IMG/VR virus record: IMGVR_UViG_3300042399_002267
Reading direction: 5' to 3' (one strand)
Length of the DNA: 64,000 nucleotides
From: a virus
Positions 1 to 64,000 of this stretch are shown here, in pieces. Position numbers and translations under genes: made by a program. The notes below the pieces were generated by a model that did not search any database, was not told where the DNA came from, and was given only the letters and a program-made list of their open reading frames with translations. How positions within the stretch are numbered: the stretch's first letter is position 1; each line of letters begins with the position of its first letter.

Positions 1-425
1 TGATCAATAGTAGTTTTAGTAAGTGTTAAACCATCAATTGGATTTAAAGCACTATTTTCAGTTTTCTCATCTTCACCTGATGCAACGTACACACAAGAGC
101 TGGATGCATAAATAAACTTTTGTTTATTTAATTTCTTCATCAGATTCACAAATTTAATTACATTATTGTTAAATGTGTCATGCAAATCAGAGCATAGTTG
201 TACTGATGAATTAGCAGCAGTAAGAACTACAACATCAAATGAATCAAGATATTTTTTTGAAAGCAAATCATAGTCTGTTTTGAAATTAGAAAGATTCTCA
301 GTTTCATTGAAGTTTCCAAAATATTCAAGATCAACAGTATGAACATCAAAATTCAATTTCTTGAAATATAATCTTAGTGCTGAACCAATATAACCACATC
401 CACCAATAAGTAGAATTTTTTTCAT
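1..425 (-). CDS. NAD-dependent epimerase/dehydratase (extended SDR), truncated by the window edge
   Basis: Not in the ORF track. ATG at 425; translation MKKILLIGGCGYIGSALR... has the GxxGxxG Rossmann motif, then VVVLTAANSS and FIYASSSCVY; the frame stays open to base 1. Confidence 0.8.
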   Translation of the reverse strand, partial: MKKILLIGGCGYIGSALRLYFKKLNFDVHTVDLEYFGNFNETENLSNFKTDYDLLSKKYLDSFDVVVLTAANSSVQLCSDLHDTFNNNVIKFVNLMKKLNKQKFIYASSSCVYVASGEDEKTENSALNPIDGLTLTKTTID

Positions 426-434
426 AATATTATA

Positions 435-1316
435 TTATATCATAAAACTAAAAGAATTTTTAGTTTTCTTTTTAAGACAAAAATTCAGAGAATATGGTCT
501 TAACGAATTTGTCCGATTGATCAAGTCATTATCAAAAAGATAACTTTGATTATTTCCCAGAAATGGATAACTTTGTATTTCAAAATATTCAGAAAATAAT
601 TCTTTCCATTGGTCTTTGCTATTTGTTGAATTATGATAGCCTTCCCATATTCTATCTATGTTGATATCTCCTAAATCTCTTGGATTACCCCAGATACTCT
701 TAGAAATTCCACGATCAATATTTAAAGTAGATTTAGGACCATAGACTTGATTAGATGATATATCATAATAATATTGATTTTTACCATCAGGTGAATCAGG
801 AAAACTTTCATCCGGTGGACCATTTTGTTTGTGTAAGTGAAAATGATTTTGACCAAATGGAACATTACCTATTAAAATTGATTCTAAGTGCATAATATTT
901 ACTAGTTTTTCAAATAAATTGCACAATGAATCTTTACTAAGATGTTCAAAAAATTCTGATGCATGAATTACATCAAATTTAATTGGCAAACCATCTTTTA
1001 ATATTTCAAATGGATATCTCAAATCAACATTAAATAAACACTCTTGGTAATGGTCTCTCCAGCAATGTAAATTATTCTTGTATGCAAAATCACTACCTTC
1101 TAATCCAACTGCTGTATGCCCAAGATTATAAAAATCTGTGATAAATTGTCCACCAGCACACCCTAAATCCAATATGTTAATTTTATCTTTATTTATAAAT
1201 TTTTCTATTTGATGAATTAATAAAGGATTAGTATTATTGTCAAAAAATATACCATCAGGAAAAATATGATCCGGTATATCTAGCGCTACTGGATTATCTG
1301 TTTTAATTTCAATCAT
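435..1316 (-). CDS. Class I SAM-dependent methyltransferase
   Basis: Motif I ILDLGCAGG, followed by AVGLEGS and FDVIHASEFFEHL; SD GAGGA upstream. Confidence 0.75.
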   Translation of the reverse strand: MIEIKTDNPVALDIPDHIFPDGIFFDNNTNPLLIHQIEKFINKDKINILDLGCAGGQFITDFYNLGHTAVGLEGSDFAYKNNLHCWRDHYQECLFNVDLRYPFEILKDGLPIKFDVIHASEFFEHLSKDSLCNLFEKLVNIMHLESILIGNVPFGQNHFHLHKQNGPPDESFPDSPDGKNQYYYDISSNQVYGPKSTLNIDRGISKSIWGNPRDLGDINIDRIWEGYHNSTNSKDQWKELFSEYFEIQSYPFLGNNQSYLFDNDLINRTNSLRPYSLNFCLKKKTKNSFSFMI

Positions 1317-1344
1317 TGATATTCCTCATAACCAATTGTACAAT
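1316..1344 (+). promoter_or_regulatory. sigma70-type promoter for a leaderless hddA-like transcript
   Basis: TTGATA(1316-1321)-17 nt-TACAAT(1339-1344)-6 nt-ATG(1351); no SD. Confidence 0.65.
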
Positions 1345-1350
1345 ATATCT

Positions 1351-2328
1351 ATGATTACAAGCAAAACTCCATATAGAATAAGTTTTTTTGGTGGCGGAAG
1401 TGACTTGGAATCTTATTATGAAAAAAATACTGGATATGTAATTTCTACATCAATAGACAAGTATATATATCTTAGTATTAATAAAAAATACGAAAAATCA
1501 ATACGTGTAAATTATTCAAAAACTGAAAATGTTAATAATGTAAGTGAAATTAAACACGATATTGTTAGAGAAGTATTGAAATATTTTGAGTTAACAAGTT
1601 ATTTGGATATTACTTGTGTGGGAGAACTTCCATCCAACGGTACTGGACTTGGTTCGTCAAGTGCATTTACTGTTGGTTTGATCAGTGCATTAAATAAATA
1701 TTTAAGATTGAAACTATCTACTCATGAAATTGCTAATTTAGCATGCCATGTTGAAATAGAAATATTGGGAAAATGCATAGGTAAGCAAGATCAATATGCT
1801 TCAGCATTTGGTGGGTTTAATGAAATAATATTTGAAAAAGATGGAAATGTTCTTGTCAATCCATTGAATGTTTCAAAAGACTTAATTGCCCATTTACAAA
1901 ACAATCTTTTGCTTCTTGACACAAAAAATCCAAGAAATGCAGAAGATATTTTAGTTAAACAATCTGATAACATTAAAAAAAGTTCAAATGTATCTGACAA
2001 TCTTTCGAAAATGATTGATTTAGCAAAAAATTTCAAAGATATGTTGCAGAAAAATGATATAGACAATGTTGGTTATTTATTGCATGAATCATGGATCTTG
2101 AAAAAGAATCTTAGTGATTCTATAAGTAGTAATCATATTGATCAGATGTATGACTTTTGTATGAGCCTTGGAGCAGAAGGTGGAAAATTATTAGGAGCTG
2201 GTGGCGGTGGATTTCTATTAATTTATGCTAAGCCTGATATAAAAAAGAAAATTAAAAATTTCTTTTCAGATTACAATCCATCAGATATCAAAATAAATAC
2301 AAATGGCACTATTGCTAAATATATATAG
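1351..2328 (+). CDS. hddA: GHMP-family sugar kinase, D-glycero-D-manno-heptose 7-phosphate kinase-like
   Basis: KTPYRISFFGGGSD, ELPSNGTGLGSSSAF, GKQDQYA and GKLLGAGGGGF. ATG 1351 is preferred over the track's TTG at 1336. Confidence 0.8.
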   Translation: MITSKTPYRISFFGGGSDLESYYEKNTGYVISTSIDKYIYLSINKKYEKSIRVNYSKTENVNNVSEIKHDIVREVLKYFELTSYLDITCVGELPSNGTGLGSSSAFTVGLISALNKYLRLKLSTHEIANLACHVEIEILGKCIGKQDQYASAFGGFNEIIFEKDGNVLVNPLNVSKDLIAHLQNNLLLLDTKNPRNAEDILVKQSDNIKKSSNVSDNLSKMIDLAKNFKDMLQKNDIDNVGYLLHESWILKKNLSDSISSNHIDQMYDFCMSLGAEGGKLLGAGGGGFLLIYAKPDIKKKIKNFFSDYNPSDIKINTNGTIAKYI

Positions 2329-2333
2329 TTAAA

Positions 2334-2365
2334 AAAATAAGGGGAGAAAAATCTCCCCTTATTTT
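2334..2365. terminator. Bidirectional intrinsic terminator between convergent genes
   Basis: Perfect inverted repeat AAAATAAGGGGAGA-aaaa-TCTCCCCTTATTTT between the hddA-like and capsid stop codons. Confidence 0.85.
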
Positions 2366-2380
2366 ATATAGTGTCAGTAA

Positions 2381-3235
2381 TTAGCTGACGGTGATTCTGG
2401 AAACTGCGTAATCGTTGATTAATGCAAATCCGAGTTCTTCGTAAACAACCCATCCAAGTCTGAGTCTCTTTGGATCGTCAGCTGGGAGGACAGTGATGTC
2501 TTGGCGAACTGGGAGAGCACCAACGAATTGTGCAGGTGCGAGAACGTATACAGAGTTCTTAGGAACCATTGTGGAAACGTGGATGTCTGCGGAATAAATA
2601 TGTCCGTAGAGACCAGTCATAAGAACGTCTCTTTGAGTTGCCTCATCGAAGAATTCCTTACCCCAGTTTCTGATATCCTTGTATCTTTGTGGGTGAAGAA
2701 CAACCTTAGCACCAATGAGTTCGTGCTCTTCGATGAGAGTCAACGCAAGGTTGATGTTCTCTGGTTGAAGAGTACCGGAAACAGTGATAGCTTGGTCAGT
2801 TGGAACACCAGCATTGACAACCTTGAAGACTTCTGTATCTTCTTGTCTTTGGAGGGAATCCTTTGCGCGAACCTGTGCTCTATCGACAATGTAAAATCTT
2901 CTTTGGCGAATTTCGTTAAGTCTGATTTGTGGATGTGCAGCAAGTTCAATTGTTGGGACAAGGAGCTCTTCAGCTTCAACTTCAGCAGAAGGAACAGCGC
3001 CTCTCTTAGGAATAACATAGGACTTTACAGCTACATCTCTCTCATATCTTGCAAGAGCGCCTTGTGGGAGCTCATCAACCATGAGAAGTTTTCTACCGAT
3101 AGCTTGGTACATAAGGGAAGTCTTGATTGGCTCAACCATAGCTTGAGCTAATGCTGTGCGTCCCTCAGGAGTTTCGAGAGCCATCGCAATGATAGCTTCT
3201 CTCTGCTCGTTTGTATTTCTTTTGATCATTGACAT
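2381..3235 (-). CDS. Major capsid protein (HK97 fold, Bxz1/cluster C-like)
   Basis: LAQAMVEPIK..L.YQAIGRKLLMVDELPQG, ELLVPTIELAAHPQI, QEDTEVF, G.LPVRQDITV and LGWVVYEELGFALIN parallel Bxz1-type MCPs as I recall them. Last gene of the head operon, with a strong SD and biased codon use. Confidence 0.85.
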   Translation of the reverse strand: MSMIKRNTNEQREAIIAMALETPEGRTALAQAMVEPIKTSLMYQAIGRKLLMVDELPQGALARYERDVAVKSYVIPKRGAVPSAEVEAEELLVPTIELAAHPQIRLNEIRQRRFYIVDRAQVRAKDSLQRQEDTEVFKVVNAGVPTDQAITVSGTLQPENINLALTLIEEHELIGAKVVLHPQRYKDIRNWGKEFFDEATQRDVLMTGLYGHIYSADIHVSTMVPKNSVYVLAPAQFVGALPVRQDITVLPADDPKRLRLGWVVYEELGFALINDYAVSRITVS

Positions 3236-3264
3236 TTTATTTTTCTCCTAATATCTTCCTAAAA

Positions 3265-3942
3265 TTAGAGTGCACTTAACTGGGTGAAGTAAAGAAGACC
3301 AGTTGCGGAATCGTAACTGTCAACTCTACCTACAACGAAGCCGTGTGAGGAACCAGTACCGGAAAGAAGACCAGTCATACCAATCTTGGTAACTTTTCCA
3401 GATGAACCTACAGCAGCAGCAACAGTTAAGAGATCACCGATTGCAGGTGTCCATGCTGAACCAGCTGTATCATCAGCAGTAGCAGAAGTTGTTGCAAAAC
3501 CAATAAATCTGTCAGTAATGAACTGACCACCTGGGGTGTTGAATGCAGCAACGCCTCTTCTAGGACCTTCAAAACCAGTTGAACCAGCTGTTGGGTTAGT
3601 AACAGTATTGACGTTCTCAGCTAAGAAGTCAGCAATTGCTCTCTTTGCAACGACATAGAATGCGTTGTTGTTAGCAACAAAGTTGCCAGATGAGTCGGTG
3701 TAAGATGCACCAACTGGATCAGCCAAGATCATGGTGTTACCAGATCTAGCTGTATCGTCAGCTGAGAAACCAACGAATCTACCTAATTGAAGGGAGTTGT
3801 TGTTGAAGTCAGATCTGTTTCTATAAGCTGGAACTACCTTGCCGTTAGCTTCAATCATTAAAGCGTCACCAGCAAAGATAACAGCACCAGCGAGTGTGTC
3901 ATAGTTTGCAACAATTGCAGAATTTAATGCACGAATAGCCAT
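3265..3942 (-). CDS. Putative capsid decoration/cement protein
   Basis: Ala/Gly/Thr-rich, beta-strand-like 225 aa directly upstream of the MCP; SD AGGAG. Confidence 0.55.
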   Translation of the reverse strand: MAIRALNSAIVANYDTLAGAVIFAGDALMIEANGKVVPAYRNRSDFNNNSLQLGRFVGFSADDTARSGNTMILADPVGASYTDSSGNFVANNNAFYVVAKRAIADFLAENVNTVTNPTAGSTGFEGPRRGVAAFNTPGGQFITDRFIGFATTSATADDTAGSAWTPAIGDLLTVAAAVGSSGKVTKIGMTGLLSGTGSSHGFVVGRVDSYDSATGLLYFTQLSAL

Positions 3943-3972
3943 TTTTTATTCTCCTAAATTTGTGTTTGAGGA

Positions 3973-5652
3973 CTAATCCTCGATTTGTGGCATTGACCAA
4001 GTGCCTCTAAGGGCAGATTGGATGTCGAGAGCTGCATTATTGACATTGCTGCCACTAAATGCAGGGGTTGTAGAAATACCAAGTGTAGATGCTGTTCTGG
4101 TATTACTCATTCTCTCAGCAGCTGCAGCAGCAACTCTTTCAGAAGATGCTTGTGCAGATTTGAGTAGAAGTTTGGTTTGTCTGATCATAGCGTCAGCCTT
4201 AAGGTTGTCGTTTAACATTTGATCAGCATATGCATCAACTTCAGATGTTTCAATGATTCCAGCTAATGCTAGTTTACTTGAACATGAATAAGCTGCTTTA
4301 ATTCTGGCTTTTTCAAGATCAGAAGAAGATGTCATCAACTTGACCTGATCACCAGGAGTTTGCTTGACTGTGACAGTTGCAGCATCCTTATCAGAATAGG
4401 TGCCCTTATTCATCATTTCAGAATAGTTGTCTTTTTCCATCTTTGCGCAGTTTGAACATTCAGTTTTTTCATCATGCATTTCAGCATCTGTCATTGATGT
4501 TTCATATCCACATGTTGTACACTTGACTGCATGTCTTTGTGCTTGAGCAACAGTGGTCTTATGTGGCATTGATGGCATTTGAGTAGGAACCTCAAAATAC
4601 TTTGCATCAAGTCCTTCTGATGGATTCTCTAATGAATCCCAATCCACTGTATACTCTAAAGAGCCATCGCCTGAACCTTCGAACTTGCTAGGCTTAGTGA
4701 TATCTGGGAATTGTAAAGAATCAGGGATGTTTGTAGGAACTTTTTGGTCAGCAAATGAAGGGTTCTGTTCCTTGAGAGAATTCCCATCACTTCCTTCTAA
4801 TGTCATAGAAGGATATTCTACTTCACCTGGCATGTTTACCATGTCTTCGTTGTACTTGAATCCTGCTGACGCTGGATATTGCTCTTCCTCTGAAGCAATC
4901 TTCTTAAGAATAGCCTCTCTCTCAGCACGTCTAGCAGCTAATGCTTGTTTAGTCATTTTGTTCACTCCATTACTTGTGTGCATTTTAGGCTCGGAATCTA
5001 ATTCCATTTCATCTTCATCAATGTCCATGTCGTCTTCTGAATCCATATCTGAATCCATATCGTCTGAATCAGTATCCATGTCAGAATCATCTTCCATGTC
5101 CTCATCATCAAGATCAACGTCCATGTCCATATCATCTTCTCCGCCTAGAAGATTGTCGAGCGCTTTCTGCACTGCTTTCTGTGCAACGTCAACCATATCA
5201 GCGGGAACTTCTATTTCAAACGTAGCCATCTCTTCAACATCGTCTACTTCGTCTTCGTCATCATTTAAATCGTCTTCTAAATCATCTTCATCATCTTCGA
5301 TGTCTTCGTCCATGTCTTCCATGTCTTCGTCATCTTCAAATTGATGCATTTCAATTTCTTCATCTTCTGTTTCATCGTTTGCGAAGTCTGCAGTCTCTTC
5401 TGCCCCACCGTCAAGATTGATCATTTTATTGACATGCATTTCGTCCATGCCTGCTTCTCTGGCAACTGACGGTAAATATTTAGCTCTTATTGCATTAGCG
5501 ACAATGGCAGCTTCATCTTTGTTTAAAGATGCAGTTTTTACCATGTCATTGACACATGAGTTAAAATCTTCCTTGTCAGTAACTTGAAGTTCAGCAAGAC
5601 GAAGCGCAGCTAATCTTTGTTGGTGATCGGCATTCGTCATATTTTCTTTCAT
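3973..5652 (-). CDS. Putative scaffolding/head core protein, highly acidic
   Basis: Lies between protease and MCP; long D/E/M low-complexity tract, helical C-terminus (..LDIQSALRGTWS), CxxC..CxxC motif. Confidence 0.55.
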   Translation of the reverse strand: MKENMTNADHQQRLAALRLAELQVTDKEDFNSCVNDMVKTASLNKDEAAIVANAIRAKYLPSVAREAGMDEMHVNKMINLDGGAEETADFANDETEDEEIEMHQFEDDEDMEDMDEDIEDDEDDLEDDLNDDEDEVDDVEEMATFEIEVPADMVDVAQKAVQKALDNLLGGEDDMDMDVDLDDEDMEDDSDMDTDSDDMDSDMDSEDDMDIDEDEMELDSEPKMHTSNGVNKMTKQALAARRAEREAILKKIASEEEQYPASAGFKYNEDMVNMPGEVEYPSMTLEGSDGNSLKEQNPSFADQKVPTNIPDSLQFPDITKPSKFEGSGDGSLEYTVDWDSLENPSEGLDAKYFEVPTQMPSMPHKTTVAQAQRHAVKCTTCGYETSMTDAEMHDEKTECSNCAKMEKDNYSEMMNKGTYSDKDAATVTVKQTPGDQVKLMTSSSDLEKARIKAAYSCSSKLALAGIIETSEVDAYADQMLNDNLKADAMIRQTKLLLKSAQASSERVAAAAAERMSNTRTASTLGISTTPAFSGSNVNNAALDIQSALRGTWSMPQIED

Positions 5653-5713
5653 TTTCTGCTGCTTCCCTTAATTAAAATACAAAATCTTGTATTACAAGAA
5701 ACTGTTATTTTTC

Positions 5714-5739
5714 TTCTATTTTTAAATAGTTTTTACCTG
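5714..5739 (-). promoter_or_regulatory. Putative late promoter CAGGT-N16-TAGAA
   Basis: Minus strand gCAGGTaaaaactatttaaaaaTAGAAg; the same motif and spacing occur upstream of the protease gene. Confidence 0.6.
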
Positions 5740-5741
5740 CA

Positions 5742-5773
5742 AAATAGAGGAAGAATGGCTTCTTCCTCTATTT
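5742..5773 (-). terminator. Intrinsic terminator after the protease gene
   Basis: 13-bp perfect stem AAATAGAGGAAGA/TCTTCCTCTATTT. Confidence 0.75.
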
Positions 5774-5781
5774 GTACATAT

Positions 5782-8700
5782 TTAGTCAATCCAAGTGATA
5801 TTTACATCAAGTTTTGATGGATTCTTCTTGTTTTGGCTTACAACTGTTTTTGAGTAGTTTCCACAATCATAACAGAATGTATTATTTTTAACCTTATGTG
5901 CTTCTCTATTTCCACACTTAGGGCAAATCATACCAATTGGTAATCTTTTTTCGGTTGTTTTATCAAAATCTGGCATTGCTGTTCTAAGATAAACATCGGA
6001 ATCAACTGTAGCAGCCAATCTGTACATAGCTTTGTATGATGCCATTGGCGCCATAGCACCAGGAGCTCCCATAGGTGGAGCAGGAGGAACTTCAGTTGGT
6101 GCAGTTGCAGCACCTAATCCCATGTCTTCTCCCATGCCTAAATCAGGTAACTCTTCTGCGCCTTTTCCATTGCTTCCCATTGAGACAAGTTCAATCGATT
6201 GAAGAACCTTGTATGTGGTACCACATGCTTGGCAATCTGCATTTGATTCAGAAATGTTTACATCATCAGAGCCACAAACTGGACAAACTGAACCCCAAGG
6301 CTTGATTGCACCAGGCTCAGAGATTTGATCATTAGGATCAGATGCATTCATCTCATCCCCACCAGTCATAGCACTGATACCTAAATCTCCACCTGGAACA
6401 GCAGATGCATCTGGTGCAGGTTGACCAAGATTAGGATCTACAGGACCTGCAGGAGGAGCTGCCGGTGTCATGCCCGGAACTTGTGCATATTTGAGAAGAA
6501 TTTGATTTCTCTTAGCTTCTCTTGATGCTTTGGCAGATGCTGTCATAACAACAACTGGTTCTTCAGTAATCTCGCCAACTGACTCATGTCCAGCATCATG
6601 TTCGGACATCATGGAATCAGAACCATTTGAAACATCAAATGATTTTGTTGATCTTGTTGAAACAGTAGCAGTTACGTCACCATTAGCAGTGACAATCAAA
6701 TCTGTGAATGAGAAAGTATTTGGATCTACTGTAAAACCATGCTCTTGAAGTACAGATATAGCCTTTTGCTTGAATGTTTCTTCAAATGCATCATCAGAAG
6801 GATTAACGCCCTCTAAATCATCTTTTGTGCATACAAATCTCAAGCATTCAGATTTATCTTGAGTTACTTGAATACCAGCAGTTCTTTCTGAGGATCTTTT
6901 GATTTGAATTGCCTTAGTTAGTAATTTCTCAGCCAAATCATAATCTTCAACAAGTCTCTTAGCAGCTACAACAATTGATTTTGTAGGAATGTCAAAGTTA
7001 GTTGAATAATCAGCGAGCCAACCAATAACATTGTTGTCAATATTGTCAGCAGATGCAGTTCTTACTCCCCAGAAATCTCTTCTTTCTCTGGATCTAAGTC
7101 TAGCATCGGTGGAAGATGCTGTTTTAGCTCTGGTGATAGCAGCAATCATTTGTTTTTCTGGCATTGATTGCATACTGTCGATAACTTCACTAGGTGTAGT
7201 TCCAGTTTCTTCACTTGCCATAGCGCCTGCAGAAATGACAGACTTTATTGCTTCTTTGGATGGTAACTTTTCATCTTTATCAACAGCTGATTGAAGAGCA
7301 GATTTTAATTCTTCTGTTTTAGAAGAAGGAGCTTCAACATCTAAGCCTTCAGAAGGTACGCTAACGTCCATCATTAATGAACCAATAATGTTCATAATGC
7401 CTTCTTTGGTAATTGCGCTATCTTCTGCTACTACTGCGATTGCATCCGCCAAGTCTTTAGCAGTGATAGTTGATGTTACTGCATCACCAAGTTGCTTGAG
7501 AATAGCAGCAACTGAATTATCAGGTTCTACATCTTTGCTGAAGAAGTCAGCATTATCAGCTTCATCTGCTCTCATTTCACTTCCTGCAGCAGAGGTGCCA
7601 ATCATTTCAGGCAACATTGGTTCTTCTGCAAGCATTTGTGCAACTTTGATGATTTTGTCAGGAGTTTCCATTGCAGAAACAACAGATCTACCAAGTGCAT
7701 TAATTGTTGCAGACATAATTTCATGAGCAGATGCAGAACCTTCAGTTCTACTTTCAGAAAGTCTCTTTTCAATTACTTCTGTAGGAACGCCTTTAGCAAC
7801 TTCAGCAACTAATTCTGTAAGAGTTTTCATAACTTCAGAATCTTTTACTCTATGTGCATAAAGTCCAGCTTCACCTAGTAAAATTTCTTTTACATCTTCA
7901 GCGCCTTTACCAGTTTGTTTGGATTCAAGTAATTCTTCTCTTACTTTATTCATAACACCAGTATTTTTGCTTTTGACACCATCTTGAAGATTGTCGTAAG
8001 TTTCACCAGTTCTTACTTCTTCAAGTTGCTCTTGTCTTGATTCAAGTCTTTCTTTGACATCAAGCAATGCAGTTCTTACAAAACCAGAATATTGATTTAA
8101 TAATTCTGCAGCAACTTTAGTACCTTGACCATTCTCCATCATGTTAAGTTGAGATTCAGTCAAAATAGGCTCCCAGCTATTTCTCTTGCCGTTGGTAAAT
8201 CCTGTGATGGAACCATCTGTAGAGAGAACAACTTTATTTCCTGCAGCATCTTCGACTTTAAAATCGATAGTTACAGCAGCAGCAAGCTTTTTTCTTTGTT
8301 CTGATGCGATTTTTGCAAAATGATCCATTTCGTTTCTGCCCTCCGCCCCATTATTTTTTGGCGTGTTATTTTTGATATTTTTGTTTCGTTCATTAGCTAC
8401 TCTAATGACTGATTCAATACTGCTTTGAACATCTCTTGAATATCCAATAGAATTCTTAAGTTCTAAAAGACTTTGTGAAAATGACAAAACTTTATTTGTT
8501 TTCTCAGGTGTTTTATACCCATTACTTGCAAACACTTCTCTAGAACCATCATTTGATGCCCATACAAAATGAAGATCAGATGATGCTAGTGCTACACCGC
8601 CACCTACAGGAGATGTTTCTTGCGGTAAAGATAAATCCATTACTCTTCCAACATTTCCCATTGGAGAATAATTAGCAAGACCTACAGGCGCTGCAGCTTG

Positions 8701-9966
8701 TGGAGCTTGTTGAACTGCTTGTTGAGTTTGACCTTGATTTAATGGTTGTGGTCTTTGACCAGAACCAACATCAACACCATCATCAATCATGTCTTGCATA
8801 GTTGCCTGTAAATCAGACATAGCTTTAGTTACTTTTTGAACATGCGTGAGGTCAATATTGTCTTTTCTTGCAAACATGTTCATCACAGCAACTTCTAAGA
8901 AGTTTAATGCAAGGTTGATCATATCCAAGATGTTTAAACCACTTCTTGGATCAATACCCAAAGCATTCAAAATTGCAGCCACTGTAGAGTTTTGACTTGC
9001 TCCTGGACCTGCTAAAAGTTGACCACCAACCAAGTTGCCTGGCGATTGTGCCAATTTCAATGCAGTGTTTGTCGCAGACATTGCCGATCTTAAGAAATTG
9101 TCGTATTCAGATCTTAATTCTGGATTTACTGGAGCACCTTGATGAGCTAAAACAATACTTGATTTGATTTGTTCAGCTTTCTTTTCAAGATTTTCTGCTT
9201 GATTTAAAACATCATCAACATCATAAATTTCTTGAATTTCACAAGCTTCAAAAGCACCATCGCCTACACAAGAAAGCTCTATAAACTTTAAATTGTAGTT
9301 TTCTTCGTAAACTTTTTTGCCTGTAGTTGGATGGGTTTTACCCTTGTGTTTTTTTAAGCATTCACAATAATCTTTGACATCGTATGCTTTGTTGCCACAT
9401 TTTGAGCATGTTCCGTAATCAACAGAACATCCCATAGACACATCGTGAATGATTCCAGTTCTGATATTTCTAGCAATATCAGGATATGCTTCTTCATCTA
9501 CGAAGAAGGTACAATATACACAATTTTCTTTATCATCCCACTCTGCATAAACTACCATCCCTTTGGCTTGTTCAATGTCATCGTTTTTGTGATTTGTATA
9601 AATTGGAACCCCTTCAAATGTCTTATATGCAGGTAACTTTTTTCCTTGAATATCTCTTTCTTTTAAAAGTTCTTCTTTAGAAAAATAATCTCCATTTGCA
9701 TTGCAAATGTCTGCATCTATAGCTCTAGCTCTGACCCAAAGAAGTTTAGCGCCCTGACGAGCTTTCATTTCTTTGACAATATCAAAGTCTTTATATTTTT
9801 CTAAAACATCTTTGGGATCTGCATATAAAGATTGCAAACCAATTTTTGCAGCCTCTCTCATTTGTGATGAGGCTGTCCTAAGCATATGCTCTCTGGCTAT
9901 ATTTCTATCTTGTTCATTTAAGAAACTATCAATTGTGATAGCTCCGCCTTTTGCAATCCTATACAT
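5782..9966 (-). CDS. Prohead (capsid maturation) protease with a very long C-terminal extension and Zn ribbons
   Basis: The N-terminal domain has N.NGDYF..EEL, IYTNH, HDVSMGC and FIELSCV (HK97-type His/Ser protease signature). The C-terminus has CPVC/CQAC and CPKC/CYDC. Confidence 0.75.
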   Translation of the reverse strand: MYRIAKGGAITIDSFLNEQDRNIAREHMLRTASSQMREAAKIGLQSLYADPKDVLEKYKDFDIVKEMKARQGAKLLWVRARAIDADICNANGDYFSKEELLKERDIQGKKLPAYKTFEGVPIYTNHKNDDIEQAKGMVVYAEWDDKENCVYCTFFVDEEAYPDIARNIRTGIIHDVSMGCSVDYGTCSKCGNKAYDVKDYCECLKKHKGKTHPTTGKKVYEENYNLKFIELSCVGDGAFEACEIQEIYDVDDVLNQAENLEKKAEQIKSSIVLAHQGAPVNPELRSEYDNFLRSAMSATNTALKLAQSPGNLVGGQLLAGPGASQNSTVAAILNALGIDPRSGLNILDMINLALNFLEVAVMNMFARKDNIDLTHVQKVTKAMSDLQATMQDMIDDGVDVGSGQRPQPLNQGQTQQAVQQAPQAAAPVGLANYSPMGNVGRVMDLSLPQETSPVGGGVALASSDLHFVWASNDGSREVFASNGYKTPEKTNKVLSFSQSLLELKNSIGYSRDVQSSIESVIRVANERNKNIKNNTPKNNGAEGRNEMDHFAKIASEQRKKLAAAVTIDFKVEDAAGNKVVLSTDGSITGFTNGKRNSWEPILTESQLNMMENGQGTKVAAELLNQYSGFVRTALLDVKERLESRQEQLEEVRTGETYDNLQDGVKSKNTGVMNKVREELLESKQTGKGAEDVKEILLGEAGLYAHRVKDSEVMKTLTELVAEVAKGVPTEVIEKRLSESRTEGSASAHEIMSATINALGRSVVSAMETPDKIIKVAQMLAEEPMLPEMIGTSAAGSEMRADEADNADFFSKDVEPDNSVAAILKQLGDAVTSTITAKDLADAIAVVAEDSAITKEGIMNIIGSLMMDVSVPSEGLDVEAPSSKTEELKSALQSAVDKDEKLPSKEAIKSVISAGAMASEETGTTPSEVIDSMQSMPEKQMIAAITRAKTASSTDARLRSRERRDFWGVRTASADNIDNNVIGWLADYSTNFDIPTKSIVVAAKRLVEDYDLAEKLLTKAIQIKRSSERTAGIQVTQDKSECLRFVCTKDDLEGVNPSDDAFEETFKQKAISVLQEHGFTVDPNTFSFTDLIVTANGDVTATVSTRSTKSFDVSNGSDSMMSEHDAGHESVGEITEEPVVVMTASAKASREAKRNQILLKYAQVPGMTPAAPPAGPVDPNLGQPAPDASAVPGGDLGISAMTGGDEMNASDPNDQISEPGAIKPWGSVCPVCGSDDVNISESNADCQACGTTYKVLQSIELVSMGSNGKGAEELPDLGMGEDMGLGAATAPTEVPPAPPMGAPGAMAPMASYKAMYRLAATVDSDVYLRTAMPDFDKTTEKRLPIGMICPKCGNREAHKVKNNTFCYDCGNYSKTVVSQNKKNPSKLDVNITWID

Positions 9967-10003
9967 AAAATTTCCTCTTTTATGCTCAAACTAATTCCTT
10001 TAG

Positions 10004-10029
10004 TTCTACCTAAATAATGTTTTTACCTG
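10004..10029 (-). promoter_or_regulatory. Putative late promoter CAGGT-N16-TAGAA
   Basis: Minus strand aCAGGTaaaaacattatttaggTAGAAc, just downstream of a terminator and upstream of the protease gene. Confidence 0.6.
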
Positions 10030-10036
10030 TAAAAAT

Positions 10037-10062
10037 TAAACCCGTCGAAATCGACGGGTTTA
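10037..10062 (-). terminator. Intrinsic terminator after the portal gene
   Basis: TAAACCCGTCG-attt-CGACGGGTTTA followed by atttt on the minus strand. Confidence 0.8.
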
Positions 10063-10090
10063 GGAAAATAACTCCAAACAATAAAATTAT

Positions 10091-12391
10091 TTATAAAACA
10101 ATTTGCCCATTAGGTTGAAAATTTGATCTTTTCTTTATAGCATTTACAATAACATTTATACAATCTTGTGGATGATCATTTAATTCTTTATCTGTAAATC
10201 TGACAATAATCCAACCATGAGATGCCAAGTCGGTGTCTCTTCTTTTATCTCTTGCTATTTTTTCTGGGTTATTGTGCCAAATTTCACCATCTGCTTCAAC
10301 ACCTATTCTCAAAGCTGGGATTGCAGCATCAAGTTGAAAATCTTGTGTGTTTCCAGCTGAATATTGTGCATACAATGGATATGGCATATTGATTGACATC
10401 AACATTCCATAAAGTTTTTTCTCTAATGATGTAAACAACTGTGGATTGTTTGTCTGCATTTTCTTTTTAGCAGCAGTTCTAATGTTTTCATCTTCATCAA
10501 CAGAAAATCTATTAAGTTCAATTTTAGCTTCATGATTTAACGGGCTAGAAGTGTCTCCGCCAAAGAAAGGCGTATACATATTTCCATACAACCCATCATA
10601 TTCATCAGGTAGTCTTCCCAAGTAGCCTCTGCCATTTACAGGAACTAAAGACTTGATAAACCCTTCATGCGCAGCAGATTTATATCTTTTGCTAGCTAAA
10701 CGTTTAGTTGTTCCATCAAAATGAATTTGCATTTTTTCATCAACAATTTCATTAATCATCGAAGATGCTAATCTATAGTTTTCATCTCTTGAATTAGCAA
10801 GTGGTGGCGCTAATCCTGGTGCGCCCATTCCTGACATATCAGGAGCTTGCTGTGCTCCAAAACCTTGACCTGAAACTGGACCTGATTGAATGTTCATGCT
10901 GAATTCAGGAACACCATAATTTGGATCCTTCATGAATGTTGCACCTTGTTCAAATCTCAATCTTTCAATTTCTTGATCGACATCTAAACCGAATGCTTCA
11001 ATTAATGAAACATTTGAAACTACTCCATTTTGGTTGGCTGTTACAAGTGTTTGAAGTTTATTAGTTTCATCTCTTAATTCCAAAGAATTGAATTTGATTT
11101 TAGGATAAATGATTTCGTCTTGTCCTCTTTCGCCTTCAACTACAAATCCATTCCACTGAGAAACTGGCTTAAATATTTTTTGTTCTATCCAGTTAGCAAC
11201 TTCATGTCTCCAAGTTTCAATTCTTTGCTCCATTGCAAGAAGACCAACTTGACCAGCTGAGTATGCAGGACCTTCTCCAGTTAATAACACTTTACTAAGC
11301 ATCATTCCATCTAGAAGTTCATTTTCGATTAATTCAAATTGATTGGAGATATCATAAATTTTTCCACTAGCTCCATACCATTCTAAATCAAAGTTATGGT
11401 GAGTAACAAGTGTAAGGTTAGGGTCATTTGCCAAAGATGACAATTCATCTTGAACGCTATCAATATCTTCTTGAGATGCAGGACGAGTATCAGAGCCTAT
11501 TTTGACAACCTTAACAGGAATGATTAATCTTTCAGCAATTATATATTGAGCCTGTCTAAGTTTATCTTTGTAAGTTAATGTTTGAAACAATGGTCTTACA
11601 ATAGATGTGCCATAATCTTCCCAAGGATTAGAGCCATATTTAAAATGATGAATTGATATTGGGTTTAATTTGATTGGTTCACCCTTTTGTATCAATCTCT
11701 TTACACCATCAGGGATATTTTCATATACTTCTTTTGGGCTACGTTCTGTGACAATTCTTACTTCTTCTGCAGATGGTCTGTAAGAATATGATCCATGTTG
11801 ATCAATCATCCCTGGAGATTTTAAAACACTGTCAGGATTTAGGATAGAACATGATTTCCAAGTGGCTCCGTCATGTTGACATTCTTCGCCTTTTTCATTG
11901 TCCCAGTTTGATCCAAAACAATGAGGGCAATCAATTGACATTAATACGAATGCATCACCCAATAAATAATAGACTTTGGAAATCTCCGGGAGCCATTTTT
12001 GGAAATTTAAAACTTCAATTAATTTTTCAAAATAGTCTTTTACATAAGTGGAAGAACACTCAAGTTTCCATCCTGAAAATGGATAAGTAGCATAAAAATT
12101 TATTCCAGCAGCAACTTTAGGTTCATTATTTTTCCACCAGTTTGCCCAAAGATATACTTCACGTCGAGCATTTGGAATCTGAAAAGATGAAGGAGTTAAG
12201 AACGGTGAATAAAAGTTAGGAGAAGTGGTTACTGAATTTACAGATGCTTGCCTTACATTAGGACCTGGACCTTGAGAAACTCTGCTAGTGGCATGATTTC
12301 TTTTTTCAGTAACATCACTTATTGTTGTTTCACCAATTACTGATTTTGCTGATGATTTGATAGCAGCTGCCAATGAAAGTCTATTTGCCAT
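10091..12391 (-). CDS. Portal protein with a C-terminal DUF559/Vsr-like PD-(D/E)xK nuclease domain
   Basis: Portal-like core (YYLLGDAFV, ILNPD, HFKYGSNPWEDYGTSIVRP, KLRQAQ..IAER...PVKVVKIG, GEGPAYS). The C-terminus has QLDAAIPALRIGVEADGEIWH..DKRRD..L...GW.IVRFT. Confidence 0.8.
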   Translation of the reverse strand: MANRLSLAAAIKSSAKSVIGETTISDVTEKRNHATSRVSQGPGPNVRQASVNSVTTSPNFYSPFLTPSSFQIPNARREVYLWANWWKNNEPKVAAGINFYATYPFSGWKLECSSTYVKDYFEKLIEVLNFQKWLPEISKVYYLLGDAFVLMSIDCPHCFGSNWDNEKGEECQHDGATWKSCSILNPDSVLKSPGMIDQHGSYSYRPSAEEVRIVTERSPKEVYENIPDGVKRLIQKGEPIKLNPISIHHFKYGSNPWEDYGTSIVRPLFQTLTYKDKLRQAQYIIAERLIIPVKVVKIGSDTRPASQEDIDSVQDELSSLANDPNLTLVTHHNFDLEWYGASGKIYDISNQFELIENELLDGMMLSKVLLTGEGPAYSAGQVGLLAMEQRIETWRHEVANWIEQKIFKPVSQWNGFVVEGERGQDEIIYPKIKFNSLELRDETNKLQTLVTANQNGVVSNVSLIEAFGLDVDQEIERLRFEQGATFMKDPNYGVPEFSMNIQSGPVSGQGFGAQQAPDMSGMGAPGLAPPLANSRDENYRLASSMINEIVDEKMQIHFDGTTKRLASKRYKSAAHEGFIKSLVPVNGRGYLGRLPDEYDGLYGNMYTPFFGGDTSSPLNHEAKIELNRFSVDEDENIRTAAKKKMQTNNPQLFTSLEKKLYGMLMSINMPYPLYAQYSAGNTQDFQLDAAIPALRIGVEADGEIWHNNPEKIARDKRRDTDLASHGWIIVRFTDKELNDHPQDCINVIVNAIKKRSNFQPNGQIVL

Positions 12392-12398
12392 AACAAGT

Positions 12399-12427
12399 AT
12401 TATACCAGAGTTTTATTAGACGGTAAA
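12399..12427 (-). promoter_or_regulatory. sigma70-type extended -10 promoter for a leaderless portal transcript
   Basis: TTTACC-17-TATAAT (TGg-TATAAT)-7 nt-ATG(12391); no SD. Confidence 0.6.
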
Positions 12428-12801
12428 TTGTCATAAAAAACTGAAGGATCGCCTTTACCAGAATTGTACTGTATGGTTCCTTCACCATTTTTCATACTCA
12501 TCCCGCCTTTGCCCTTTTCAACTTGCAACATGTTTATTGAGTCTTCTTCGTAATGTCTTCCATTTTCAAGTTGACTTTGCAAAGTTTGAAATCTAGGGTC
12601 ATTAGCCTCTATATCAGATTGTGGAACATCTTGAACAATTTTTTCGAATAATTGAGATTGATTTGTTTTGGAATCAATATAAAAGTCATCTAAAGATCTT
12701 CCTTGGTCTAAAAGAAACTTAATCATTTCTCCTGACATTTCAGGTTTTTGAGGATTTATTACTCCCCCGCCAATTCCATCTTTAGCAATTCTGTACCACA
12801 T
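12400..12801 (-). CDS. Hypothetical head-associated protein (MWYRIAK leader)
   Basis: 133-aa ORF in the head module; its N-terminus is nearly identical to that of the protease (MYRIAKGG). Confidence 0.6.
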   Translation of the reverse strand: MWYRIAKDGIGGGVINPQKPEMSGEMIKFLLDQGRSLDDFYIDSKTNQSQLFEKIVQDVPQSDIEANDPRFQTLQSQLENGRHYEEDSINMLQVEKGKGGMSMKNGEGTIQYNSGKGDPSVFYDNLPSNKTLV

Positions 12802-12802
12802 A

Positions 12803-14425
12803 TTAATACTCTAAATTACTTTTTCGTTTATCTTCTAATAAGGTATCTATGCCAGCATCTTTTAACTTATTGACAAAATCTTCTAATTCTTCTTCAGAAT
12901 AAAGATCATAATAATCTTCTTCTTCTAAAAGTGCTTCAATTGAAGCATCAATATCTTTGTCATTCTTGATAGTTCTTCTATCTTCTAATTGTTCGTTTTT
13001 TGGCTTGATATCTTTAGGATTATTGCGTGATTCTTCTAATTTTTCATCTAGTTTGACATCTTTTTTAGCTGTTTTATTTAAAAGATGTGAGATTGAATCT
13101 TCAGAACCATCTCCTGCCTCATCATTGATTTCTTTCTTGATGTCAATAGCATTTGAAGAAAAATCATTTAATTGTTTAGCAAAAGACTCATCCATTTCAT
13201 CTTTGTGAGAATATAATGAATCTTTCCCAAGCTGTTCTTGTCTTGTCTTCATTAATTCATCACCAGATGTGTGTAATTTTTCAATCAATTCATTTAAAAA
13301 ATCTTTTTTAGGCTCATTGGTTCTTGGCAATTGATTTTCAATTGTTTTATCAGTAATTGATTGAGCTTTCTTCACTGTCTTTTCAACATTTCTGTGACCT
13401 GAAGATTCTAATCTCTTTTCAATAGATTCTTCTGGAAGTGAATCTCTTTTATAACCTTTTTGATTTTTTTCAAATCTTGTTTCAAAAGGTATTTCACCTT
13501 CTGTTAATTTCTTAGATCTTTCGCCTTCGTTGAGTTCAAGAGCATTCGCTTCATTGTCAGGATGCTTGTGAACATTCAATCTTGCCATGACTTGTTCTTG
13601 TGGCTGGAATGATACTTTCAACCATGCTTCATATGCACAAGATACAGTGCCATCTTTTGCTAATCTTGAGTCAATACAATGATCTCTACATTTGCTGACT
13701 TCCATTGGAACAGCGCTTTTGTATCCTTGAAATATGCCTTTAGGGCATAATAAATAAGGTTCATTGAATTGAGTTTGTAAAGTTGTATATGCAACTCTTA
13801 CATTTGAAGAAGGTGTAATTGATTCAAATTGATTTCTGATAATTGCAATAGCTTTTGAATAATTGAATGAATCACCTTTTAAGACATGATTTCTTGCTGT
13901 TTTGATCATTGAGGAATTATTAGATTCTACAACCTTAAGTAATTCATCAAGAGTTTCTAATGCATCTAATTGCCAAGACCCTCTAGATTTATCTTCTAGT
14001 TTGTATGCAACTTTTTCAAATTTGATAGCTTCAGAATCATGTCCTGCTGCATTTTGCAATGAATTGTATGCATGTCTAAGTAATGCACATACTTGTGAAT
14101 TTCTAATGTTCATAAGCTTGTTCAAATCCGAGGAGACTTTAATGATCGCTTCATTTGGTCTCAATTTTCTCATTTTATTAATTTTGCCTGGACCATCCAT
14201 TTCAAAAAATGCTTTGACCAAAGCGTCATCAATATCAAAATCTTTTTCCATTAATTTTCCAAATATTGATTCGGATGGAATAAAACTTCTTTTTGATATA
14301 TGTTCTTGAAGCGAAGCTACTTCATCTTGTAGCAATTTGATCAAACCTTCTGCTCCAATTTTGCCCATTATTTTTTCAGCAACATCTGGGTTATGAGAAT
14401 GCAATTTGATCTTATAGCTATCCAT
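12803..14425 (-). CDS. Hypothetical head-associated protein with a Cys cluster and E-x-[QR]-L repeats
   Basis: 540-aa ORF with CPKG..CRDHC..CAY and repeated IEKRL/IENQL/RQEQL. Confidence 0.6.
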   Translation of the reverse strand: MDSYKIKLHSHNPDVAEKIMGKIGAEGLIKLLQDEVASLQEHISKRSFIPSESIFGKLMEKDFDIDDALVKAFFEMDGPGKINKMRKLRPNEAIIKVSSDLNKLMNIRNSQVCALLRHAYNSLQNAAGHDSEAIKFEKVAYKLEDKSRGSWQLDALETLDELLKVVESNNSSMIKTARNHVLKGDSFNYSKAIAIIRNQFESITPSSNVRVAYTTLQTQFNEPYLLCPKGIFQGYKSAVPMEVSKCRDHCIDSRLAKDGTVSCAYEAWLKVSFQPQEQVMARLNVHKHPDNEANALELNEGERSKKLTEGEIPFETRFEKNQKGYKRDSLPEESIEKRLESSGHRNVEKTVKKAQSITDKTIENQLPRTNEPKKDFLNELIEKLHTSGDELMKTRQEQLGKDSLYSHKDEMDESFAKQLNDFSSNAIDIKKEINDEAGDGSEDSISHLLNKTAKKDVKLDEKLEESRNNPKDIKPKNEQLEDRRTIKNDKDIDASIEALLEEEDYYDLYSEEELEDFVNKLKDAGIDTLLEDKRKSNLEY

Positions 14426-14426
14426 T

Positions 14427-15380
14427 TTAATTTCCTAAGCCTAAATTTTCTAATTCTTCTTTATCGAAGCCTCTATCAGTTAAAGCTTTTTTGATAGCAG
14501 ATAGTTTTTGAGCAACACCCTTTTTGCTAACAGGATCTTTAAAGTCACCTTGTTTAGTATTTTTATCAACAACAAGTAAATCTGAGAGATACATTGTTCT
14601 CATTATCAATTCTGCTGTAGAAGACTTTGAATAATCTGGTTCAGCATCATAATCTAAACCTGCTGTGCGAATAATATTTTCGGTCTCAGCATGCTTTTCA
14701 AGCTCGTTCTCAATCTTATCTTTGATATTTTTTTGTTCTTTGATAGATTTTTCTTTTTTAGTATCACGATTTTTTTTCTTATTATAATCACGAACAATAT
14801 CAACAGCTCTTTCAACTGTTTCATTGTTCCAATACTTAAGTTTTGCTAAAAAGCGAACAATATCATTTTTCTCAACACCATGATCTAAAAGTTTACCAAC
14901 TTTACCCATCAAAACTCTGAATGGGTTACCTCTGGTTTTCTTTTTGGGTTTTATTGCTTGTTGAGCTGTTCTATTGTTGTACACGGCATTGCCTTTCACA
15001 AGTTTATTAACTTCTTCTTTGTATTTTTTTGCTAATTCAATTGGTGTAGGATCTCTCTGATTTAAATTGTCAGGATTTCTTGTTAATTTTCTTTTATCAC
15101 CATTTAAATTTGAAGAATTTAAAATTTTTATAAGTTTTTCTCTTACCTCTGGTCTAGTGGATTCTGAAATTGCATTTTCAATTTCTGCACTTAAACCAAT
15201 TGACATTGATTCATTAATTATTTTATCCATTAATGAATTAAATTTCTTCAATGTCAAACCCTGTTCTTGTTGTCCCTGTTGTTGTCCATTAAGGGGCATA
15301 TTTGTAGCACCCACAGCATCAGAGGTACTTGGAGTAGAGCCTGGTGGTGGTCCAGATGGTACTTGTGAAATCTTATTCAT
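14427..15380 (-). CDS. Hypothetical head-associated protein
   Basis: 317-aa ORF tightly coupled in the operon; RTAQ and RTAG motifs. Confidence 0.6.
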   Translation of the reverse strand: MNKISQVPSGPPPGSTPSTSDAVGATNMPLNGQQQGQQEQGLTLKKFNSLMDKIINESMSIGLSAEIENAISESTRPEVREKLIKILNSSNLNGDKRKLTRNPDNLNQRDPTPIELAKKYKEEVNKLVKGNAVYNNRTAQQAIKPKKKTRGNPFRVLMGKVGKLLDHGVEKNDIVRFLAKLKYWNNETVERAVDIVRDYNKKKNRDTKKEKSIKEQKNIKDKIENELEKHAETENIIRTAGLDYDAEPDYSKSSTAELIMRTMYLSDLLVVDKNTKQGDFKDPVSKKGVAQKLSAIKKALTDRGFDKEELENLGLGN

Positions 15381-16195
15381 TAGTCTAAATCGTCAAAATT
15401 CAAATCAATATTGTTATAAATATCTCTTAAAGTTTTAGCTGGCTGCTGTGATTTTTGTTCGAAAGATCTACCAGTTGCAGATTTGATTTCATTTTTTTCT
15501 TCTCTGAGCTTTTGCTGTGAAGCAATTCTCATAGATTCTCTTTGATCAAGTTTATCGGAATCAATCATCCCAAATTGTGATGAATATTCTGTATCTGAAG
15601 AAGTTCTGAGGATGGAATGTGCTCTAGCATTAACAGTGTTTGATTTTCTGATAGTATTGATTGCTCTATCTTCCCAATCTTTGTGTCTGGATGCTTTAGC
15701 TTCTCTTGAAGCTTGAGTTTGTGCAACTACTTGTTCACTGGTGTTTTCTTGACTATTTAAGAATTCTTGGGATAATGCAATCATATCTGGATTGAAAATA
15801 GATGCAGAGCCTCTAAGCATAGCATCCATGTATTCTTCTGAAGAGAATGCTTGCAAACCACTTGTTGTAGTTCTTGCATTTAATCCCTCATCAACTCCAT
15901 AATCAGATCTTCTGATTGAACCAAAATCATTGTTCAATAAAGATTCTTCCATTGAAGAAGGTCTTAGATCTTCATACTTTGCTGCGCCAGAAATCTTTTC
16001 CCAGGACTTTTCAAGATTTGAAGCTTCTTTGCCCATACCCACTTGCTGTTTCGACATTTTAAATCTATTTTCGGTAGAATTTCTTTTTAAATCAGCATAT
16101 GGATCTTCTTCAACGTCAACTTGTGCACCGACAAATTTGTTTTGAATGAAAGATGGTATATTGTCTATTTCTGATACTTTTCTAAATTTGCTCAT
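15380..16195 (-). CDS. Hypothetical head-associated protein
   Basis: 271-aa ORF with an SD-like AGGA; 1-nt stop/start overlap with the next gene. Confidence 0.6.
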   Translation of the reverse strand: MSKFRKVSEIDNIPSFIQNKFVGAQVDVEEDPYADLKRNSTENRFKMSKQQVGMGKEASNLEKSWEKISGAAKYEDLRPSSMEESLLNNDFGSIRRSDYGVDEGLNARTTTSGLQAFSSEEYMDAMLRGSASIFNPDMIALSQEFLNSQENTSEQVVAQTQASREAKASRHKDWEDRAINTIRKSNTVNARAHSILRTSSDTEYSSQFGMIDSDKLDQRESMRIASQQKLREEKNEIKSATGRSFEQKSQQPAKTLRDIYNNIDLNFDDLD

Positions 16196-16225
16196 GTTTA
16201 TTTTCCTGGAATAATCTACAAGACA

Positions 16226-16252
16226 ATCCCAGGAGGATAGAACTCCTGGGAT
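16226..16252 (-). terminator. Intergenic stem-loop (possible weak terminator or processing site)
   Basis: ATCCCAGGAG-7 nt-CTCCTGGGAT; the U-tract is poor. Confidence 0.45.
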
Positions 16253-16273
16253 GTTATTTCTTGAGGATTTTTT

Positions 16274-17191
16274 TTATGATTTCTTATCGTACTTCTTGGT
16301 AAACAAGGCTTCAATCCAATCTTGATCGCCGTAACCAAGGTCATTCTTCCAATAATCAATCAATCTGCTGTAATCTGCATCTGAAAGAGTTGCTTCCTTG
16401 ACCATAGATGCAACAGCTGTTTTCTTAACTGATGTTGCAAGGTTGGATGCCATTACATTTTTGATGTCTACAGTATTGTCTGCAACAGGAGCATTATTAC
16501 CAAGCATTGCATCCACATATTCTTGTGGAAAACCTTGAGCTAATGCTTTTGAAGCAAAGGCTTTTTTAGCATTAACTGGAAGATTAGTGATTGGTCTAAA
16601 TCCAGATTCGGTATTTGTCTTTGCAGTCTTCACTTTTTGTGCAGCCTTTTCATCGTTTGCTACTTTAGTGACTAAAGATTCACGATATGCTTTTCTTTGA
16701 GCTAATTTTTGATTCTTTTCAGCTTCAGCTTTGACAATGGTCTCAACTTTGCTTGCTAATCTAACTCTTCTCTCATGTCTTGCAGCAAGGATTGCATTTT
16801 TAAGATCTTCATCGCCTGCAGCAATTGCAGCTTCTACTGCATCAGCTGAAAGCTGTGATGGATGGTTAAAAACAATACTTGAACTTAATTTGAGTTTCTT
16901 TTTCTCAGCTTCTGGTAAAGCATCTATGATATCCTGTACAGATGCATCTTTAGCATCTTTGACATCTTTTTTAGCATCTTTTTTATCATCATCATCTTGA
17001 TCTTCAGATGCATTTTTATTCTTTTGATCAAGATATTCTTGCAATCCAGGATTAAGTTTGCCTGATGTTTTACCAGCTTCTTTAACTTCAGCTAGTTTAT
17101 TGTTGAAATTGTCCCAATTGATGCCTTGAAAAACCATCTCTGAATCAAGTGGATCTTCATTGACATGTGTAGGGAAGATTCTATCTGCCAT
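16274..17191 (-). CDS. Hypothetical head-associated helical protein
   Basis: 305 aa, Lys/Ala-rich, SD GAGGAG; RLAS, KLAQ, KTAK and KTAV motifs. Confidence 0.6.
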   Translation of the reverse strand: MADRIFPTHVNEDPLDSEMVFQGINWDNFNNKLAEVKEAGKTSGKLNPGLQEYLDQKNKNASEDQDDDDKKDAKKDVKDAKDASVQDIIDALPEAEKKKLKLSSSIVFNHPSQLSADAVEAAIAAGDEDLKNAILAARHERRVRLASKVETIVKAEAEKNQKLAQRKAYRESLVTKVANDEKAAQKVKTAKTNTESGFRPITNLPVNAKKAFASKALAQGFPQEYVDAMLGNNAPVADNTVDIKNVMASNLATSVKKTAVASMVKEATLSDADYSRLIDYWKNDLGYGDQDWIEALFTKKYDKKS

Positions 17192-17228
17192 AATTTTAAT
17201 AACTCCTCAAGAAATTATATTGTAAACC

Positions 17229-17254
17229 TTCTGAAATTTAATCTATCAAACCTT
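17229..17254 (-). promoter_or_regulatory. Putative late promoter AAGGT-N16-CAGAA
   Basis: Same spacing as the two CAGGT-N16-TAGAA sites; lies upstream of the 16274..17191 gene. Confidence 0.4.
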
Positions 17255-17270
17255 CAGAAGTTTTATTTCT

Positions 17271-17609
17271 CTATGTTTTTTTATCCAATATGAGTTTTTT
17301 GCCCTTCAAAATTAATTTGTCTCCAATATTAATTTTGAGTTTTTTGAATATGCCTTTATATGCTTCTACAACATATTTGACATCATCTGCGTCTGGAGCA
17401 ACAAGTTTTGTGCTCTGTTTTTCTAAATCTTTAAAATCTAAAATTTCAAAATCATTATTTAGAAATGCCAAACTAAGAGAAAAATCTACATTATTATTCC
17501 AAAAAGAATGTTGACCTTTAGAAGGAAATGTAAAAAATACTACTTCCAATTCTTCTAAAGGTTCTGCAAACATCAATCCCTTAGTTCTTTTTTGATCGTT
17601 GTCAGCCAT
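17271..17609 (-). CDS. DUF192 family protein
   Basis: R.KGLMF, FWNNNVDFSLSLAFL, YVVE...G and I.IGD match the DUF192 pattern. Confidence 0.75.
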   Translation of the reverse strand: MADNDQKRTKGLMFAEPLEELEVVFFTFPSKGQHSFWNNNVDFSLSLAFLNNDFEILDFKDLEKQSTKLVAPDADDVKYVVEAYKGIFKKLKINIGDKLILKGKKLILDKKT

Positions 17610-17651
17610 AAACCTGATTTCGAATTCATCACGGAATTCACTACTAGAGAG

Positions 17652-18140
17652 TCAAGTAGCGATTTTTTTAAATTTTGTATTTGATTGAACTACCGCTTTA
17701 GCTTCGTTTAAATCAAATTTATCTTTGGTTCTATTTTTTCTGAATTCATTTGTTGTTTCAGAACTAAGATAATGATCTCTAAGAGCCAATTTAGCTTTTT
17801 CAGTAAGCGAAACTGATCTTCCGTAACCAGTAAGTAATCCTGAAGTTTTAAGTGCTAAAAGATCATTATCTGTAATATCAGAAGGAACATGGCAAACTTT
17901 AGCTTCTCTATTATGAGTAAGTTGATTTGCAGCAGTGACAACTTCATCAACATTTTTGTCAATAGTCATAAGCATTTCCATATAACGATCACCAACTTTA
18001 GCAGCTTGCTTTTGTGGTGGTGGAGTTGAACCCATGAGTTGAATTTGGATATCTGATAAACCCAAATTGCTCATTGACTGAGTGTCAAATAATTCTGCGT
18101 GTAATTCTAAAGAATGAACTGGCTTAATTGGTAAAGGCAT
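17652..18140 (-). CDS. Hypothetical protein, possible winged-helix region
   Basis: 162-aa ORF with SD GGAG; LLALKTSGLLTGYGRSVSLTEKAK resembles a wHTH wing. Confidence 0.5.
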   Translation of the reverse strand: MPLPIKPVHSLELHAELFDTQSMSNLGLSDIQIQLMGSTPPPQKQAAKVGDRYMEMLMTIDKNVDEVVTAANQLTHNREAKVCHVPSDITDNDLLALKTSGLLTGYGRSVSLTEKAKLALRDHYLSSETTNEFRKNRTKDKFDLNEAKAVVQSNTKFKKIAT

Positions 18141-18149
18141 AATGTTCTC

Positions 18150-18593
18150 CTATCTAAGTGGAATTCTATTTTTCCAACCATTTCCATCATCTACATTTTT
18201 CTGATATGTTGCTTCAAATGTAAAGGAATCTACGTCTCCAGCCATTGAAGGACTAGATGCTAAATTGCCTGGATCTATATACGCTGGACCTGGAACATTA
18301 TCTGGACCATGTAAAAGCCCTTCGATATTTTGTCCATCAGCTTCTCCACCCAAATCAAAATATTCTTTAGGAATTTTATTTGGTTTTTTGGTCTGTCTCC
18401 ACTCATCACCCTCTTTAAATTCATCTTCCAACTCGTCATATTCGACAAGATAAATATTTGGGTTTTTAGTGACAGATTGTTCTACATAATATTGGGCTAC
18501 TTTTTCAAAAATTAAATCAGAAGACTTGAAATTACCCTTACTATCTAGGATGTAGGCAATCCTTAATGTTTTATGGAGAATATTGAGATCCAT
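18150..18593 (-). CDS. Hypothetical head cargo protein (MDLN leader)
   Basis: Start reassigned to ATG 18593 because MDLN...LD..G...D...KVAQ aligns in register with the N-terminus of 43028..44119. Confidence 0.6.
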   Translation of the reverse strand: MDLNILHKTLRIAYILDSKGNFKSSDLIFEKVAQYYVEQSVTKNPNIYLVEYDELEDEFKEGDEWRQTKKPNKIPKEYFDLGGEADGQNIEGLLHGPDNVPGPAYIDPGNLASSPSMAGDVDSFTFEATYQKNVDDGNGWKNRIPLR

Positions 18594-18615
18594 AATCTTT
18601 GTGTTACTTAATTTT

Positions 18616-19737
18616 TCACAAATTTCCTGCAAATTCTTTTTTTACAACTTGTAATGCATTTTCAATAGTAGTGTCCATATCAAAATATTTATAATTGCCT
18701 AATCTTCCACCAATTAATAAATTTGGACAATTGACAGATGCAAAATTTCTATACTTTTCGTATTTTTCATTATTGATTTCATCATTTATTGGATAGTATG
18801 GATCTTCATTAGGAATGTTTTTATCAAATGTTTTTGAATACTCATAAGTAATTACTTTTTCATCTGATTTACTATTGTAAAAATAATTATGTTGAATGAT
18901 TCTCGTAAAATGAAAATCCTCAGATGGATATGTCATCAATGCCGTGCCTTGAATGTCAATCTTTGTATTGTAACTACTATGTTTGAGTGTTCGGTATTCT
19001 AAATCTCCAAACATGTAATTAAAATATTGATCAATAGGTCCTGTGTAAATTACTTTTTCAGCCAAAGAGTTTAAAAAATCTCTATTTACAATGTAATCAC
19101 ATTCTAACCAAACAACAATGCCTGATAATAGTTTTTCAAAAATTGAAGTGTAACCATGAATCGGAATACCTTCGTAAACATGATCATCAGAATAATATCG
19201 ATCATTTAAAGAAAATCTTAATGGTATTCGTTTAGCAATTGATGCTGGTAATAATTTTGGCTCTCTGCCCCATTGTTTTTTGGTGTATCCGTAGAAAAAC
19301 ATTTCGTACAAAGTTCTACCCATGGTGCTAAGACAATATTCTTCGAAATTTTGTGGATTTTCAAATAAAATTTTATCTGAATTAATTCTTTCTTTTGCTT
19401 GAAGTGGAGTGACAACATCATTCCAAACATGATGAATAGTAGATAAATTTATTGGCAAAGAATAGATTTTATTATTTACAAAAGCTTTATTTCTTAGAGT
19501 GAAATTATTAAATTCTGCAAATTTATTTATATAATCCCAAACATATTTTTTTGAAGTATGAAAAATATGTGGACCATATTTGTGTATATGATAATCTTCA
19601 AATGGTTCAGAATAACAATTTCCACCAATATGATTTCTTTTATCAACTACTAATACTTTTTTACCTAATTTATTAGCTTCATAAGCAAAAATGGAGCCGA
19701 ATAATCCGGCTCCAACAATAAGATAATCATATTTCAT
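18616..19737 (-). CDS. glf: UDP-galactopyranose mutase
   Basis: YDYLIVGAGLFG, RNHIGGNCY, HKYGPHIFHT, YTKKQWG, LEYRTL, YYPIN and GRLGNYKYFDMD. Confidence 0.92.
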   Translation of the reverse strand: MKYDYLIVGAGLFGSIFAYEANKLGKKVLVVDKRNHIGGNCYSEPFEDYHIHKYGPHIFHTSKKYVWDYINKFAEFNNFTLRNKAFVNNKIYSLPINLSTIHHVWNDVVTPLQAKERINSDKILFENPQNFEEYCLSTMGRTLYEMFFYGYTKKQWGREPKLLPASIAKRIPLRFSLNDRYYSDDHVYEGIPIHGYTSIFEKLLSGIVVWLECDYIVNRDFLNSLAEKVIYTGPIDQYFNYMFGDLEYRTLKHSSYNTKIDIQGTALMTYPSEDFHFTRIIQHNYFYNSKSDEKVITYEYSKTFDKNIPNEDPYYPINDEINNEKYEKYRNFASVNCPNLLIGGRLGNYKYFDMDTTIENALQVVKKEFAGNL

Positions 19738-19743
19738 ATGATT

Positions 19744-19772
19744 ATTTTACATATTAACTTGGGTTTGGTGAA
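19744..19772 (-). promoter_or_regulatory. sigma70-type promoter for a leaderless glf transcript
   Basis: TTCACC-17-TAAAAT-6 nt-ATG(19737); no SD. Confidence 0.5.
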
Positions 19773-20794
19773 AAGTGCCCATATAGTCCAATCCCATCAT
19801 AAATTTCTTCAACACCCTTATCTTCTCCACCCATGTCATTATAATCATAATAATTTCCAGGAAAAGACTTGCCATGCTGATTGAAAATACTTATTTCTTT
19901 AGGATTCATTTGAATTTTTTTACCCATCTCTTGCATTGGAACAACATTAGCTTTTGTATCTGGATATGGATTTCTTAGCATGGTCTCTTCATTGTATCCC
20001 GATGTGTCTTGATAAGATCTGTTAGCTTGATTACCTTCATTTAAGTATTCTTCAAGACCTTCGAAACCTGCTAAACCATCTAAAACTTTATATTGTCCAT
20101 CTGGAAAAGAATGAAATTGATATTCATCAAATTGATTATTTGGCTCACCTTCTGGCTTTACAGTAAACCTATTACGTCTCTTTACAGGATAGTCATAATC
20201 TTGAGGATCATGAACAAAACCATATTCTTTTGCAGTTCTGTTTGGATTGTTAGAAGAGATTACATCATGTCGTCTTTGAGGTTTTATTTGATCAGGAACT
20301 TTATCTTCGTATTCGTGAGCTCTTTTTTTGCTGTCATCAAAATGCCTTCTCTCAGCTAAACTTTCTTCCATTGTTCTTAAGTGTTCAGGTTTAGCATGAA
20401 AGTTTTCTTTGATATATGCTGGGCTATTTTTGATTAAACTTGATGCATGGTCTTCCAAAGATTTTTTGTAATTGTGAAGTTGCATTCTTAATTTTAATTT
20501 TAGTCTTTCAGTGGAAGACAATTCGTAATTAAGATCACCATCGGTATATGTGTGTTGAACAGAAAGTTGTTTCTCAATATTTTCATCATTTACATTATAT
20601 TGATCTAAATAAATATGGGTTTTTGAAAGAATTTTTTCAAAACTGTCGTCTTCATCAACATAAATATTAAGCTCAGAACCACCACGATTGGTGCCACCCC
20701 TTCCAAAAGGGCTACGACCAGGAGAGAAAGGTGATCCATTACCACCACCACCTACGCCACCAAATTGTGCGGTTTTGATATTATTTGAAGACAT
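19754..20794 (-). CDS. Hypothetical head-associated protein
   Basis: MSSNNIKTAQ followed by a Gly-rich linker; IEKQL and MEESL repeats. ATG 20794 is preferred over 20809. Confidence 0.55.
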   Translation of the reverse strand: MSSNNIKTAQFGGVGGGGNGSPFSPGRSPFGRGGTNRGGSELNIYVDEDDSFEKILSKTHIYLDQYNVNDENIEKQLSVQHTYTDGDLNYELSSTERLKLKLRMQLHNYKKSLEDHASSLIKNSPAYIKENFHAKPEHLRTMEESLAERRHFDDSKKRAHEYEDKVPDQIKPQRRHDVISSNNPNRTAKEYGFVHDPQDYDYPVKRRNRFTVKPEGEPNNQFDEYQFHSFPDGQYKVLDGLAGFEGLEEYLNEGNQANRSYQDTSGYNEETMLRNPYPDTKANVVPMQEMGKKIQMNPKEISIFNQHGKSFPGNYYDYNDMGGEDKGVEEIYDGIGLYGHFSPNPS

Positions 20795-20815
20795 AATGTT
20801 TTTTTCCATAAAAAT

Positions 20816-22939
20816 TTATCTAAACCTTCCACCTAAATTCATCAATCTTGCATTAGGAAGTCTTATAATTATTTTTGATGTTAAACATTCATAAGATACA
20901 GCAGCTACAGCATCGCAAATGTCATCTTTGTATCCTGACAAAGACTCGATGTAATATCTTTTGCCTTTCCATTTCTTTTGTAAAAATTGAAATTGGATTT
21001 TAGCTTCTTGCACTTCATTAAGTGGTTGTCTTTCACCACGCATATCAAGATAACTACCACCTGAAATATCATACATGTCAATTCTTTCTTCTCTAATTAA
21101 TTGACTTAATTCAGTGTAAATATCTTCTTTGTATTGTTTATTAAAATGTTTTTCAACAATATTTATTCCAGCAGTTTTCAATCTTATAATTGAAGATTGT
21201 GAATTCCATTGATCAACACTAACTTGTTTAAATCTAAATCTTTTATGAAGATCAATGACATAATCTTCAACTTCTCTAGTGTCAATTGGTTGATTTTTGG
21301 ACATTGGATTCCAAAAGTGAATGTGATCAATAACTACTCGCTTAAGTGGTCTATTATCAGGACCTACAGTTCCATACATAGGCTCTGTATGAGCAACACA
21401 CAATGCATAATAATCTGATGTTCTAGCAGGATCTAAATGACAATAATATTCAAACATATTGTCAGCATATTCTTTTCTTTTGACCATACTCATGCTACTG
21501 AACATAGAATTAATCAAATCAGCCATAAACATAGGATCTTGAGAAGATGCACCAAATTCAGCCCCATATTGCATTTGAAATTCTGATGGATTTTTCTTTT
21601 TTTCGTTATCTAAAAATTCTTTCCCAATATTCGGATTTGCTAACCATGTTGGCAATCTCATTATCAAAGTCGTAGGATCTTCAACTCTGTTTTCATGCAA
21701 GTCGTGCAATAACCCAATAGGTCCTTTGGGGTTTGAAAGCATCATCATCTTTCCGTCTTTTCCAAAGGTTGCAAGAGATGGCTTCAAATCATCATATAAT
21801 GCGTAATCTAATCCTGAATCGGGATTATCACCTGCCATAGCAGCAATTTCGTCCATGATTATGCACCAGCAAGTTAGACCAACAAGACCTGATGCACTTG
21901 AAGAACCACATTTTAAAGTTAAAGAACCAGAAAATGGATTTAACCCTTGAGCAGTACGGCGTTCATTTTCCTTAATATCATGGTCTGTAAGGAATCTCAT
22001 TTCAAGTTCAGTGTCTTTGCCAATAAATGGATTGAAATATGGCGAGGCTAGTACTGTTTGTTTGATTTTTGAGAAGATAGCATTCTTTGCTTGTTCTTCA
22101 TTTTTAGCAACATTCAATAAAACAATTTGATCAAATTCCATTAAACCATATCTGGCTTGTGGATGACCCATAGAAATCAATCTGTACAGTTCATAAAGTG
22201 CAATAGCTGAGACTAAGAATGATTTTCCACTACGTCTTCCAAGTACCAGTACAAGTTCTTGAAATTTGTATCTATTTGTACATTTCTCGTATATTTGATG
22301 TCTTAGTTTGGAATCTATTTCATCAGAAAACAAAAGATCTTTTTCTGATTGAAAACCATCAATAACAGGTCTATCTGATAATTTATCTACAAGTCTGATT
22401 GCATCAAAGTTTGTAGCTTCTTCTTTTGCATCTTCATATCTTTTTATTCTGACATCATCATCTAAATTAACGCATTCAAGACATGGAGAGTTATCAACTG
22501 TAAAAAGTGGTTTTACTATTTTACCAAGTTTCTTTTTTCTTAAAGTATCTTCCTCATTGTCCTTGATATGTTTCCAAACGCACCCTTCGCATCCATTTCT
22601 TTCTTCTAAAGGAACATCTTGAATTTCTAAATTTTCATTTCCTTCTTGCCCCATATAAAAACACTTGAGAATCAATCTTTGCCAAGGATGTGGCTTCAGA
22701 TTACAAAAATAAGGGTGTTCTATAAATGTTATGATGTCTACGATTTGATCAGGGTTAAATCTTGTCTTCTCTGGTTTTTTTGGAGGGGATATATCAGTTC
22801 TGGCACTTGGCAAAATGATATCGTCAAACTCAGATGCATAGCCAGTGTCTTTGAAGAATTGAGAAACTTCATTAGCTTGCTGCATAAGTTGACTTTTGAG
22901 GTCATGTTGCGCTAATTTCTGCGGATTTGGTTTTCTCAT
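20816..22939 (-). CDS. terL: Terminase large subunit
   Basis: Walker A LGRRSGKS, Walker B IIMDE, coupling motif LSNP, RNase-H-like HLDPA, DQWNS and KDDICDA. Confidence 0.9.
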   Translation of the reverse strand: MRKPNPQKLAQHDLKSQLMQQANEVSQFFKDTGYASEFDDIILPSARTDISPPKKPEKTRFNPDQIVDIITFIEHPYFCNLKPHPWQRLILKCFYMGQEGNENLEIQDVPLEERNGCEGCVWKHIKDNEEDTLRKKKLGKIVKPLFTVDNSPCLECVNLDDDVRIKRYEDAKEEATNFDAIRLVDKLSDRPVIDGFQSEKDLLFSDEIDSKLRHQIYEKCTNRYKFQELVLVLGRRSGKSFLVSAIALYELYRLISMGHPQARYGLMEFDQIVLLNVAKNEEQAKNAIFSKIKQTVLASPYFNPFIGKDTELEMRFLTDHDIKENERRTAQGLNPFSGSLTLKCGSSSASGLVGLTCWCIIMDEIAAMAGDNPDSGLDYALYDDLKPSLATFGKDGKMMMLSNPKGPIGLLHDLHENRVEDPTTLIMRLPTWLANPNIGKEFLDNEKKKNPSEFQMQYGAEFGASSQDPMFMADLINSMFSSMSMVKRKEYADNMFEYYCHLDPARTSDYYALCVAHTEPMYGTVGPDNRPLKRVVIDHIHFWNPMSKNQPIDTREVEDYVIDLHKRFRFKQVSVDQWNSQSSIIRLKTAGINIVEKHFNKQYKEDIYTELSQLIREERIDMYDISGGSYLDMRGERQPLNEVQEAKIQFQFLQKKWKGKRYYIESLSGYKDDICDAVAAVSYECLTSKIIIRLPNARLMNLGGRFR

Positions 22940-23628
22940 TAGTTGTCAGATTGAATTTTGCTCTTCAGGGTTTGTATTTCTTCCCTAATAATTCTTTTAT
23001 CAGTTTCAGAATCCATTTTTTCATGGAGTTTGACAAGTACATCAAAAATATTTATAGCATAGATACCTTGATTATCTCTTGCTTCTTTTAGATATAAAAT
23101 TTTTGTAATTAGTTTTTCAACCATTGCTGCTCTTTTGAGCTTCATATCATTATTTTTGGAACAATCCATTCCACGAACATCGTCAAGCTCCACAAGTAAA
23201 GCTGTAAGTGCTAATTGATGTTCTCTAAAAATCCAAGGAGCAATTAATTCTTCTCTTTGCTCATAATTCTTCAGACCTGAAGTTGCAATTTTCTTAAAAT
23301 CACAATGCTGGTCCATGTGTGTGTTAACTTGAACCCAGTTAAGTTTTGCATCAAAATACTTGTGGAAAAAATTGATTACTGATTGTGGCTTTTTACCACT
23401 TTCAAGATATACATGTTCAGCTAAGTCTCTAAAAGCTGAAGTACAAAGTGAACATCTTGGTTCAATAAACTGAGGATATTGAATATCACTCATATTGTCA
23501 GGAGGAAGAGGAGATAAGGGTCTATCTCCTTCTTTCAAATCCTTGAACATTCTAGAAGGTTTATCTATTGTTTTATCTACAGCAGGAATGATAGCATCAA
23601 CAATCTCTTCTTTATTATTATCTTGCAT
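22939..23628 (-). CDS. Putative terminase small subunit
   Basis: Translationally coupled (TAATG) directly upstream of terL; CSLC..H...HC and helical C-terminus. ATG 23628 is preferred. Confidence 0.45.
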   Translation of the reverse strand: MQDNNKEEIVDAIIPAVDKTIDKPSRMFKDLKEGDRPLSPLPPDNMSDIQYPQFIEPRCSLCTSAFRDLAEHVYLESGKKPQSVINFFHKYFDAKLNWVQVNTHMDQHCDFKKIATSGLKNYEQREELIAPWIFREHQLALTALLVELDDVRGMDCSKNNDMKLKRAAMVEKLITKILYLKEARDNQGIYAINIFDVLVKLHEKMDSETDKRIIREEIQTLKSKIQSDN

Positions 23629-23693
23629 AATGGCTTTATACAAAGCAGAACAAGCCACTACTAGAGCGGCTTGTGCATTTTTTAGGATGAATA

Positions 23694-24407
23694 CTAATCA
23701 GATAGCGCTCTTTTAAGTCTCAAATATGGAGAGACTTGATCAGCAGCAGAAACTATATACTCATCTGCGATGCCGAAATCTGCATAATTTCCTTTTGTAA
23801 ATTTTTCACTTGTTGATGTTCCATTTGATAAATCTACTTCTGCTGAACCTTTTCTCATGCTTACAACATATTTATTTGAAGATGCAGTTTTAATTTCTGC
23901 ACTTTCTTTTTGAGCAATTAACACTGAATTTAACAATGCTTCTTCTACCCAAGGTTTTAATGCTACATGCAAATGTCCCTTGCCTTGATCAGAAGATTTA
24001 GCAATTTCAGCAACTCTTTGCCAAAATCCTAAACCACGCTCATCAGCTTTTACGATTGAATATGTACCTGAACAAAGTCTTTTTACAAATTCTCTTGCAC
24101 TGTATTTTTCAAGTGATTTTTCAATTACCGGAATACAATCTGCATATTTTGTTGGAACTATAGCGACACTAATAACTTCTTTTTGAGCAGATGTAGGCTC
24201 ATTAAATAAATTAGAAGCAACTCTGTCTGCTAATTCTAAATCGAAATTGTCTGCAGCTAATAACTCTACAACTTCTGATTTGGAAAATCCTTGGCTAGCA
24301 TATTTTTCAGCTTGGGAACTGGCTACAACAAATGCGCCATCACTAAGTGTACGCAACTCATTGCGCCAATTATAAATCATGTCATCGGATATGTTTTTTT
24401 CAACCAC
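23694..24407 (-). CDS. Hypothetical protein
   Basis: Start reassigned to GTG 24407 (SD GGGAG); KTAS motif. Confidence 0.55.
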   Translation of the reverse strand: MVEKNISDDMIYNWRNELRTLSDGAFVVASSQAEKYASQGFSKSEVVELLAADNFDLELADRVASNLFNEPTSAQKEVISVAIVPTKYADCIPVIEKSLEKYSAREFVKRLCSGTYSIVKADERGLGFWQRVAEIAKSSDQGKGHLHVALKPWVEEALLNSVLIAQKESAEIKTASSNKYVVSMRKGSAEVDLSNGTSTSEKFTKGNYADFGIADEYIVSAADQVSPYLRLKRALSD

Positions 24408-24516
24408 AGTGACTTCTCCCCTTTTAAATAAAAATAACCCTAGACAAGAATGTTGTATGTCAAGGGTTTTTGTGGAACATATCAATATAATACAAAGAAT
24501 TATAAAATATATTCCA

Positions 24517-24542
24517 TAGGTAATTATAGTTAGATTGTAAAA
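24517..24542 (+). promoter_or_regulatory. Putative late promoter TAGGT-N16-TAAAA
   Basis: AGG motif and 16-nt spacing as at the other late sites; 13 nt upstream of ATG 24556. Confidence 0.4.
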
Positions 24543-24555
24543 TAATATCAGTATT

Positions 24556-27369
24556 ATGTGGAATTTTAGCATTCATAAAAAAACTGTAAAGGCAATGGAA
24601 GCCTTTGATGTCTTAAGTAGTGAGGGTATCGATTGGACTGGTTCATTCCAGGATACATTTAAAAAATACAATTTTAACTCTCATGATAAAATGCCTACCG
24701 TTTATGACCTAATAAATTTTATTAAGTATGCTAAAAATACAAGAATCTTGGATATTTATTCAAGAGATAAAAATAAAGGTTCTGATCTTAGATGGTTTTG
24801 CAAACAATTAATTACGTTTGTAGTTGATCAGCTTAGGCACACTGGATCTCCAAACGCAGACACACTTATCATTACTAATTTCTTAGCTCAATGTGCAAAA
24901 AATTATGAAACTGATAATCCTTATAATAAAATCGAAATTGGCACACCAGTTTCAAGTGAAAAAGCAATGACAATGTCAATGAAAAATTTAATTTCAATGA
25001 GATACGAAACATTGAATTTATTAACTGCAAATAATATTAACATTGAAAATAGTTGCATGATGTACATCATGAGAGGTGACGATGTCAAAAATCATGGTGT
25101 TAATGCAGATGATTATGCTAGAAATCAGATAATAGAACGTGCAATTGATAAATATCCTAAACTTGGATATTTTAAATCTTTAGACAGTGTTTTATTTTAT
25201 TTGAAAAGTGACATAGCCACAAAAGATAATTTGTTAGAAATTTCTGATTATCTTAAATCATTTTCTCTTTCTGGTTTGAAATTTACAGATTTATTTTCTT
25301 TTGTAGATGGATTGACAGGATCTAGTTTAGATGGAAAATCTATTAAAGATATTATTTATAATGTCCAGACTGATGATCAATTAGAAATATATCTTTATCT
25401 AAGAAACAAAGTGGTTAAAAATAATAATGATTATGAAATAACCAAATCTCTTTTAGAGATTGTTTATAAATTTTTATCTTCATTTTACTTAACTAAATCT
25501 AATATCGAAAAATTATTAAAAGATGATATGTTTGTTGAATATTGTCAAAATCAAGGCGAAAATATAAAAGATCTATGGTTGTATAAGGGTTTTTCAACAG
25601 TTGAAGTAATGCAAAACTACTTAACAAAAAATCCTGAAAAAATTAAGAATTTCTCAGAAGATGCATTGGCAAGATTAAACGCTACATCACTCCAAAATAT
25701 TAATCAATCAGCAATTGAAGCTCAACAATCAATTTTAAAAGATGGACTGTCTTTATTACAAAATGCTATAGACACAAATGTAATTAAGAAACTAGATCCT
25801 TTTGTAAGAGATTTTAATCGTGATTACTCATCAGAATATAAAAAGCCTGAAAAACCTTCAAATGCATCTCCAGAAGAAATGAAAGAATATGAATTGCAGG
25901 TTTCTGCAGCAAAAATCTTTACAGAATGGCAAATTAGTTATTTAGACAGAATGGAGCAAGAAAGATTATTTACATCTATTTCTAAAGAAGATTTGGAAAA
26001 ATATGCATCTAATATGATAATTCTAGAATTTGATGCAAATCAATTAAAAGTTTTTTTAGAATCAAAAAATATTACCAAATTTCAAATTCAAGGTGTAGAT
26101 TTTGTAAGTGGATTATGGAGAGGTTTATTTGTACCAAGGTTTCCTACACCTTCAGGACAACCTGTTCCAGCAATTGTAATTAGAACTGATGCATATGACT
26201 CTTTAGAACATCATAAACAGCTATCAGAAAATTTAGGATTTGAAGCTTTTAGGTTTACAGAATCTACTAGAAGACATGAAATTGCACATGCATTACAATA
26301 TCTTGCTGTTGGTGATGTTATGCTAATGGAACCGCAAGAATTAAATCCAGAGCTTACTGAAGGTGAAGCTTATATTATGGATCCGGCAGAATTGTATGCA
26401 AGAGTACATGGAGATATTCCTTATTTATATAATTTATTTGATTCTAGAATTAGAAATCTAACTGTTTCTAAAAAAATATATGAAGCTGCTAAAGAACAAT
26501 GGATTCACGACATTGTTAATGAAAAAATACACTTAATGTCTGGTGGTACTAATCTAAGAAGATTAATGATGCAAGATGAAACACCAGAATTTAGAAAAGA
26601 AAATTTTGGTAAATTAAAAAAATCTGATGGAACAGAAATTGAACTACCAGACCCTCTTGAGGCTATATCAAAAATTCTTGCAAGGCAAAGAATAAAACTT
26701 GAAATGATTTTTCATGATTTATTTACAGTTGCTGATAAAAGAGAAAAAAGAAAAGGTTTGATTAGCAAAAAGAATAGACTTAAAAAACAATTAGAAAGTC
26801 TTCCTGAATACGAATATTTAAAAAGAATTAATCTCGAGAAGGAACTTTATGAAGCAGAAACTGATTTGATAAAAGTTGGTCAAGAACTTATTGTTGATGT
26901 TGAAAATGTATCTACTTCTGTTTTAAAAGGTTATTTGAAAGATTATTTTACAAAAATAAGCAATGCTGTAGCTGAAGGTTTATTAGGACCCGATGTCCTG
27001 AATGTAGATGATCCTGATAGACCTAAATCTTCAGAAAAACCATCCGTCGAACCTGAATTGCCTACAGCTTCCGATATTTCTGATATTACTGAATTTATGA
27101 TTGGACAATCTAAACCAATTCCTGGTGGAAGAAAAATTGATGAAATTATTCCATCATTCATGGGCAAGGCTTTACCAGCTGATTCTTGGACTTGGGAAAA
27201 GGGGACGGATCCAAATAGTCCAGAAAACAGAAAAAGACCTAAGGGAAATTTTCCAGGAATAGAGCCTGTAAAGCCAATGCCTCAATCTAAAATAACTATT
27301 GATGCAGATGATCCATTCAAGACAGATAAAACTGCGTCAGTCTATAATCATAACAGATCAAAAAGATAA
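24556..27369 (+). CDS. Large protein with a zincin-like HEXXH motif (putative metallopeptidase, possible head cargo)
   Basis: RRHEIAHALQ at 26275-26289 and downstream Y..DPAELYAR; MWNF leader; DKTAS near the C-terminus. Confidence 0.55.
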   Translation: MWNFSIHKKTVKAMEAFDVLSSEGIDWTGSFQDTFKKYNFNSHDKMPTVYDLINFIKYAKNTRILDIYSRDKNKGSDLRWFCKQLITFVVDQLRHTGSPNADTLIITNFLAQCAKNYETDNPYNKIEIGTPVSSEKAMTMSMKNLISMRYETLNLLTANNINIENSCMMYIMRGDDVKNHGVNADDYARNQIIERAIDKYPKLGYFKSLDSVLFYLKSDIATKDNLLEISDYLKSFSLSGLKFTDLFSFVDGLTGSSLDGKSIKDIIYNVQTDDQLEIYLYLRNKVVKNNNDYEITKSLLEIVYKFLSSFYLTKSNIEKLLKDDMFVEYCQNQGENIKDLWLYKGFSTVEVMQNYLTKNPEKIKNFSEDALARLNATSLQNINQSAIEAQQSILKDGLSLLQNAIDTNVIKKLDPFVRDFNRDYSSEYKKPEKPSNASPEEMKEYELQVSAAKIFTEWQISYLDRMEQERLFTSISKEDLEKYASNMIILEFDANQLKVFLESKNITKFQIQGVDFVSGLWRGLFVPRFPTPSGQPVPAIVIRTDAYDSLEHHKQLSENLGFEAFRFTESTRRHEIAHALQYLAVGDVMLMEPQELNPELTEGEAYIMDPAELYARVHGDIPYLYNLFDSRIRNLTVSKKIYEAAKEQWIHDIVNEKIHLMSGGTNLRRLMMQDETPEFRKENFGKLKKSDGTEIELPDPLEAISKILARQRIKLEMIFHDLFTVADKREKRKGLISKKNRLKKQLESLPEYEYLKRINLEKELYEAETDLIKVGQELIVDVENVSTSVLKGYLKDYFTKISNAVAEGLLGPDVLNVDDPDRPKSSEKPSVEPELPTASDISDITEFMIGQSKPIPGGRKIDEIIPSFMGKALPADSWTWEKGTDPNSPENRKRPKGNFPGIEPVKPMPQSKITIDADDPFKTDKTASVYNHNRSKR

Positions 27370-27939
27370 AAAATCTTCTCCCAAGATAACTTTGATATTT
27401 CCCAAGGCTCTCTGCAATCTTTTAGAGAAAGAACTTTGGGAAATATTTAGCTTTAACGATGCTTCTTCTTGATCTAAACCTTCAAAAAAATAAAGCTCAA
27501 TTGCTTCTTTTTGTTTTTCATTTAACTTATTGATTGCAGAATGTAGTGAAATAACAGTTTCAATCCTGTTGAATGGATCAGTGGAATGTTCTTCAACAAC
27601 TACATCGCTTTCATAGTCAGCATGATCTAAATATTTATCGACACAAGATCTATATAAGTTGATATCTATTCTTGTTGATAAAAAATATGAGAAATAAGTA
27701 AGATTTGGATTGTACTGATCAACTATTTTTTTAAGAACTAATAAAGATTCTTGAAGCATATCTTCTCGATATGGTGACAATTTCAATTCTTTTTGAATAC
27801 ATCTTTGTATTGCACAAATAAATAATGGCTTGTAGAAATCATATAATTCTCCTAAAGCAGAGCCATCATTGTCTTTTACTTTTGAAATAAGTTCATTTAT
27901 ATATTCGTAGCGATCTTCATACACAAAAATTTTATACAC
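27358..27939 (-). CDS. RNA polymerase sigma-70 family (ECF-like) sigma factor
   Basis: Region 2 (ALGELYDFY..REDMLQES..FSYFL) and region 4 HTH (INKLNEKQKEAIELYFFEGLDQEEAS.KLNISQSSFSKRLQRA). Confidence 0.8.
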   Translation of the reverse strand: MYKIFVYEDRYEYINELISKVKDNDGSALGELYDFYKPLFICAIQRCIQKELKLSPYREDMLQESLLVLKKIVDQYNPNLTYFSYFLSTRIDINLYRSCVDKYLDHADYESDVVVEEHSTDPFNRIETVISLHSAINKLNEKQKEAIELYFFEGLDQEEASLKLNISQSSFSKRLQRALGNIKVILGEDFLSF

Positions 27940-28936
27940 TAAGGATTTTATTAATCATCAAGAATAATGAATGATTTTTAGAGCCACTATTTCTCAAATC
28001 CTTAATTGTATATACTACTTGCTCAATCATGTATGCTATTTTAGCAACAGAAGGTGTTGTTTTACCCATCTGAATCTTTATTCGGATTGGATTCTGAGTT
28101 TTGATTATAAACTCACTAGGGACCCAATTTTCGCCCAAATATTTGCCTAATAAATCTTTACATTCTAAAATCTCTGCAACTTTATTAGCATCATAAATAT
28201 TTTTTTCTTTACAGTCTGAAACTACTAATAAAAAATATAGCTGTGAAAGCAAAATTAATAGCAAACCTTGTTCGCCAATTGCGCTGCATAGATTGTTGCA
28301 TGTATCGTACACATCTTCATTTTTATTAATCAAGTGATCAATAAATTCAAAAATATCAGTGTTGTTGTCAAAAAGAGAATTTTCAATGTCTTCAAGTTTT
28401 ACTTCATTCTTAACAGATGCATGCTTTCTAAGTTCTTGAAATAATAAATCAAGATCGTAAACAATTTTCTCTTTCTTATTGCCAGCAGTTTTAGATTTTA
28501 TTCTGTATGTTGGACAATTATTTATTATCCATTCATAACATGGCTGATCTATTTTTATATCTAAACTTTTTACTTCTTTGTAGCAACATCTTTTGAGAGA
28601 TTGAACATCGCCAAACATCGGAAAAGAATAATCAAATATTTTTCCAGATTTTTTTATTTTTGAAATAAAACTATTTCTACCATCAAAACTTTCATCATCG
28701 AAAAACAAATGGTATTGGTTGTTGTTCAGTTGTCCTATGATTTTTATTTGATCATTGCTTGGATTATCTACTAAAAATAGTTTGTCTGAATCGAAAAACT
28801 TAGAGTAATTCTTTATTTGAGATTCTAAATTGAAGACACTTACAATTGTATATCCAGGATGACTGCTAGACAACTGTTGTAATGCCATTGGCTTTGAACC
28901 AATAAAAATAGAACTCTCAGATAATACTACGCTCAT
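27932..28936 (-). CDS. holA: DNA polymerase III delta subunit-like clamp-loader protein
   Basis: DGRNSFISKIKK, LDLLFQEL.K and DIFEFIDHL; adjacent to the beta clamp and near dnaX. Confidence 0.55.
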   Translation of the reverse strand: MSVVLSESSIFIGSKPMALQQLSSSHPGYTIVSVFNLESQIKNYSKFFDSDKLFLVDNPSNDQIKIIGQLNNNQYHLFFDDESFDGRNSFISKIKKSGKIFDYSFPMFGDVQSLKRCCYKEVKSLDIKIDQPCYEWIINNCPTYRIKSKTAGNKKEKIVYDLDLLFQELRKHASVKNEVKLEDIENSLFDNNTDIFEFIDHLINKNEDVYDTCNNLCSAIGEQGLLLILLSQLYFLLVVSDCKEKNIYDANKVAEILECKDLLGKYLGENWVPSEFIIKTQNPIRIKIQMGKTTPSVAKIAYMIEQVVYTIKDLRNSGSKNHSLFLMINKILSV

Positions 28937-28938
28937 AT

Positions 28939-30051
28939 CTACTCCATTGGGAACATTATATGATTGAAATTATCTGATTGCAAAATACATATTGTATATG
29001 AATTGAAATCATAAAATTTAGCACTTATATTTTCTTGATTTATGACTTCCAATATTTTCATAAAATGATTTGTAAGATAAGAAACATTCAAATCTTCTAA
29101 TTCTTCATCAAAAGTAATCTTGTCTGCTGCACCACCAGAAATATCACCTGAACTTGTTAAGATAATTTCTTTATTTTTAGTTGATAAATTAAACAAGTGA
29201 GAACCTGAAATATTGTTTATGAACTTCAAAGATTTTAGAAATTCACTTTTAGATACATCTATTGTTGTGATATATTTTGAATCAAAAAATCTCTTGAATC
29301 CATTATGAACACTTTGGTATGAGTTTACTTCAAGATTGGTGCAAAAATAATTACCATTATTACGGATAATTAGTTTGTTTTTATGTATTGAAAATTTTGA
29401 ATTACTGTCAACAAAGTTTAATGACAACTCAGCTTGATTTTTACTTAGTAAGAAGGACTGTTCATTTTCATATTTTTTGCCATAAACAGAAATTCTGTGC
29501 TTATCTGAAGATTGAGCGTTGAACTTATTTTCAGAAATAAAGAACATTATAGATGAATATGGGTGCTCTTCAAAATCTGGAGCACATGAAAATGATGTAA
29601 ACTTGATAGCATTATGAAAACTAGTTGAGTCATATTTTACGAAATCAATATTATCATTTATAAAAAATTCATTAGATATTTTATTTTCAAGGCTGTCTGC
29701 TTTTGATGTTTTTAACGATACTCTGGTTTTTTTGTTTCCAAAAACCAATTGATTGTCTGACTCAACGAATGCGAATTGAATTTCATCAGTTGGAAAGTTC
29801 GTAAATGCATTTGTAAAAATATTACAATCTATAGCAAAATCAATAAAATCATCATCAAAATCACATAGGTAAGTATATGCTGCAGAAACACCAGTACTTA
29901 GGTATATGAACAACTTATTGTCATGTGCATGAAAAATAAGACTATCGCCATTGATACTCTTATTTTCACGAGTTGATAATTTCAGTTTATCAATTTTATT
30001 GAATAACTGAAACTTCTCTAAGTGCTCAGACTTTTTAAGTTTAAATTTCAA
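28939..30051 (-). CDS. dnaN: DNA polymerase III beta sliding clamp
   Basis: 370 aa; SSDKHRIS corresponds to ATDGHRLA and C-terminal HIMFPM to YVVMPM. The TTG start overlaps the purA stop. Confidence 0.7.
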   Translation of the reverse strand: MKFKLKKSEHLEKFQLFNKIDKLKLSTRENKSINGDSLIFHAHDNKLFIYLSTGVSAAYTYLCDFDDDFIDFAIDCNIFTNAFTNFPTDEIQFAFVESDNQLVFGNKKTRVSLKTSKADSLENKISNEFFINDNIDFVKYDSTSFHNAIKFTSFSCAPDFEEHPYSSIMFFISENKFNAQSSDKHRISVYGKKYENEQSFLLSKNQAELSLNFVDSNSKFSIHKNKLIIRNNGNYFCTNLEVNSYQSVHNGFKRFFDSKYITTIDVSKSEFLKSLKFINNISGSHLFNLSTKNKEIILTSSGDISGGAADKITFDEELEDLNVSYLTNHFMKILEVINQENISAKFYDFNSYTICILQSDNFNHIMFPME

Positions 30052-31043
30052 TGTAACTGCCCCTGGAATTCAATTTCAATACCTGGATTATATTTCGTAA
30101 TCTGATTCATAAGACAAAGCATAAATGAACCTTCATCATCAACAAAATGTAATTTACCATCTTGATACCAGTCCCAGCCATTTTCAATCTGAGCTAAAAC
30201 ATCCATTTTGTTTACAATTAATTTAGTGATTCCATTCATTTGGCAAGCAGTATTTACTTCATCAACATTTAGCCAATCTATTTGTCTTGGTCTACCAGTA
30301 GTGGCTCCATATTCTTGACCAACCTCACGCAGTTTTTCAAATCGCTCGTCGTGTTTTTGGTATCCTTTAGCTCCAACATAGGTAGAATAACATTTGATAA
30401 CCCCGACAACATTCCGAACTTGCTTAAAATTGAAACCATTATTTAATACTGCTCCTACTCCTGTATTTGACGATGTGACATAAGGATAATCGCCAAAGTC
30501 AACATCAAGCCAATAACCTTGAGCTCCTTCAGCTAAAAATTTCTTTGGGGAAGAATAAATCAAACTGTGCATATCAACAAGATATGGTTCTAATTCAGGA
30601 ACATCTTTGGCACGAATTCCAGTACGGGCATACTTGTCTCTGTAACAAGGTCCGTTTCCAGTGCGAGTTGTTCCAATTTTTGTGTCTTTGGAATCTTCGT
30701 CAATGTGTTCTTGGGTAATTATATGTGCGTTTTCTGCTATTTTAAGGATTGATGTGTCAAACCCAAATCCTTTAAGATACCCAAGTTCGTCAAATAATTT
30801 TTGCGTATTGATAACACAACCATTACCGATGACACTAGGAATACCATGCAGAATACCACAAGGAACAAGATGCGTAACAATTTTCTCTCCATTGAGGTAA
30901 ATTGTATGACCCGCATTTCCGCCTCCATTGAAACGGATAACGTAGTCATATTCACCAGATAAAGCCATTTGATTGGCTATTTTTCCTTTGCCTTCATCCC
31001 CATACTGCATACCGATAACTACATCAACAATTGAAGTTTCCAT
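30048..31043 (-). CDS. purA: Adenylosuccinate synthetase (short form)
   Basis: GMQYGDEGKGK, RFNGGGNAGHT, IGTTRTGNGP, EGAQG, DYPYVTSS, EYGATTGRPR and NKMD. Confidence 0.92.
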   Translation of the reverse strand: METSIVDVVIGMQYGDEGKGKIANQMALSGEYDYVIRFNGGGNAGHTIYLNGEKIVTHLVPCGILHGIPSVIGNGCVINTQKLFDELGYLKGFGFDTSILKIAENAHIITQEHIDEDSKDTKIGTTRTGNGPCYRDKYARTGIRAKDVPELEPYLVDMHSLIYSSPKKFLAEGAQGYWLDVDFGDYPYVTSSNTGVGAVLNNGFNFKQVRNVVGVIKCYSTYVGAKGYQKHDERFEKLREVGQEYGATTGRPRQIDWLNVDEVNTACQMNGITKLIVNKMDVLAQIENGWDWYQDGKLHFVDDEGSFMLCLMNQITKYNPGIEIEFQGQLH

Positions 31044-31049
31044 ACGCAC

Positions 31050-31078
31050 ATTCTACTTCATAGCAGAGATGTTAGCAA
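31050..31078 (-). promoter_or_regulatory. sigma70-type promoter for a leaderless purA transcript
   Basis: TTGCTA-17-TAGAAT-6 nt-ATG(31043). Confidence 0.65.
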
Positions 31079-31087
31079 GAGTTGTAT

Positions 31088-31759
31088 TTATTTTTTGTTC
31101 AGTGAATCGTTCTCATCCTTTTTGTATTGAGTGTACACTTCATTAGCTTTTTTACGAATTCTAGTAAGAGCATTATCAACACATTTGGGAGGAACATTTA
31201 ATGAATTTGAAATTTCTTTGTAAGATGAATTCATTCCATATTCATTGAAAATTTCAGCTTCTAAAGGAGTTAGTTTATCAATTAGTTTCTTGGAAGTTAA
31301 ATCATATTCTTCTCTTCCAATAATATCAAGAACTAAATCGCACTCAGGAGATTCATCATATGGATTTTTCTTTTCAGGAATAAAATCAGCCAAAGTTTGG
31401 AGATTTCCATCGTCACCTAAAATAATAGGTGCATCTAAAGAAATAGAATCATTCAACACTGAATTTTTCATTCTTTTAGCACTTGCGATTGCTGTTGCTA
31501 AATGACGTTTACAGACTAGATTGACACAAAAGTTTTTAAAAGTTGTATCTTTGGTTGGATCATAGGAATTAACAGCTTTGTAAACTCCCAACCGCAATTC
31601 TTGCATTACGTCTTCTCTATCAGCACCTACTATAAAGTAATGGTTGCAGATTTTTTTAAGATCAGGCTCAACCATTTTCAAGAGGTAATTAAAAGATTTA
31701 CTTTCTCCTCTTTTAGCTTTTCTAACGATGTCTACTATTCTTGGGTCTTCGGTTGCCAT
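31088..31759 (-). CDS. sigH: SigH (Spo0H)-like RNA polymerase sigma factor
   Basis: GADREDVMQE, F.NF..LVCKRHLATAI.SA.R.K..LN.SISLD.PI and SYKEIS..LN...K.VDNAL.RIRKK match Bacillota SigH. Confidence 0.75.
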   Translation of the reverse strand: MATEDPRIVDIVRKAKRGESKSFNYLLKMVEPDLKKICNHYFIVGADREDVMQELRLGVYKAVNSYDPTKDTTFKNFCVNLVCKRHLATAIASAKRMKNSVLNDSISLDAPIILGDDGNLQTLADFIPEKKNPYDESPECDLVLDIIGREEYDLTSKKLIDKLTPLEAEIFNEYGMNSSYKEISNSLNVPPKCVDNALTRIRKKANEVYTQYKKDENDSLNKK

Positions 31760-31796
31760 TTTTTTCCCGAAGGCACTTTACTTTTTACAATACTAT

Positions 31797-32855
31797 TTAC
31801 GCAGAATTTTTTTTCGCGTACCAGTCGATTACTTTGAGAATTCCGGTAATTGCTACGATATCCTCAGAAACAGTTTGCCTTATATTACAAGATATGTTAT
31901 ACAACTGTTCCGTTAACTCAACTAAATAAGTACTAGGAACAGATTTGCTTATATTTTCAATCTCAACATCCTTGTCTACCTTCTTCATTCTTACCAATCT
32001 ATACTTAAATGCTTCCATTAAGATATGGGATGAATCTAATATCAAAGAACCCAAGCTTCTCCCCTCTTGATGTGCAGTAGAAATAATTCTAAATGATTCG
32101 CTTCGATCACAATTAAGAATTGAATAAACTAAATCAAATGATAGTTGTTTTGGAGACATGACAAGAAGTTCTCTAATATTTTCTTCAGATATTTCTTGCA
32201 AAGATGCCTGATCTAAAATAGAAAGAGCTGTTCTAGCACTTCCATCTGCTTGAACGGCAATCAAATTTAGTGCCTCAATATCATATTTGAAACTTTCATT
32301 TGTGCAAACACCAATCATAATGTCTCTTAGATTTACATTTGAAAGCTTTCTCATTGGAAATATTTGAGACCTAGTAACGATTGCTCTTAGTATTTTGCTT
32401 GGTTCAGTTGTGCAAAAGAAAAATTTCACAAAAGGTGGAGGTTCTTCTGTAATCTTAATTAATGAAGTTTGAGCTTGAGTGGTAAGCATGTGACATTCAT
32501 CTAAAATGAAAATCTTATACTTGTACATCGGAGACAACCGCGCAAGTTGAATAATATTTTCCCGTATATGATCAACACCATTATTTACAGCACAATTAAT
32601 TTCATATACATCAGGATGAGAATCATTTGCTACAGATTTACAAGAATCACATTCACAACTCTCATTGCCTGAAGTGCAATTCATCTTCTTTGCTGCGACA
32701 CGAGCTAGAGTTGTCTTTCCTGTACCTGGAGGACCTGAAAGAATATAAGAATGAGTAGTTTTACCCAATGCAATTTGTTGCTCTAGTATTTCAGAAGATT
32801 TACTTCCCAAAATCTCATTAAAGTTTTGCGGTCGATATTTATTATATAAACTCAT
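31797..32855 (-). CDS. dnaX: DNA polymerase III gamma/tau subunit
   Basis: LYNKYRPQNF, GPPGTGKTT, C..C..C zinc module, ILDECHML, EEPP and DGSARTALSILDQ. Confidence 0.9.
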   Translation of the reverse strand: MSLYNKYRPQNFNEILGSKSSEILEQQIALGKTTHSYILSGPPGTGKTTLARVAAKKMNCTSGNESCECDSCKSVANDSHPDVYEINCAVNNGVDHIRENIIQLARLSPMYKYKIFILDECHMLTTQAQTSLIKITEEPPPFVKFFFCTTEPSKILRAIVTRSQIFPMRKLSNVNLRDIMIGVCTNESFKYDIEALNLIAVQADGSARTALSILDQASLQEISEENIRELLVMSPKQLSFDLVYSILNCDRSESFRIISTAHQEGRSLGSLILDSSHILMEAFKYRLVRMKKVDKDVEIENISKSVPSTYLVELTEQLYNISCNIRQTVSEDIVAITGILKVIDWYAKKNSA

Positions 32856-33337
32856 TAGTCATCTTCCATAGGAATAATTAATGGTAATGGATCTGGAGAT
32901 TTAAGTAAATCAGGCAAACCTTCTTTTATTTCCCAATAAGGTCCCATGCCCATATGAACAAAATATTCCACTATGAATCCATAATCCATTACATCAAAGT
33001 TTCTTATTTTACCATCACCTTGAGGACTAACAGAGTAAATTGCTTTGAAAATAATCCATTGTTTTTTAGTATCTTCCAGCAGGGACCATTTTTCTTGCCA
33101 TACAGCAAAGCAGTAATCTTTGCCTCGTGTTTCTGGATTAGTATTTAATACTTGCCTTACCCAACCTTGGGTTACTCCACTCATGACATATGGCTTGGCA
33201 TTTTTAGGTTCATAACCTATCATTTCAGCAAAATAAATTTTAGAGAGATCCACATATCCAATAAATGGGTGATATCTCTCTTGTAATCTTTCTGCTAAAC
33301 TTTTATTTTCTAAAGATTCGGTATATTCAGTTTCCAC
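32855..33337 (-). CDS. Putative phage metallopeptidase-fold protein, degenerate active site
   Basis: Overall pattern VDLSKIYF..DY...W..W..L...Q..I...G.I...DV..Y..IV; the HExxH position reads KAIYS. Confidence 0.45.
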   Translation of the reverse strand: METEYTESLENKSLAERLQERYHPFIGYVDLSKIYFAEMIGYEPKNAKPYVMSGVTQGWVRQVLNTNPETRGKDYCFAVWQEKWSLLEDTKKQWIIFKAIYSVSPQGDGKIRNFDVMDYGFIVEYFVHMGMGPYWEIKEGLPDLLKSPDPLPLIIPMEDD

Positions 33338-33342
33338 GTTTT

Positions 33343-33351
33343 ATATTACCA
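33343..33351 (-). promoter_or_regulatory. Extended -10 promoter, leaderless GTG start
   Basis: TGg-TAATAT-5 nt-GTG(33337); no SD. Confidence 0.4.
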
Positions 33352-33358
33352 TAAAAAA

Positions 33359-33384
33359 TAAACCCATCGATTTCGATGGGTTTA
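33359..33384 (-). terminator. Intrinsic terminator
   Basis: TAAACCCATCG-attt-CGATGGGTTTA perfect stem with adjacent T run. Confidence 0.8.
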
Positions 33385-33390
33385 AAACTT

Positions 33391-33744
33391 TTAGAAGCTT
33401 AGTTGAGTGACTGCAACAACTTGACCATCTTCATCTCTTACAGCAGATGGACCAGTGTCTACACATAATACATCTTCTCTATCAAAAGGAATAAAATCCA
33501 TTGATATTCTGTTTACAATGTAATATACACCATTTTCTGGTTCAGGAAGATTCTCAATAGATTCAAATTGGGTTTCTACAATTGGAATATCAGCTACCTT
33601 ACCAATAACTCTTTGTTTTGTTATCACTCGACACGGATTTTCTGCTCTTGTCAAAGTTCCATAACCTGAGATTGTAATGTCATGACCAATAAGATTGACA
33701 AACTTTTTAAATTCTGAATACATTTTATTTACCTCAGAGTACAT
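33391..33744 (-). CDS. Conserved small phage protein
   Basis: NLPEPENGVYYIVN..R.DV...T...VRD.DG.V..V..L pattern common in phage hypothetical proteins. Confidence 0.6.
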   Translation of the reverse strand: MYSEVNKMYSEFKKFVNLIGHDITISGYGTLTRAENPCRVITKQRVIGKVADIPIVETQFESIENLPEPENGVYYIVNRISMDFIPFDREDVLCVDTGPSAVRDEDGQVVAVTQLSF

Positions 33745-34262
33745 TACTTTCCGGTACTTCCCAATCCACCCGTTCGAGACTTGTTTGCTGTTTGACTAAA
33801 TTCTTCTACTACAACTAAATCATGTTCTGCAAGCTTGGCTACAACCATTTGTGCAATACGATCACCATGATTGATAGCAAAAGGCATGCGATTGTGATTA
33901 AAAAGAATAACTTTCAATTCAAAATCTTCACCATCTCCTGAATAATCACAGTCAATTGTTCCTGGAGTATTTAGAACTGTGATGCCATGCTTTGCAGCCA
34001 ATCCAGAACGAGGTCTAATTTGAATTTCGTATCCTTCAGGAATGTTAACATTTAACCCTGTAGGAACAATCAATGAGTTTCCAGGGTGAATCATCATCCC
34101 ATTGGTGTAATTTGGAATACATGCACATAAGTCATATCCAGCAGCGCCTTCAGTTGCTTTCTTTGGAATTATAGCTTCTTCACGAAAAGCCTTAATCTCA
34201 ACTGTTGCACGTTTAATATTAGCATTTGTTACTAAAACTTGTCCACTTCCTGATGTAGCCAT
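33744..34262 (-). CDS. dut: Trimeric dUTPase
   Basis: All five motifs: AAGYDL, IRPRSGLA, GTIDCDYSG, GDRIAQ and RTGGLGSTG. Confidence 0.95.
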   Translation of the reverse strand: MATSGSGQVLVTNANIKRATVEIKAFREEAIIPKKATEGAAGYDLCACIPNYTNGMMIHPGNSLIVPTGLNVNIPEGYEIQIRPRSGLAAKHGITVLNTPGTIDCDYSGDGEDFELKVILFNHNRMPFAINHGDRIAQMVVAKLAEHDLVVVEEFSQTANKSRTGGLGSTGK

Positions 34263-34580
34263 TTAAATACCTTCCACATTCTTAATCATATCTGCAGTTA
34301 TTTCTCTATCATCTGGATTGAATATCAAAGATAATGGAGCTTCTCTAGATTTTAGAGCTATTGTGAAATTAATCAATTCTCTTCCAGCTAAATGTCGATC
34401 CATCCCTGTAAGTTCTTTGACATCATCCAAAGATAATGTACTCGTTAATGTAACATCTGATTTGACATCTTGCAATTGTAACCAAATGTATTGAACAACT
34501 TTTGGTTCATCTTCAGTGCCTTCTTCTTCTTTTAAGACTGCATCTAAAATCTTTACTTCTCTAACTACTGGTTTTCCCAT
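34263..34580 (-). CDS. Hypothetical protein
   Basis: 105-aa ORF directly under a strong promoter, abutting dut. Confidence 0.6.
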   Translation of the reverse strand: MGKPVVREVKILDAVLKEEEGTEDEPKVVQYIWLQLQDVKSDVTLTSTLSLDDVKELTGMDRHLAGRELINFTIALKSREAPLSLIFNPDDREITADMIKNVEGI

Positions 34581-34586
34581 AAAACG

Positions 34587-34615
34587 ATTTTACCACAAAA
34601 TAAATCTAATGTCAT
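34587..34615 (-). promoter_or_regulatory. sigma70-type extended -10 promoter, leaderless
   Basis: ATGACA-17-TAAAAT (TGg-TAAAAT)-6 nt-ATG(34580). Confidence 0.65.
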
Positions 34616-34616
34616 A

Positions 34617-34646
34617 AAAAAAGAGGGGATCTCTCCCCTCTTTTTT
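34617..34646 (-). terminator. Intrinsic terminator after nrdA
   Basis: AAAAAAGAGGGGA-4 nt-TCCCCTCTTTTTT. Confidence 0.85.
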
Positions 34647-34648
34647 AT

Positions 34649-37081
34649 TTATGACCCGCAGGCTTCACAATCTGGATTATCTAACCTACATTGAGGAGCA
34701 TCTACCTCTTCTTCCATAGGCTTGATTTCTATTTCAATCTTCTTTTCAGTTTGTTGAATGGAAGAAACATCAATTCCCAATCCCTTTAGAGCTTGAGCCT
34801 TTGGTTTAGTTCTAAGATAATACATACCTGTCTTCAAACCAATTTTCCATCCATAAAAATGAGCAGATGAAAGCTTGGATACAGTGGGTTCAGCCATAAA
34901 CATATTCAATGACTGAGACTGATCAATAAAATAATTACGATCCCTAGCCATTTCAAGAATTGACTTGCCTTTAATCTCCCAAACAGTCTTATATACTTCT
35001 TTGATATCTGCTGGAATTTCATCAATATTTTGAACAGAGCCATTGTCGATAATAAGCTTCATTCTGATATTGTCACTCCATATCCCAAGATTGACAAGAT
35101 CTTCAACCAAATGCTTATTGATAATTGCATATTCACCGGAAAGTGTATTTCTCTTGTAAATGTTTGCAGTGAATGGTTCAAAACATTCATTGTTCCCAAG
35201 AATTTGAGCAGTAGAAGCAGTAGGCATAGGAGCAACTAACAAAGAGTTTCTCAAACCGTGTGTCTTAATTTCTTCTTTAAGTGCTGAAAAATTCCACATA
35301 CCTGAAAGATCATTCTCAGTTAATCCCCAAAGATCATATTGCAATAACCCTTGAGACGCTGGGGATCCTTCGAATGAAGAATAAGACCCGTATTTCTTTG
35401 CTAAATCATTTGAAGCTGTCAATGCTGCAAAATAAATAGTCTCAAAAATATCTTTGTTTAATTTACGGGATTCATCTGAATCAAAAGCAATACCCATAAT
35501 AGCAAAAGTGTCTGCTAAACCTTGAACACCTAATCCGATAGGACGATGTTTGAAGTTAGAATTTGATGTCTCTTCTGTTGGATAATAGTTGATATCAATT
35601 ACTTGATTGAGATTGACAGTAGCCTGATAAGTAACATCAAACAAAGCTCTAAAGTCAAACTTGCGAAGCTTTTTATCCTTCTCTCTTACTTTACCTGATG
35701 GAATTAAGACATATTTAGGCAAAGCAATAGAGGCAAGATTACATACAGCAGTTTCATTCTTGTCAGTGTATTCAATAATTTCAGTACAGAGATTTGAAGA
35801 CTTGATTGTTCCAAGATTCTTTTGATTGCTCTTATAATTACATGCATCTTTGTAAAGCATATAAGGAGTGCCAGTTTCAATCTGTGAATCAAGAATCTTT
35901 TCCCACAATTCACGAGCCTTGACAGTCTTTAAACCCTTACCTTCAGCTTCATATTGTTCATACAAAACTGTGAAAGCTTTATTATCTGGTGAATCGTAAG
36001 CATCGATCAAACCTGGCACTTGTTCTGGTGAAAATAATGTCCAGTTGCCATTCTGCTCAACTCTTTGCATAAATAAGTCAGGTATCCACAAAGCTAAGAA
36101 CAGATCTCTTGCTCTCATTTCTTCCTTACCTTGATTCTTGCGAAGATCTAAGAAGTCATAAACATCTCCATGCCAAGGCTCAAGATAAACAGCAATGGAT
36201 CCTTTACGCTTGCCACCACCCTGATCAACATATCTTGCTGTCTCATTAAAGACACGAAGCATAGGGATAATTCCATTAGAATGTCCGTTGGTGCCCTTGA
36301 TATAACTACCTTTAGCGCGGATCTTATGAATGTTGATGCCAATACCGCCTGCTGACTGAGAAATTTTGGCACAGTCAGATAATGTCTTATAAATACCTGG
36401 AATAGAATCATCATCGACATCTAGTAAAAAACAAGATGACAATTGAGGTCGATTTGTACCAGCATTGAAAAGAGTTGGAGTGGCATGGGTAAAAAGACCT
36501 TGTGAAAGCATATCGTAAGTCTTTTGAACCATTTCTAAATTGTCACGCCAGATTCCAACTGCAACTCTCATGTATAGATGCTGAGGAGTTTCCGCTGCTT
36601 TACCATCAACTTTAAGCAAATAAGATTTTTTCAATGTCATGAATCCAAAGAAATCAAAATTGAAATCACGATCATGCACAATCATTGCATCAAGTTCATT
36701 TGCATGGTTTTGAATTACTGAATATACTTCATCAGATATCATTCCAGACTTTTCGCCAGTTTTAGGATTGATATATTCATAGAGCTTTGTGGCAACTCTG
36801 GAGAAATCTTTTTCTACATCCTTGTACAGAGCAGTAATAGCAATACGAGCAGCCAACTTACCATAATCAGGATGGGTAGTAATCATAGAAGCAGCAGTCT
36901 CAGCACTTAATTGATCAAGCTCTGTGCTGCTTACACCATCATAAAGACCAGATACAACCTTAGTGCTGACAAGATCTGGATCAACCATATCGTGCAAACT
37001 ATAAGTTAGCTTCTTAATCCTGGAGCCAATTTTTTCAAGCTTAAGTGGCTCTTTTGTTCCATTGCGCTTTAAAATATCCAT
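34649..37081 (-). CDS. nrdA: Class Ia ribonucleotide reductase alpha subunit with an N-terminal ATP cone
   Basis: IKRNG ATP cone, HATPTLFNAG, QLSSCFL, SSNLCTEI, AVCNL, APMPTAST, YYLR and C-terminal CxxC. Confidence 0.95.
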   Translation of the reverse strand: MDILKRNGTKEPLKLEKIGSRIKKLTYSLHDMVDPDLVSTKVVSGLYDGVSSTELDQLSAETAASMITTHPDYGKLAARIAITALYKDVEKDFSRVATKLYEYINPKTGEKSGMISDEVYSVIQNHANELDAMIVHDRDFNFDFFGFMTLKKSYLLKVDGKAAETPQHLYMRVAVGIWRDNLEMVQKTYDMLSQGLFTHATPTLFNAGTNRPQLSSCFLLDVDDDSIPGIYKTLSDCAKISQSAGGIGINIHKIRAKGSYIKGTNGHSNGIIPMLRVFNETARYVDQGGGKRKGSIAVYLEPWHGDVYDFLDLRKNQGKEEMRARDLFLALWIPDLFMQRVEQNGNWTLFSPEQVPGLIDAYDSPDNKAFTVLYEQYEAEGKGLKTVKARELWEKILDSQIETGTPYMLYKDACNYKSNQKNLGTIKSSNLCTEIIEYTDKNETAVCNLASIALPKYVLIPSGKVREKDKKLRKFDFRALFDVTYQATVNLNQVIDINYYPTEETSNSNFKHRPIGLGVQGLADTFAIMGIAFDSDESRKLNKDIFETIYFAALTASNDLAKKYGSYSSFEGSPASQGLLQYDLWGLTENDLSGMWNFSALKEEIKTHGLRNSLLVAPMPTASTAQILGNNECFEPFTANIYKRNTLSGEYAIINKHLVEDLVNLGIWSDNIRMKLIIDNGSVQNIDEIPADIKEVYKTVWEIKGKSILEMARDRNYFIDQSQSLNMFMAEPTVSKLSSAHFYGWKIGLKTGMYYLRTKPKAQALKGLGIDVSSIQQTEKKIEIEIKPMEEEVDAPQCRLDNPDCEACGS

Positions 37082-37083
37082 AC

Positions 37084-38040
37084 TTAGAAATCCTCGTCAA
37101 ATGAGATTTGTTCTTTAACTTCACCAACACCACTTTTGACATAGTCAGCCACTCTCTTCTCAAAGAAATTGGTTTTATTAGCCATAGCAATATTTTGCAT
37201 AAAGTCAAACGGGTTCTCAGCATTGTATATCTTGCCAACACCAAGATCCATCAGTAGTCTATCAGAAACATATTCAAGATATTGCTTCATAAGATTTGAA
37301 TTCATGCCAATCAAGCTCACTGGCAATGCTTCTGTGATAAATTCTTTTTCAATAACAAGAGCTGAATCGATAATCTCAATTAATCGCTCTTTTGATAATT
37401 TATTTTCAACATGATTATTGTATAGATGAACAGCAAAATCTGTATGCAAACCTTCATCACGGGAAATTAATTCATTGGAAAAAGATAAACCTGGCATTAA
37501 CCCACGCTTCTTTAGCCAGAAAATTGAACAGAAAGATCCAGAGAAGAAAATTCCCTCAACAGCAGCAAAGGCAACAAGGCGCTCGACAAAAGATTCAGAA
37601 CCAATCCACTTAAGTGCCCATTCTGCCTTCTTCTGAACAGCTGGAACGGTATCAATTGCATTGAATAAATAATTCTGTTCTTCTTTATCTTTGATATATG
37701 TATCAATCAAAAGAGAATAGGTTTCTGAGTGGATGTTTTCCATCATAATCTGGAAACCATAGAAAAATTTAGCCTCTGTGTACTGCACTTCAGAAACGAA
37801 ATTTTCAGCTAAGTTTTCATTTACAATGCCATCAGATGCAGCAAAGAATGCTAAGACATGCTTGACAAAATGTTTCTCACCTTCATTCAATTTATCCCAA
37901 TCTGTCAAGTCTTGGGATAAATCAATCTCCTCAGCTGTCCAGAAAACTTGTTGAGCTTTCTTGTAATAATCCCAAATATCATGATGCTGTAACGGAAACA
38001 AAACAAACCTATTTTTATTCTCTTCTAGTATCTTTTCCAT
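37084..38040 (-). CDS. nrdB: Class Ia ribonucleotide reductase beta subunit
   Basis: [52 protein letters not shown] and NFFE. Start is ATG 38040 or TTG 38052. Confidence 0.95.
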
Positions 38041-38057
38041 AATTTTTGACAATAAAA

Positions 38058-38084
38058 AATATCTGAAGCAATTTATCAGATATT
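38058..38084 (-). terminator. Stem-loop with a U-tract upstream of nrdB
   Basis: AATATCTGA-9 nt-TCAGATATT followed by tttt on the minus strand. Confidence 0.5.
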
Positions 38085-38131
38085 CTTATATACCTTCCTG
38101 TTATTTATCGTGCGGGTTATTTTTCTAATAG

Positions 38132-38563
38132 TCAAACATCTTCCAATGCTTCTGGTCTTAATTTGCGTAATATTTCTACCACTTCAAAAAGATTCTTTTG
38201 AGCAATGTTTCGTTTCAATAGATAGTTTACCATATCATCGACAACTTCGCTAAAATCTTTTTCAGTGACATTGCTTATATATTTTGCACATTTTATAAAT
38301 GCTGCATCAAATATATATTGAGATTGCAAATTATTAGTTTCAAAAAACGTATTTTTCACTTTATTAAATGAAATATTAAATTCACCTTTGTACGCCATGG
38401 CAACACTTCTCAATGTAGTCCACGGAGTGTAAGATCTGTACTTTATATTCTGATCACCAGAAGACAATTCCTGAGTAAATGTTAAATCACTTGGTAGTTT
38501 TTCACCAATCAAAAGCTTCCTGACTAAATCTTTTTTGAGTTTTTCTGAGTCGTTTGAATTCAT
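38132..38563 (-). CDS. Hypothetical protein
   Basis: Open frame; ATG 38563 is preferred and overlaps the deaminase 3' end. Confidence 0.5.
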   Translation of the reverse strand: MNSNDSEKLKKDLVRKLLIGEKLPSDLTFTQELSSGDQNIKYRSYTPWTTLRSVAMAYKGEFNISFNKVKNTFFETNNLQSQYIFDAAFIKCAKYISNVTEKDFSEVVDDMVNYLLKRNIAQKNLFEVVEILRKLRPEALEDV

Positions 38564-38996
38564 AGTAATTATCACCACTGCAGCGTAAAATTAGATTCTC
38601 ATTTAGCAAATCTGTATCAGTCCACCAAACATGTTCTATCTTAGCCATTTGCAAGGCTTTTTCACAATTGGGGCAAGGTTTAGCCAATCTAAATTTGCCA
38701 TGTCTATTAATTCTGATACTTAATATAATAAGATCATCCTCTATACTTGATAAATCTAATTTGGATATAACATCACATTCTGCATGAATATATGGATAGT
38801 TTTTCCATTTTTCAATGTTCCACATTCGTCCTATTCTCAAGGCACTTTTAGAACCAGATGTTTCGTTATTCTTGCCCCACACTAATACTTTATTTTTTCT
38901 TATGGCAAAAGCATAATGAAAACAAGGTTTTGATTGATCAGATTTCCAATCATCAAATGCTATTTTCAATGCACGTCTTAATGCCAAACTATTCAT
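38502..38996 (-). CDS. Cytidine/deoxycytidylate deaminase-family Zn protein
   Basis: IHAECDVI and AKPCPNC zinc-binding motifs. Confidence 0.8.
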   Translation of the reverse strand: MNSLALRRALKIAFDDWKSDQSKPCFHYAFAIRKNKVLVWGKNNETSGSKSALRIGRMWNIEKWKNYPYIHAECDVISKLDLSSIEDDLIILSIRINRHGKFRLAKPCPNCEKALQMAKIEHVWWTDTDLLNENLILRCSGDNYYEFKRLRKTQKRFSQEAFDW

Positions 38997-39379
38997 TACA
39001 ATGCAAATTTTATGTCAATTGCGAAGATTCTGGTAGATATACCCTTTGCCTTTTTCCCCGCAATTTCTGCACTATATTCCGATTGTCTGCAAATAAGAAC
39101 AGAGCCATTTGTTAACGATTCTACTTCTCTTGACGCTAATCTAAATGCTGACATGACTGAAGAGAGAGCAGTTGGTCCCACAGACAAAACTCTTACATAC
39201 TCATGTTCTTTTAAAACATGCAAAATGCTTCTTGATAAACCTATAGGATCAGTTGGTCTTCTGGAATCATCAGGATCATTAGGATCTCCACCTCGTGCTT
39301 TGAGAATCCTAGGATCTGTAATTTTTGGTTTCTTTTCATTGTTTGCAATTTTGTTTACTGGTTCTTCAATTATATCCAT
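38996..39379 (-). CDS. spoVS: Stage V sporulation protein S-like (SpoVS, Alba-like fold)
   Basis: ILKA..., P.GLSRSI..VLKE, V.V.SVGPTALSSVMSAF.LA, LIC and .IAG......I align with SpoVS. Confidence 0.65.
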   Translation of the reverse strand: MDIIEEPVNKIANNEKKPKITDPRILKARGGDPNDPDDSRRPTDPIGLSRSILHVLKEHEYVRVLSVGPTALSSVMSAFRLASREVESLTNGSVLICRQSEYSAEIAGKKAKGISTRIFAIDIKFAL

Positions 39380-39383
39380 TTTT

Positions 39384-40343
39384 TTATCCTTCTAGCCCAA
39401 CTAAAGCCATCTTATTCTTTACATTTTCAAGTGCTTCTTGAAATTCAGTTAATGTACAATTGTAAACTTTAGGATCGTACTTAATATCCTTTGTACCGCT
39501 TAATGCTGAGTTGATAATTTTAAATTCAATTTCGTTCATGCTGTAACGCATTAGATTTTGGATTTTATTTTTGTCTTCTACATGATCATAATAACAATTT
39601 TCATCGTCATCTTCTTCAGACATGTATACACTCATTGCACGAGGTGAAATTGTTTGGTAATTTGGATAGAGTTCATTGAATTTTTGAAATAACATAGAAG
39701 AGTGTTTTGATAAAAAATGTTTCTTTAATGCTAAAAGAGTAATAATTTTTTGACAAACTTCGCAACCATTTTCTGTTTTATTATCACAATCTGGAAGACA
39801 TTCAAATGTTCTTGGCATTTTGTGAGACTTGCAAAATGGACAATGAGAAATATTATCTAAATGAATATTAATATTTTCTAAATGAAGCCATAGAATTTCA
39901 CTATGATGATTTAAGATGTGTGTGGAAAGTGGATTTACCCATTTTTCACAAATTGGACATTTTTGTGATGGATTTCTTTTGCCAGCATTGTCAGCTTTAA
40001 CTAAATTGATATAATTATGTTGTAATGCGCCAATAAAATAATTCTTAAATTCACCAGAACCATCATAGCGAGACTTTTTTCTTGCTCCTCTTGGTTTCCA
40101 GTTTGACAAAACATTGCAGAAAATTCTAATATAGTCTTGAGCAAAATCTTCTTGAGAATCATATAAATAATGATATTGATTCCACCACTCTTGCATATGT
40201 AGCATAGGTGGATAAAGTTTACAAATATCTTTATAGTGTTTGTCTATTAGAATCTTATTTCCAGAAACTAATGATTTTTGATAACGTAAAATTGCTTGCT
40301 CTAAATTTTCTTGAACTTTTAGGTGCTTTATATCATTTAACAC
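39384..40343 (-). CDS. Sigma-70-like protein with an internal C2H2-type zinc-finger insert
   Basis: Region-2-like SQEDFAQDY..W.P..FKNYF.GAL.HNYINLVK; then CPIC..H...H, CPFC, C..C and CEVC..H...H; then MNEIEFKII. Confidence 0.45.
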   Translation of the reverse strand: MLNDIKHLKVQENLEQAILRYQKSLVSGNKILIDKHYKDICKLYPPMLHMQEWWNQYHYLYDSQEDFAQDYIRIFCNVLSNWKPRGARKKSRYDGSGEFKNYFIGALQHNYINLVKADNAGKRNPSQKCPICEKWVNPLSTHILNHHSEILWLHLENINIHLDNISHCPFCKSHKMPRTFECLPDCDNKTENGCEVCQKIITLLALKKHFLSKHSSMLFQKFNELYPNYQTISPRAMSVYMSEEDDDENCYYDHVEDKNKIQNLMRYSMNEIEFKIINSALSGTKDIKYDPKVYNCTLTEFQEALENVKNKMALVGLEG

Positions 40344-40370
40344 AAAAGAACCCTCCCCGATAATAAAAAT

Positions 40371-40399
40371 ATTATAGTGCTGGAGGGTTGATTTGTAAA
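40371..40399 (-). promoter_or_regulatory. Near-consensus sigma70 promoter embedded in an SD-sequestering hairpin
   Basis: TTTACA-17-TATAAT, overlapping the inverted repeat AACCCTCC/GGAGGGTT (40349-40389). Confidence 0.7.
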
Positions 40400-42181
40400 C
40401 TACTTTGAATGCTTGATGTCTTCTATAATCAACACTAAGCTATTTTTACCAGTAAATGTGTCAATTTCAAGAGTGTAAACAAGATCTACTACATCATCAA
40501 CCTTAAAACTATCAATTAAATAACCTCTGCGCCAAGCATTTGCAGATATCCAAGATTTTCCATCTGTAAATTTAATTTTTAAATGCTTGCCTTGTGATAA
40601 TGGTTTTAATTCTGATATTTTAATACCCTTGGTGAAAAATAAGGGATTTGGATTTTCAGCACCGAAAGGAGCCAATCTTAATAAGTGATTGTATGTTTTA
40701 TAATTTAGATCACCAAACATGAGTTTTGAATCTACTTCAATCTCTTTTATATTTGTTGGATCACCAATAACATTTGATGCATATTCATTCAATGCATCTC
40801 TCATTGCTGGAATATTATTAATAGCAAGTTCAAATCCAGCTGCAAAAGCATGTCCACCACAAACAGTTGAACCATCTGCTCTTTTCTTAAACAATGCCCA
40901 TGCTTTTTCAGATTTCAATGCATTCAAGATGTTAAAGTTTCGAGTGGAACGACAAGAACCTTTTGCATATCCATCAGTTTTAAAAGAACACACTAAAGTA
41001 GGTTTATTATAAACTTCTGCTATTTTCCCAGCAATCAAACCAATCAATCCTGGATGCCAATCATCTGCACCAAGTATTAGTATATGTTCCTTTTCTAAAT
41101 CAAAGTTTTTTTCAACGTATGCTACAGCTTGTGCAATATTTTCTTCTTGTTGTTTTTGTCTTTTAGTGTTTGCATTATTCAATGTATTTGCTAAAGACTT
41201 TGCAATAAAATCATCTTCAGCCAATAACAAAGATAAAGCTGTTCCAGAATCAGCCAATCTTCCAATAGCATTAATTCTTGGACCTATTTGAAATCCAATA
41301 CTTGTTGTGGTGACTTCCTTGACTCCAGCAACTCGTAAAAGTTCTTGTATTCCAGGTTTTGTACTTCTGCTTAAAATTTTACAACCATAGTCTACAATTA
41401 TGCGATTTTCATCTAACATTGGAGCAACGTCAGCTACTGTACCCAAAGCAGCAAATTCAATAAGATCATCTATCAAACTCATAATATCCATCTTGCGAGT
41501 TTTAGCTAATCCGAGCATTAATTTAAATGCAATACCACACCCTGCAAGATAATCAAAAGGATATCTCTTAAAATCTTCAGTTTTATGAGACTTGAAATGT
41601 TCTCCAGGATAGTTAGGGTCATCTCTGTTAGGATTCACAACCCCAATACAATTTGGTATTTTTCCATCATCAGAAGGATGGTGGTGATCTGTGACTATCA
41701 AATCTAAACCACATTTTTTAGCATATTCAGCTGTTTCAAATGCAACAATTCCACAGTCCACAGACATGAGCAATTTAGCTTCACGAGAAATGGCTTCATC
41801 TACAGAATGAACTTTGATATCATATCCATCTTCCATTCTGTGGGGAACTTTATATTCAAGATTGGCTCCCATCTTTTTAAGTGCTGTGACAACAATAGCA
41901 GTGGAAGTGATTCCATCAACATCGTAATCTCCCCATACAAAAATCTTTTCCTGATTGTCAATAGCATAATTAATTCTGTCTACAACAGGTTTGAAATCTG
42001 GCAACAATGACGGGTTGTGCAAATGTTTGATTTCTGTTTTAAGAAAATCATTAGCATCTTCAAGATTTGTGATTCCTCTTACTGCTAAAACTTTGGCAAT
42101 TGTTGCTGGCATTTCAAGATCAAATGCTAACTCGTCTACAAGACCATTATCAGCTTTTTTGAGTTTCCAAATTGTTTCCAT
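40400..42181 (-). CDS. recJ: Single-stranded DNA exonuclease RecJ
   Basis: GDYDVDGITS, VDCG, TDHH, ALGTVADV, GPRINAIGRL, WHPGLIGL, KGSCRS, GGHAFAAG and LAPFG..NP.P. Confidence 0.95.
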   Translation of the reverse strand: METIWKLKKADNGLVDELAFDLEMPATIAKVLAVRGITNLEDANDFLKTEIKHLHNPSLLPDFKPVVDRINYAIDNQEKIFVWGDYDVDGITSTAIVVTALKKMGANLEYKVPHRMEDGYDIKVHSVDEAISREAKLLMSVDCGIVAFETAEYAKKCGLDLIVTDHHHPSDDGKIPNCIGVVNPNRDDPNYPGEHFKSHKTEDFKRYPFDYLAGCGIAFKLMLGLAKTRKMDIMSLIDDLIEFAALGTVADVAPMLDENRIIVDYGCKILSRSTKPGIQELLRVAGVKEVTTTSIGFQIGPRINAIGRLADSGTALSLLLAEDDFIAKSLANTLNNANTKRQKQQEENIAQAVAYVEKNFDLEKEHILILGADDWHPGLIGLIAGKIAEVYNKPTLVCSFKTDGYAKGSCRSTRNFNILNALKSEKAWALFKKRADGSTVCGGHAFAAGFELAINNIPAMRDALNEYASNVIGDPTNIKEIEVDSKLMFGDLNYKTYNHLLRLAPFGAENPNPLFFTKGIKISELKPLSQGKHLKIKFTDGKSWISANAWRRGYLIDSFKVDDVVDLVYTLEIDTFTGKNSLVLIIEDIKHSK

Positions 42182-42936
42182 TATATTTTTACCAATAAGT
42201 CCTGTTGACCAGAAGATATCATTTCCTTTATAGACTCATCTAAAAAAGAAATATCATACTTGCTAGCAAAATCATCAGGGTCCATACCTTTAGGCAATAA
42301 AACCCTATGAGCTTTTAAAGAGTATTCTTTAATTTTAGATAGTATTTTTTCTGATGCAATTTTACCAGCATCATCAGAATCCATTATCACTATAATATTA
42401 TCGCAATATCTTGCTGCTAAAGCAATTTGATAATCTGATATAGAAGTGCCACACAATGCACATGTATTCTGATACCCATTATCGTAAAAACTATACACAT
42501 CAAAGTATCCCTCTACTAAGATGATATAGTTTCTTATAATTGCTTCTTTTTTAGCATTATTTAGAAAAAATAAATTTCTTGTTTTTTGATAAGGCTCATT
42601 TATCCATTTGCCTTTATTCCATTTATTAATTCTGTCTTGACATTTTGCCGGTTCATGACTATATGAATCCCAAAATGATTGAACAGTCATTTCTGCTGCT
42701 TTTGGAATTTGGCGACCAGCTAGAGCAATAATTTTTCCATCAACATCACAAATGGGAACTATTAATCTTCCCCTCAATAATGGAAAATGATATCTAGAAT
42801 ATGATGGACAAAATCCCACTAAATTATCATCTACTATTCTTTTGGATAAATTTCTAGTAGCATAATATTCTTGGGCAATGTTACTATCAGATAAATTACG
42901 AGTAAATTGATTATAATATGCCTTGCGATCTTCCAT
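42181..42936 (-). CDS. dnaG: DNA primase catalytic core (RNAP plus TOPRIM), lacking the zinc-binding domain
   Basis: GRLIVPI.D..G.IIA.AGR, KWIN, LVEGYFDV, LCGTS and MDSDDAG, KGMDPDD. Confidence 0.85.
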   Translation of the reverse strand: MEDRKAYYNQFTRNLSDSNIAQEYYATRNLSKRIVDDNLVGFCPSYSRYHFPLLRGRLIVPICDVDGKIIALAGRQIPKAAEMTVQSFWDSYSHEPAKCQDRINKWNKGKWINEPYQKTRNLFFLNNAKKEAIIRNYIILVEGYFDVYSFYDNGYQNTCALCGTSISDYQIALAARYCDNIIVIMDSDDAGKIASEKILSKIKEYSLKAHRVLLPKGMDPDDFASKYDISFLDESIKEMISSGQQDLLVKI

Positions 42937-42942
42937 CTTGTG

Positions 42943-42971
42943 ATTATCTCACATTAAAGGAACTTTAGCAA
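42943..42971 (-). promoter_or_regulatory. sigma70-type promoter for a leaderless primase transcript
   Basis: TTGCTA-17-GATAAT-6 nt-ATG(42936). Confidence 0.55.
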
Positions 42972-42982
42972 CTAACGTATAA
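42957..42982 (+). promoter_or_regulatory. Putative late promoter AAGGA-N16-TATAA
   Basis: Same spacing as the other late sites; upstream of the 43028 gene and overlapping the divergent primase promoter. Confidence 0.45.
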
Positions 42983-43027
42983 AACTTAAACCAGAGTAAG
43001 AATCTTTTCTTTATTAGGAATTTTGTC

Positions 43028-44119
43028 ATGGATTTAAATGAATATATTGATTTTATAATTGTTGCTGAAGAACTTGACAAGTTGGGAAGATATGCTGAAG
43101 CTGACAATCTTGTAAGATTAGCTCAATTTCCAAATATGAACCCACAAGGCTTTGGCGGTTTTGGTAATATGGGGGCTGGAAATGGCAATTTATTTACTCC
43201 ACAAATGCAAGGAGCTGCTATAGGTGGAGCTCTTGGTAATGCTGCCTTTAAGAGTCCTGTTGGAACTGCAATTGGAACTTTATTGGGAAGTGAAATTGGC
43301 AGAAAACAAGGGAATGAAATTCAGCAAAGAAATATCCCATCTGAACAAAAAATTCAAAAATTAAAAGAAGAATTAATCAAATTACAGGCACAACCAGAAC
43401 CAAGAAATTATGTCAAAATGCAAGAATTGCAAAGACAAATCACAACTGAAGAAAAAATTCTCAAAGACACTCAAGCTCTAAGAGCACAAAATCAACCTCA
43501 GCCAGCAACACAAACTGCCAATCAAACAGGATTACCTGCATCAGCATCATTAGACCAATTAAAAGCATACAACGCAGCAAGAGATGCTAAATCGTTTGAT
43601 GAATTGCAAAAATTAGTAGCGAATTTCACTTTAGCAGAACAAGCTTTAGCATTTAGATTCTGGAATTTAAAATCTCAACAAGCAGCAACTCAAACTCCAG
43701 GGCAACCAGCTGGACAATTGCAAGCTACACAAATGCCACCTGCTGTAAATAATATTCTTATGAGTATGTTGTATGACTCAGCAATGACAACTCCACAAGC
43801 TATCTGGACAAAAATAAGTACTTCTGAACAAATTCCAGAAGGATTGAAAAGAGCAGCATTTGATGAATTCTTAAAACTTAGAAGTAATCAGATTTACGGA
43901 GCTCAACAAGCACAAGCACCTGTAACAGCACCACAGTTTACACCAGCAGAAGATGCAGAAATTAACAAATTAGTATCTCTTGCTTTCGGGCAAGAATCAG
44001 GACGAAAATTTAATTTTATTAAAAATAAATTCTTAAGAGATCAAATTACAAAACCAATCTACGATGAAGCAATTAAGAGACTAAGAGAGAAAGTTACATT
44101 ATTGCAAAGTATGAGATAA
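43028..44119 (+). CDS. Gln/Ala-rich putative head cargo protein (MDLN leader, glycine-zipper-like segment)
   Basis: MDLN..VAEELDKLGRYAEADNLVRLAQ leader and GAAIGGALG..VGTAIGTLLG segment. Confidence 0.6.
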   Translation: MDLNEYIDFIIVAEELDKLGRYAEADNLVRLAQFPNMNPQGFGGFGNMGAGNGNLFTPQMQGAAIGGALGNAAFKSPVGTAIGTLLGSEIGRKQGNEIQQRNIPSEQKIQKLKEELIKLQAQPEPRNYVKMQELQRQITTEEKILKDTQALRAQNQPQPATQTANQTGLPASASLDQLKAYNAARDAKSFDELQKLVANFTLAEQALAFRFWNLKSQQAATQTPGQPAGQLQATQMPPAVNNILMSMLYDSAMTTPQAIWTKISTSEQIPEGLKRAAFDEFLKLRSNQIYGAQQAQAPVTAPQFTPAEDAEINKLVSLAFGQESGRKFNFIKNKFLRDQITKPIYDEAIKRLREKVTLLQSMR

Positions 44120-44128
44120 AAGTAAAAC

Positions 44129-44156
44129 AAAAATCCCCTCCGAAGAGGGGATTTTT
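44129..44156. terminator. Bidirectional intrinsic terminator
   Basis: AAAAATCCCCTC-cgaa-GAGGGGATTTTT between convergent genes. Confidence 0.85.
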
Positions 44157-45398
44157 TTATTCTAGCATTTCTTTTGCAGCATCATCAAACGAGATTCCAT
44201 CATCGTCTTCTTCATCAAATGGATCTGTGATGTTTTCCAGTTCTGATGGTGGACCTTTTTTAACAGCAGCAAGAAGATCATCAAGTGGTTTTCCCAACAC
44301 TTTAAGTCTTCCACAGATATACTCAAAGGCAGTGGTAGAATTGTCTCCACGAGTACGTTTTTCTGGAGAAGCTTGACTCATAAGAAGTTTTACAAATTCA
44401 TATGGGTCTTTGGATTCTACTACTTCGCCAGTATCAACATTTGTATAAATAAACTTCTTGCGAACTTCTTTGATATATTCAAAGCCTTTAGCTTTTGCAC
44501 GATAAAGAAATTCATCTACAGGATTGGTGTTGTCATCATCGGTAAACATGATCTTAAAAATACCAGTAAGACCAGGAGTTCCATAGCGAGTTTTCATCAC
44601 TAGTACTTTTGATTTACCGCCAATGATTACATCTTGACCAGCTTCATCCTTTTTGGTTACCTGACCATTTGCTCCGTTGATTTTATTAATCCATAAACGC
44701 ATATGGGTAAAGTAATTCATAGCATTACCGCCAGATGCTTGCTTTACCATGGAACCAGGCATTGCACCAGCACCCATATAAAGTTGGTTGATAAGAACAA
44801 CAATAGTTCCAGATGTAGCTGTTTTAGCAGTAAGATCTTTTGTTAATCGCTTGACAAAACGAGCATGGAGACCAATTGTCTGTACTTGCTCCATTGATTT
44901 TGCAAGTTCATCTTGTGGAATCATTGCAGAAACAGAATCTACAATAATAACAGAATAATCACCAGTGTCTGCCATATACTTAAGAAGTTCGCCATACTTT
45001 TCAGCAGAACCAACATTTTCAACAAGAACAAGGTCTTTAACACTTACACCACAGCTGGTTGCACGTAAAGGATAGTATGAATTTTCAATATTGAAAAATG
45101 CACATTTTTTGCCTTGCTTTTGCGCTTCGGCAATAAGTTTGTACCCTAACCAAGTTTTTCCAGATTGTGATTCACCACAAAATTCAACAAGAGTGCCTGA
45201 AGGTATACCCATACCAGCACCCAAAATTGAATCAACTTCAAAAACTCCAGTTGGAATAAACTCAATCTCTTCGGTGTCACCAGACTTGATGCATTTTTCA
45301 TCAATGCCTAATGACTTCATTTTTTGTTTCAATAACCGAAGCTGATCAGCGCTAATTACTTCTGATAAATTGTCTTTTGAATCTTTTGATTTAGCCAT
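44157..45398 (-). CDS. recA: RecA-family recombinase
   Basis: IPTGVFEVD.ILG, VEFCGESQSGKT, IIVDSVSAM, LINQL, ASGGNAMNY and KTRYG. Confidence 0.9.
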   Translation of the reverse strand: MAKSKDSKDNLSEVISADQLRLLKQKMKSLGIDEKCIKSGDTEEIEFIPTGVFEVDSILGAGMGIPSGTLVEFCGESQSGKTWLGYKLIAEAQKQGKKCAFFNIENSYYPLRATSCGVSVKDLVLVENVGSAEKYGELLKYMADTGDYSVIIVDSVSAMIPQDELAKSMEQVQTIGLHARFVKRLTKDLTAKTATSGTIVVLINQLYMGAGAMPGSMVKQASGGNAMNYFTHMRLWINKINGANGQVTKKDEAGQDVIIGGKSKVLVMKTRYGTPGLTGIFKIMFTDDDNTNPVDEFLYRAKAKGFEYIKEVRKKFIYTNVDTGEVVESKDPYEFVKLLMSQASPEKRTRGDNSTTAFEYICGRLKVLGKPLDDLLAAVKKGPPSELENITDPFDEEDDDGISFDDAAKEMLE

Positions 45399-45412
45399 AT
45401 AATCTCCTCAAA

Positions 45413-45436
45413 AAGGGGATGGTTTCCCATCCCCTT
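45413..45436 (-). terminator. Intrinsic terminator between the SSB gene and recA
   Basis: AAGGGGATGG-GAAA-CCATCCCCTT followed by TTT, directly abutting the recA SD. Confidence 0.8.
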
Positions 45437-45443
45437 AGTAATA

Positions 45444-46436
45444 TTAGTCGTTTAACCAGCCCATTGAATCTTCATCATCGTCGTCGTCATCTTCAACAAC
45501 AACTGGCTTAGGAGCAACCTTAGCAGTTCGAGTTGGTTTGACAGGAACAACTTCTTCAACCTCATCATCTTCCACTACTGGAGCAGAGACTTTAGGTGGA
45601 GAAACTGTATATCCTGAATCAGATTTAGGCTTTGCTACAACTGCACTGGAAGATTCTCCCTTAACAAGAGTGTGCTTGAAAATCTTATGCAAAGGATAAC
45701 CGTATGCAAAGAAGTCATTCCACTCAGGCATTGAAGGATCTGATTTACGATCAAGAGCATACTGTGTACGCTCAGTTTCGAGTTCTTCAGGAGTAGGCTC
45801 ACCAGCTTTGCGTAGTAATTCAACCATTTCGTCATCTACTTCAACATTTTTGGATTCAAAGTAAACATCGTATTCGACAGACAAAGGTGGTTGTTTGCCA
45901 GTAGCTTTGGCAGTGATTTTTACACAAGGAGATAAACGGGAACCATAATGGCGAGAATCATCTTCGCCATCCCATTCTTCATCTTCGTAATTGCCTTGAG
46001 TCTTCTTAGCAATTTCAGAAAAGATAGCCTTACCCTTCTTGAGAATCTTTACTTTCCATGTGCCATCTTCTTGACGCTCAAGAACATTCTGTGCATACTG
46101 GGTTGTGAAGATATAACCCATCTTGCGCCAAGGGCATTGATCTGGATCATCATGTCCAATGCGGTTGAATGACTTGTTGACATCAGCATCTGGAAATGGA
46201 ACCTTCATAGTCTTGCCACGAAGTTCTGGATCGTTGTTAGGATTAGGCACATATACCTTGTCGGTATATTCATGGAACATATAAGGATCGCCAACAAGTT
46301 TAAGACGACGAGTAACCTTAGGAGAGTCTTTAACAGACAGGTTTACAATAATGTCTTGTAACTTAGGGAAGGAATTCTGCTGCGGACGAGCAGGGTTGGA
46401 AGCAAGCATCTGAGATGCTGAAACACGTCGAATCAT
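45444..46436 (-). CDS. gp32-like single-stranded DNA-binding protein
   Basis: CPW, QYAQNVL..R and KVKILKKGKAIFSEI; very acidic tail ending GWLND; sits next to recA; strongly biased codons. ATG 46436 with SD GGAG. Confidence 0.6.
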   Translation of the reverse strand: MIRRVSASQMLASNPARPQQNSFPKLQDIIVNLSVKDSPKVTRRLKLVGDPYMFHEYTDKVYVPNPNNDPELRGKTMKVPFPDADVNKSFNRIGHDDPDQCPWRKMGYIFTTQYAQNVLERQEDGTWKVKILKKGKAIFSEIAKKTQGNYEDEEWDGEDDSRHYGSRLSPCVKITAKATGKQPPLSVEYDVYFESKNVEVDDEMVELLRKAGEPTPEELETERTQYALDRKSDPSMPEWNDFFAYGYPLHKIFKHTLVKGESSSAVVAKPKSDSGYTVSPPKVSAPVVEDDEVEEVVPVKPTRTAKVAPKPVVVEDDDDDDEDSMGWLND

Positions 46437-46477
46437 TTTCAAACTCCGTTCTGGGGAACACAGGTCCCTCTTCAAAT

Positions 46478-46506
46478 ATATTACTATATGTTGATGGCTT
46501 TTGCAA
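46478..46506 (-). promoter_or_regulatory. sigma70-type promoter for the SSB gene
   Basis: TTGCAA-17-TAATAT. Confidence 0.45.
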
Positions 46507-46520
46507 CAGAAATGGAAAAC

Positions 46521-47249
46521 TTATTTCATTCTTCCATTTCTAGTTCTTACACTAGCACTATCATTATTATACTGCTTTAACGATGGTCGATCCTTACTGT
46601 AAAGAGAAGACAAACCTTCATTGTTAAAGCTTTGATTGATTCTTGAAAGAGCTTGATGTTCTCTCATTAATCGATCCATTTGAGTTGCAGCAAAATCAAT
46701 ATTTTTCAATACTGCTTCTGTGTAACTCAAAAGTCTTTTGGCATGTGATAATGCCACCGAAAATGGACTTACTGTAAAAGTAGCTACTGCATCCTTATCA
46801 GGTTTAGTACCATTTGTCAACTTCATTGCTATTTCTCTCAAGTTTTTATGTGCTTGAAAGATCATTTCATAATGAGCATACACTATGGCAATGATTTCGG
46901 ACAATCTTGTTCTATATTGTACTTGCAATGCATACATTGCAGCATGAGCTTCAAAATCAAAATCATGCTTGTTGGGAATTGAAATATCCCAAGTGGCAAT
47001 TTCTCTTCTAATTTCAAATTCATTATAAACAGGCAAAGATGCAATTGCGAATTGCCATATTTCCACTTCTTCAGCAAAACTTTCTTCTGTAACTCCCTTG
47101 ATTCTTTCAGCAATTTTTTTAGCAAAATCAGGGTCAGTCCAAGGAGTTATTTCTGGTAAAGGTTTCCATTCGAAATCAGCTAAAAGAATTGTGTCATCAT
47201 TTTCTTCGCTTATATTTTCGTCATCTTCTTCTGTATATAAATTGCTCAT
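46521..47249 (-). CDS. Hypothetical helical protein (possible UvsY-like recombination mediator)
   Basis: Acidic N-terminus and coiled-coil core; lies between dnaE and the SSB/recA genes. Confidence 0.4.
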   Translation of the reverse strand: MSNLYTEEDDENISEENDDTILLADFEWKPLPEITPWTDPDFAKKIAERIKGVTEESFAEEVEIWQFAIASLPVYNEFEIRREIATWDISIPNKHDFDFEAHAAMYALQVQYRTRLSEIIAIVYAHYEMIFQAHKNLREIAMKLTNGTKPDKDAVATFTVSPFSVALSHAKRLLSYTEAVLKNIDFAATQMDRLMREHQALSRINQSFNNEGLSSLYSKDRPSLKQYNNDSASVRTRNGRMK

Positions 47250-47258
47250 AGCATTTCC

Positions 47259-50200
47259 TCAATCAAATAAATTGTCACTTAATAATGTATTGAATTTATT
47301 CGTACTTTTTGTTGGTTTGTCATTTACTTTATTAGACATTATTTGATCAATTGATAGTGAATTTTTATCAGCTAATCTTTTAAGCCTTGCAGCATTCTTT
47401 TCTTCTAAAGTTCTTTGAGTAACTATTTCATCCCAATGTACCATGAAGTCTTCCAGATATTCAAATTGTAAGATATCAGTTAAACAATCTAATGCATTAT
47501 GTTCAGCCAAAGCTTGAATCATCATTCGGTTAGGTCTTGTACGATAGCAAAGATCCTTGATATCTTCGTAAGGTTGATTCTTTATGATATCTTCAGCACG
47601 AGCACCTACACCCTTGACTGCAGATAATGGAAGAATAATCTCACCTTTAGTGTTTACCATAGTATCAAGACCAGACTCATTAATATTAGGTTCCTTGACA
47701 ACTATTTTATCAATTTGACATTCTCTTCGCAATATGGCAAGTTTATCTTCATCCAAACGGTCTATTTGAATACAAGATCCAAGCCATTCTGAAGGATAAT
47801 AATATCTTAACCATGCAGTGAAATATGATAACAATGCATATGCACATGCATGGGATCTATTAAATGCATATCCGCCAAACTTTGCCATTAATTGAAGAAC
47901 AGAATCAACTATTGTTTCATCTACACCCTTTGCGATACTTTTTGTCTTGAAAAGATTACATGCATCATCAAAGTCTTTGCCTGATTTTTTCGAAATAGCT
48001 TTTCTTAATTTGTCAACTTCAGTCCAAGTGAATCCAGCCATATCACGAGCCATTTTCATAGCTTGCTCTTGATAAACCATAATTCCATATGTCACACCCA
48101 AGTGTTGTTTGATAACAGGATGGTCATAATGAACACTTTCAGGGTTTTTCTTTCCAAATGCATATTGTGGAATAAAATCCATAGGACCAGGACGGTAAAG
48201 AGCAGCAACAGCAATCAAATCTTCAATATTAGATGCTTCAACATCTCTTAGAGCCTGTTGCATTCCCTTAGACGCAAATTGAAAAACAGATGCAGTTTTA
48301 CCTTTTGCATAAATGTTCTTAAAAATCTTAGGATCTTCCAAATCGATATCTTTAAACTCTATCACTTTTCCATGCAATCTTTTGATGTGCTGTAAACACA
48401 ATGAGATTTGTTGAAAAGCTGCCAATCCTAAGAAGTCATACTTAACAAGACCCATGCGTTCAACATTTTTCATGTCATATGCTGAACACAAGTTTCCTTT
48501 AGAGTTTTCAATAGGTGCATGCATAAATATAGGTTCAGATGAAACAAGCACACCACTAGCATGAACACCAAAGTTTGAAATGGTGCCTACAAGGTGAATA
48601 GCATTGTCAATTTCTGTCTTCCATATTTTGTAATAATGGACAAACTCAGAACTTTCTTGAATAGTATCTTCAATAGTAGATCCAGGCTTTTTGGATATAA
48701 GAGCAGATATCTTCAATGCTTCAGAATGAGTGTAATCTCCATGATGATTGGTAAATCTTTCACTAGATTTTAGACACCCAACCACTGCAGCTTTAGCACC
48801 ATACCTGCCCCATGTTCCGATTTGTGCAACATGCTCATCTCCAAATCTGTGCTTGGTCCAGTCAATTACATCTGCTCTTTTAGAATCATCAATGTCTGTA
48901 TCGACATCAGGAAGAGCAGCAATTTTGGAAATTCTTAAACCTTGTTCAGGCAAATCTTCCGTAATACCAAGAATAACAGAAGTCCAAAGTTGAGATTCAT
49001 TAACTTTTGTTTTAATCCCCATTTTTGAAAGACTATAAACGTATGCACATAAACCTTGATTTTCTAAAACCCACAATTCTTTTTCAATGTCAGGTTCTTT
49101 ATCAATATAGTCAGGATTTTGGCTCAACCAAATTTTAGAAACCTTCTTGAGTTTTTGAACAAAAGGCATTTGATCAACATGAGAATATTTCTCCATCCAT
49201 TGATTCACAGGATATTCTGAACAATCAATCTTATATTGAGTGCCACGACCAGGATTGAGAAATCTTTCAAACATAAGATTCCAACGAACAGGATCAACAT
49301 TGCAAACTTCTAAACAGAAATTTACCAATGACCCTACACCAGAACCACGAATTCCATAGTGAATGTCTCTACCTTTCATAAATTCAACCATTTCGCGTTG
49401 AATTAAGAAATAGTCAGTAACGCCCATGTGCCAAATCTGAGTTAGTTCATAATGTAACCGAGCTAAATACTTCTTATTTGCACCAAAACCAGCAAGTTTT
49501 AGACCATTCAAACATAGGTATGCCAAGTAAGCTTCATTATCTTTGTAATAAGGAAGCTTAGAGTTCTTGAATTTTCTGAAATCTGGATCATCAGGAATAT
49601 TAGCTTTTGGAAGTAAGTGGGGAACATCCAACTTTAAGAAGTCTTCCACCATCTCGGAAATGAGAACAGAGTTTTTCAAAGCTTCTGGTGCACCAACACC
49701 AAACACTTTTGTCATGTCATCATAAGATTTCAAAAAGAACTGGTGAGAAGAGTATGCTTCTTTTTTGCCACCCTTCTTCTCAGCACCTGATCTGGAATCT
49801 CTTTGATCTCGCATTTGAATAAGAACATCGTGCAGTTCCCAATCAAGCTTATCTAAATAATGAACATCATTTGACGCAACAACTGGAACGTCATATTTTT
49901 TAGCTAAATCTAAAAGATGTCCCATGTTATGTTTCTGTTCTTCAATACCATGATATTGAAGTTCAACAAAATACCTATCATCAAATAAAGACTTGAATTT
50001 ATCAACAACACTGTTAGCAGTAATAAGGTCATCTTTCATCAAAGGTTGATTTAGTTCAGATGCAAGACAGCCCGAAAGAGCAATGACACCTTCAGAATGC
50101 TTTTCAATACATTCCCAATCAACTCTTGGAGAATAGTGAAAAGCTTCAGGATCATTTCCTAATGCTGACAATGAGAGTAAGTTTTTATAACCCTTTTCAT

Positions 50201-50510
50201 TTTGAGCCAAAAGAGTAAGGTGATTTAATTTTCTTCTTCTGCCATCTTCTGTTTTAGATTTATCAAATCTATCAGGACAGGTATACACTTCAATACCAAT
50301 TATTGGCTTAATTGGATCTGTAGTACTTGGAATCTTACAGTTTTCTACAAACTCAATTACACCGCCCATTTTTCCATGGTCAGTGATTGCTGTAGCACGA
50401 AAACCCATCTCTCTAGCCTTGTGAGCATATGCTTTTGGAGATGGTAAAGCATCTTGTATTGAAAAGTGAGTATGAGCATGCAAATGCACAAAATCTTTAT
50501 TGTTACACAT
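47259..50510 (-). CDS. dnaE: DNA polymerase III alpha subunit (family C)
   Basis: PHP domain (HLHAHTHFS, AITDHG, NDVHY), RGSG.GSL, FERFLNP, LPDVDTD, H..GVL, KYDFLGL, LYRPGPM, YQEQ and YAFNRSHA. Confidence 0.95.
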   Translation of the reverse strand: MCNNKDFVHLHAHTHFSIQDALPSPKAYAHKAREMGFRATAITDHGKMGGVIEFVENCKIPSTTDPIKPIIGIEVYTCPDRFDKSKTEDGRRRKLNHLTLLAQNEKGYKNLLSLSALGNDPEAFHYSPRVDWECIEKHSEGVIALSGCLASELNQPLMKDDLITANSVVDKFKSLFDDRYFVELQYHGIEEQKHNMGHLLDLAKKYDVPVVASNDVHYLDKLDWELHDVLIQMRDQRDSRSGAEKKGGKKEAYSSHQFFLKSYDDMTKVFGVGAPEALKNSVLISEMVEDFLKLDVPHLLPKANIPDDPDFRKFKNSKLPYYKDNEAYLAYLCLNGLKLAGFGANKKYLARLHYELTQIWHMGVTDYFLIQREMVEFMKGRDIHYGIRGSGVGSLVNFCLEVCNVDPVRWNLMFERFLNPGRGTQYKIDCSEYPVNQWMEKYSHVDQMPFVQKLKKVSKIWLSQNPDYIDKEPDIEKELWVLENQGLCAYVYSLSKMGIKTKVNESQLWTSVILGITEDLPEQGLRISKIAALPDVDTDIDDSKRADVIDWTKHRFGDEHVAQIGTWGRYGAKAAVVGCLKSSERFTNHHGDYTHSEALKISALISKKPGSTIEDTIQESSEFVHYYKIWKTEIDNAIHLVGTISNFGVHASGVLVSSEPIFMHAPIENSKGNLCSAYDMKNVERMGLVKYDFLGLAAFQQISLCLQHIKRLHGKVIEFKDIDLEDPKIFKNIYAKGKTASVFQFASKGMQQALRDVEASNIEDLIAVAALYRPGPMDFIPQYAFGKKNPESVHYDHPVIKQHLGVTYGIMVYQEQAMKMARDMAGFTWTEVDKLRKAISKKSGKDFDDACNLFKTKSIAKGVDETIVDSVLQLMAKFGGYAFNRSHACAYALLSYFTAWLRYYYPSEWLGSCIQIDRLDEDKLAILRRECQIDKIVVKEPNINESGLDTMVNTKGEIILPLSAVKGVGARAEDIIKNQPYEDIKDLCYRTRPNRMMIQALAEHNALDCLTDILQFEYLEDFMVHWDEIVTQRTLEEKNAARLKRLADKNSLSIDQIMSNKVNDKPTKSTNKFNTLLSDNLFD

Positions 50511-50549
50511 AATTCCCCCGAATAAGCCCCGTCATAGACAGTCATACAC

Positions 50550-51365
50550 TTATTGATGATAGGTTAGTGATAATACAGAATTATTCTCTGCTATAAAACC
50601 ATTCTTGCCATTATGATACTTCCTTGGATCAAGATTTGCAAGAATTATTTTGTCATTTCGCTTCAACTCTTTGGGTCTCAAACAAAGAGGTAATCGATCA
50701 AATTCATTTAAGAAATAAGAATTTGGAATTTGTTTTAAAAGTTGGTAATAATTTTCCTTAGCAATAATTCTATATCGCCAAGGATCTGTTTGATTTTGCA
50801 TTATGTGAGACAATACTTTGGAGTCATAACCATTGCTCACAACTTCAAAATTCCTTGATTTAACCACCATCTGAGATGATTTAATTGCATTTCTGACTGA
50901 TGACTCACTTTGACCTGTATTTTTGCATATGGTTGAAATACTAATAGGTCTATGGTCTTCGTATCTTGAAGCAACAATAGCAATAAATATTTCTCTAATT
51001 TGCTTTGATGAGCAATTGTGAAATATCTTAATTGGAATTTTTATAGGCTTACATCTAGTAATATCAGGACTTAATCTTTTGATTATAGAATTTATCCCTA
51101 GCAAGCCTAACTGTTTTTTTCCATGTTTACCATAAGGTTTTCGCCAATATGTATTTTCACCCTTGGATATTTTTGTATATGCCCAAGTTGATTTCAATGA
51201 CAAAACTTTGTTGGTGATATTTAATATATCAGCCAGATTCACAATACCATTTCCTTCAATGTCAATCTTTTTAGATAAAAGCCAAATAATATACAAATCA
51301 GCCTCATTGTTTTTTAAACAACTAGCTGCTATTTCTGGATATATTATAAGATGCTTGTCAATCAT
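50550..51365 (-). CDS. Winged-helix DNA-binding protein (possible replication initiator or regulator)
   Basis: PISISTICKNTGQSESSVRNAIK HTH; lies within the replication operon. Confidence 0.4.
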   Translation of the reverse strand: MIDKHLIIYPEIAASCLKNNEADLYIIWLLSKKIDIEGNGIVNLADILNITNKVLSLKSTWAYTKISKGENTYWRKPYGKHGKKQLGLLGINSIIKRLSPDITRCKPIKIPIKIFHNCSSKQIREIFIAIVASRYEDHRPISISTICKNTGQSESSVRNAIKSSQMVVKSRNFEVVSNGYDSKVLSHIMQNQTDPWRYRIIAKENYYQLLKQIPNSYFLNEFDRLPLCLRPKELKRNDKIILANLDPRKYHNGKNGFIAENNSVLSLTYHQ

Positions 51366-51616
51366 TGAATTATATTAGAAAACTTTTCCAACTCTCTTTC
51401 TACACCAGCTCTGATAATATATTTATCTATTTCTTCATCTTCCAAGTCTGGAAAGGATGCTGACAACATTGTTTTCAAGATATTGTATTTTGCAGCACTT
51501 GAGCCTTTGATAATAACATTAATTGAAATCTCTTGGGGTGGATTTCTAAATGCTTCTTCAATTTTTTCTACTATTTCTTGTCTTGGAGCAATGTTCAAAT
51601 TAAGATTGTGATTCAT
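51362..51616 (-). CDS. Small hypothetical protein
   Basis: 84 aa, coupled by overlaps on both sides. Confidence 0.55.
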   Translation of the reverse strand: MNHNLNLNIAPRQEIVEKIEEAFRNPPQEISINVIIKGSSAAKYNILKTMLSASFPDLEDEEIDKYIIRAGVERELEKFSNIIQ

Positions 51617-52226
51617 TGTACTTTAGCATCTTTTCTTTTGATTGTTTACCAAAATCTTTCCACACTTTGGTCAAGTTTTTATAGTCTTGCTTTTCAGTGA
51701 GAAGTTCAATTTCTTTATAAACAGATTCTACCCAATTGAAATCTTCATCATTTATATTTACTAATCTTAAGAACTTTTTAGATCTGTCACTAAATGCAAT
51801 AAGGAAGTTTGTTTCGGACAAACCACCAGGAAATTTATTTTCATTTTCTTTATTGAGATAATCATTAATAGTAGACTTAAATTCATTTACCAAATATTTG
51901 AAATCTAAATTGGTAGTTTCAACTTCAATACCAGAATATGAAGAAATTTTCTGGATTGCTTCAATAAAATTCAAGCCTTCAACATTTTGAACTAGTTTGA
52001 TAATATCCCCAGTAGCACCACAGCCAAAACAATTATATCGATTTGATTCTGTGTTCACTCCAAAAGAAGGATTAGAATCATCATGATTTGGCATTGGGCA
52101 ACAAGTATTTGCCCAATTAGACATCTTGGAATCAACGAAATCAGAATTGTATTCGTCTTCCATATAGTTAGCAATAGAAACTGTGCTAATTAATGTATCT
52201 ATGTATTGCCTAGTGATTTTTTCCAT
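51600..52226 (-). CDS. Stand-alone primase CHC2 zinc-binding domain protein
   Basis: CCPMPNHDDSNPSF..YNCFGCGA.GD.I.LV..VEG..F.EA; ATG 52226 overlaps the dnaB stop (TAATG). Confidence 0.85.
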   Translation of the reverse strand: MEKITRQYIDTLISTVSIANYMEDEYNSDFVDSKMSNWANTCCPMPNHDDSNPSFGVNTESNRYNCFGCGATGDIIKLVQNVEGLNFIEAIQKISSYSGIEVETTNLDFKYLVNEFKSTINDYLNKENENKFPGGLSETNFLIAFSDRSKKFLRLVNINDEDFNWVESVYKEIELLTEKQDYKNLTKVWKDFGKQSKEKMLKYNESQS

Positions 52227-53782
52227 TATGAAAGAACCCAATCTGCAAGGTTGATTTCTTCTTCATCATCATCTTGGACTCTCTCAAATCCAATTTCTTC
52301 CACTTCATCTAATTTCTTGGGATGCAATGGAGTTTTGCCACCAGTAACTTCAGAAGTTGATTTTACAGTGACATTTCCACTAGCTGCAGTATGATAACCC
52401 ATTATAGTCTCTTGCTCTTCAGGTGTCATTTCTTCAACTTTGTTATATTCTGGATTCATTCTTACTGGAAAAGGATTGAACCAAGCATCGCGCATTTTAA
52501 CAGGATGAAATACACAATATCCCTTTTCACGATTAGGTTCCATTGCAATAGCATATGTGCAAAGGTGCATTAAGTTTTGTCCACCAGAAGCAGCAGCTTG
52601 ATCATAAGACATGAATTTATTAGCTTCTTTGGACTTTCTAGAATCTCTGATAGTTTCTCTGTTTATCTGTTGTGCTGTGATAATTGGAATGTTGTATCTT
52701 TTAGCCATTTTGAATAATTCTGTAATTGCTTTAGATTGATTTTCCCAGTCTTTTGCACCATTGACAGCATTCCTAACAGTCATGTTACCTATGTAGTCAA
52801 CAACTAACATATCTGGTTTGCCTTTAGTAGCAATCAATTCTCTGATTTTTTGATCAATATACTCAGGAGTAGGATCTTCCATGTTTACATCGTATTCAAA
52901 ATAAGCTCCGGATTTAGAATCATTCAACCCATCAACAATAGACTTTAATTCATCTGGAGACAAATTATTATCTTTGAGTTGAGAATATGGAATTTCAAAT
53001 GACAGAGATATATGCCTTAATAGACATAACCAAGAGTTCATTTCAAAAGACATGTAAAGAACATTCTTTTTATTTTTTCTGTGAGCATGAATAGCAGAAT
53101 TCAAAAGCATTACAGATTTTCCACCAGAAGAAGGAGCTAAGAAAACTACAATCTGACCTGGTAACCATCCAAATGTCTTAGTATCGATGTTGCTAACACC
53201 ACATTCAATACCCTTAAATAATTCAGGATGATTTATTCTTTTATCATATTCATTTCTGAAAAAATCACCAGATTGAGTGACATCAAATGAATGTCTATCA
53301 GCACCAAATTCAGAAAGCTCTTCTTGAATTTTGTCTAGATTGTCTCTAATGACATTAACTGTTGATTTGATGTCCTGTTGAGTGAAAGAAGCATGACTTT
53401 CATCCAACATGTCAGTGAGGATGTTGTAGCACCTTCGCTCTTTTATCTGAGAAAGAACTTCATGAAAATCATTTTCATTAACTTCTGTATTTTCAATTTC
53501 TTCCCAAAGAGTGAGTACTTTTGCTTTTGATCTTTCTTTCACCTTAGGGTCATTAAGTTTTTGACCCAATACGTATGATGTAAATAAAGATCCACCTGAC
53601 AATTCATAATACTTAAGGATTAAGTCAAAAATGCCTTTGGTGTATGAAACTGTTTCGCTTTCAGCAATATAATTGAAGTGATCTTTAGTAATATTTTTAG
53701 ACAGCAATTTGTCCATACTTTTAGCACTTTTAGTGATATGGGCAAGTGCTAAAACTTCTAAATCATAGTGTTCTTGACTCAT
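52226..53782 (-). CDS. dnaB: DnaB-like replicative helicase (SF4)
   Basis: APSSGGKS, YMSFEM, VVDY, ITAQQINR and KMRD. Confidence 0.85.
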   Translation of the reverse strand: MSQEHYDLEVLALAHITKSAKSMDKLLSKNITKDHFNYIAESETVSYTKGIFDLILKYYELSGGSLFTSYVLGQKLNDPKVKERSKAKVLTLWEEIENTEVNENDFHEVLSQIKERRCYNILTDMLDESHASFTQQDIKSTVNVIRDNLDKIQEELSEFGADRHSFDVTQSGDFFRNEYDKRINHPELFKGIECGVSNIDTKTFGWLPGQIVVFLAPSSGGKSVMLLNSAIHAHRKNKKNVLYMSFEMNSWLCLLRHISLSFEIPYSQLKDNNLSPDELKSIVDGLNDSKSGAYFEYDVNMEDPTPEYIDQKIRELIATKGKPDMLVVDYIGNMTVRNAVNGAKDWENQSKAITELFKMAKRYNIPIITAQQINRETIRDSRKSKEANKFMSYDQAAASGGQNLMHLCTYAIAMEPNREKGYCVFHPVKMRDAWFNPFPVRMNPEYNKVEEMTPEEQETIMGYHTAASGNVTVKSTSEVTGGKTPLHPKKLDEVEEIGFERVQDDDEEEINLADWVLS

Positions 53783-53785
53783 CTT

Positions 53786-54592
53786 TTACCTTACTGTCTG
53801 TGGTAATCGTATGTGAAGGCAATTCTTAATTAATGAATTCCAACCACTACCACCATTATAATTGAGTATATTTCCAAATGTCATTATAATGGATGGTTTG
53901 CCAGAATTCAATCTAGCTTTGGAAACTCTATCCAGCTGTGGAATTATTTGAGGAGGCATATATTGGTATATCTCCACCCCATCAATAGCAATAAAATCTA
54001 AATGCTTAAATTCTTCTAGTAAAGTATCTGCTTCTGATTTTTTGTCAAAATCAGACAATGTTTGAATCATATCAGCCCAATCATAATATTTAGCAGTGAG
54101 ACCTTGCCTTATTGCAGATTGAACCAAAACACTAGCGATAAATGTCTTGCCAGAGCCATAACTTCCCTCAAACATCATAGAATGAAGATTGTTCCTGATG
54201 TTACCTGTGTGAGTGATCTTTATATTGACCCCATTGCAGATTTTATATAAATTTTTATCATAAAACTTCAACAATGAATAAACCATCTCACTTATTTTTT
54301 GTTGAGGACCAAGATCATTACCCAACGAGTCAGTGCGAGTGTTCCAATCATCTGAAGTTTTTTTATAAAAAAGTGAAGGCACATTTGCTCTTTGAAACAA
54401 CTCAAGAAAAAACTTTTCCTTGGTACAAGTGCACATGACAGCTTTGCCTTGATAGTTTGTTGTGTAACCATTGTAGTCACACACAAAGCAGCCTTTGCCT
54501 TCTTTCATTCTTGCTAGCTTAGCATGATGCTTCATATCATCAACAGTAATTTTCAATCCTATTAAATCTTCAAAGATATCACTGTCGCTCAT
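53786..54592 (-). CDS. DnaC/IstB-like helicase loader ATPase
   Basis: N-terminal CFVC..CTC, Walker A GSYGSGKT and LDFIAID; directly upstream of dnaB. Confidence 0.7.
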   Translation of the reverse strand: MSDSDIFEDLIGLKITVDDMKHHAKLARMKEGKGCFVCDYNGYTTNYQGKAVMCTCTKEKFFLELFQRANVPSLFYKKTSDDWNTRTDSLGNDLGPQQKISEMVYSLLKFYDKNLYKICNGVNIKITHTGNIRNNLHSMMFEGSYGSGKTFIASVLVQSAIRQGLTAKYYDWADMIQTLSDFDKKSEADTLLEEFKHLDFIAIDGVEIYQYMPPQIIPQLDRVSKARLNSGKPSIIMTFGNILNYNGGSGWNSLIKNCLHIRLPQTVR

Positions 54593-56205
54593 TATAAATC
54601 TTCCTCTTTAAAATCTGGCATGTTGTATTTTACATCATTACAAGAAGCATTTCTAGCACGATCTGAAGCCCATTTTCTTAAAGCTTCAATATCTTCTTTC
54701 ATGAGCTTGGAAATGGGAACTGTATTCTCCAGAGATAAAAGAATATCATTTGTTGTGATTTCTCTTTTGTTGTCGCTAAATGCTTCATACAATGCAGATT
54801 CTATAGAGGATTCAATTTCAGCACCAGTATAAAATTGAGATTCTTTTGCCAGTGTAGATAAGTTAAATTTGTCAATATTTCTTCCACGTTTTTCAATGTG
54901 GATTTCAAATATTTTTTTTCTTTCTGTGAGATTTGGAAGATCAACAAAAAATATTTCATCAAATCTGCCTTTTCTCAATAATTCTGGCGGTAGGTTTGAA
55001 ACATCATTAGCTGTTGCAATGACAAAAACTGGCGCTGTTCTTTCTTGCATCCAAGTGAGCCAAGAACCCAAAACTCTTGAAGTTGTTCCACCATCAGTAG
55101 ATCCAGAAGATCTGGTGCCTGACATTCCTTTGTCGATTTCATCACACCATAATATGCAGGGAGCAACTGATTCTGCTACTCTAAATACCTGCCTCATATT
55201 ATTTTCAGATGAACCTACCAGACCTGAAAATACTTTTCCCATATCTAATCTTAGCAATGGAAAATTCCAATAAGAAGATACAGCTTTAGCAAATAAAGAT
55301 TTTCCAGCACCCTGAATACCTACAAGTAAAATACCTTTTGGACTTGAAGGAAGCCCATAATCCACTGCATCTTGTGAAAAAGCATTTTGTCTCTTGTAAA
55401 GCCAAGTTTTCAAGCCATCAAGACCACCAATTTTATCTAGATTTGTCTCTGGGTCAATCCAATCTAGCAAACCTGATTTCCTGATAATATCTTTCTTTTG
55501 CTGGGAAATAGCCTCATTAGAAAGTTCTGAATGTTTTATCATGCAATATGCACACACTTGTTCACATTCAGATAGTGTAAGACCACGAAATGAATTAACA
55601 ATTGAATCTAATTCATCTTCAGTGTATTGAGTCTTGAATTTATCTGCAAGATTTTTTCTTTGGGATGCTCTTTTTAGCAAATCACCAATCTTTATTTTTA
55701 TTTCAGATTTGCTAGGTAATGGATAATCAAGAACAGGAAGAAATTTTTCCAATTCTGAAGGTATTTCTAATGAATTGGAAATGATAACAAGAGTTTTATT
55801 TTCAGTAATAAATTGCTGAGAAAGATTCTTGATTTGCCTTATAATTCTTAATTCAATCTGATTCTTATAGTTATTGGAACCAAAAAATTTATTAAAATCT
55901 TTTACCACTAAAATTGCATATTTATTTTTTGGTACAACAAGATCTTTGAACCAAGTAAGAATTTCATCTTGATCTAGAATTCTTTCGTTTGGTTTTACAG
56001 GTAGAAATTCAGGATATGAAGAGTGTAAGCCAGATACTATATCCCATTGTAATAAATCCCAAGAAGGACTTGCATTTGAACATAATTCGTCAATTGCATC
56101 AACAACTCTGTTTTCTTCTTGGGTGACAAGATAAATGATAGGTCTTTTTGATCTGATCAATAAATCAAGTTCTTTAATTATTTCTTGGGAATCTAGTATA
56201 TTCAT
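54592..56205 (-). CDS. AAA+ ATPase, Ycf46-like
   Basis: LL.RSKRPII...QEE.R, IGGLDGLK.WL, GILLVGIQGAGKS, LWCDEIDK, LPPELLRKGRFDE and TGAEIE. Confidence 0.8.
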   Translation of the reverse strand: MNILDSQEIIKELDLLIRSKRPIIYLVTQEENRVVDAIDELCSNASPSWDLLQWDIVSGLHSSYPEFLPVKPNERILDQDEILTWFKDLVVPKNKYAILVVKDFNKFFGSNNYKNQIELRIIRQIKNLSQQFITENKTLVIISNSLEIPSELEKFLPVLDYPLPSKSEIKIKIGDLLKRASQRKNLADKFKTQYTEDELDSIVNSFRGLTLSECEQVCAYCMIKHSELSNEAISQQKKDIIRKSGLLDWIDPETNLDKIGGLDGLKTWLYKRQNAFSQDAVDYGLPSSPKGILLVGIQGAGKSLFAKAVSSYWNFPLLRLDMGKVFSGLVGSSENNMRQVFRVAESVAPCILWCDEIDKGMSGTRSSGSTDGGTTSRVLGSWLTWMQERTAPVFVIATANDVSNLPPELLRKGRFDEIFFVDLPNLTERKKIFEIHIEKRGRNIDKFNLSTLAKESQFYTGAEIESSIESALYEAFSDNKREITTNDILLSLENTVPISKLMKEDIEALRKWASDRARNASCNDVKYNMPDFKEEDL

Positions 56206-57035
56206 TTTAAAAATTTATCGTATTTAAACCGTGGCTCTCCTGGGTAATCTTCTTCTCGCCACCATGATTCTTTGCTAAACTTCTTTGCTAAAAAAAACAA
56301 ATCTCTCCAATTTAGCAAAGCAAATTCTGGTATGTAAGGAGATCGAGATATTGATTTTTGAAATATATCAGACAATATCTTTTTCTCTTCAACAGTTCCA
56401 GACTCAAATTTAGTAAACAACTTAGATAATCCAGCAACTACATTGTCATAAGATATATCTTTTTGATGAATAAAATAAGTGGCAGCAATAGGAATACCGT
56501 ATTTTGCAAGAATTTCTTTTGATCTACCTTTATCATCCATGTCCTTAACTTCATTAAAAATATCAATCAAGCTAATATTAGCACTGGTAAGAACAACATC
56601 TTGGTAGAATTTATTCAAGAACTTTCGTAGATTCATCAGTAAAAATGAACCTACTGACTGTAGTAAAACAGAGTTATTCAAGAAGCACCAATCAATAAAC
56701 TTTTTGGTCCATATTTGTTTGGGTAATTGATTTTCTTCCATGAAATCAAATATTTCATTAATAAGTTTGTTGTCAGAAATATATGTTATTTTGTATTTGC
56801 CTTTGAAAATTTTATAATATTCTTCTGCAAAATAATCGACAAAATTCTTACTGGACCAATTTTCTATAGAATCAGGCAAAGTCTTATCGTTCTTCTCAAC
56901 CAAAGTAGTTTTCTTTCTCCGTTTGTTGGCAGCAAAAGGATTAGAAAGTTCAGATTGTGAAGGTACAGGTTTAGAATAAATTGACGTGACCATTTCTACT
57001 GTGCTATCCGTTTTTTTAAGACTCATTTTAACCAT
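56202..57035 (-). CDS. Hypothetical protein in the replication operon
   Basis: 277-aa ORF with overlaps on both sides. Confidence 0.6.
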   Translation of the reverse strand: MVKMSLKKTDSTVEMVTSIYSKPVPSQSELSNPFAANKRRKKTTLVEKNDKTLPDSIENWSSKNFVDYFAEEYYKIFKGKYKITYISDNKLINEIFDFMEENQLPKQIWTKKFIDWCFLNNSVLLQSVGSFLLMNLRKFLNKFYQDVVLTSANISLIDIFNEVKDMDDKGRSKEILAKYGIPIAATYFIHQKDISYDNVVAGLSKLFTKFESGTVEEKKILSDIFQKSISRSPYIPEFALLNWRDLFFLAKKFSKESWWREEDYPGEPRFKYDKFLK

Positions 57036-57729
57036 CTATTAGAGATTTTTGTTCTTCTTGGATTACATCATATGTTACAGGTGTCATGTTTGCAATACCG
57101 TCTTTTTTTGTAACCCTTATTATCTTGTTTGCTATTTTTCCAAAGATCTCTTGTCTATGAGTATTAAGAATTAATTGCAAATCATTTTCTTCGACATGGT
57201 ATTTGATAAACTCAATTAGATTTTCCATTTTGCTATCTGCAGATACAGCAGACCATGATTCATCCAAAATGATAAATGCATCATGCTTCTTCATTTTAAG
57301 AAATGCTAATCTGGTCAAAGCACTTGCCACTTCAAGCAATCCACCACCACGGTCATCTATTCCAGTGACTAATTCTTCACCATTTGAATTGGAAACAATT
57401 TCAAAACTGATATTGAAACCAGATTTTTGTCCTTGTTCTCTTTGCTCTTCATGCTTGTTGAATTGAACACGATAATCGTCTCCGTAAATAAACTTAACAC
57501 CTAAAGTTACAATACTTTCAATTGTATCAATAGCTGAATCGCGAATTTCTGTTGCTTTTGAAATCATCATCACTTCAGCCTTTTGAGTATAAGTTTTATC
57601 TAGTTTAAGCTTTTCAAGTTGAGTGTTTAATAAATTTAATCTATCAACATCATTTTTTTTCTGTTTTTCAAGATACTCTAAATGTCTGTCGATTTTGTCG
57701 TACTTTTGTTTAAGATCTTTCAGTGTCAT
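57028..57729 (-). CDS. sbcC: SbcC/Rad50-like ABC ATPase, C-terminal half
   Basis: Coiled coil, then signature-like RGGG, Walker B FIILDES and H-loop LNTH. Confidence 0.7.
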   Translation of the reverse strand: MTLKDLKQKYDKIDRHLEYLEKQKKNDVDRLNLLNTQLEKLKLDKTYTQKAEVMMISKATEIRDSAIDTIESIVTLGVKFIYGDDYRVQFNKHEEQREQGQKSGFNISFEIVSNSNGEELVTGIDDRGGGLLEVASALTRLAFLKMKKHDAFIILDESWSAVSADSKMENLIEFIKYHVEENDLQLILNTHRQEIFGKIANKIIRVTKKDGIANMTPVTYDVIQEEQKSLIDG

Positions 57730-57983
57730 TCTGCGTTTTTTATCTCGCTAAGAATTTGTTCTGCTTCGCCTAATTTTTCAACAAGAGTTTGATCAGTAGA
57801 GTCATATAAACTCTGGAGCTTGTTTACTCCAATCCCATATTTTGTTTTAACCTCTGTAGATGTATTTTTGAAATCTGTGAGAAGAACTTCAAGTTCTTTT
57901 TCTTTAATATCTTTAACAGTTTCAGCTCGTGTGATTTCATCTCGCAAAGCTTTTATTCGTTTTGTGTAATCTGCGATATCCAT
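57726..57983 (-). CDS. Small coiled-coil protein
   Basis: 85 aa with heptad character, between sbcD and the SbcC C-terminal half. Confidence 0.6.
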   Translation of the reverse strand: MDIADYTKRIKALRDEITRAETVKDIKEKELEVLLTDFKNTSTEVKTKYGIGVNKLQSLYDSTDQTLVEKLGEAEQILSEIKNAE

Positions 57984-58970
57984 TTATGCCTCTGTCTTTT
58001 TAGTGTTGTTGTTGAACTTTATCATAGCATTTACAGCAATTTCAATTACTTCTTCTTCAACATCTCTCGCCTTTGCAAAATCTTTAATCGCTTCAATTTT
58101 GTCTTCCAAAGTTGTGTAAGACCATGTACCAGATTGAAATGATGCAGTTTGCTTTACAAATTCCTTAAGTTCTTGCTTTACAGCTTTCTCTTCTTTGATT
58201 TCTTCCAATCTGAAAACTTGCTCTGCTGGCAAGGCAGTTTTCAAAGGAATATATTCAATATTGTATGTATTTCCATCCAAATCGTATTCCATCAATACAA
58301 CATAGATATCTCTTTCCAAATTGTCTTTTTTAGCAGATGTTCTTCCTACAGCCCCTGGATTGATGAACATTCTGCCATCACTTCTTTCCTGGGACATAGG
58401 TGTATGAATATGACCAGCAAACACAACTTGGGTATTAGGATGAAGTGGTAAATCCTTAAACATCGTGACTCGATACATACTGTTAGGCTTGTCTGATATA
58501 GCAGCATGACATGCCCAAATAACTGCAGGTTGAGTGGTCAAGAATCCATTTTCAAGACTCTCCTCAATATCTGGAATAAAATGAGCAAATGCTACGCTAA
58601 ATTCAGCACAGTAATCCATTTTTTCAATGACATTTGCTTCAATCAAAGATCCTAAATCAGATTCCATGAGTGGATATGAACTTTCGATATCATGATTGCC
58701 CACAACAACGAATTTTCTGAATGACCATGGTTCTCCATTTTTTTGACTATGCAAATGTTTGATCAGAGTGTTTCTTGTTTTTGGTCCTGATAGCCTGTGG
58801 TCAAAAATATCGCCTAAATATATAACATAATCAACTTTATTAGCTTCCGCTATCTCTAAGGTTTCTAGAAATTTATTTGTCGATGTGAGCCAATATTCAT
58901 CAATTCTATTGGCTGGATTTTTGTCTTTGCAATGGTTGTCACCCACAACAAGTGTTTTGATTTTTTTCAA
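57984..58970 (-). CDS. sbcD: SbcD/Mre11-like nuclease (calcineurin-like phosphoesterase)
   Basis: GDNH, LGDIFD, GNHD, CH, AGHIH and NPGA. Confidence 0.85.
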   Translation of the reverse strand: MKKIKTLVVGDNHCKDKNPANRIDEYWLTSTNKFLETLEIAEANKVDYVIYLGDIFDHRLSGPKTRNTLIKHLHSQKNGEPWSFRKFVVVGNHDIESSYPLMESDLGSLIEANVIEKMDYCAEFSVAFAHFIPDIEESLENGFLTTQPAVIWACHAAISDKPNSMYRVTMFKDLPLHPNTQVVFAGHIHTPMSQERSDGRMFINPGAVGRTSAKKDNLERDIYVVLMEYDLDGNTYNIEYIPLKTALPAEQVFRLEEIKEEKAVKQELKEFVKQTASFQSGTWSYTTLEDKIEAIKDFAKARDVEEEVIEIAVNAMIKFNNNTKKTEA

Positions 58971-60130
58971 ATTAATTCACCACCAAATTTGTTACAAATA
59001 TCGCAAACAATCTTTTCATCAATCAAGATAGTTTTGATTCTCTCATACTCTTGCTTATCAGTATCAATCTTGCTAGCTAAATTTGAAATTTCATTATTTT
59101 TAGTGTCAATCAAAGTTTTCTGGTCAGAAAAAAAATCAATAAACTTTTTCAAATCATTCAATTTATTTTTCAATGATTCAATGTCAGAAATTGATTGCAC
59201 GAAGTTGTCATCACAAATGGCTGTAGCTTTTGAGATTTCAGTTTCAAGAGCTGCTTTATTATTGTTGTATTTATTTACTATTTTTATATATGCAGATAGA
59301 TTTTTAAATTTATCTTCTAAAGTTTCCAAATCATTCAAATGATCAGACACGGAGTTTATTATTTTGTCACATTCGCCAATGGTGTTAGAAATTTCACGAT
59401 TAGAATCTTTTAATCTTTGAAGTTTATCTATATATTCAGAAATCTGTTTGCAATCTTGCTCAATCAAAGTGCAATTATTTAAAAGTTCTTCAAGATTTAT
59501 TTTGTGAAGTAAATCATTTTCTAAATCAGCGTATTTTTCATCAATCTCAGATTTAAGCTGATCATAATCTTTGGATTTTGATTTAAAAGATTTTTCAATT
59601 GTATGCACTTCAGATCCAAGATTTTTACCCACTTCTTCAAGATCTCCAATATTGAGAAGTTGAGATAAAGTTTTGGGCATAGATTGTGATGTCTGATCAA
59701 TCAAAAATAATTTCTTCGATTGTTTGGCATAATACAAGGCTTTGTTTTCTTCATCTTTTGGTAAGTTCAGAAGAAAAGTATTTACAGCCTCAGGGTATTT
59801 TGTGCTAAAGTTTGAATACACAGTGAAGTTTTCATCTTCAGGATGTTTGAATTCAACTTTATTTACACTGTCGCCCTTGGAACGTGATATCACTCTGCCA
59901 TCAGAAAATTCAACTGTTACTTTAGCAAACTTAGCCTTTGTTAGTTTATTAACGTAGGATGTGCCTGAAGACATATTGTCAAGAACAAACATCAACGCTC
60001 TGACAAAAGCTGTTTTTCCACTGTCTGAAGTGCCAGTGATAATATTCGTACCAGGCTCAAGAGTGACAAATGTATCTTTGTGATTGGCAAAGTTTTCTAT
60101 CCTGACGCTTTTTATATGATTTCCATTCAT
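58967..60130 (-). CDS. sbcC: SbcC/Rad50-like ABC ATPase, N-terminal half ending in a Zn hook
   Basis: IENFANH, Walker A GTSDSGKT, Q-loop YAKQ, coiled coil and terminal CDIC. Confidence 0.8.
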   Translation of the reverse strand: MNGNHIKSVRIENFANHKDTFVTLEPGTNIITGTSDSGKTAFVRALMFVLDNMSSGTSYVNKLTKAKFAKVTVEFSDGRVISRSKGDSVNKVEFKHPEDENFTVYSNFSTKYPEAVNTFLLNLPKDEENKALYYAKQSKKLFLIDQTSQSMPKTLSQLLNIGDLEEVGKNLGSEVHTIEKSFKSKSKDYDQLKSEIDEKYADLENDLLHKINLEELLNNCTLIEQDCKQISEYIDKLQRLKDSNREISNTIGECDKIINSVSDHLNDLETLEDKFKNLSAYIKIVNKYNNNKAALETEISKATAICDDNFVQSISDIESLKNKLNDLKKFIDFFSDQKTLIDTKNNEISNLASKIDTDKQEYERIKTILIDEKIVCDICNKFGGELI

Positions 60131-60615
60131 TTCATCATAATACTATCCAATAAATCAGGAAAATGCAATTCTATAAATTCATCCTTGACTAAAGAAAGTA
60201 CATCATTTATTTCGTTGAGTTTTGGAATATAAATTTTATTTATTTGAGCTTCTTCAATGATTATTAGCCCTCGCATTGAGCAACATTTTGATTGTTTTTG
60301 GTCAATAAAAATTCTATTACACGATGCACATGTAAATTTGCATTTTGAATACAAGGGTATTGCTATTTGCGATTCCGTATTTATATCATGAGATGCAAAT
60401 GATAAATATGTTGAAGAATGATAATCTTTATTGTAATGACATGTTTTCTTAATAATCTTACCTTCAGTTTCAATTTCAATAATCTTTTTTTGTTTTATTT
60501 TATAATTATCACTGAAGGCAAATTTGTTGTCTGAAATTTTATATGGTTCTGCCACTTTTACCATAATTTCATTTTTGAATTTGGTGAATCTATATAAATG
60601 AGAAGGGGTATTCAT
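60127..60615 (-). CDS. Hypothetical protein with a Cys cluster
   Basis: CASC..CC; stop overlaps the sbcC start (ATGA). ATG 60615 is preferred because the longer start overlaps the divergent gene. Confidence 0.5.
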   Translation of the reverse strand: MNTPSHLYRFTKFKNEIMVKVAEPYKISDNKFAFSDNYKIKQKKIIEIETEGKIIKKTCHYNKDYHSSTYLSFASHDINTESQIAIPLYSKCKFTCASCNRIFIDQKQSKCCSMRGLIIIEEAQINKIYIPKLNEINDVLSLVKDEFIELHFPDLLDSIMMK

Positions 60616-60616
60616 A

Positions 60617-60811
60617 ATGAAAATACTTATTGATAAAGATATGTTATTGATGGATTTATACGAATTAAGAAAACATATTATGGAGGCAGCATTAATTTCT
60701 GATGATGCAAAAGAAGCAAAAGACAAGCTTGATAAAGTTGTTCAAATGATACAAACTTATCCTGATGCAGAAGTTACTTCATCATTCCCAAAAACGAGGC
60801 TAAAAAGATGA
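60617..60811 (+). CDS. Small hypothetical protein
   Basis: 64 aa with SD AAGGGG; ATGA-coupled to the next gene. Confidence 0.55.
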   Translation: MKILIDKDMLLMDLYELRKHIMEAALISDDAKEAKDKLDKVVQMIQTYPDAEVTSSFPKTRLKR

Positions 60812-61050
60812 CACAGGCTCAATTAGATAAAATAATGGAGTTAGCTGAAAATGGCGAAATCTCTATAACAGAAATTGGAAAAATCTGCGGGGCTCTTTTA
60901 GAATCCAATAGTAGACATTTTAAAGAGATAAAATCTAAAATGAAATCTTTGGAAGAACAATTATCCAGTGTAGAAGAAAAGCTGGATATGATTATTGAAA
61001 ATCAAAGTCCAGCTTTTGGAATTATTGTTGAGGATGACGAGGAAGACTAA
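60808..61050 (+). CDS. Small coiled-coil hypothetical protein
   Basis: 80 aa, coupled start, acidic tail. Confidence 0.55.
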   Translation: MTQAQLDKIMELAENGEISITEIGKICGALLESNSRHFKEIKSKMKSLEEQLSSVEEKLDMIIENQSPAFGIIVEDDEED

Positions 61051-61523
61051 TCTTCCTCGTTTGCTTTTGTGTCTGCTAAATTTACTTCAATTCTGAATCT
61101 TTGATCAGTTTCGTAGCTTGCAAAAATACCAGTGCTTACTTGATAAACTTGGGTGCTGCCAGTGTATGGACATGTGATTGTGTAGTTCCCTTCATCATCA
61201 ATAACCATTTCACCAAGTTCAAGCTTGTTTCTACTTTTTACATTCTTTTCAGCATCAGAAGTAGTGTCGTAATCAATATCAATTACTCCTAATGCTCGCT
61301 CACCCTCACTTGTAAGATCATCATCATCAAAATCGTCCAATAAATCAATATCATCAATTGGAACTTCAATTTCAACTAGCTGTCCATCTTTTTCAACTGT
61401 CACTTTATGAAATTGAAAATTGTGCAAACTGCCACTAATCTCATTGATTTCACTAAATGCAGATTCTGTTTGTGCTAATGCAGTGGCAGCATCAGCAATT
61501 GTTCCACTTACTTTTCTTTCCAT
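61047..61523 (-). CDS. Acidic hypothetical protein
   Basis: 158 aa with SD AAGGA. Confidence 0.6.
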   Translation of the reverse strand: MERKVSGTIADAATALAQTESAFSEINEISGSLHNFQFHKVTVEKDGQLVEIEVPIDDIDLLDDFDDDDLTSEGERALGVIDIDYDTTSDAEKNVKSRNKLELGEMVIDDEGNYTITCPYTGSTQVYQVSTGIFASYETDQRFRIEVNLADTKANEED

Positions 61524-61536
61524 AGGTGTATCCTTT

Positions 61537-62391
61537 TTACTGAGATAATAAATTTGTTTCTGAAGTGATCAATGAATGTAAAGAAAAATGCAATTCAATT
61601 GGATAGTTTAAGCCACCAATAGGAATAAATTTAAAACTTTCTTTTTTGTCTTTTTCAACATACATGACAACTGAATCAAATTTCTTACCAGCAGGCTTCA
61701 TATTTGTTATGAATATCTTACCTTTGTTTTCAAAAATAATCAAACCTGCTCCACCTCTTGGAGAAAAAGAAACTTTCAATATACCAGATTTTTTAGGATT
61801 TATAACCACAACAATGTCATTTCCATATTGACCTTTAATTGCTAATGGTATTGGATCTCCAAGACGAAAACTTGACGGAATATCATAATCCACTTCTTTA
61901 TCAATTTCAAAATAATATTTATTTTGATAAAAGGGCAAAGAAGACATTGTTTCATTTGATGATCCAAACTTGTAAACTATGGAATCACTTTTTTGAAAAT
62001 CGCCTTCGATGATTCCTGATATTGTTTCTGATGGATCTAAAACACTGGAACAGTTTAAAATTGCATCAAGCGGCTTTGCATACATGAAATTTTTGGTTGC
62101 TATTGTTCCAGCTTTTTCAGGTGATTGATCTGAATAAGATCCTTTTTTCAGATTCTTTACTGTTTTTGAAGTATTGATTGTAAAACTTTGTTTTTTATCA
62201 GTTCCATTTTTGTAATGATAAAAATACCTTACTCTAGTATTTTGTTTATAATTATTCTTGTAGATAATTCCAGGTTTTTTTATTGTTTCTGGAGTATTCA
62301 AATAAACAAAATGAGTTGATGATGCGTGATATAGATATAAAGCAGTTAAAAGAGCTTTAATTGATAAAAGAAATTTAGTAAACAACGCCAT
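61537..62391 (-). CDS. Putative exported protein with an N-terminal signal-like segment
   Basis: Hydrophobic N-terminus (FLLSIKALLTALYLYHASS); LNTPE..PGIIY..RYFYHY.N, GQYG and SPRGG motifs. Confidence 0.5.
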   Translation of the reverse strand: MALFTKFLLSIKALLTALYLYHASSTHFVYLNTPETIKKPGIIYKNNYKQNTRVRYFYHYKNGTDKKQSFTINTSKTVKNLKKGSYSDQSPEKAGTIATKNFMYAKPLDAILNCSSVLDPSETISGIIEGDFQKSDSIVYKFGSSNETMSSLPFYQNKYYFEIDKEVDYDIPSSFRLGDPIPLAIKGQYGNDIVVVINPKKSGILKVSFSPRGGAGLIIFENKGKIFITNMKPAGKKFDSVVMYVEKDKKESFKFIPIGGLNYPIELHFSLHSLITSETNLLSQ

Positions 62392-62501
62392 TGTTATCTC
62401 CCCCTAAAATAACCTTAACTAAAATATTATTCGAGTTTGTAGGGCTAGAACACTGTATTTGAGAAAAAAACAGATAGTGTATATTATTTACAGGGATAAA
62501 A

Positions 62502-64000
62502 ATGTTCAATTTCAAAAAATTCGCTAACGATTTAAACTTTGCAGAAAAAGTAGATATCAAATCTATTCCCGGCACTTTAGAGCAAAAAGTAGAATGGGTT
62601 AAAAATTGGTTTTTAAGAAATGGTGTTGAACTTAGTGTTCAAGATGCATATGCAATGCTTGGACATGTGCCACTTGGACCAGAAGCTCAACATTTAGAGA
62701 AATATAGAGCGAATATTAATCAACTTCGTGATTTGGCTGGAGATGCGCTGAAGCAAATTGTTTTATCTCAAAGACCTGATCTTCGACAAAGAGTTATGAA
62801 TGGTGAGAAAGATGCCAAAAAGGAACTTGATAGATTAATATATGTTACAGTGTCCAGTAAACTTGGCGCAATAGTTGAGCACACCATACAACTTGCAAAT
62901 CAAAAATTTATACCAGAATTGGTCAAACTTCATTCTTCTTCAACAAGAACACTTTTAGATGTCGATGCATTGAGAAAATATGATTCTCCAGAAGAAATTG
63001 CAACCATTCAAAACTTTATTAGTGAAGAGATCATGAGATTAAAGAATGAAATAAACACTAAATTCTTAAGAATTTGGGAATCTTTCAATAAAATAAATCC
63101 TGATCTGACTCTTGATCATATGTTTTTTATTCTTCAAAATACAGCAAATCAAATTCTTAAAAATGAAGAAATTCCTCTGTCACCCGAAGATAAAGAAAAC
63201 ATCAAAGCTCAAGTGGTAGATTTAGCCAAATCAGTTCAGAACATGAACAACTCAGGAGCAGTATGGGCAAGAATATTATCATTGCATCCTGATGCTCCAA
63301 ATGTTGAAGAATGGAAACAGTTTATTCCAGATGAACTAAAGGCAACTTGGAATATTATTGCTGTCTTACAAATATTCCATAGACAACTTGAATATGAAGC
63401 TGTGCCTGTAAGAGTTGTTAGCAATGAAACTGGCAAAACAGAATTACTAGATACAAGTTATTTATATTTTTACCCAGGACTAAAACCTGATGGCACTAAG
63501 TTTGAATCAGATGCAGAAAAGAAGCAATTTGCATTGGATAGACTTAGAGATTGTGTTGAAAATGGTTATGAAAATGAAAGAATATTTTCTGCACTAAGTA
63601 TCACAATCAAAAAAGCTCCCAAAATTGATCAAACTGTAGTAGAAAATGCACCAGAAGATGAAGAACCATCCGAAGATTTAGAAATTTCTGAAGATACCAA
63701 GGCAGCTGAGCCAAAAGATAAAGATGCATCACTAATCAGATATTACTACAGATTTATTTGTACTAAATCTACTAATACCGCAAGCTTAATGCAAGCAAAT
63801 TCACAACTTGGTAGTTTCAGAAATGATTTAAGAGCTGCCGGATTAGGTCATGTGGCTGATTTATTATCAAAGGCATATGAAAAACAACCTGATCTTAGAT
63901 ACAGTGATTTGGATCTCATGTTCTTATCAGGAGAAGAAGGGAATATGATCAATGAACTTAGAGAAAATTATAATCTAGATGCTATTCCTTTCCCTGTGAA
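62502..64000 (+). CDS. Large hypothetical protein, truncated by the window edge (MFNFKKFA leader)
   Basis: Not in the ORF track. ATG 62502 with SD AGGGA; the frame reads open to the window end (MFNFKKFANDLNFAEKVDIK...NLDAIPFPV). Confidence 0.7.
   Translation, partial: MFNFKKFANDLNFAEKVDIKSIPGTLEQKVEWVKNWFLRNGVELSVQDAYAMLGHVPLGPEAQHLEKYRANINQLRDLAGDALKQIVLSQRPDLRQRVMNGEKDAKKELDRLIYVTVSSKLGAIVEHTIQLANQKFIPELVKLHSSSTRTLLDVDALRKYDSPEEIATIQNFISEEIMRLKNEINTKFLRIWESFNKINPDLTLDHMFFILQNTANQILKNEEIPLSPEDKENIKAQVVDLAKSVQNMNNSGAVWARILSLHPDAPNVEEWKQFIPDELKATWNIIAVLQIFHRQLEYEAVPVRVVSNETGKTELLDTSYLYFYPGLKPDGTKFESDAEKKQFALDRLRDCVENGYENERIFSALSITIKKAPKIDQTVVENAPEDEEPSEDLEISEDTKAAEPKDKDASLIRYYYRFICTKSTNTASLMQANSQLGSFRNDLRAAGLGHVADLLSKAYEKQPDLRYSDLDLMFLSGEEGNMINELRENYNLDAIPFPV

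Follow-up and report, generated by a model that had tools for sequence, protein, structure and literature searches.

A giant-phage portal with a C-terminal DUF559/Vsr-type nuclease domain that may be clipped off in the prohead and ejected

Introduction

Portals are among the best studied and most conserved parts of tailed viruses, and they are viewed as passive rings with a sensor role. The gene that we describe here raises the question of what a nuclease domain is doing at the C-terminus of such a ring, and whether it stays there. The gene lies in what we call the window, the whole stretch of 64,000 nucleotides that we analysed from IMG/VR record IMGVR_UViG_3300042399_002267. This record is from an uncultivated giant phage, is 87 kb long and has a CheckV completeness of 23%; genome sizes among the relatives reach 350–480 kb. 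A preliminary description of the DNA had proposed that a portal is fused to a nuclease behind three predicted cleavage sites, and that the nuclease enters the prohead with the portal and may be clipped off.

The portal gene and its architecture

The portal-nuclease gene (10091..12391, minus strand, stop codon included) is a single uninterrupted ORF of 766 aa with Pfam matches to Portal_Mu, MTES_1575 and DUF559. We divide the protein into a portal core, a disordered linker (residues 487–534), a middle part (535–650) and a nuclease domain (651–757). The in-frame fusion to a DUF559/Vsr-like domain, which had been described for 10094–10780 (residues 538–766), was borne out as one continuous 766-aa frame. 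We found all of the strings that had been quoted in support of it: the Gly/Pro/Met tract at about 505–535, YRLAS at 539–543, KRLAS at 563–567, IRTAA at 637–641, and FQLDA, VEADGEIWH, DKRRD and GWIIVRFT. Since both parts are one polypeptide, the nuclease is indeed stoichiometric with the portal.

We delimited the portal core (residues 58–486; 10934..12220, minus strand) by its similarity to phage G gp14 and by an AF2 model, in which its C-terminal helices occupy residues 443–486. Portal_Mu (PF06074) matches residues 226–465 with 35.8 bits against a cut-off of 23.9, and the best PHROG portal match of the whole protein is phrog_16240 (E 3.9e-30). The full-length AF2 model (pLDDT 67.6) matches the solved portals of lambda, T4, G20c, HK97 and others, with 125 matches at E<=0.001. 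The core also holds a cluster, C155-x2-C158 ... C171-x-H173 (11873..11929, minus strand), which is a possible zinc site and whose columns are invariant in an alignment of 34 relatives. With this evidence, it is strongly supported that the protein is the portal of an uncultivated giant phage and that it carries a C-terminal DUF559/Vsr-type PD-(D/E)xK domain.

The closest annotated phage portal is gp14 of phage G (Bacillus/Lysinibacillus, Donellivirus gee), with 28% identity over residues 57–486. It belongs to the same Pfam family, Portal_Mu, and likewise comes from a giant myovirus-type genome. However, gp14 has 648 aa and no DUF559/MTES_1575 domain, and the phage G genome has no DUF559 at all.

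Behind the core, the linker (10790..10933, minus strand) is flexible and rich in Gly, Pro and Met. It has low pLDDT values, below 50 across residues 482–530 in the AF2 model, and both its length and its sequence differ between relatives (dN/dS 0.119). It places a tether of about 50 residues before the nuclease module. The middle region (10442..10789, minus strand), which we outlined from AF2 models and the alignment, is predicted to comprise one long helix, the conserved patch PV-x-GRG...LP and a pair of helices packed against the nuclease domain. It is poorly conserved overall (mean identity 0.37, dN/dS 0.103), with V585, G587, R588 and P595 invariant among the 34 aligned relatives. Residues 535–650 had no usable Pfam or NCBIfam match, and a Pfam scan of residues 531–664 up to E 10 gave only a chance-level RecX_HTH3 match.

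The nuclease domain

The nuclease domain (residues 651–757; 10121..10441, minus strand) was identified by Pfam and by fold matches. MTES_1575 (PF18741) matches residues 682–752 with 39.6 bits (cut-off 38.2) and DUF559 (PF04480) matches residues 687–752 with 25.8 bits (cut-off 20.6). The predicted structure is an alpha/beta PD-(D/E)xK fold of the Vsr-like kind, in agreement with what had been proposed from the letters. Its best matches are the DUF559 structure 3HRL (Z 11.5, rmsd 1.9 over 93 of 94 residues), the homing endonuclease I-Bth0305I (3R3P, Z 10.9) and Vsr (1CW0/1VSR, Z 8.7 and 7.8, the former for 1CW0), and Foldseek gave a TM on target of 0.78–0.81. A family profile searched against PDB found 3HRL (E 1.6e-5) and 3R3P (E 1.5e-4). 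DUF559/MTES_1575 proteins are small and stand alone, or they occupy the C-terminus of helicase-type proteins, whereas this one is the C-terminus of a virion portal.

The domain shares its fold with E. coli Vsr (1CW0/1VSR) but is not an ortholog, and the Vsr mismatch endonuclease model TIGR00632 was not matched (24.2 bits against a cut-off of 97.85). The label "very-short-patch-repair endonuclease" that related portals carry in public databases is a misnomer, and it masks the portal gene of these genomes.

The catalytic block D688 ... E699-A-D701-G-x-x-W-H706 ... D715-x-x-R718-D719 (10235..10330, minus strand) stands out in the alignments. D688, E699, D701, H706, D715, R718 and D719 show no variation across 34 full-length and 21 C-terminal sequences. 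Residue by residue, the pattern can be aligned with 3HRL (NGO0050), whose D / E-A-D-G / H / D-x-x-R pattern is identical in the portal domain, and it agrees with the composite EDxHD set of Vsr and I-Bth0305I (PMC3239194). From its sequence, the domain looks like a functional nuclease. A complex prediction for two copies of the C-terminal module (531–766) scored 0.00, which is no verdict on dimerisation.

Alternatively, the domain may have been co-opted for DNA binding and now cut rarely or not at all. It might then anchor the DNA end that is packaged first, or serve to sense or hold DNA beneath the portal's inner end, and inside the capsid it would pose no toxicity problem. There are Vsr-like folds that now bind nucleic acid without cleaving DNA, and the structural matches of our domain include the RAP domains of mitoribosomal proteins and FASTKD4. 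One distant fused portal, representative P0184, has E-V-Q-G where the others have E-x-D-G. Against this, binding alone is not expected to preserve the full set of D, E-x-D, H, D and R-D that is invariant in the aligned sequences, and the set is also retained in nearly all of the more distant fused portals. We consider a role in binding improbable.

Distribution and selection

More than 120 proteins at 48–97% identity all have both Portal_Mu and MTES_1575. In IMG/VR we found 161 relatives on viral contigs, and the nuclease domain ends 58 of the 58 complete ORFs. Among 31 sampled cluster representatives, 23 have DUF559, with identities as low as about 35%. The domain is therefore not a peculiarity of this record: the check on related portals that had been suggested for it finds it in every complete relative and in sampled portals down to that identity.

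These numbers bear on whether the fusion is an assembly error or a frameshift. The architecture recurs in hundreds of independent contigs. The same continuous frame is present in dozens of independently assembled contigs from many samples, and protein cluster P0002 is 97% identical over all 766 residues. We regard an artefact as refuted by this recurrence across samples.

The nuclease domain evolves with the core. Mean identity is 0.63 in the nuclease domain (dN/dS 0.030), compared with a mean pairwise identity of 0.72 and a dN/dS of 0.023 in the core. The divergences of the two parts are correlated with r 0.89, a value that 0 of 2000 Mantel permutations reached. It is strongly supported that the module evolves with the core under equally strong purifying selection, and also that the portal C-terminus gained the domain long ago. 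The domain is single-copy in a 478-kb relative that is 100% complete and in a 358-kb relative that is 89% complete.

A stranded, or still selfish, EDxHD homing-type endonuclease that was fused in frame by chance had been raised as an alternative. The closest solved sequence relatives do include the phage intron homing endonuclease I-Bth0305I, and mobile elements have a hot spot in the clade's portal genes, where many of the homologs hold one to five inteins. However, the inteins hold LAGLIDADG endonucleases and not DUF559, and the portal gene has no intein or intron boundaries. No NUMOD or other DNA-targeting domain was detected upstream by Pfam in residues 531–664, a scan that could miss remote similarity. 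I-Bth0305I (Bacillus phage 0305phi8-36, PDB 3R3P; PMC3239194) has the phage Vsr-like catalytic domain and composite catalytic set in common with the portal domain, but it is part of a group I intron, its N-terminal part contains NUMOD-type DNA-binding regions and it belongs to a mobile family. None of this holds for the portal domain, which is a fixed feature of the clade: it is universal among complete relatives, single-copy, co-diverging with the core and under strong purifying selection (dN/dS 0.03). This origin is very unlikely and, in our view, largely refuted.

We also searched for shorter proteins that might be split forms of the fusion. Every short match that was traced or listed sits on a short contig. 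The two that were traced back, P0236 and P0266, start right at the contig edge and are thus fragments, not separate genes. Among hundreds of relatives we found no lineage that encodes the module separately, and the covalent link may therefore matter beyond delivery. A word-based search, of a kind that misses distant relatives, found no close free-standing relatives of the nuclease domain.

Head genes and the candidate cleavage motif

The portal gene is adjoined directly downstream by a protease-scaffold gene in 41 of the 41 loci with enough flank, and the head-morphogenesis block also holds the major head protein and the terminase. In the window, the adjoining gene (5782..9966, minus strand) encodes 1394 aa. 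Its N-terminal 250 aa or so are a prohead protease (PHROG head maturation protease, E 9e-20); the long part fused to it is scaffold-like and has zinc ribbons at its C-terminus. H126 and S177 of the protease are invariant, and an invariant A306-Q307 lies just behind the protease domain. We presume that this protein is the processing enzyme. PDB sequence searches with the protease domain and with the terminase gave no match. The next gene (3973..5652, minus strand) encodes a motif-rich head-module protein of 559 aa that has no Pfam or PHROG match.

The motif [KR]-[TVIL]-A-[SAQ] is enriched 5–10 times in the protease-scaffold protein and the next gene, and it is positionally conserved in both. 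Counted as [KR]-phi-A-[SAQGT], it occurs 11 times in the protease-scaffold protein against 1.5 expected, five times in the next gene against 0.33 and four times in the portal against 0.44. The enrichment recurs across 17 orthologs, and individual motif columns are preserved in as many as 17 of 17; two of the columns in the 559-aa protein are kept in 15–16 of 17. Position scans favour Ala at P1, K/R at P3, T/V/I/L at P2 and S/A/Q at P1', and they do the same in four divergent orthologs. Part of this enrichment is circular, because the motif was first defined in the preliminary description on these same proteins, and the position scans and divergent orthologs lessen this circularity but do not remove it.

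The arrangement is similar to that of herpesvirus assemblin, in which an N-terminal serine protease is also fused in frame to a scaffold. In both, one site or candidate site follows the protease domain closely and another is near the C-terminus; P1 is Ala and P1' is a small residue. The R and M sites of assemblin are YLQA-T and VQA-S, with X-X-A before the cut and S/T after it (PMC4498786). In our proteins, by contrast, P3 is basic and P2 beta-branched or hydrophobic, the protease belongs to the phage prohead type (by PHROG match only) and the sites are predicted.

The three sites that had been predicted in the portal did not fare equally. The first, Y539-R-L-A-S543 (10763..10777, minus strand), is a candidate prohead-protease site at the end of the linker and at the start of a predicted helix (535–563). 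Its motif persists in 33 of 34 relatives, within surroundings of only 37% identity. The second, K563-R-L-A-S567 (10691..10705, minus strand), is kept in 22 of the 34 and is deleted in a subclade at about 50% identity. The third, I637-R-T-A-A641 (10469..10483, minus strand), is kept in only three, and we think that it is probably a chance match to the motif.

The idea that the portal is clipped thus holds up in part. The motif is enriched and conserved in the scaffold proteins and the first site is conserved, but the third site is not and the motif decays in distant portals. In the more distant fused portals only N-Y-[KR] is conserved and not phi-A-[SA]; L075, for example, has YREAV. The N-Y-[KR] pattern would also fit a structural or binding role. 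Our literature search on C-terminal processing of the Mu portal (gpH) gave nothing usable.

We also considered YR[IL]A as a separate four-residue signal. It has four copies in three adjacent genes, two of them in an N-terminal M-(W)-Y-R-I-A-K, and the N-terminal copies are loosely kept in L075. It was not established as a signal of its own, and we merged it into the broader [KR]-phi-A motif.

Fate and role of the nuclease module

The reading that we favour, with a probability of about 40%, is that a predicted working nuclease enters the prohead as part of the portal, is probably cut from it there and is later ejected. Solved portals are dodecamers with the C-terminal end facing the capsid interior, so about twelve nuclease modules would be brought inside each prohead. 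The neighbouring prohead serine protease would probably cut [KR]-[TVIL]-A-[SAQ] between the Ala and the last residue. A cut between the Ala and S543 of the first site, at the end of the tether, would release about 224 aa (25 kDa) inside the head as a free module. As an internal head protein, it could then leave by way of the portal, together with the DNA, to cut or nick nucleic acid once inside the new host cell. A free nuclease that is packed with the genome would need specificity or inhibition. The lack of any natural split between module and portal among hundreds of relatives is a counterpoint to release.

A close rival, to which we give somewhat less credence, is that the nuclease stays tethered and works at the portal vertex on DNA of the phage itself. 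Possible tasks are the trimming or nicking of the end once packaging is complete, and the handling of aberrant DNA that is nicked, mismatched or branched. The absence of split forms fits this, as does selection on the nuclease domain that is as strong as on the essential core, and so does the state of the distant fused portals, which keep the fusion although their candidate cleavage motif has decayed. T4 also offers precedents. A passage in PMC9958956, citing Golz and Kemper 1999 and Dixit 2011, describes gp49 as binding the portal gp20 and freeing packaging motors that are stalled on branched DNA, and gp4 appears as a reported nuclease required for morphogenesis in a mention in PMC7824862 (its reference 111). 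On this reading our domain would be a covalent counterpart of endonuclease VII (gp49), bound to gp20, or of gp4, the head-completion nuclease, which are nucleases placed at the portal vertex for packaging or head completion. However, they are separate proteins of other folds that act non-covalently on the outer side of the vertex, whereas here the link is covalent and at the capsid-interior end.

That position also speaks against a tethered role. By the established architecture of portals the C-terminus is inside the capsid, while stalled branches and the terminase cut are outside. The phages with the nearest domain-less portals, including the 498-kb phage G, have no DUF559 anywhere in the genome, so the nuclease function is not a general requirement for packaging giant genomes. 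In addition, the large terminase (20816..22939, minus strand; 707 aa; PHROG terminase large subunit, E 6e-28) appears to retain a nuclease domain of its own: its C-terminal 258 aa resemble Terminase_6C/TerL_nuclease clusters in an Atlas feature search (score 0.96–0.97), which we treat as a lead only. The terminase lead also counts on the side of the favoured reading.

Comparison with known systems and significance

The preliminary description stated that portals normally have no nuclease, and this needs a qualifier. A class of proteins in which portal or MuF domains are joined to enzymatic effectors has been described ("polyvalent proteins", Iyer et al. 2017; PMC5512222), and packaging and injection have been proposed for such effector domains. 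These proteins and the MuF polymorphic toxins (PMC5576092) resemble our protein in that an enzymatic domain is fused to a head-internal morphogenesis protein. They carry PBECR RNases, 2H phosphoesterases, InPases and variable toxin domains, which immunity genes often accompany; our clade, by contrast, has one invariant DUF559 domain throughout and no evident immunity gene. Pfam found no MuF domain in the 766-aa portal, and a text search of PMC5512222 for Vsr or REase terms found none. Our literature search, which had most subscription journals outside its scope, found no paper on a portal–DUF559/Vsr fusion.

A bolder form of the reading, which we hold to be doubtful, is that in this whole clade the portal is a delivery vehicle: twelve predicted Vsr-type nucleases are freed by an assemblin-like protease, are ejected ahead of or with the genome and attack the nucleic acid of the host or of competitors. 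If true, this would be a new class of injected phage weapon, together with a predicted cleavage code for an uncultivated virus family.

We know of no model phage in which a portal-fused nuclease shows catalytic activity within the capsid or is delivered from it. A clade-wide, strongly selected fusion to an intact nuclease implies one or the other. If the module is tethered, DNA would be processed from the inside of the portal, which would change the picture of packaging and ejection for genomes of 350–480 kb. If it is clipped and ejected, as we favour, the nuclease would add to the few proteins that are injected along with phage DNA, and giant phages could shut down hosts or rivals at entry. 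In addition, [KR]-[TVIL]-A-[SAQ] gives a testable predicted cleavage code for the head proteins of this uncultivated lineage.

The portal-nuclease gene and its surroundings

The portal gene is a single open frame of 766 codons at 10091-12391 (-), and the span 10094-10780 is its final 229 residues. The strings quoted in the preliminary description are all in this frame: a Gly/Pro/Met-rich tract at about residues 505-535, YRLAS at 539-543 (site 1), KRLAS at 563-567 (site 2), IRTAA at 637-641 (site 3), then FQLDA, VEADGEIWH, DKRRD and GWIIVRFT. Pfam places Portal_Mu at residues 226-465, MTES_1575 at 682-752 and DUF559 at 687-752, each above the curated cut-off, and several portal families are matched in PHROGs (best E 3.9e-30). 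Among annotated phage proteins, portal gp14 of phage G comes nearest, with 28% identity confined to residues 57-486; gp14 has 648 aa and lacks DUF559.

The source record is 87 kb of viral sequence with a CheckV completeness of 23%. Contigs that carry relatives measure 300-480 kb, and one has terminal repeats and is complete; this is therefore the portal of a giant phage. The gene sits within a head module, together with a 133-aa ORF upstream of it, a 1394-aa protein (5782-9966 (-)) that starts as a prohead protease and continues as a long scaffold-like region, a 559-aa protein of no recognised family (3973-5652 (-)), the major head protein and the 707-aa large terminase (20816-22939 (-)). The terminase gene lies some 8 kb upstream of the portal gene; its terminase-family matches begin near residue 215, and the preceding ~215 residues have no recognised family. 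G+C is 0.28 in 1-2000, about 0.40 in 2001-8000 (major-head, 559-aa and scaffold genes) and then 0.31-0.35 over most of the window.

Fold and selection of the nuclease domain

We modelled the full-length protein with AlphaFold2 from 34 relatives (mean pLDDT 67.6). The portal body matches solved portals (lambda, T4, G20c, HK97 and others; 125 matches at E<=0.001) and is followed by disorder at residues 482-530, a long helix at 535-563 and a compact alpha/beta domain at 655-756. Within the body, C155-x2-C158 ... C171-x-H173 (residues 155-173, 11873-11929 (-)) is invariant across 34 relatives and may be a zinc-binding insertion.

The C-terminal domain had been assigned to the PD-(D/E)xK fold, and it models as such. 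With residues 531-766 modelled separately (pLDDT 74.6), the best VIA matches are the DUF559 protein 3HRL (Z 11.5, rmsd 1.9 over 93/94 residues), the catalytic domain of homing endonuclease I-Bth0305I (3R3P, Z 10.9) and E. coli Vsr (1CW0, Z 8.7). Foldseek has the same top three, with a TM on target of 0.78-0.81 for the first two. A family profile search also finds 3HRL (E 1.6e-5) and 3R3P (E 1.5e-4), and in the alignment with 3HRL every residue of the D / E-A-D-G / H / D-x-x-R pattern has its counterpart. Given the Vsr-like model and these profile matches, the fold assignment therefore holds.

Eleven residues are invariant in 34 full-length sequences (D688, E699, D701, H706, D715, R718, D719, G726, W727, R731 and F732), the catalytic positions are likewise invariant in 21 C-terminal sequences, and they match the composite EDxHD set of catalytic residues reported for Vsr and I-Bth0305I (PMC3239194). 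Such an invariant active site hardly fits the idea of a DNA binder without catalytic activity. Mean pairwise identity and median dN/dS over 252 pairs are 0.72 and 0.023 for the portal core (58-486), 0.43 and 0.119 for the linker (487-534), 0.37 and 0.103 for the middle region (535-650), and 0.63 and 0.030 for the nuclease (651-757). What these data show is an intact Vsr-type nuclease domain, under selection, that a tether of some 50 residues joins to the portal.

A stranded homing-type endonuclease, mobile or decaying, had been offered as an alternative. We consider it very unlikely: DUF559 is single-copy in one 100%-complete and one 89%-complete relative, the domain has the low dN/dS just given, and its divergence follows that of the core (r 0.89; 0/2000 Mantel permutations as high).

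Occurrence of the fusion

A search of 5.8 billion proteins found at least 120 relatives at 48-97% identity, nearly all about 760-810 aa with Portal_Mu and MTES_1575; the few shorter ones among those listed are all on very short contigs. IMG/VR holds 161 relatives, and the nuclease domain ends all 58 of the complete ORFs fetched, among them a portal at 49% identity from a phage of 478 kb. Among cluster representatives, 324 clusters were matched at E<1e-30, and DUF559/MTES_1575 is present in 23 of the 31 sampled, down to about 35% identity. It is absent from seven sampled portals, all at <=32% identity, whose tails are Gly-rich or other sequence. Related portals thus share the domain, as the preliminary description had wanted checked, and recurrence of the fusion across relatives excludes the assembly error that it had allowed for. 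The fusion seems to have arisen once, long ago, with core and nuclease evolving together ever since. The preliminary description is confirmed in what it observed and partly borne out in its interpretation. We put the probability of a genuine, functional, clade-wide fusion of a portal with a predicted nuclease at roughly 90%.

Many portal homologs (P0122-P0247) run to 1100-3000 aa, and their similarity to the query is broken into three to six stretches. Seven of these long homologs were sampled, and every one matches intein-type families: LAGLIDADG_3 in all seven, Intein_splicing or Hint in some. Inteins, as many as about five per gene, seem to be frequent in portal genes of the clade, and breaks recur near residues 84-101 and 342; the portal in this window is free of them.

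A candidate cleavage motif in the head proteins

We counted [KR][TLIVFY]A[SQAGT] against shuffles of each protein. On the same proteins from which the motif was defined, the protease-scaffold protein has 11 where 1.5 are expected, the 559-aa protein 5 (0.33 expected) and the portal 4 (0.44 expected); the head module totals 31 (5.1 expected) and the remainder of the window 18 (8.2 expected). The enrichment is repeated in 17 orthologs of both neighbours, with motif columns kept in up to 17/17. Position scans show enrichment at P1 for Ala only, at P3 for K/R only, at P2 for T/V/I/L and at P1' for S/A/Q, and these preferences also hold in four divergent orthologs not used in defining the motif. 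In the protease-scaffold protein, H126 and S177 are invariant, an invariant A306-Q307 lies directly behind the protease domain, and a further motif lies about 80 residues short of the C-terminus. In layout the protein resembles the assemblin-scaffold polyprotein of herpesviruses, whose release and maturation sites read YLQA-T and VQA-S (PMC4498786). Taken together, these tests show that [KR]-phi-A is a genuine short linear motif in the scaffold proteins, and the most natural reading of [KR]-[TVIL]-A-[SAQ], across 3973-9966 (-) and its orthologs in the relatives' loci L003-L075, is a candidate prohead-protease cleavage code.

The 1394-aa protein also has a Cys-rich insertion in its serine protease, and its very long scaffold-like region ends in two CxxC...CxxC zinc ribbons. 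Its N-terminal peptide, M-Y-R-I-A-K-G-G (9949-9963 (-)), is near-identical to M-W-Y-R-I-A-K-D-G of the 133-aa ORF (12781-12795 (-)), an adjacent head gene that is otherwise unrelated; in the 478-kb relative, the small ORF has M-W-Y-K-F-A-N.

Three cleavage sites had been predicted in the portal. Site 1, as Y-[RK]-phi-A-[SA], is kept in 33/34 relatives amid a region only 37% identical and opens a predicted helix. Site 2 stands in part (22/34, deleted in one subclade), and site 3 falls away (3/34). Clipping of the nuclease is favoured by a motif that is real in the scaffold proteins and by the retention of site 1; against it are the helix that site 1 opens, the loss of site 3 and the fused portals at 35-45% identity, which keep only N-Y-[KR] of site 1. 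The 478-kb relative reads YREAV there. Judged from sequence, cleavage of the portal at site 1 has a little under an even chance.

What the nuclease may do

Portals are dodecamers whose C-terminal end faces the capsid interior, so about twelve nuclease modules would be expected inside each prohead. In the reading that we favour, the prohead protease would cut A542 | S543 and free a 224-aa module, which would stay in the head and exit with the DNA. We give this clip-and-eject mechanism somewhat less than an even chance.

The main rival is a nuclease that remains attached to the portal and processes the phage's own DNA at the vertex, where it would be a covalent analogue of T4 endonuclease VII, which binds the portal (PMC9958956), or of T4 gp4, cited as a nuclease in PMC7824862. 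In favour of this rival, no lineage among the relatives searched encodes the module separately. Against it, the module would lie in the capsid interior, the phage G genome has no DUF559, and the terminase seems to have retained an RNase H-like nuclease of its own, which is a lead only.

All the sequence and fold criteria that we applied place the protein in the portal family and its C-terminal domain in DUF559/MTES_1575. These portals are publicly annotated as 'very-short-patch-repair endonuclease'. A Vsr ortholog is ruled out (TIGR00632, 24 bits; cut-off 97.85). Nor is the protein, biologically speaking, an EDxHD homing endonuclease (no NUMOD region, intron or intein context, or mobility) or a MuF polymorphic toxin (no MuF domain, variable toxin domain or evident immunity gene). 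We found no description of a portal-DUF559 fusion in the literature searched. Fusions of portal or MuF domains to enzymatic effectors are a described class, and these effectors have been proposed to be packaged and injected (PMC5512222). The clip-and-eject reading agrees with this, and we count the protein among the portal-effector fusions.

Follow-up and report, generated by a model that had tools for sequence, protein, structure and literature searches.

A TPR-like helical hairpin shared by unrelated proteins of uncultured giant phages, and its possible role as a head-loading tag

Two genes, A and B, in the 64,000-nt stretch of phage DNA analysed here (the window) encode proteins that open with the same short element. 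This element is an orphan single-TPR-like hairpin common to many unrelated phage proteins, and it constitutes an undescribed interaction module. It has a recurrent motif, is modular, has a predicted hairpin fold, is biased in its position and carries a characteristic junction motif. A clade of ~350-kb phages appears to fuse this hairpin to dozens of unrelated proteins, mostly right at the start of the chain. We propose an interchangeable docking tag whose favoured role, put forward tentatively as somewhat short of probable, is loading of its cargo into the assembling head, with possible cleavage at the junction. The two genes and their parts are as follows.

18150-18593, (-) strand: gene A, 147 aa from the ATG at 18593
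18492..18593, (-) strand: gene A hairpin tag (aa 1-34, MDLN...EKVAQ); profile match 56 bits, E 4e-16
18150..18491, (-) strand: gene A cargo part, predicted disordered (pLDDT about 40-60)
43028-44119, (+) strand: gene B, 363 aa
43028..43126, (+) strand: gene B hairpin tag (aa 1-33, MDLN...VRLAQ); E 2.8e-7 with the gene-A-only profile, 47.7 bits with profile A3
43127..44119, (+) strand: gene B cargo part; Gly-rich linker, glycine-zipper-like segment (aa 62-98), then Q-rich helical regions in the AlphaFold model

The coordinates and sequences of both leaders given in the preliminary description were borne out on re-examination. The leader was said to comprise 33 residues in both genes; this holds for gene B, whereas the gene A leader, counted through AQ, is 34 residues long, and aligning the two takes one gap near the end. 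Taken alone, the A/B pair is of marginal significance by sequence comparison. Its Smith-Waterman score is 37 (shuffle p = 6.5e-4), a value reached by 22 of all 4851 pairs of N-termini in the genome, most of them pairs of Tad2-like paralogues; and BLASTP of the gene A protein against the gene B protein did not report the N-terminal match. The decisive evidence comes from an HMM built solely from the leaders of gene-A homologues. Searched against the six-frame genome, this profile recovered the gene B N-terminus at E 2.8e-7 together with two further N-termini, both from genes in the same 87-kb record and outside the window. Profile comparison thus confirms the shared N-terminal element as a genuine sequence family. 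The remainders of proteins A and B show no relation in BLASTP and Pfam/PHROG comparisons, as had been claimed. The two additional genes are:

G000:71001-72020, (+) strand: third tagged gene, 339 aa; N-terminus matched by the gene-A-only HMM
G000:76935-77300, (+) strand: fourth tagged gene, 121 aa; N-terminus matched by the gene-A-only HMM

The tag spans ~33-38 residues and has the consensus h-x-x-[IL]-A-x-x-L-D-x-x-G-x-Y-x-x-[AS]-[DN]-x-h...[KR]-[LIV]-[AS]. The record, which is 23%-complete, contains four profile matches, and five related records contain 19, 15, 8, 4 and 2; related near-complete jumbo-phage records carry from 8 to at least 22 copies each. One 358-kb relative, G001, yielded at least 22 strong matches, against none in its reversed or shuffled proteome. 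Among 1.84 billion proteins the profile matched 1306, some of which are cellular TPR proteins, and 182 N-terminal carriers retrieved from the database fall into 73 unrelated cargo clusters. Synteny with G001 further reveals equivalent slots that hold tagged genes with unrelated cargos. The element described earlier as modular is thus found in four genes here, in at least 22 in the relative, and on the 73 cargo clusters.

The cargos are mostly small, acidic or zinc-ribbon orphan proteins that evolve fast and occupy variable slots. Pfam and PHROGs returned almost nothing for them and no structural-protein annotation, with a Pfam domain of any kind in 5 of 94 (FHA, AP2, zinc ribbons); an ESM Atlas query with a 1008-aa C-terminal carrier gave no usable lead. 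The genes that encode them do not cluster: gene B has replication genes around it, and one further copy neighbours gyrase-like genes. GenBank phages gave no DNA or protein match to the region, to protein A, to protein B, or to two leaders; the tag clade comprises uncultured ~350-kb phages, with contigs from lake samples and no cultured carrier found among GenBank phages.

Turning to the placement of the tag, it starts at most 12 residues from the initiating Met in 199 of 261 database matches (about 76%), and N-terminal placement accounts for 4/4 copies in this record and 19/22 in G001. The tag also occurs at the extreme C-termini of proteins of about 1000 aa and internally, and although most carriers are single-copy, a minority bear it 2-3 times, placed in tandem or at the two termini. 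The term "N-terminal leader" therefore describes the overwhelming majority, but with C-terminal and internal copies in existence the tag is not strictly a leader. Its end had been given as [KR][VL]AQ; the basic-hydrophobic-small triplet [KR]-[LIV]-[AS] is kept, whereas the Q is not (Q 34%, M 33%). Helix 2 is followed by the pattern [KR][ILVMFYT][AS] in 88% of the N-terminal copies (168 of 190), compared with 3 of 30 C-terminal copies and 6% of background windows, and the triplet is kept at a fixed helical phase. Being frequent in N-terminal and rare in C-terminal copies, it tracks the downstream cargo rather than the fold. In gene A the KVAQ junction falls within predicted helix 2. One match contained TAG, which raised the idea of read-through; its G001 counterpart is a 193-aa protein that merely ends right after the hairpin, and the recoding idea was dropped. 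Another short candidate, M(W)YRIAK[GD]G, was set aside as having two carriers only and forming no family.

AlphaFold predicts helices at residues 3-18 and 22-39 of the gene A tag (pLDDT 86-94), with like boundaries, 3-18 and 22-33, for the gene B tag at low confidence (pLDDT about 50). These models suggest an amphipathic antiparallel helix-turn-helix hairpin. The leader profile found no family among Pfam and PDB sequences, giving sub-threshold MIT, TPR_17 and PPR hints only; likewise, none of 20 leaders passes the Pfam TPR gathering thresholds (best TPR_17, E 0.049, one member), and PF13424 had no match on four phage records, versus matches in 14/14 control genomes. Inspection led to the rejection of a classic DNA-binding helix-turn-helix, given a glycine spacing that does not fit and the lack of any Pfam HTH match, and of a Sec/Tat signal, given the lack of a hydrophobic core.

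Gene A is a core gene of the clade and sits in the head module, inside the operon that runs from terminase to portal, as seen in synteny with G001. Comparison of homologous loci indicates that the ATG at 18593 is its true start, because many of them have a stop codon 2-4 codons upstream of the equivalent Met. The gene A cargo matched no Pfam or PHROG family and an ESM Atlas query with gene A gave no usable lead; an alignment of 113 homologues shows a highly conserved C-terminal motif, GPD.VPGPA.IDPGN.ASSPSMA. Gene B is a lone (+) strand gene flanked by primase-like and RecA-like genes. Its cargo has sub-threshold Pfam matches to Gly-zipper_Omp and Rick_17kDa_Anti; 22 close homologues of the gene were found, and a search for the gene B family in IMG/VR found none. 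The features that bear on a possible link of these genes to head assembly are:

2381-3235: MCP; further head-module products at 3265-3942, 3973-5652 and 12400-17191
5782..9966, (-) strand: 1394-aa protein whose N-terminal domain is that of a head-maturation protease (aa 82-241, phrog_18299, E 9e-20)
10091..12391, (-) strand: portal protein (PHROG portal families and Pfam Portal_Mu), at the downstream end of the operon holding gene A
20816..22939, (-) strand: large terminase (phrog_2, phrog_9), at the upstream end of that operon
42958..42982, (+) strand: promoter-like element of the form AGG-N17-TATAA, which precedes gene B by 45 nt

The promoter-like element AGG-N17-TAGAA precedes the protease gene, where the copy is exact, and other head genes. 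The element upstream of gene B differs from it by one base, and genes B and C both have one-mismatch copies. In G001, with at most one mismatch allowed, it lies before 7 of the 11 tagged genes that have their own spacer and before 22 of 189 other genes (p 1.5e-4); the element was derived post hoc from a small set of head genes, in a genome rich in AT, and its late timing is an assumption. A different candidate for a common promoter, TAAGAAGA, was discarded as present only at genes C and D, which are too few.

A lone two-helix hairpin exposes a hydrophobic face and so most likely packs against one common partner. We favour as partner a component of the assembling head, which could be the scaffold or core, an extension of the protease, the portal, or the inner capsid surface. 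Expression of the tagged proteins would coincide with that of the head genes, and the proteins would then be carried into the prohead, where the [KR]-[LIV]-[AS] junction may be a head-protease site that frees the cargo; we infer such a partner, and with it encapsidation, cleavage and delivery into the host. Should the tag be removed, the candidate enzyme, we infer, would be the protease-domain protein at 5782..9966. Several observations run against head loading: the cargo domains carry no structural-protein annotation, the tagged genes are scattered, C-terminal and internal copies occur, the junction lies within helix 2, and hairpins of the TPR type are generic interaction modules whose partner could be anything.

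Possibly, the hairpin instead docks its cargos on a common partner outside the virion, the cargos then being intracellular host-takeover or counter-defence factors; we regard this as a serious contender, albeit on the unlikely side. Candidates are, on the host side, a hub such as RNA polymerase, the ribosome, a chaperone or a defence protein and, on the phage side, a factor such as the phage's own DnaK/DnaJ or a replication factory. The character of the cargos (small, acidic, zinc-ribbon, FHA or AP2, fast-evolving, in variable slots) fits this explanation, as do the scatter of tagged genes among replication genes, the C-terminal and internal copies, and the use of TPR-like hairpins as generic binding modules. 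However, gene A, the sole tagged gene of the core set, has terminase and portal on either side, the head-gene promoter-like element is enriched before tagged genes, and plain docking leaves the N-terminal-specific junction motif unexplained.

The junction motif, along with the strong N-terminal bias, is equally left unexplained if the hairpins bind one another by four-helix or TPR-like stacking, producing homo- or hetero-oligomers or a condensate in which no dedicated receptor takes part. Self-association agrees with the natural proteins that bear the tag 2-3 times, in tandem or at the two termini; true TPR repeats do stack on each other, and a search of these phage genomes found no canonical TPR-array receptor; most carriers, however, have a single copy, and we consider this explanation improbable. 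Finally, the resemblance might reflect no shared function, arising recurrently from generic helical-hairpin or TPR-like composition or by drift from ordinary paralogy. The marginal pairwise score and the cross-matching of the profile to cellular TPR_10/12 arrays point that way. Against this stand the absence of matches in shuffled or reversed proteomes, the exact N-terminal placement of about 76% of 261 matches, the conservation of the junction triplet at a fixed helical phase, and syntenic slots that keep the tag while the cargo changes; this reading is already disfavoured, and we give it very little credence.

If the tag does load the head, it would reveal by what means giant phages bring a large and rapidly changing set of injected proteins into their capsids, would single out about 20 candidate effectors for injection in each genome of a clade that has no cultured member, and would provide a compact, fold-defined packaging handle. 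Even with a partner outside the virion, it represents an undescribed interaction system, probably with one hub partner, that is worth finding.

Among known folds, the closest likeness is to TPR_10 and TPR_12 (PF13374, PF13424), antiparallel two-helix hairpins of about 34-42 residues; the hairpin that AlphaFold predicts for the tag is of similar length, its consensus is similar (..L.N[IL]A..LD..G.Y.EA[DNE]..), and the phage profile cross-matches true TPR_10/12 arrays. In contrast to these families, the phage tag is a single orphan copy with its own N-terminal Met context and a [KR]-[LIV]-[AS] end. Matches that form arrays of 42-residue period are cellular TPR proteins, and as a rule the phage tag does not form tandem arrays of three or more repeats. 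The P22 scaffolding protein ends in a helix-loop-helix coat-binding domain rich in basic residues; this hairpin alone docks a protein inside the procapsid and has been reused to load foreign cargo. The phage tag resembles it as a small helical hairpin, on the predicted fold, and differs in having no sequence similarity, conserved charged residues that are acidic, carriers that are not scaffolds, and a mostly N-terminal location. The heads of phiKZ-like giant phages such as SPN3US load many proteins, and the prohead protease removes N-terminal propeptides, mostly of 111-254 residues, from ejection and head proteins at a cut motif with glutamate at P1 (PMC10052503). Unlike the tag described here, those propeptides do not form a portable module common to many proteins, and their cleavage motif is another one.

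The tag had been likened to the targeting peptide of T4. A capsid targeting sequence (CTS) was reportedly described for the T4 internal proteins IPI, IPII and IPIII by Mullaney and Black in 1996. This sequence of about 10 residues (MKTYQEFIAE) is carried by a variety of internal proteins and closes with the gp21 cleavage rule [LI]-x-E, with packaging and cleavage proven, and Alt has propeptides at both ends (PMC9026906). The parallels with T4 are an N-terminal element that closes on a conserved short motif and heads small proteins with little conservation and no relation to one another within a single phage, interchangeable cargo, the presence of a head maturation protease, and rapid turnover of the tagged genes among relatives. 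The tag is nevertheless not a short peptide of the T4 kind: with putative packaging and cleavage, it is a TPR-like hairpin of ~35 aa (33-38 residues in two helices) with a [KR]-[LIV]-[AS] end in place of the [LI]-x-E rule, no sequence similarity, C-terminal and internal copies, and at least 20 carriers per genome. The fullest version of the proposal is that, across the clade, one portable tag, released by the head protease at [KR]-[LIV]-[AS], brings into the capsid at least 20 small, interchangeable effectors per genome, to be injected together with the DNA. We judge this unlikely; if true, the tag would be a far larger, structurally different counterpart of the T4 CTS and a usable packaging tag.

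The virus record containing the window, a fragment of an uncultured jumbo phage, spans 87,464 bp at 33% G+C (CheckV completeness 23%) and is colinear in gene order with a 358-kb relative, G001. Four carriers of an N-terminal tag lie in this 23%-complete record, the third and fourth just outside the window (G000, the whole record; L078, a sub-stretch with its own numbering):

18150-18593, minus strand: gene A, 147 aa
43028-44119, plus strand: gene B, 363 aa
G000:71001-72020 (L078:5256-6275), plus strand: third tagged gene, 339 aa, N-terminus matched by the gene-A-family HMM
G000:76935-77300 (L078:11190-11555), plus strand: fourth tagged gene, 121 aa, GTG start, N-terminus matched by the gene-A-family HMM

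The starts of genes A and B read exactly as the preliminary description gave them, and gene A does begin at the ATG at 18593, because a stop codon lies 2-4 codons 5' of the equivalent Met in many homologous loci. The 33-aa length claimed for the leader holds for gene B (33 residues up to AQ) but not for gene A (34), so one gap is required near the end.

On its own, the A/B pair would be marginal evidence of a shared leader. The N-terminal match is absent from BLASTP output for the pair; local alignment scores 37 (shuffle p = 6.5e-4), and 22 of 4851 N-terminus pairs in the genome reach this score, nearly all of them Tad2-like paralogues. The N-terminus pairs with the highest scores in the record come from small paralogues in tandem (MTG.EAL...) at G000:81372-82824, outside the window. 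At the level of sequence, the shared leader is settled by homologues. Database relatives number 113 for gene A and 22 for gene B, and both families retain at the N-terminus h-x-x-[IL]-A-x-x-L-D-x-x-G-x-[YF]-x-x-[AS]-D-x-h...[KR]-h-[AS]; LDNLGRYAEAD, as in gene B, is also present in one gene-A relative. An HMM built solely from gene-A-family leaders, searched against a six-frame translation of the record, recovered the first 33 residues of gene B (E 2.8e-7), bearing out the leader claimed for the two genes, and matched two additional N-termini.

In IMG/VR, 77 contigs carry gene A, some of them 316-358 kb long. Two leader profiles were used, A3 (from 20 leaders) and the broader A4 (from 47). Matches to A3 in five related jumbo-phage records were as follows:

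G001, 358 kb, completeness 89%: 19 matches
G002, 316 kb, completeness 88%: 15 matches
G003, 347 kb, completeness 99%: 8 matches
G004, 169 kb, completeness 47%: 4 matches
G005, 122 kb, completeness 34%: 2 matches

Across the whole of G001, A4 identified 22 carriers with strong matches and 3-4 with weaker matches, against zero matches at iE < 0.01 in reversed and shuffled G001 proteomes. Among 1.84 billion representative proteins it gave 1306 matches at E <= 1e-3. When the motif was masked in 182 N-terminal carriers, these fell into 73 unrelated cargo clusters; the sources were metagenomic hypothetical proteins throughout, and GenBank phages yielded zero matches. We take it as shown that the element is a hairpin tag of modular use, joined to many proteins that are otherwise unrelated; a modular tag had been proposed in the preliminary description. 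The biggest cluster (63 members) combines the hairpin with an acidic linker and a CxxC...CxxC zinc ribbon, and only ~5 of 94 cluster representatives matched Pfam at all, through FHA, AP2 or zinc-ribbon domains. In gene B, the tag and a Gly/Asn-rich linker are followed by a glycine-zipper-like segment (aa 62-98; 43211-43321, plus strand) with sub-threshold Pfam matches to Gly-zipper_Omp and Rick_17kDa_Anti, which may insert into a membrane.

AlphaFold2 models of the gene-A family place helices at residues 3-18 and 22-39 (pLDDT 86-94), the remainder being low-confidence or disordered. The gene B model has corresponding helix boundaries (3-18 and 22-33) at a pLDDT of about 50, lower because its alignment is shallow.

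The motif lies within the first 12 residues in 199 of 261 retrieved database matches and at the extreme C-terminus in 29; the description of an N-terminal leader thus captures a bias, with C-terminal and internal copies also present. The hairpin ends proteins of about 900-1010 aa in G001 and G002, with the tail ...ADKFTNILRKYNV followed by a stop, as well as a 193-aa protein adjoining gyrase-like genes, and two internal copies occur in 511-aa proteins. Two or three tandem paralogues carry the C-terminal hairpin behind an acidic linker (G001 74637-80511, sub-stretches L112/L113; G002 37030-42560); this block of about 900-1010-aa proteins is missing from the syntenic gap of the present record.

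The terminal Q of the proposed [KR][VL]AQ ending is not conserved, the residue there being Q (34%), M (33%), then D, Y and others. Conservation instead covers [KR]-[LIV]-[AS], which follows helix 2 in 168 of 190 N-terminal copies against 6% of background windows, with an acidic stretch next (D+E 27%) and a spacing from the conserved D/N that varies by about one helical turn. The triplet is kept in only 3 of 30 C-terminal copies and is absent from at least nine independent C-terminal tails, and therefore tracks downstream cargo rather than the fold. This distribution would fit a processing site and, equally, a conserved helix-to-linker junction; cleavage there strikes us as rather doubtful. Separately, [KR]-T-A-S at about aa 30-42 of the proteins encoded at 3973-5652 and 5782-9966 (both minus strand) is conserved between the record and G001 while its flanks change (MLRTASS/LIKTASS; MVKTASL/MARTASL); it is a candidate site at which head proteins mature. 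M(W)YRIAK[GD]G begins both the protease fusion (9946-9966, minus strand) and a 133-aa protein 5' of the portal (12781-12801, minus strand), and MYRVAKGG is retained on the G001 protease; with two carriers only, it was rejected as a tag family.

The genomic setting is defined by the following features of the window:

2381-3235: major capsid protein
5782-9966: 1394-aa protein with an N-terminal head-maturation-protease domain
10091-12391: portal
20816-22939: large terminase
31088-31759: sigma factor
31797-32855: clamp loader
34649-38052: ribonucleotide reductase, large and small subunits
47259-50510: DNA polymerase

The terminase-to-portal operon contains gene A, the sole tagged gene conserved across the clade. 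Directly 5' of it is a UDP-galactopyranose mutase gene (18616-19737, minus strand; Pfam GLF, E 7e-59) with no counterpart at the equivalent place in G001, and thus an insertion in this record; the head operon also holds a DUF192 (COG1430) protein (17271-17609, minus strand) that is kept in G001. Gene B is a single plus-strand gene with primase-like and RecA-like genes on either side, and in G001 this slot is taken by another protein, of 511 aa, inside which lie two weak hairpin copies. The slot of the fourth tagged gene holds a 465-aa tagged protein of unrelated cargo in G001. Since syntenic slots hold different tagged cargo, the tag is retained as the cargo changes. By comparison with this record, the remaining G001 tagged genes are insertions, or else they belong to a tandem array at 145-152 kb. 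In that array (145518-151650; L116:5518-11650), paralogues beginning MNK[KR]QI[IV]ASLN.IAN.LD... differ in cargo, several being acidic and bearing CxxC...CxxC zinc ribbons.

An exact AGG-N17-TAGAA element, which we assume to be a late promoter, precedes three window genes and the G001 protease gene:

5653-5781: region 5' of the 559-aa gene (3973-5652)
9967-10090: region 5' of the protease gene
14426-14450: region 5' of the 540-aa gene (12803-14425)

The copies before the 559-aa and protease genes have in common the extended form AGGTAAAAAC-N10-TAGAA. In front of gene B, AGG-N17-TATAA is present at -45, and in front of the third tagged gene, AGG-N17-AAGAA at -33. Among G001 genes preceded by a spacer of 35 nt or more, the element, defined after the fact and sought within 100 nt upstream, occurred with at most one mismatch in 7 of 11 tagged and 22 of 189 other genes (one-sided Fisher, p = 1.5e-4), and exactly in 2 of 11 and 2 of 189 (p = 0.016); several element-bearing "other" genes are head-module orthologues. 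An exact copy also lies upstream of a weakly tagged 165-aa G001 protein (208450-208947, minus strand; L119:8450-8947) with two LysM domains (E 3e-19), a peptidoglycan-binding cargo that would be consistent with delivery by the virion or with a part in lysis. A different sequence, TAAGAAGA, has seven copies in the record, of which only two, at L078:5217-5224 and L078:11158-11165 (G000:70962 and 76903), lie within 150 nt 5' of a gene start on their own strand; they precede the third and fourth tagged genes by 39 and 32 nt, respectively.

As to the function of the tag, which as a whole we infer, a lone amphipathic hairpin requires a packing surface, so a common partner onto which the hairpin would dock its cargo is the natural reading. 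That the hairpins instead pack against one another, self-associating, is improbable, and that the copies have no shared function is very improbable. The favoured target would be the head, into which cargo would be loaded. Arguing for it are the location of gene A within the head operon, a promoter-like element that tagged genes share with head genes, the N-terminal bias of the tag, the junction motif specific to copies with downstream cargo, and the T4 precedent. Against it stand the scatter of the tagged genes, the C-terminal and internal copies, and a cargo (zinc ribbons, FHA, AP2, acidic tails) that would also suit intracellular takeover factors. Docking to a non-virion hub is fairly unlikely, and the full reading, in which a docking module brings its cargo into the head, is put forward tentatively, as a real possibility.

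Among known systems, the coat-binding hairpin of the P22 scaffold is near in concept to the phage tag. In fold, the tag is closest to a single TPR_10/12 repeat: the best profile matches include genuine cellular TPR_10/TPR_12 arrays (42-residue period, repeat ..SLNNLAN.LD.QG.Y.EAE..), and the phage element therefore resembles one orphan TPR-type hairpin. By Pfam criteria it is no member, 20 leaders giving sub-threshold hints only and PF13424 having no match in four phage records against matches in all 14 control genomes; a PDB sequence search returned no significant match. As far as Pfam, the PDB, GenBank phages and a literature search show, this particular hairpin is undescribed. In function, the nearest known system would be the T4 capsid targeting sequence, by analogy: 10 residues on diverse, poorly conserved internal proteins, removed by gp21, with Alt bearing a propeptide at each end (PMC9026906); propeptides are also described for giant phages (PMC10052503). 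The phage hairpin differs from the T4 sequence in length, sequence and end motif, and is no member of that family.
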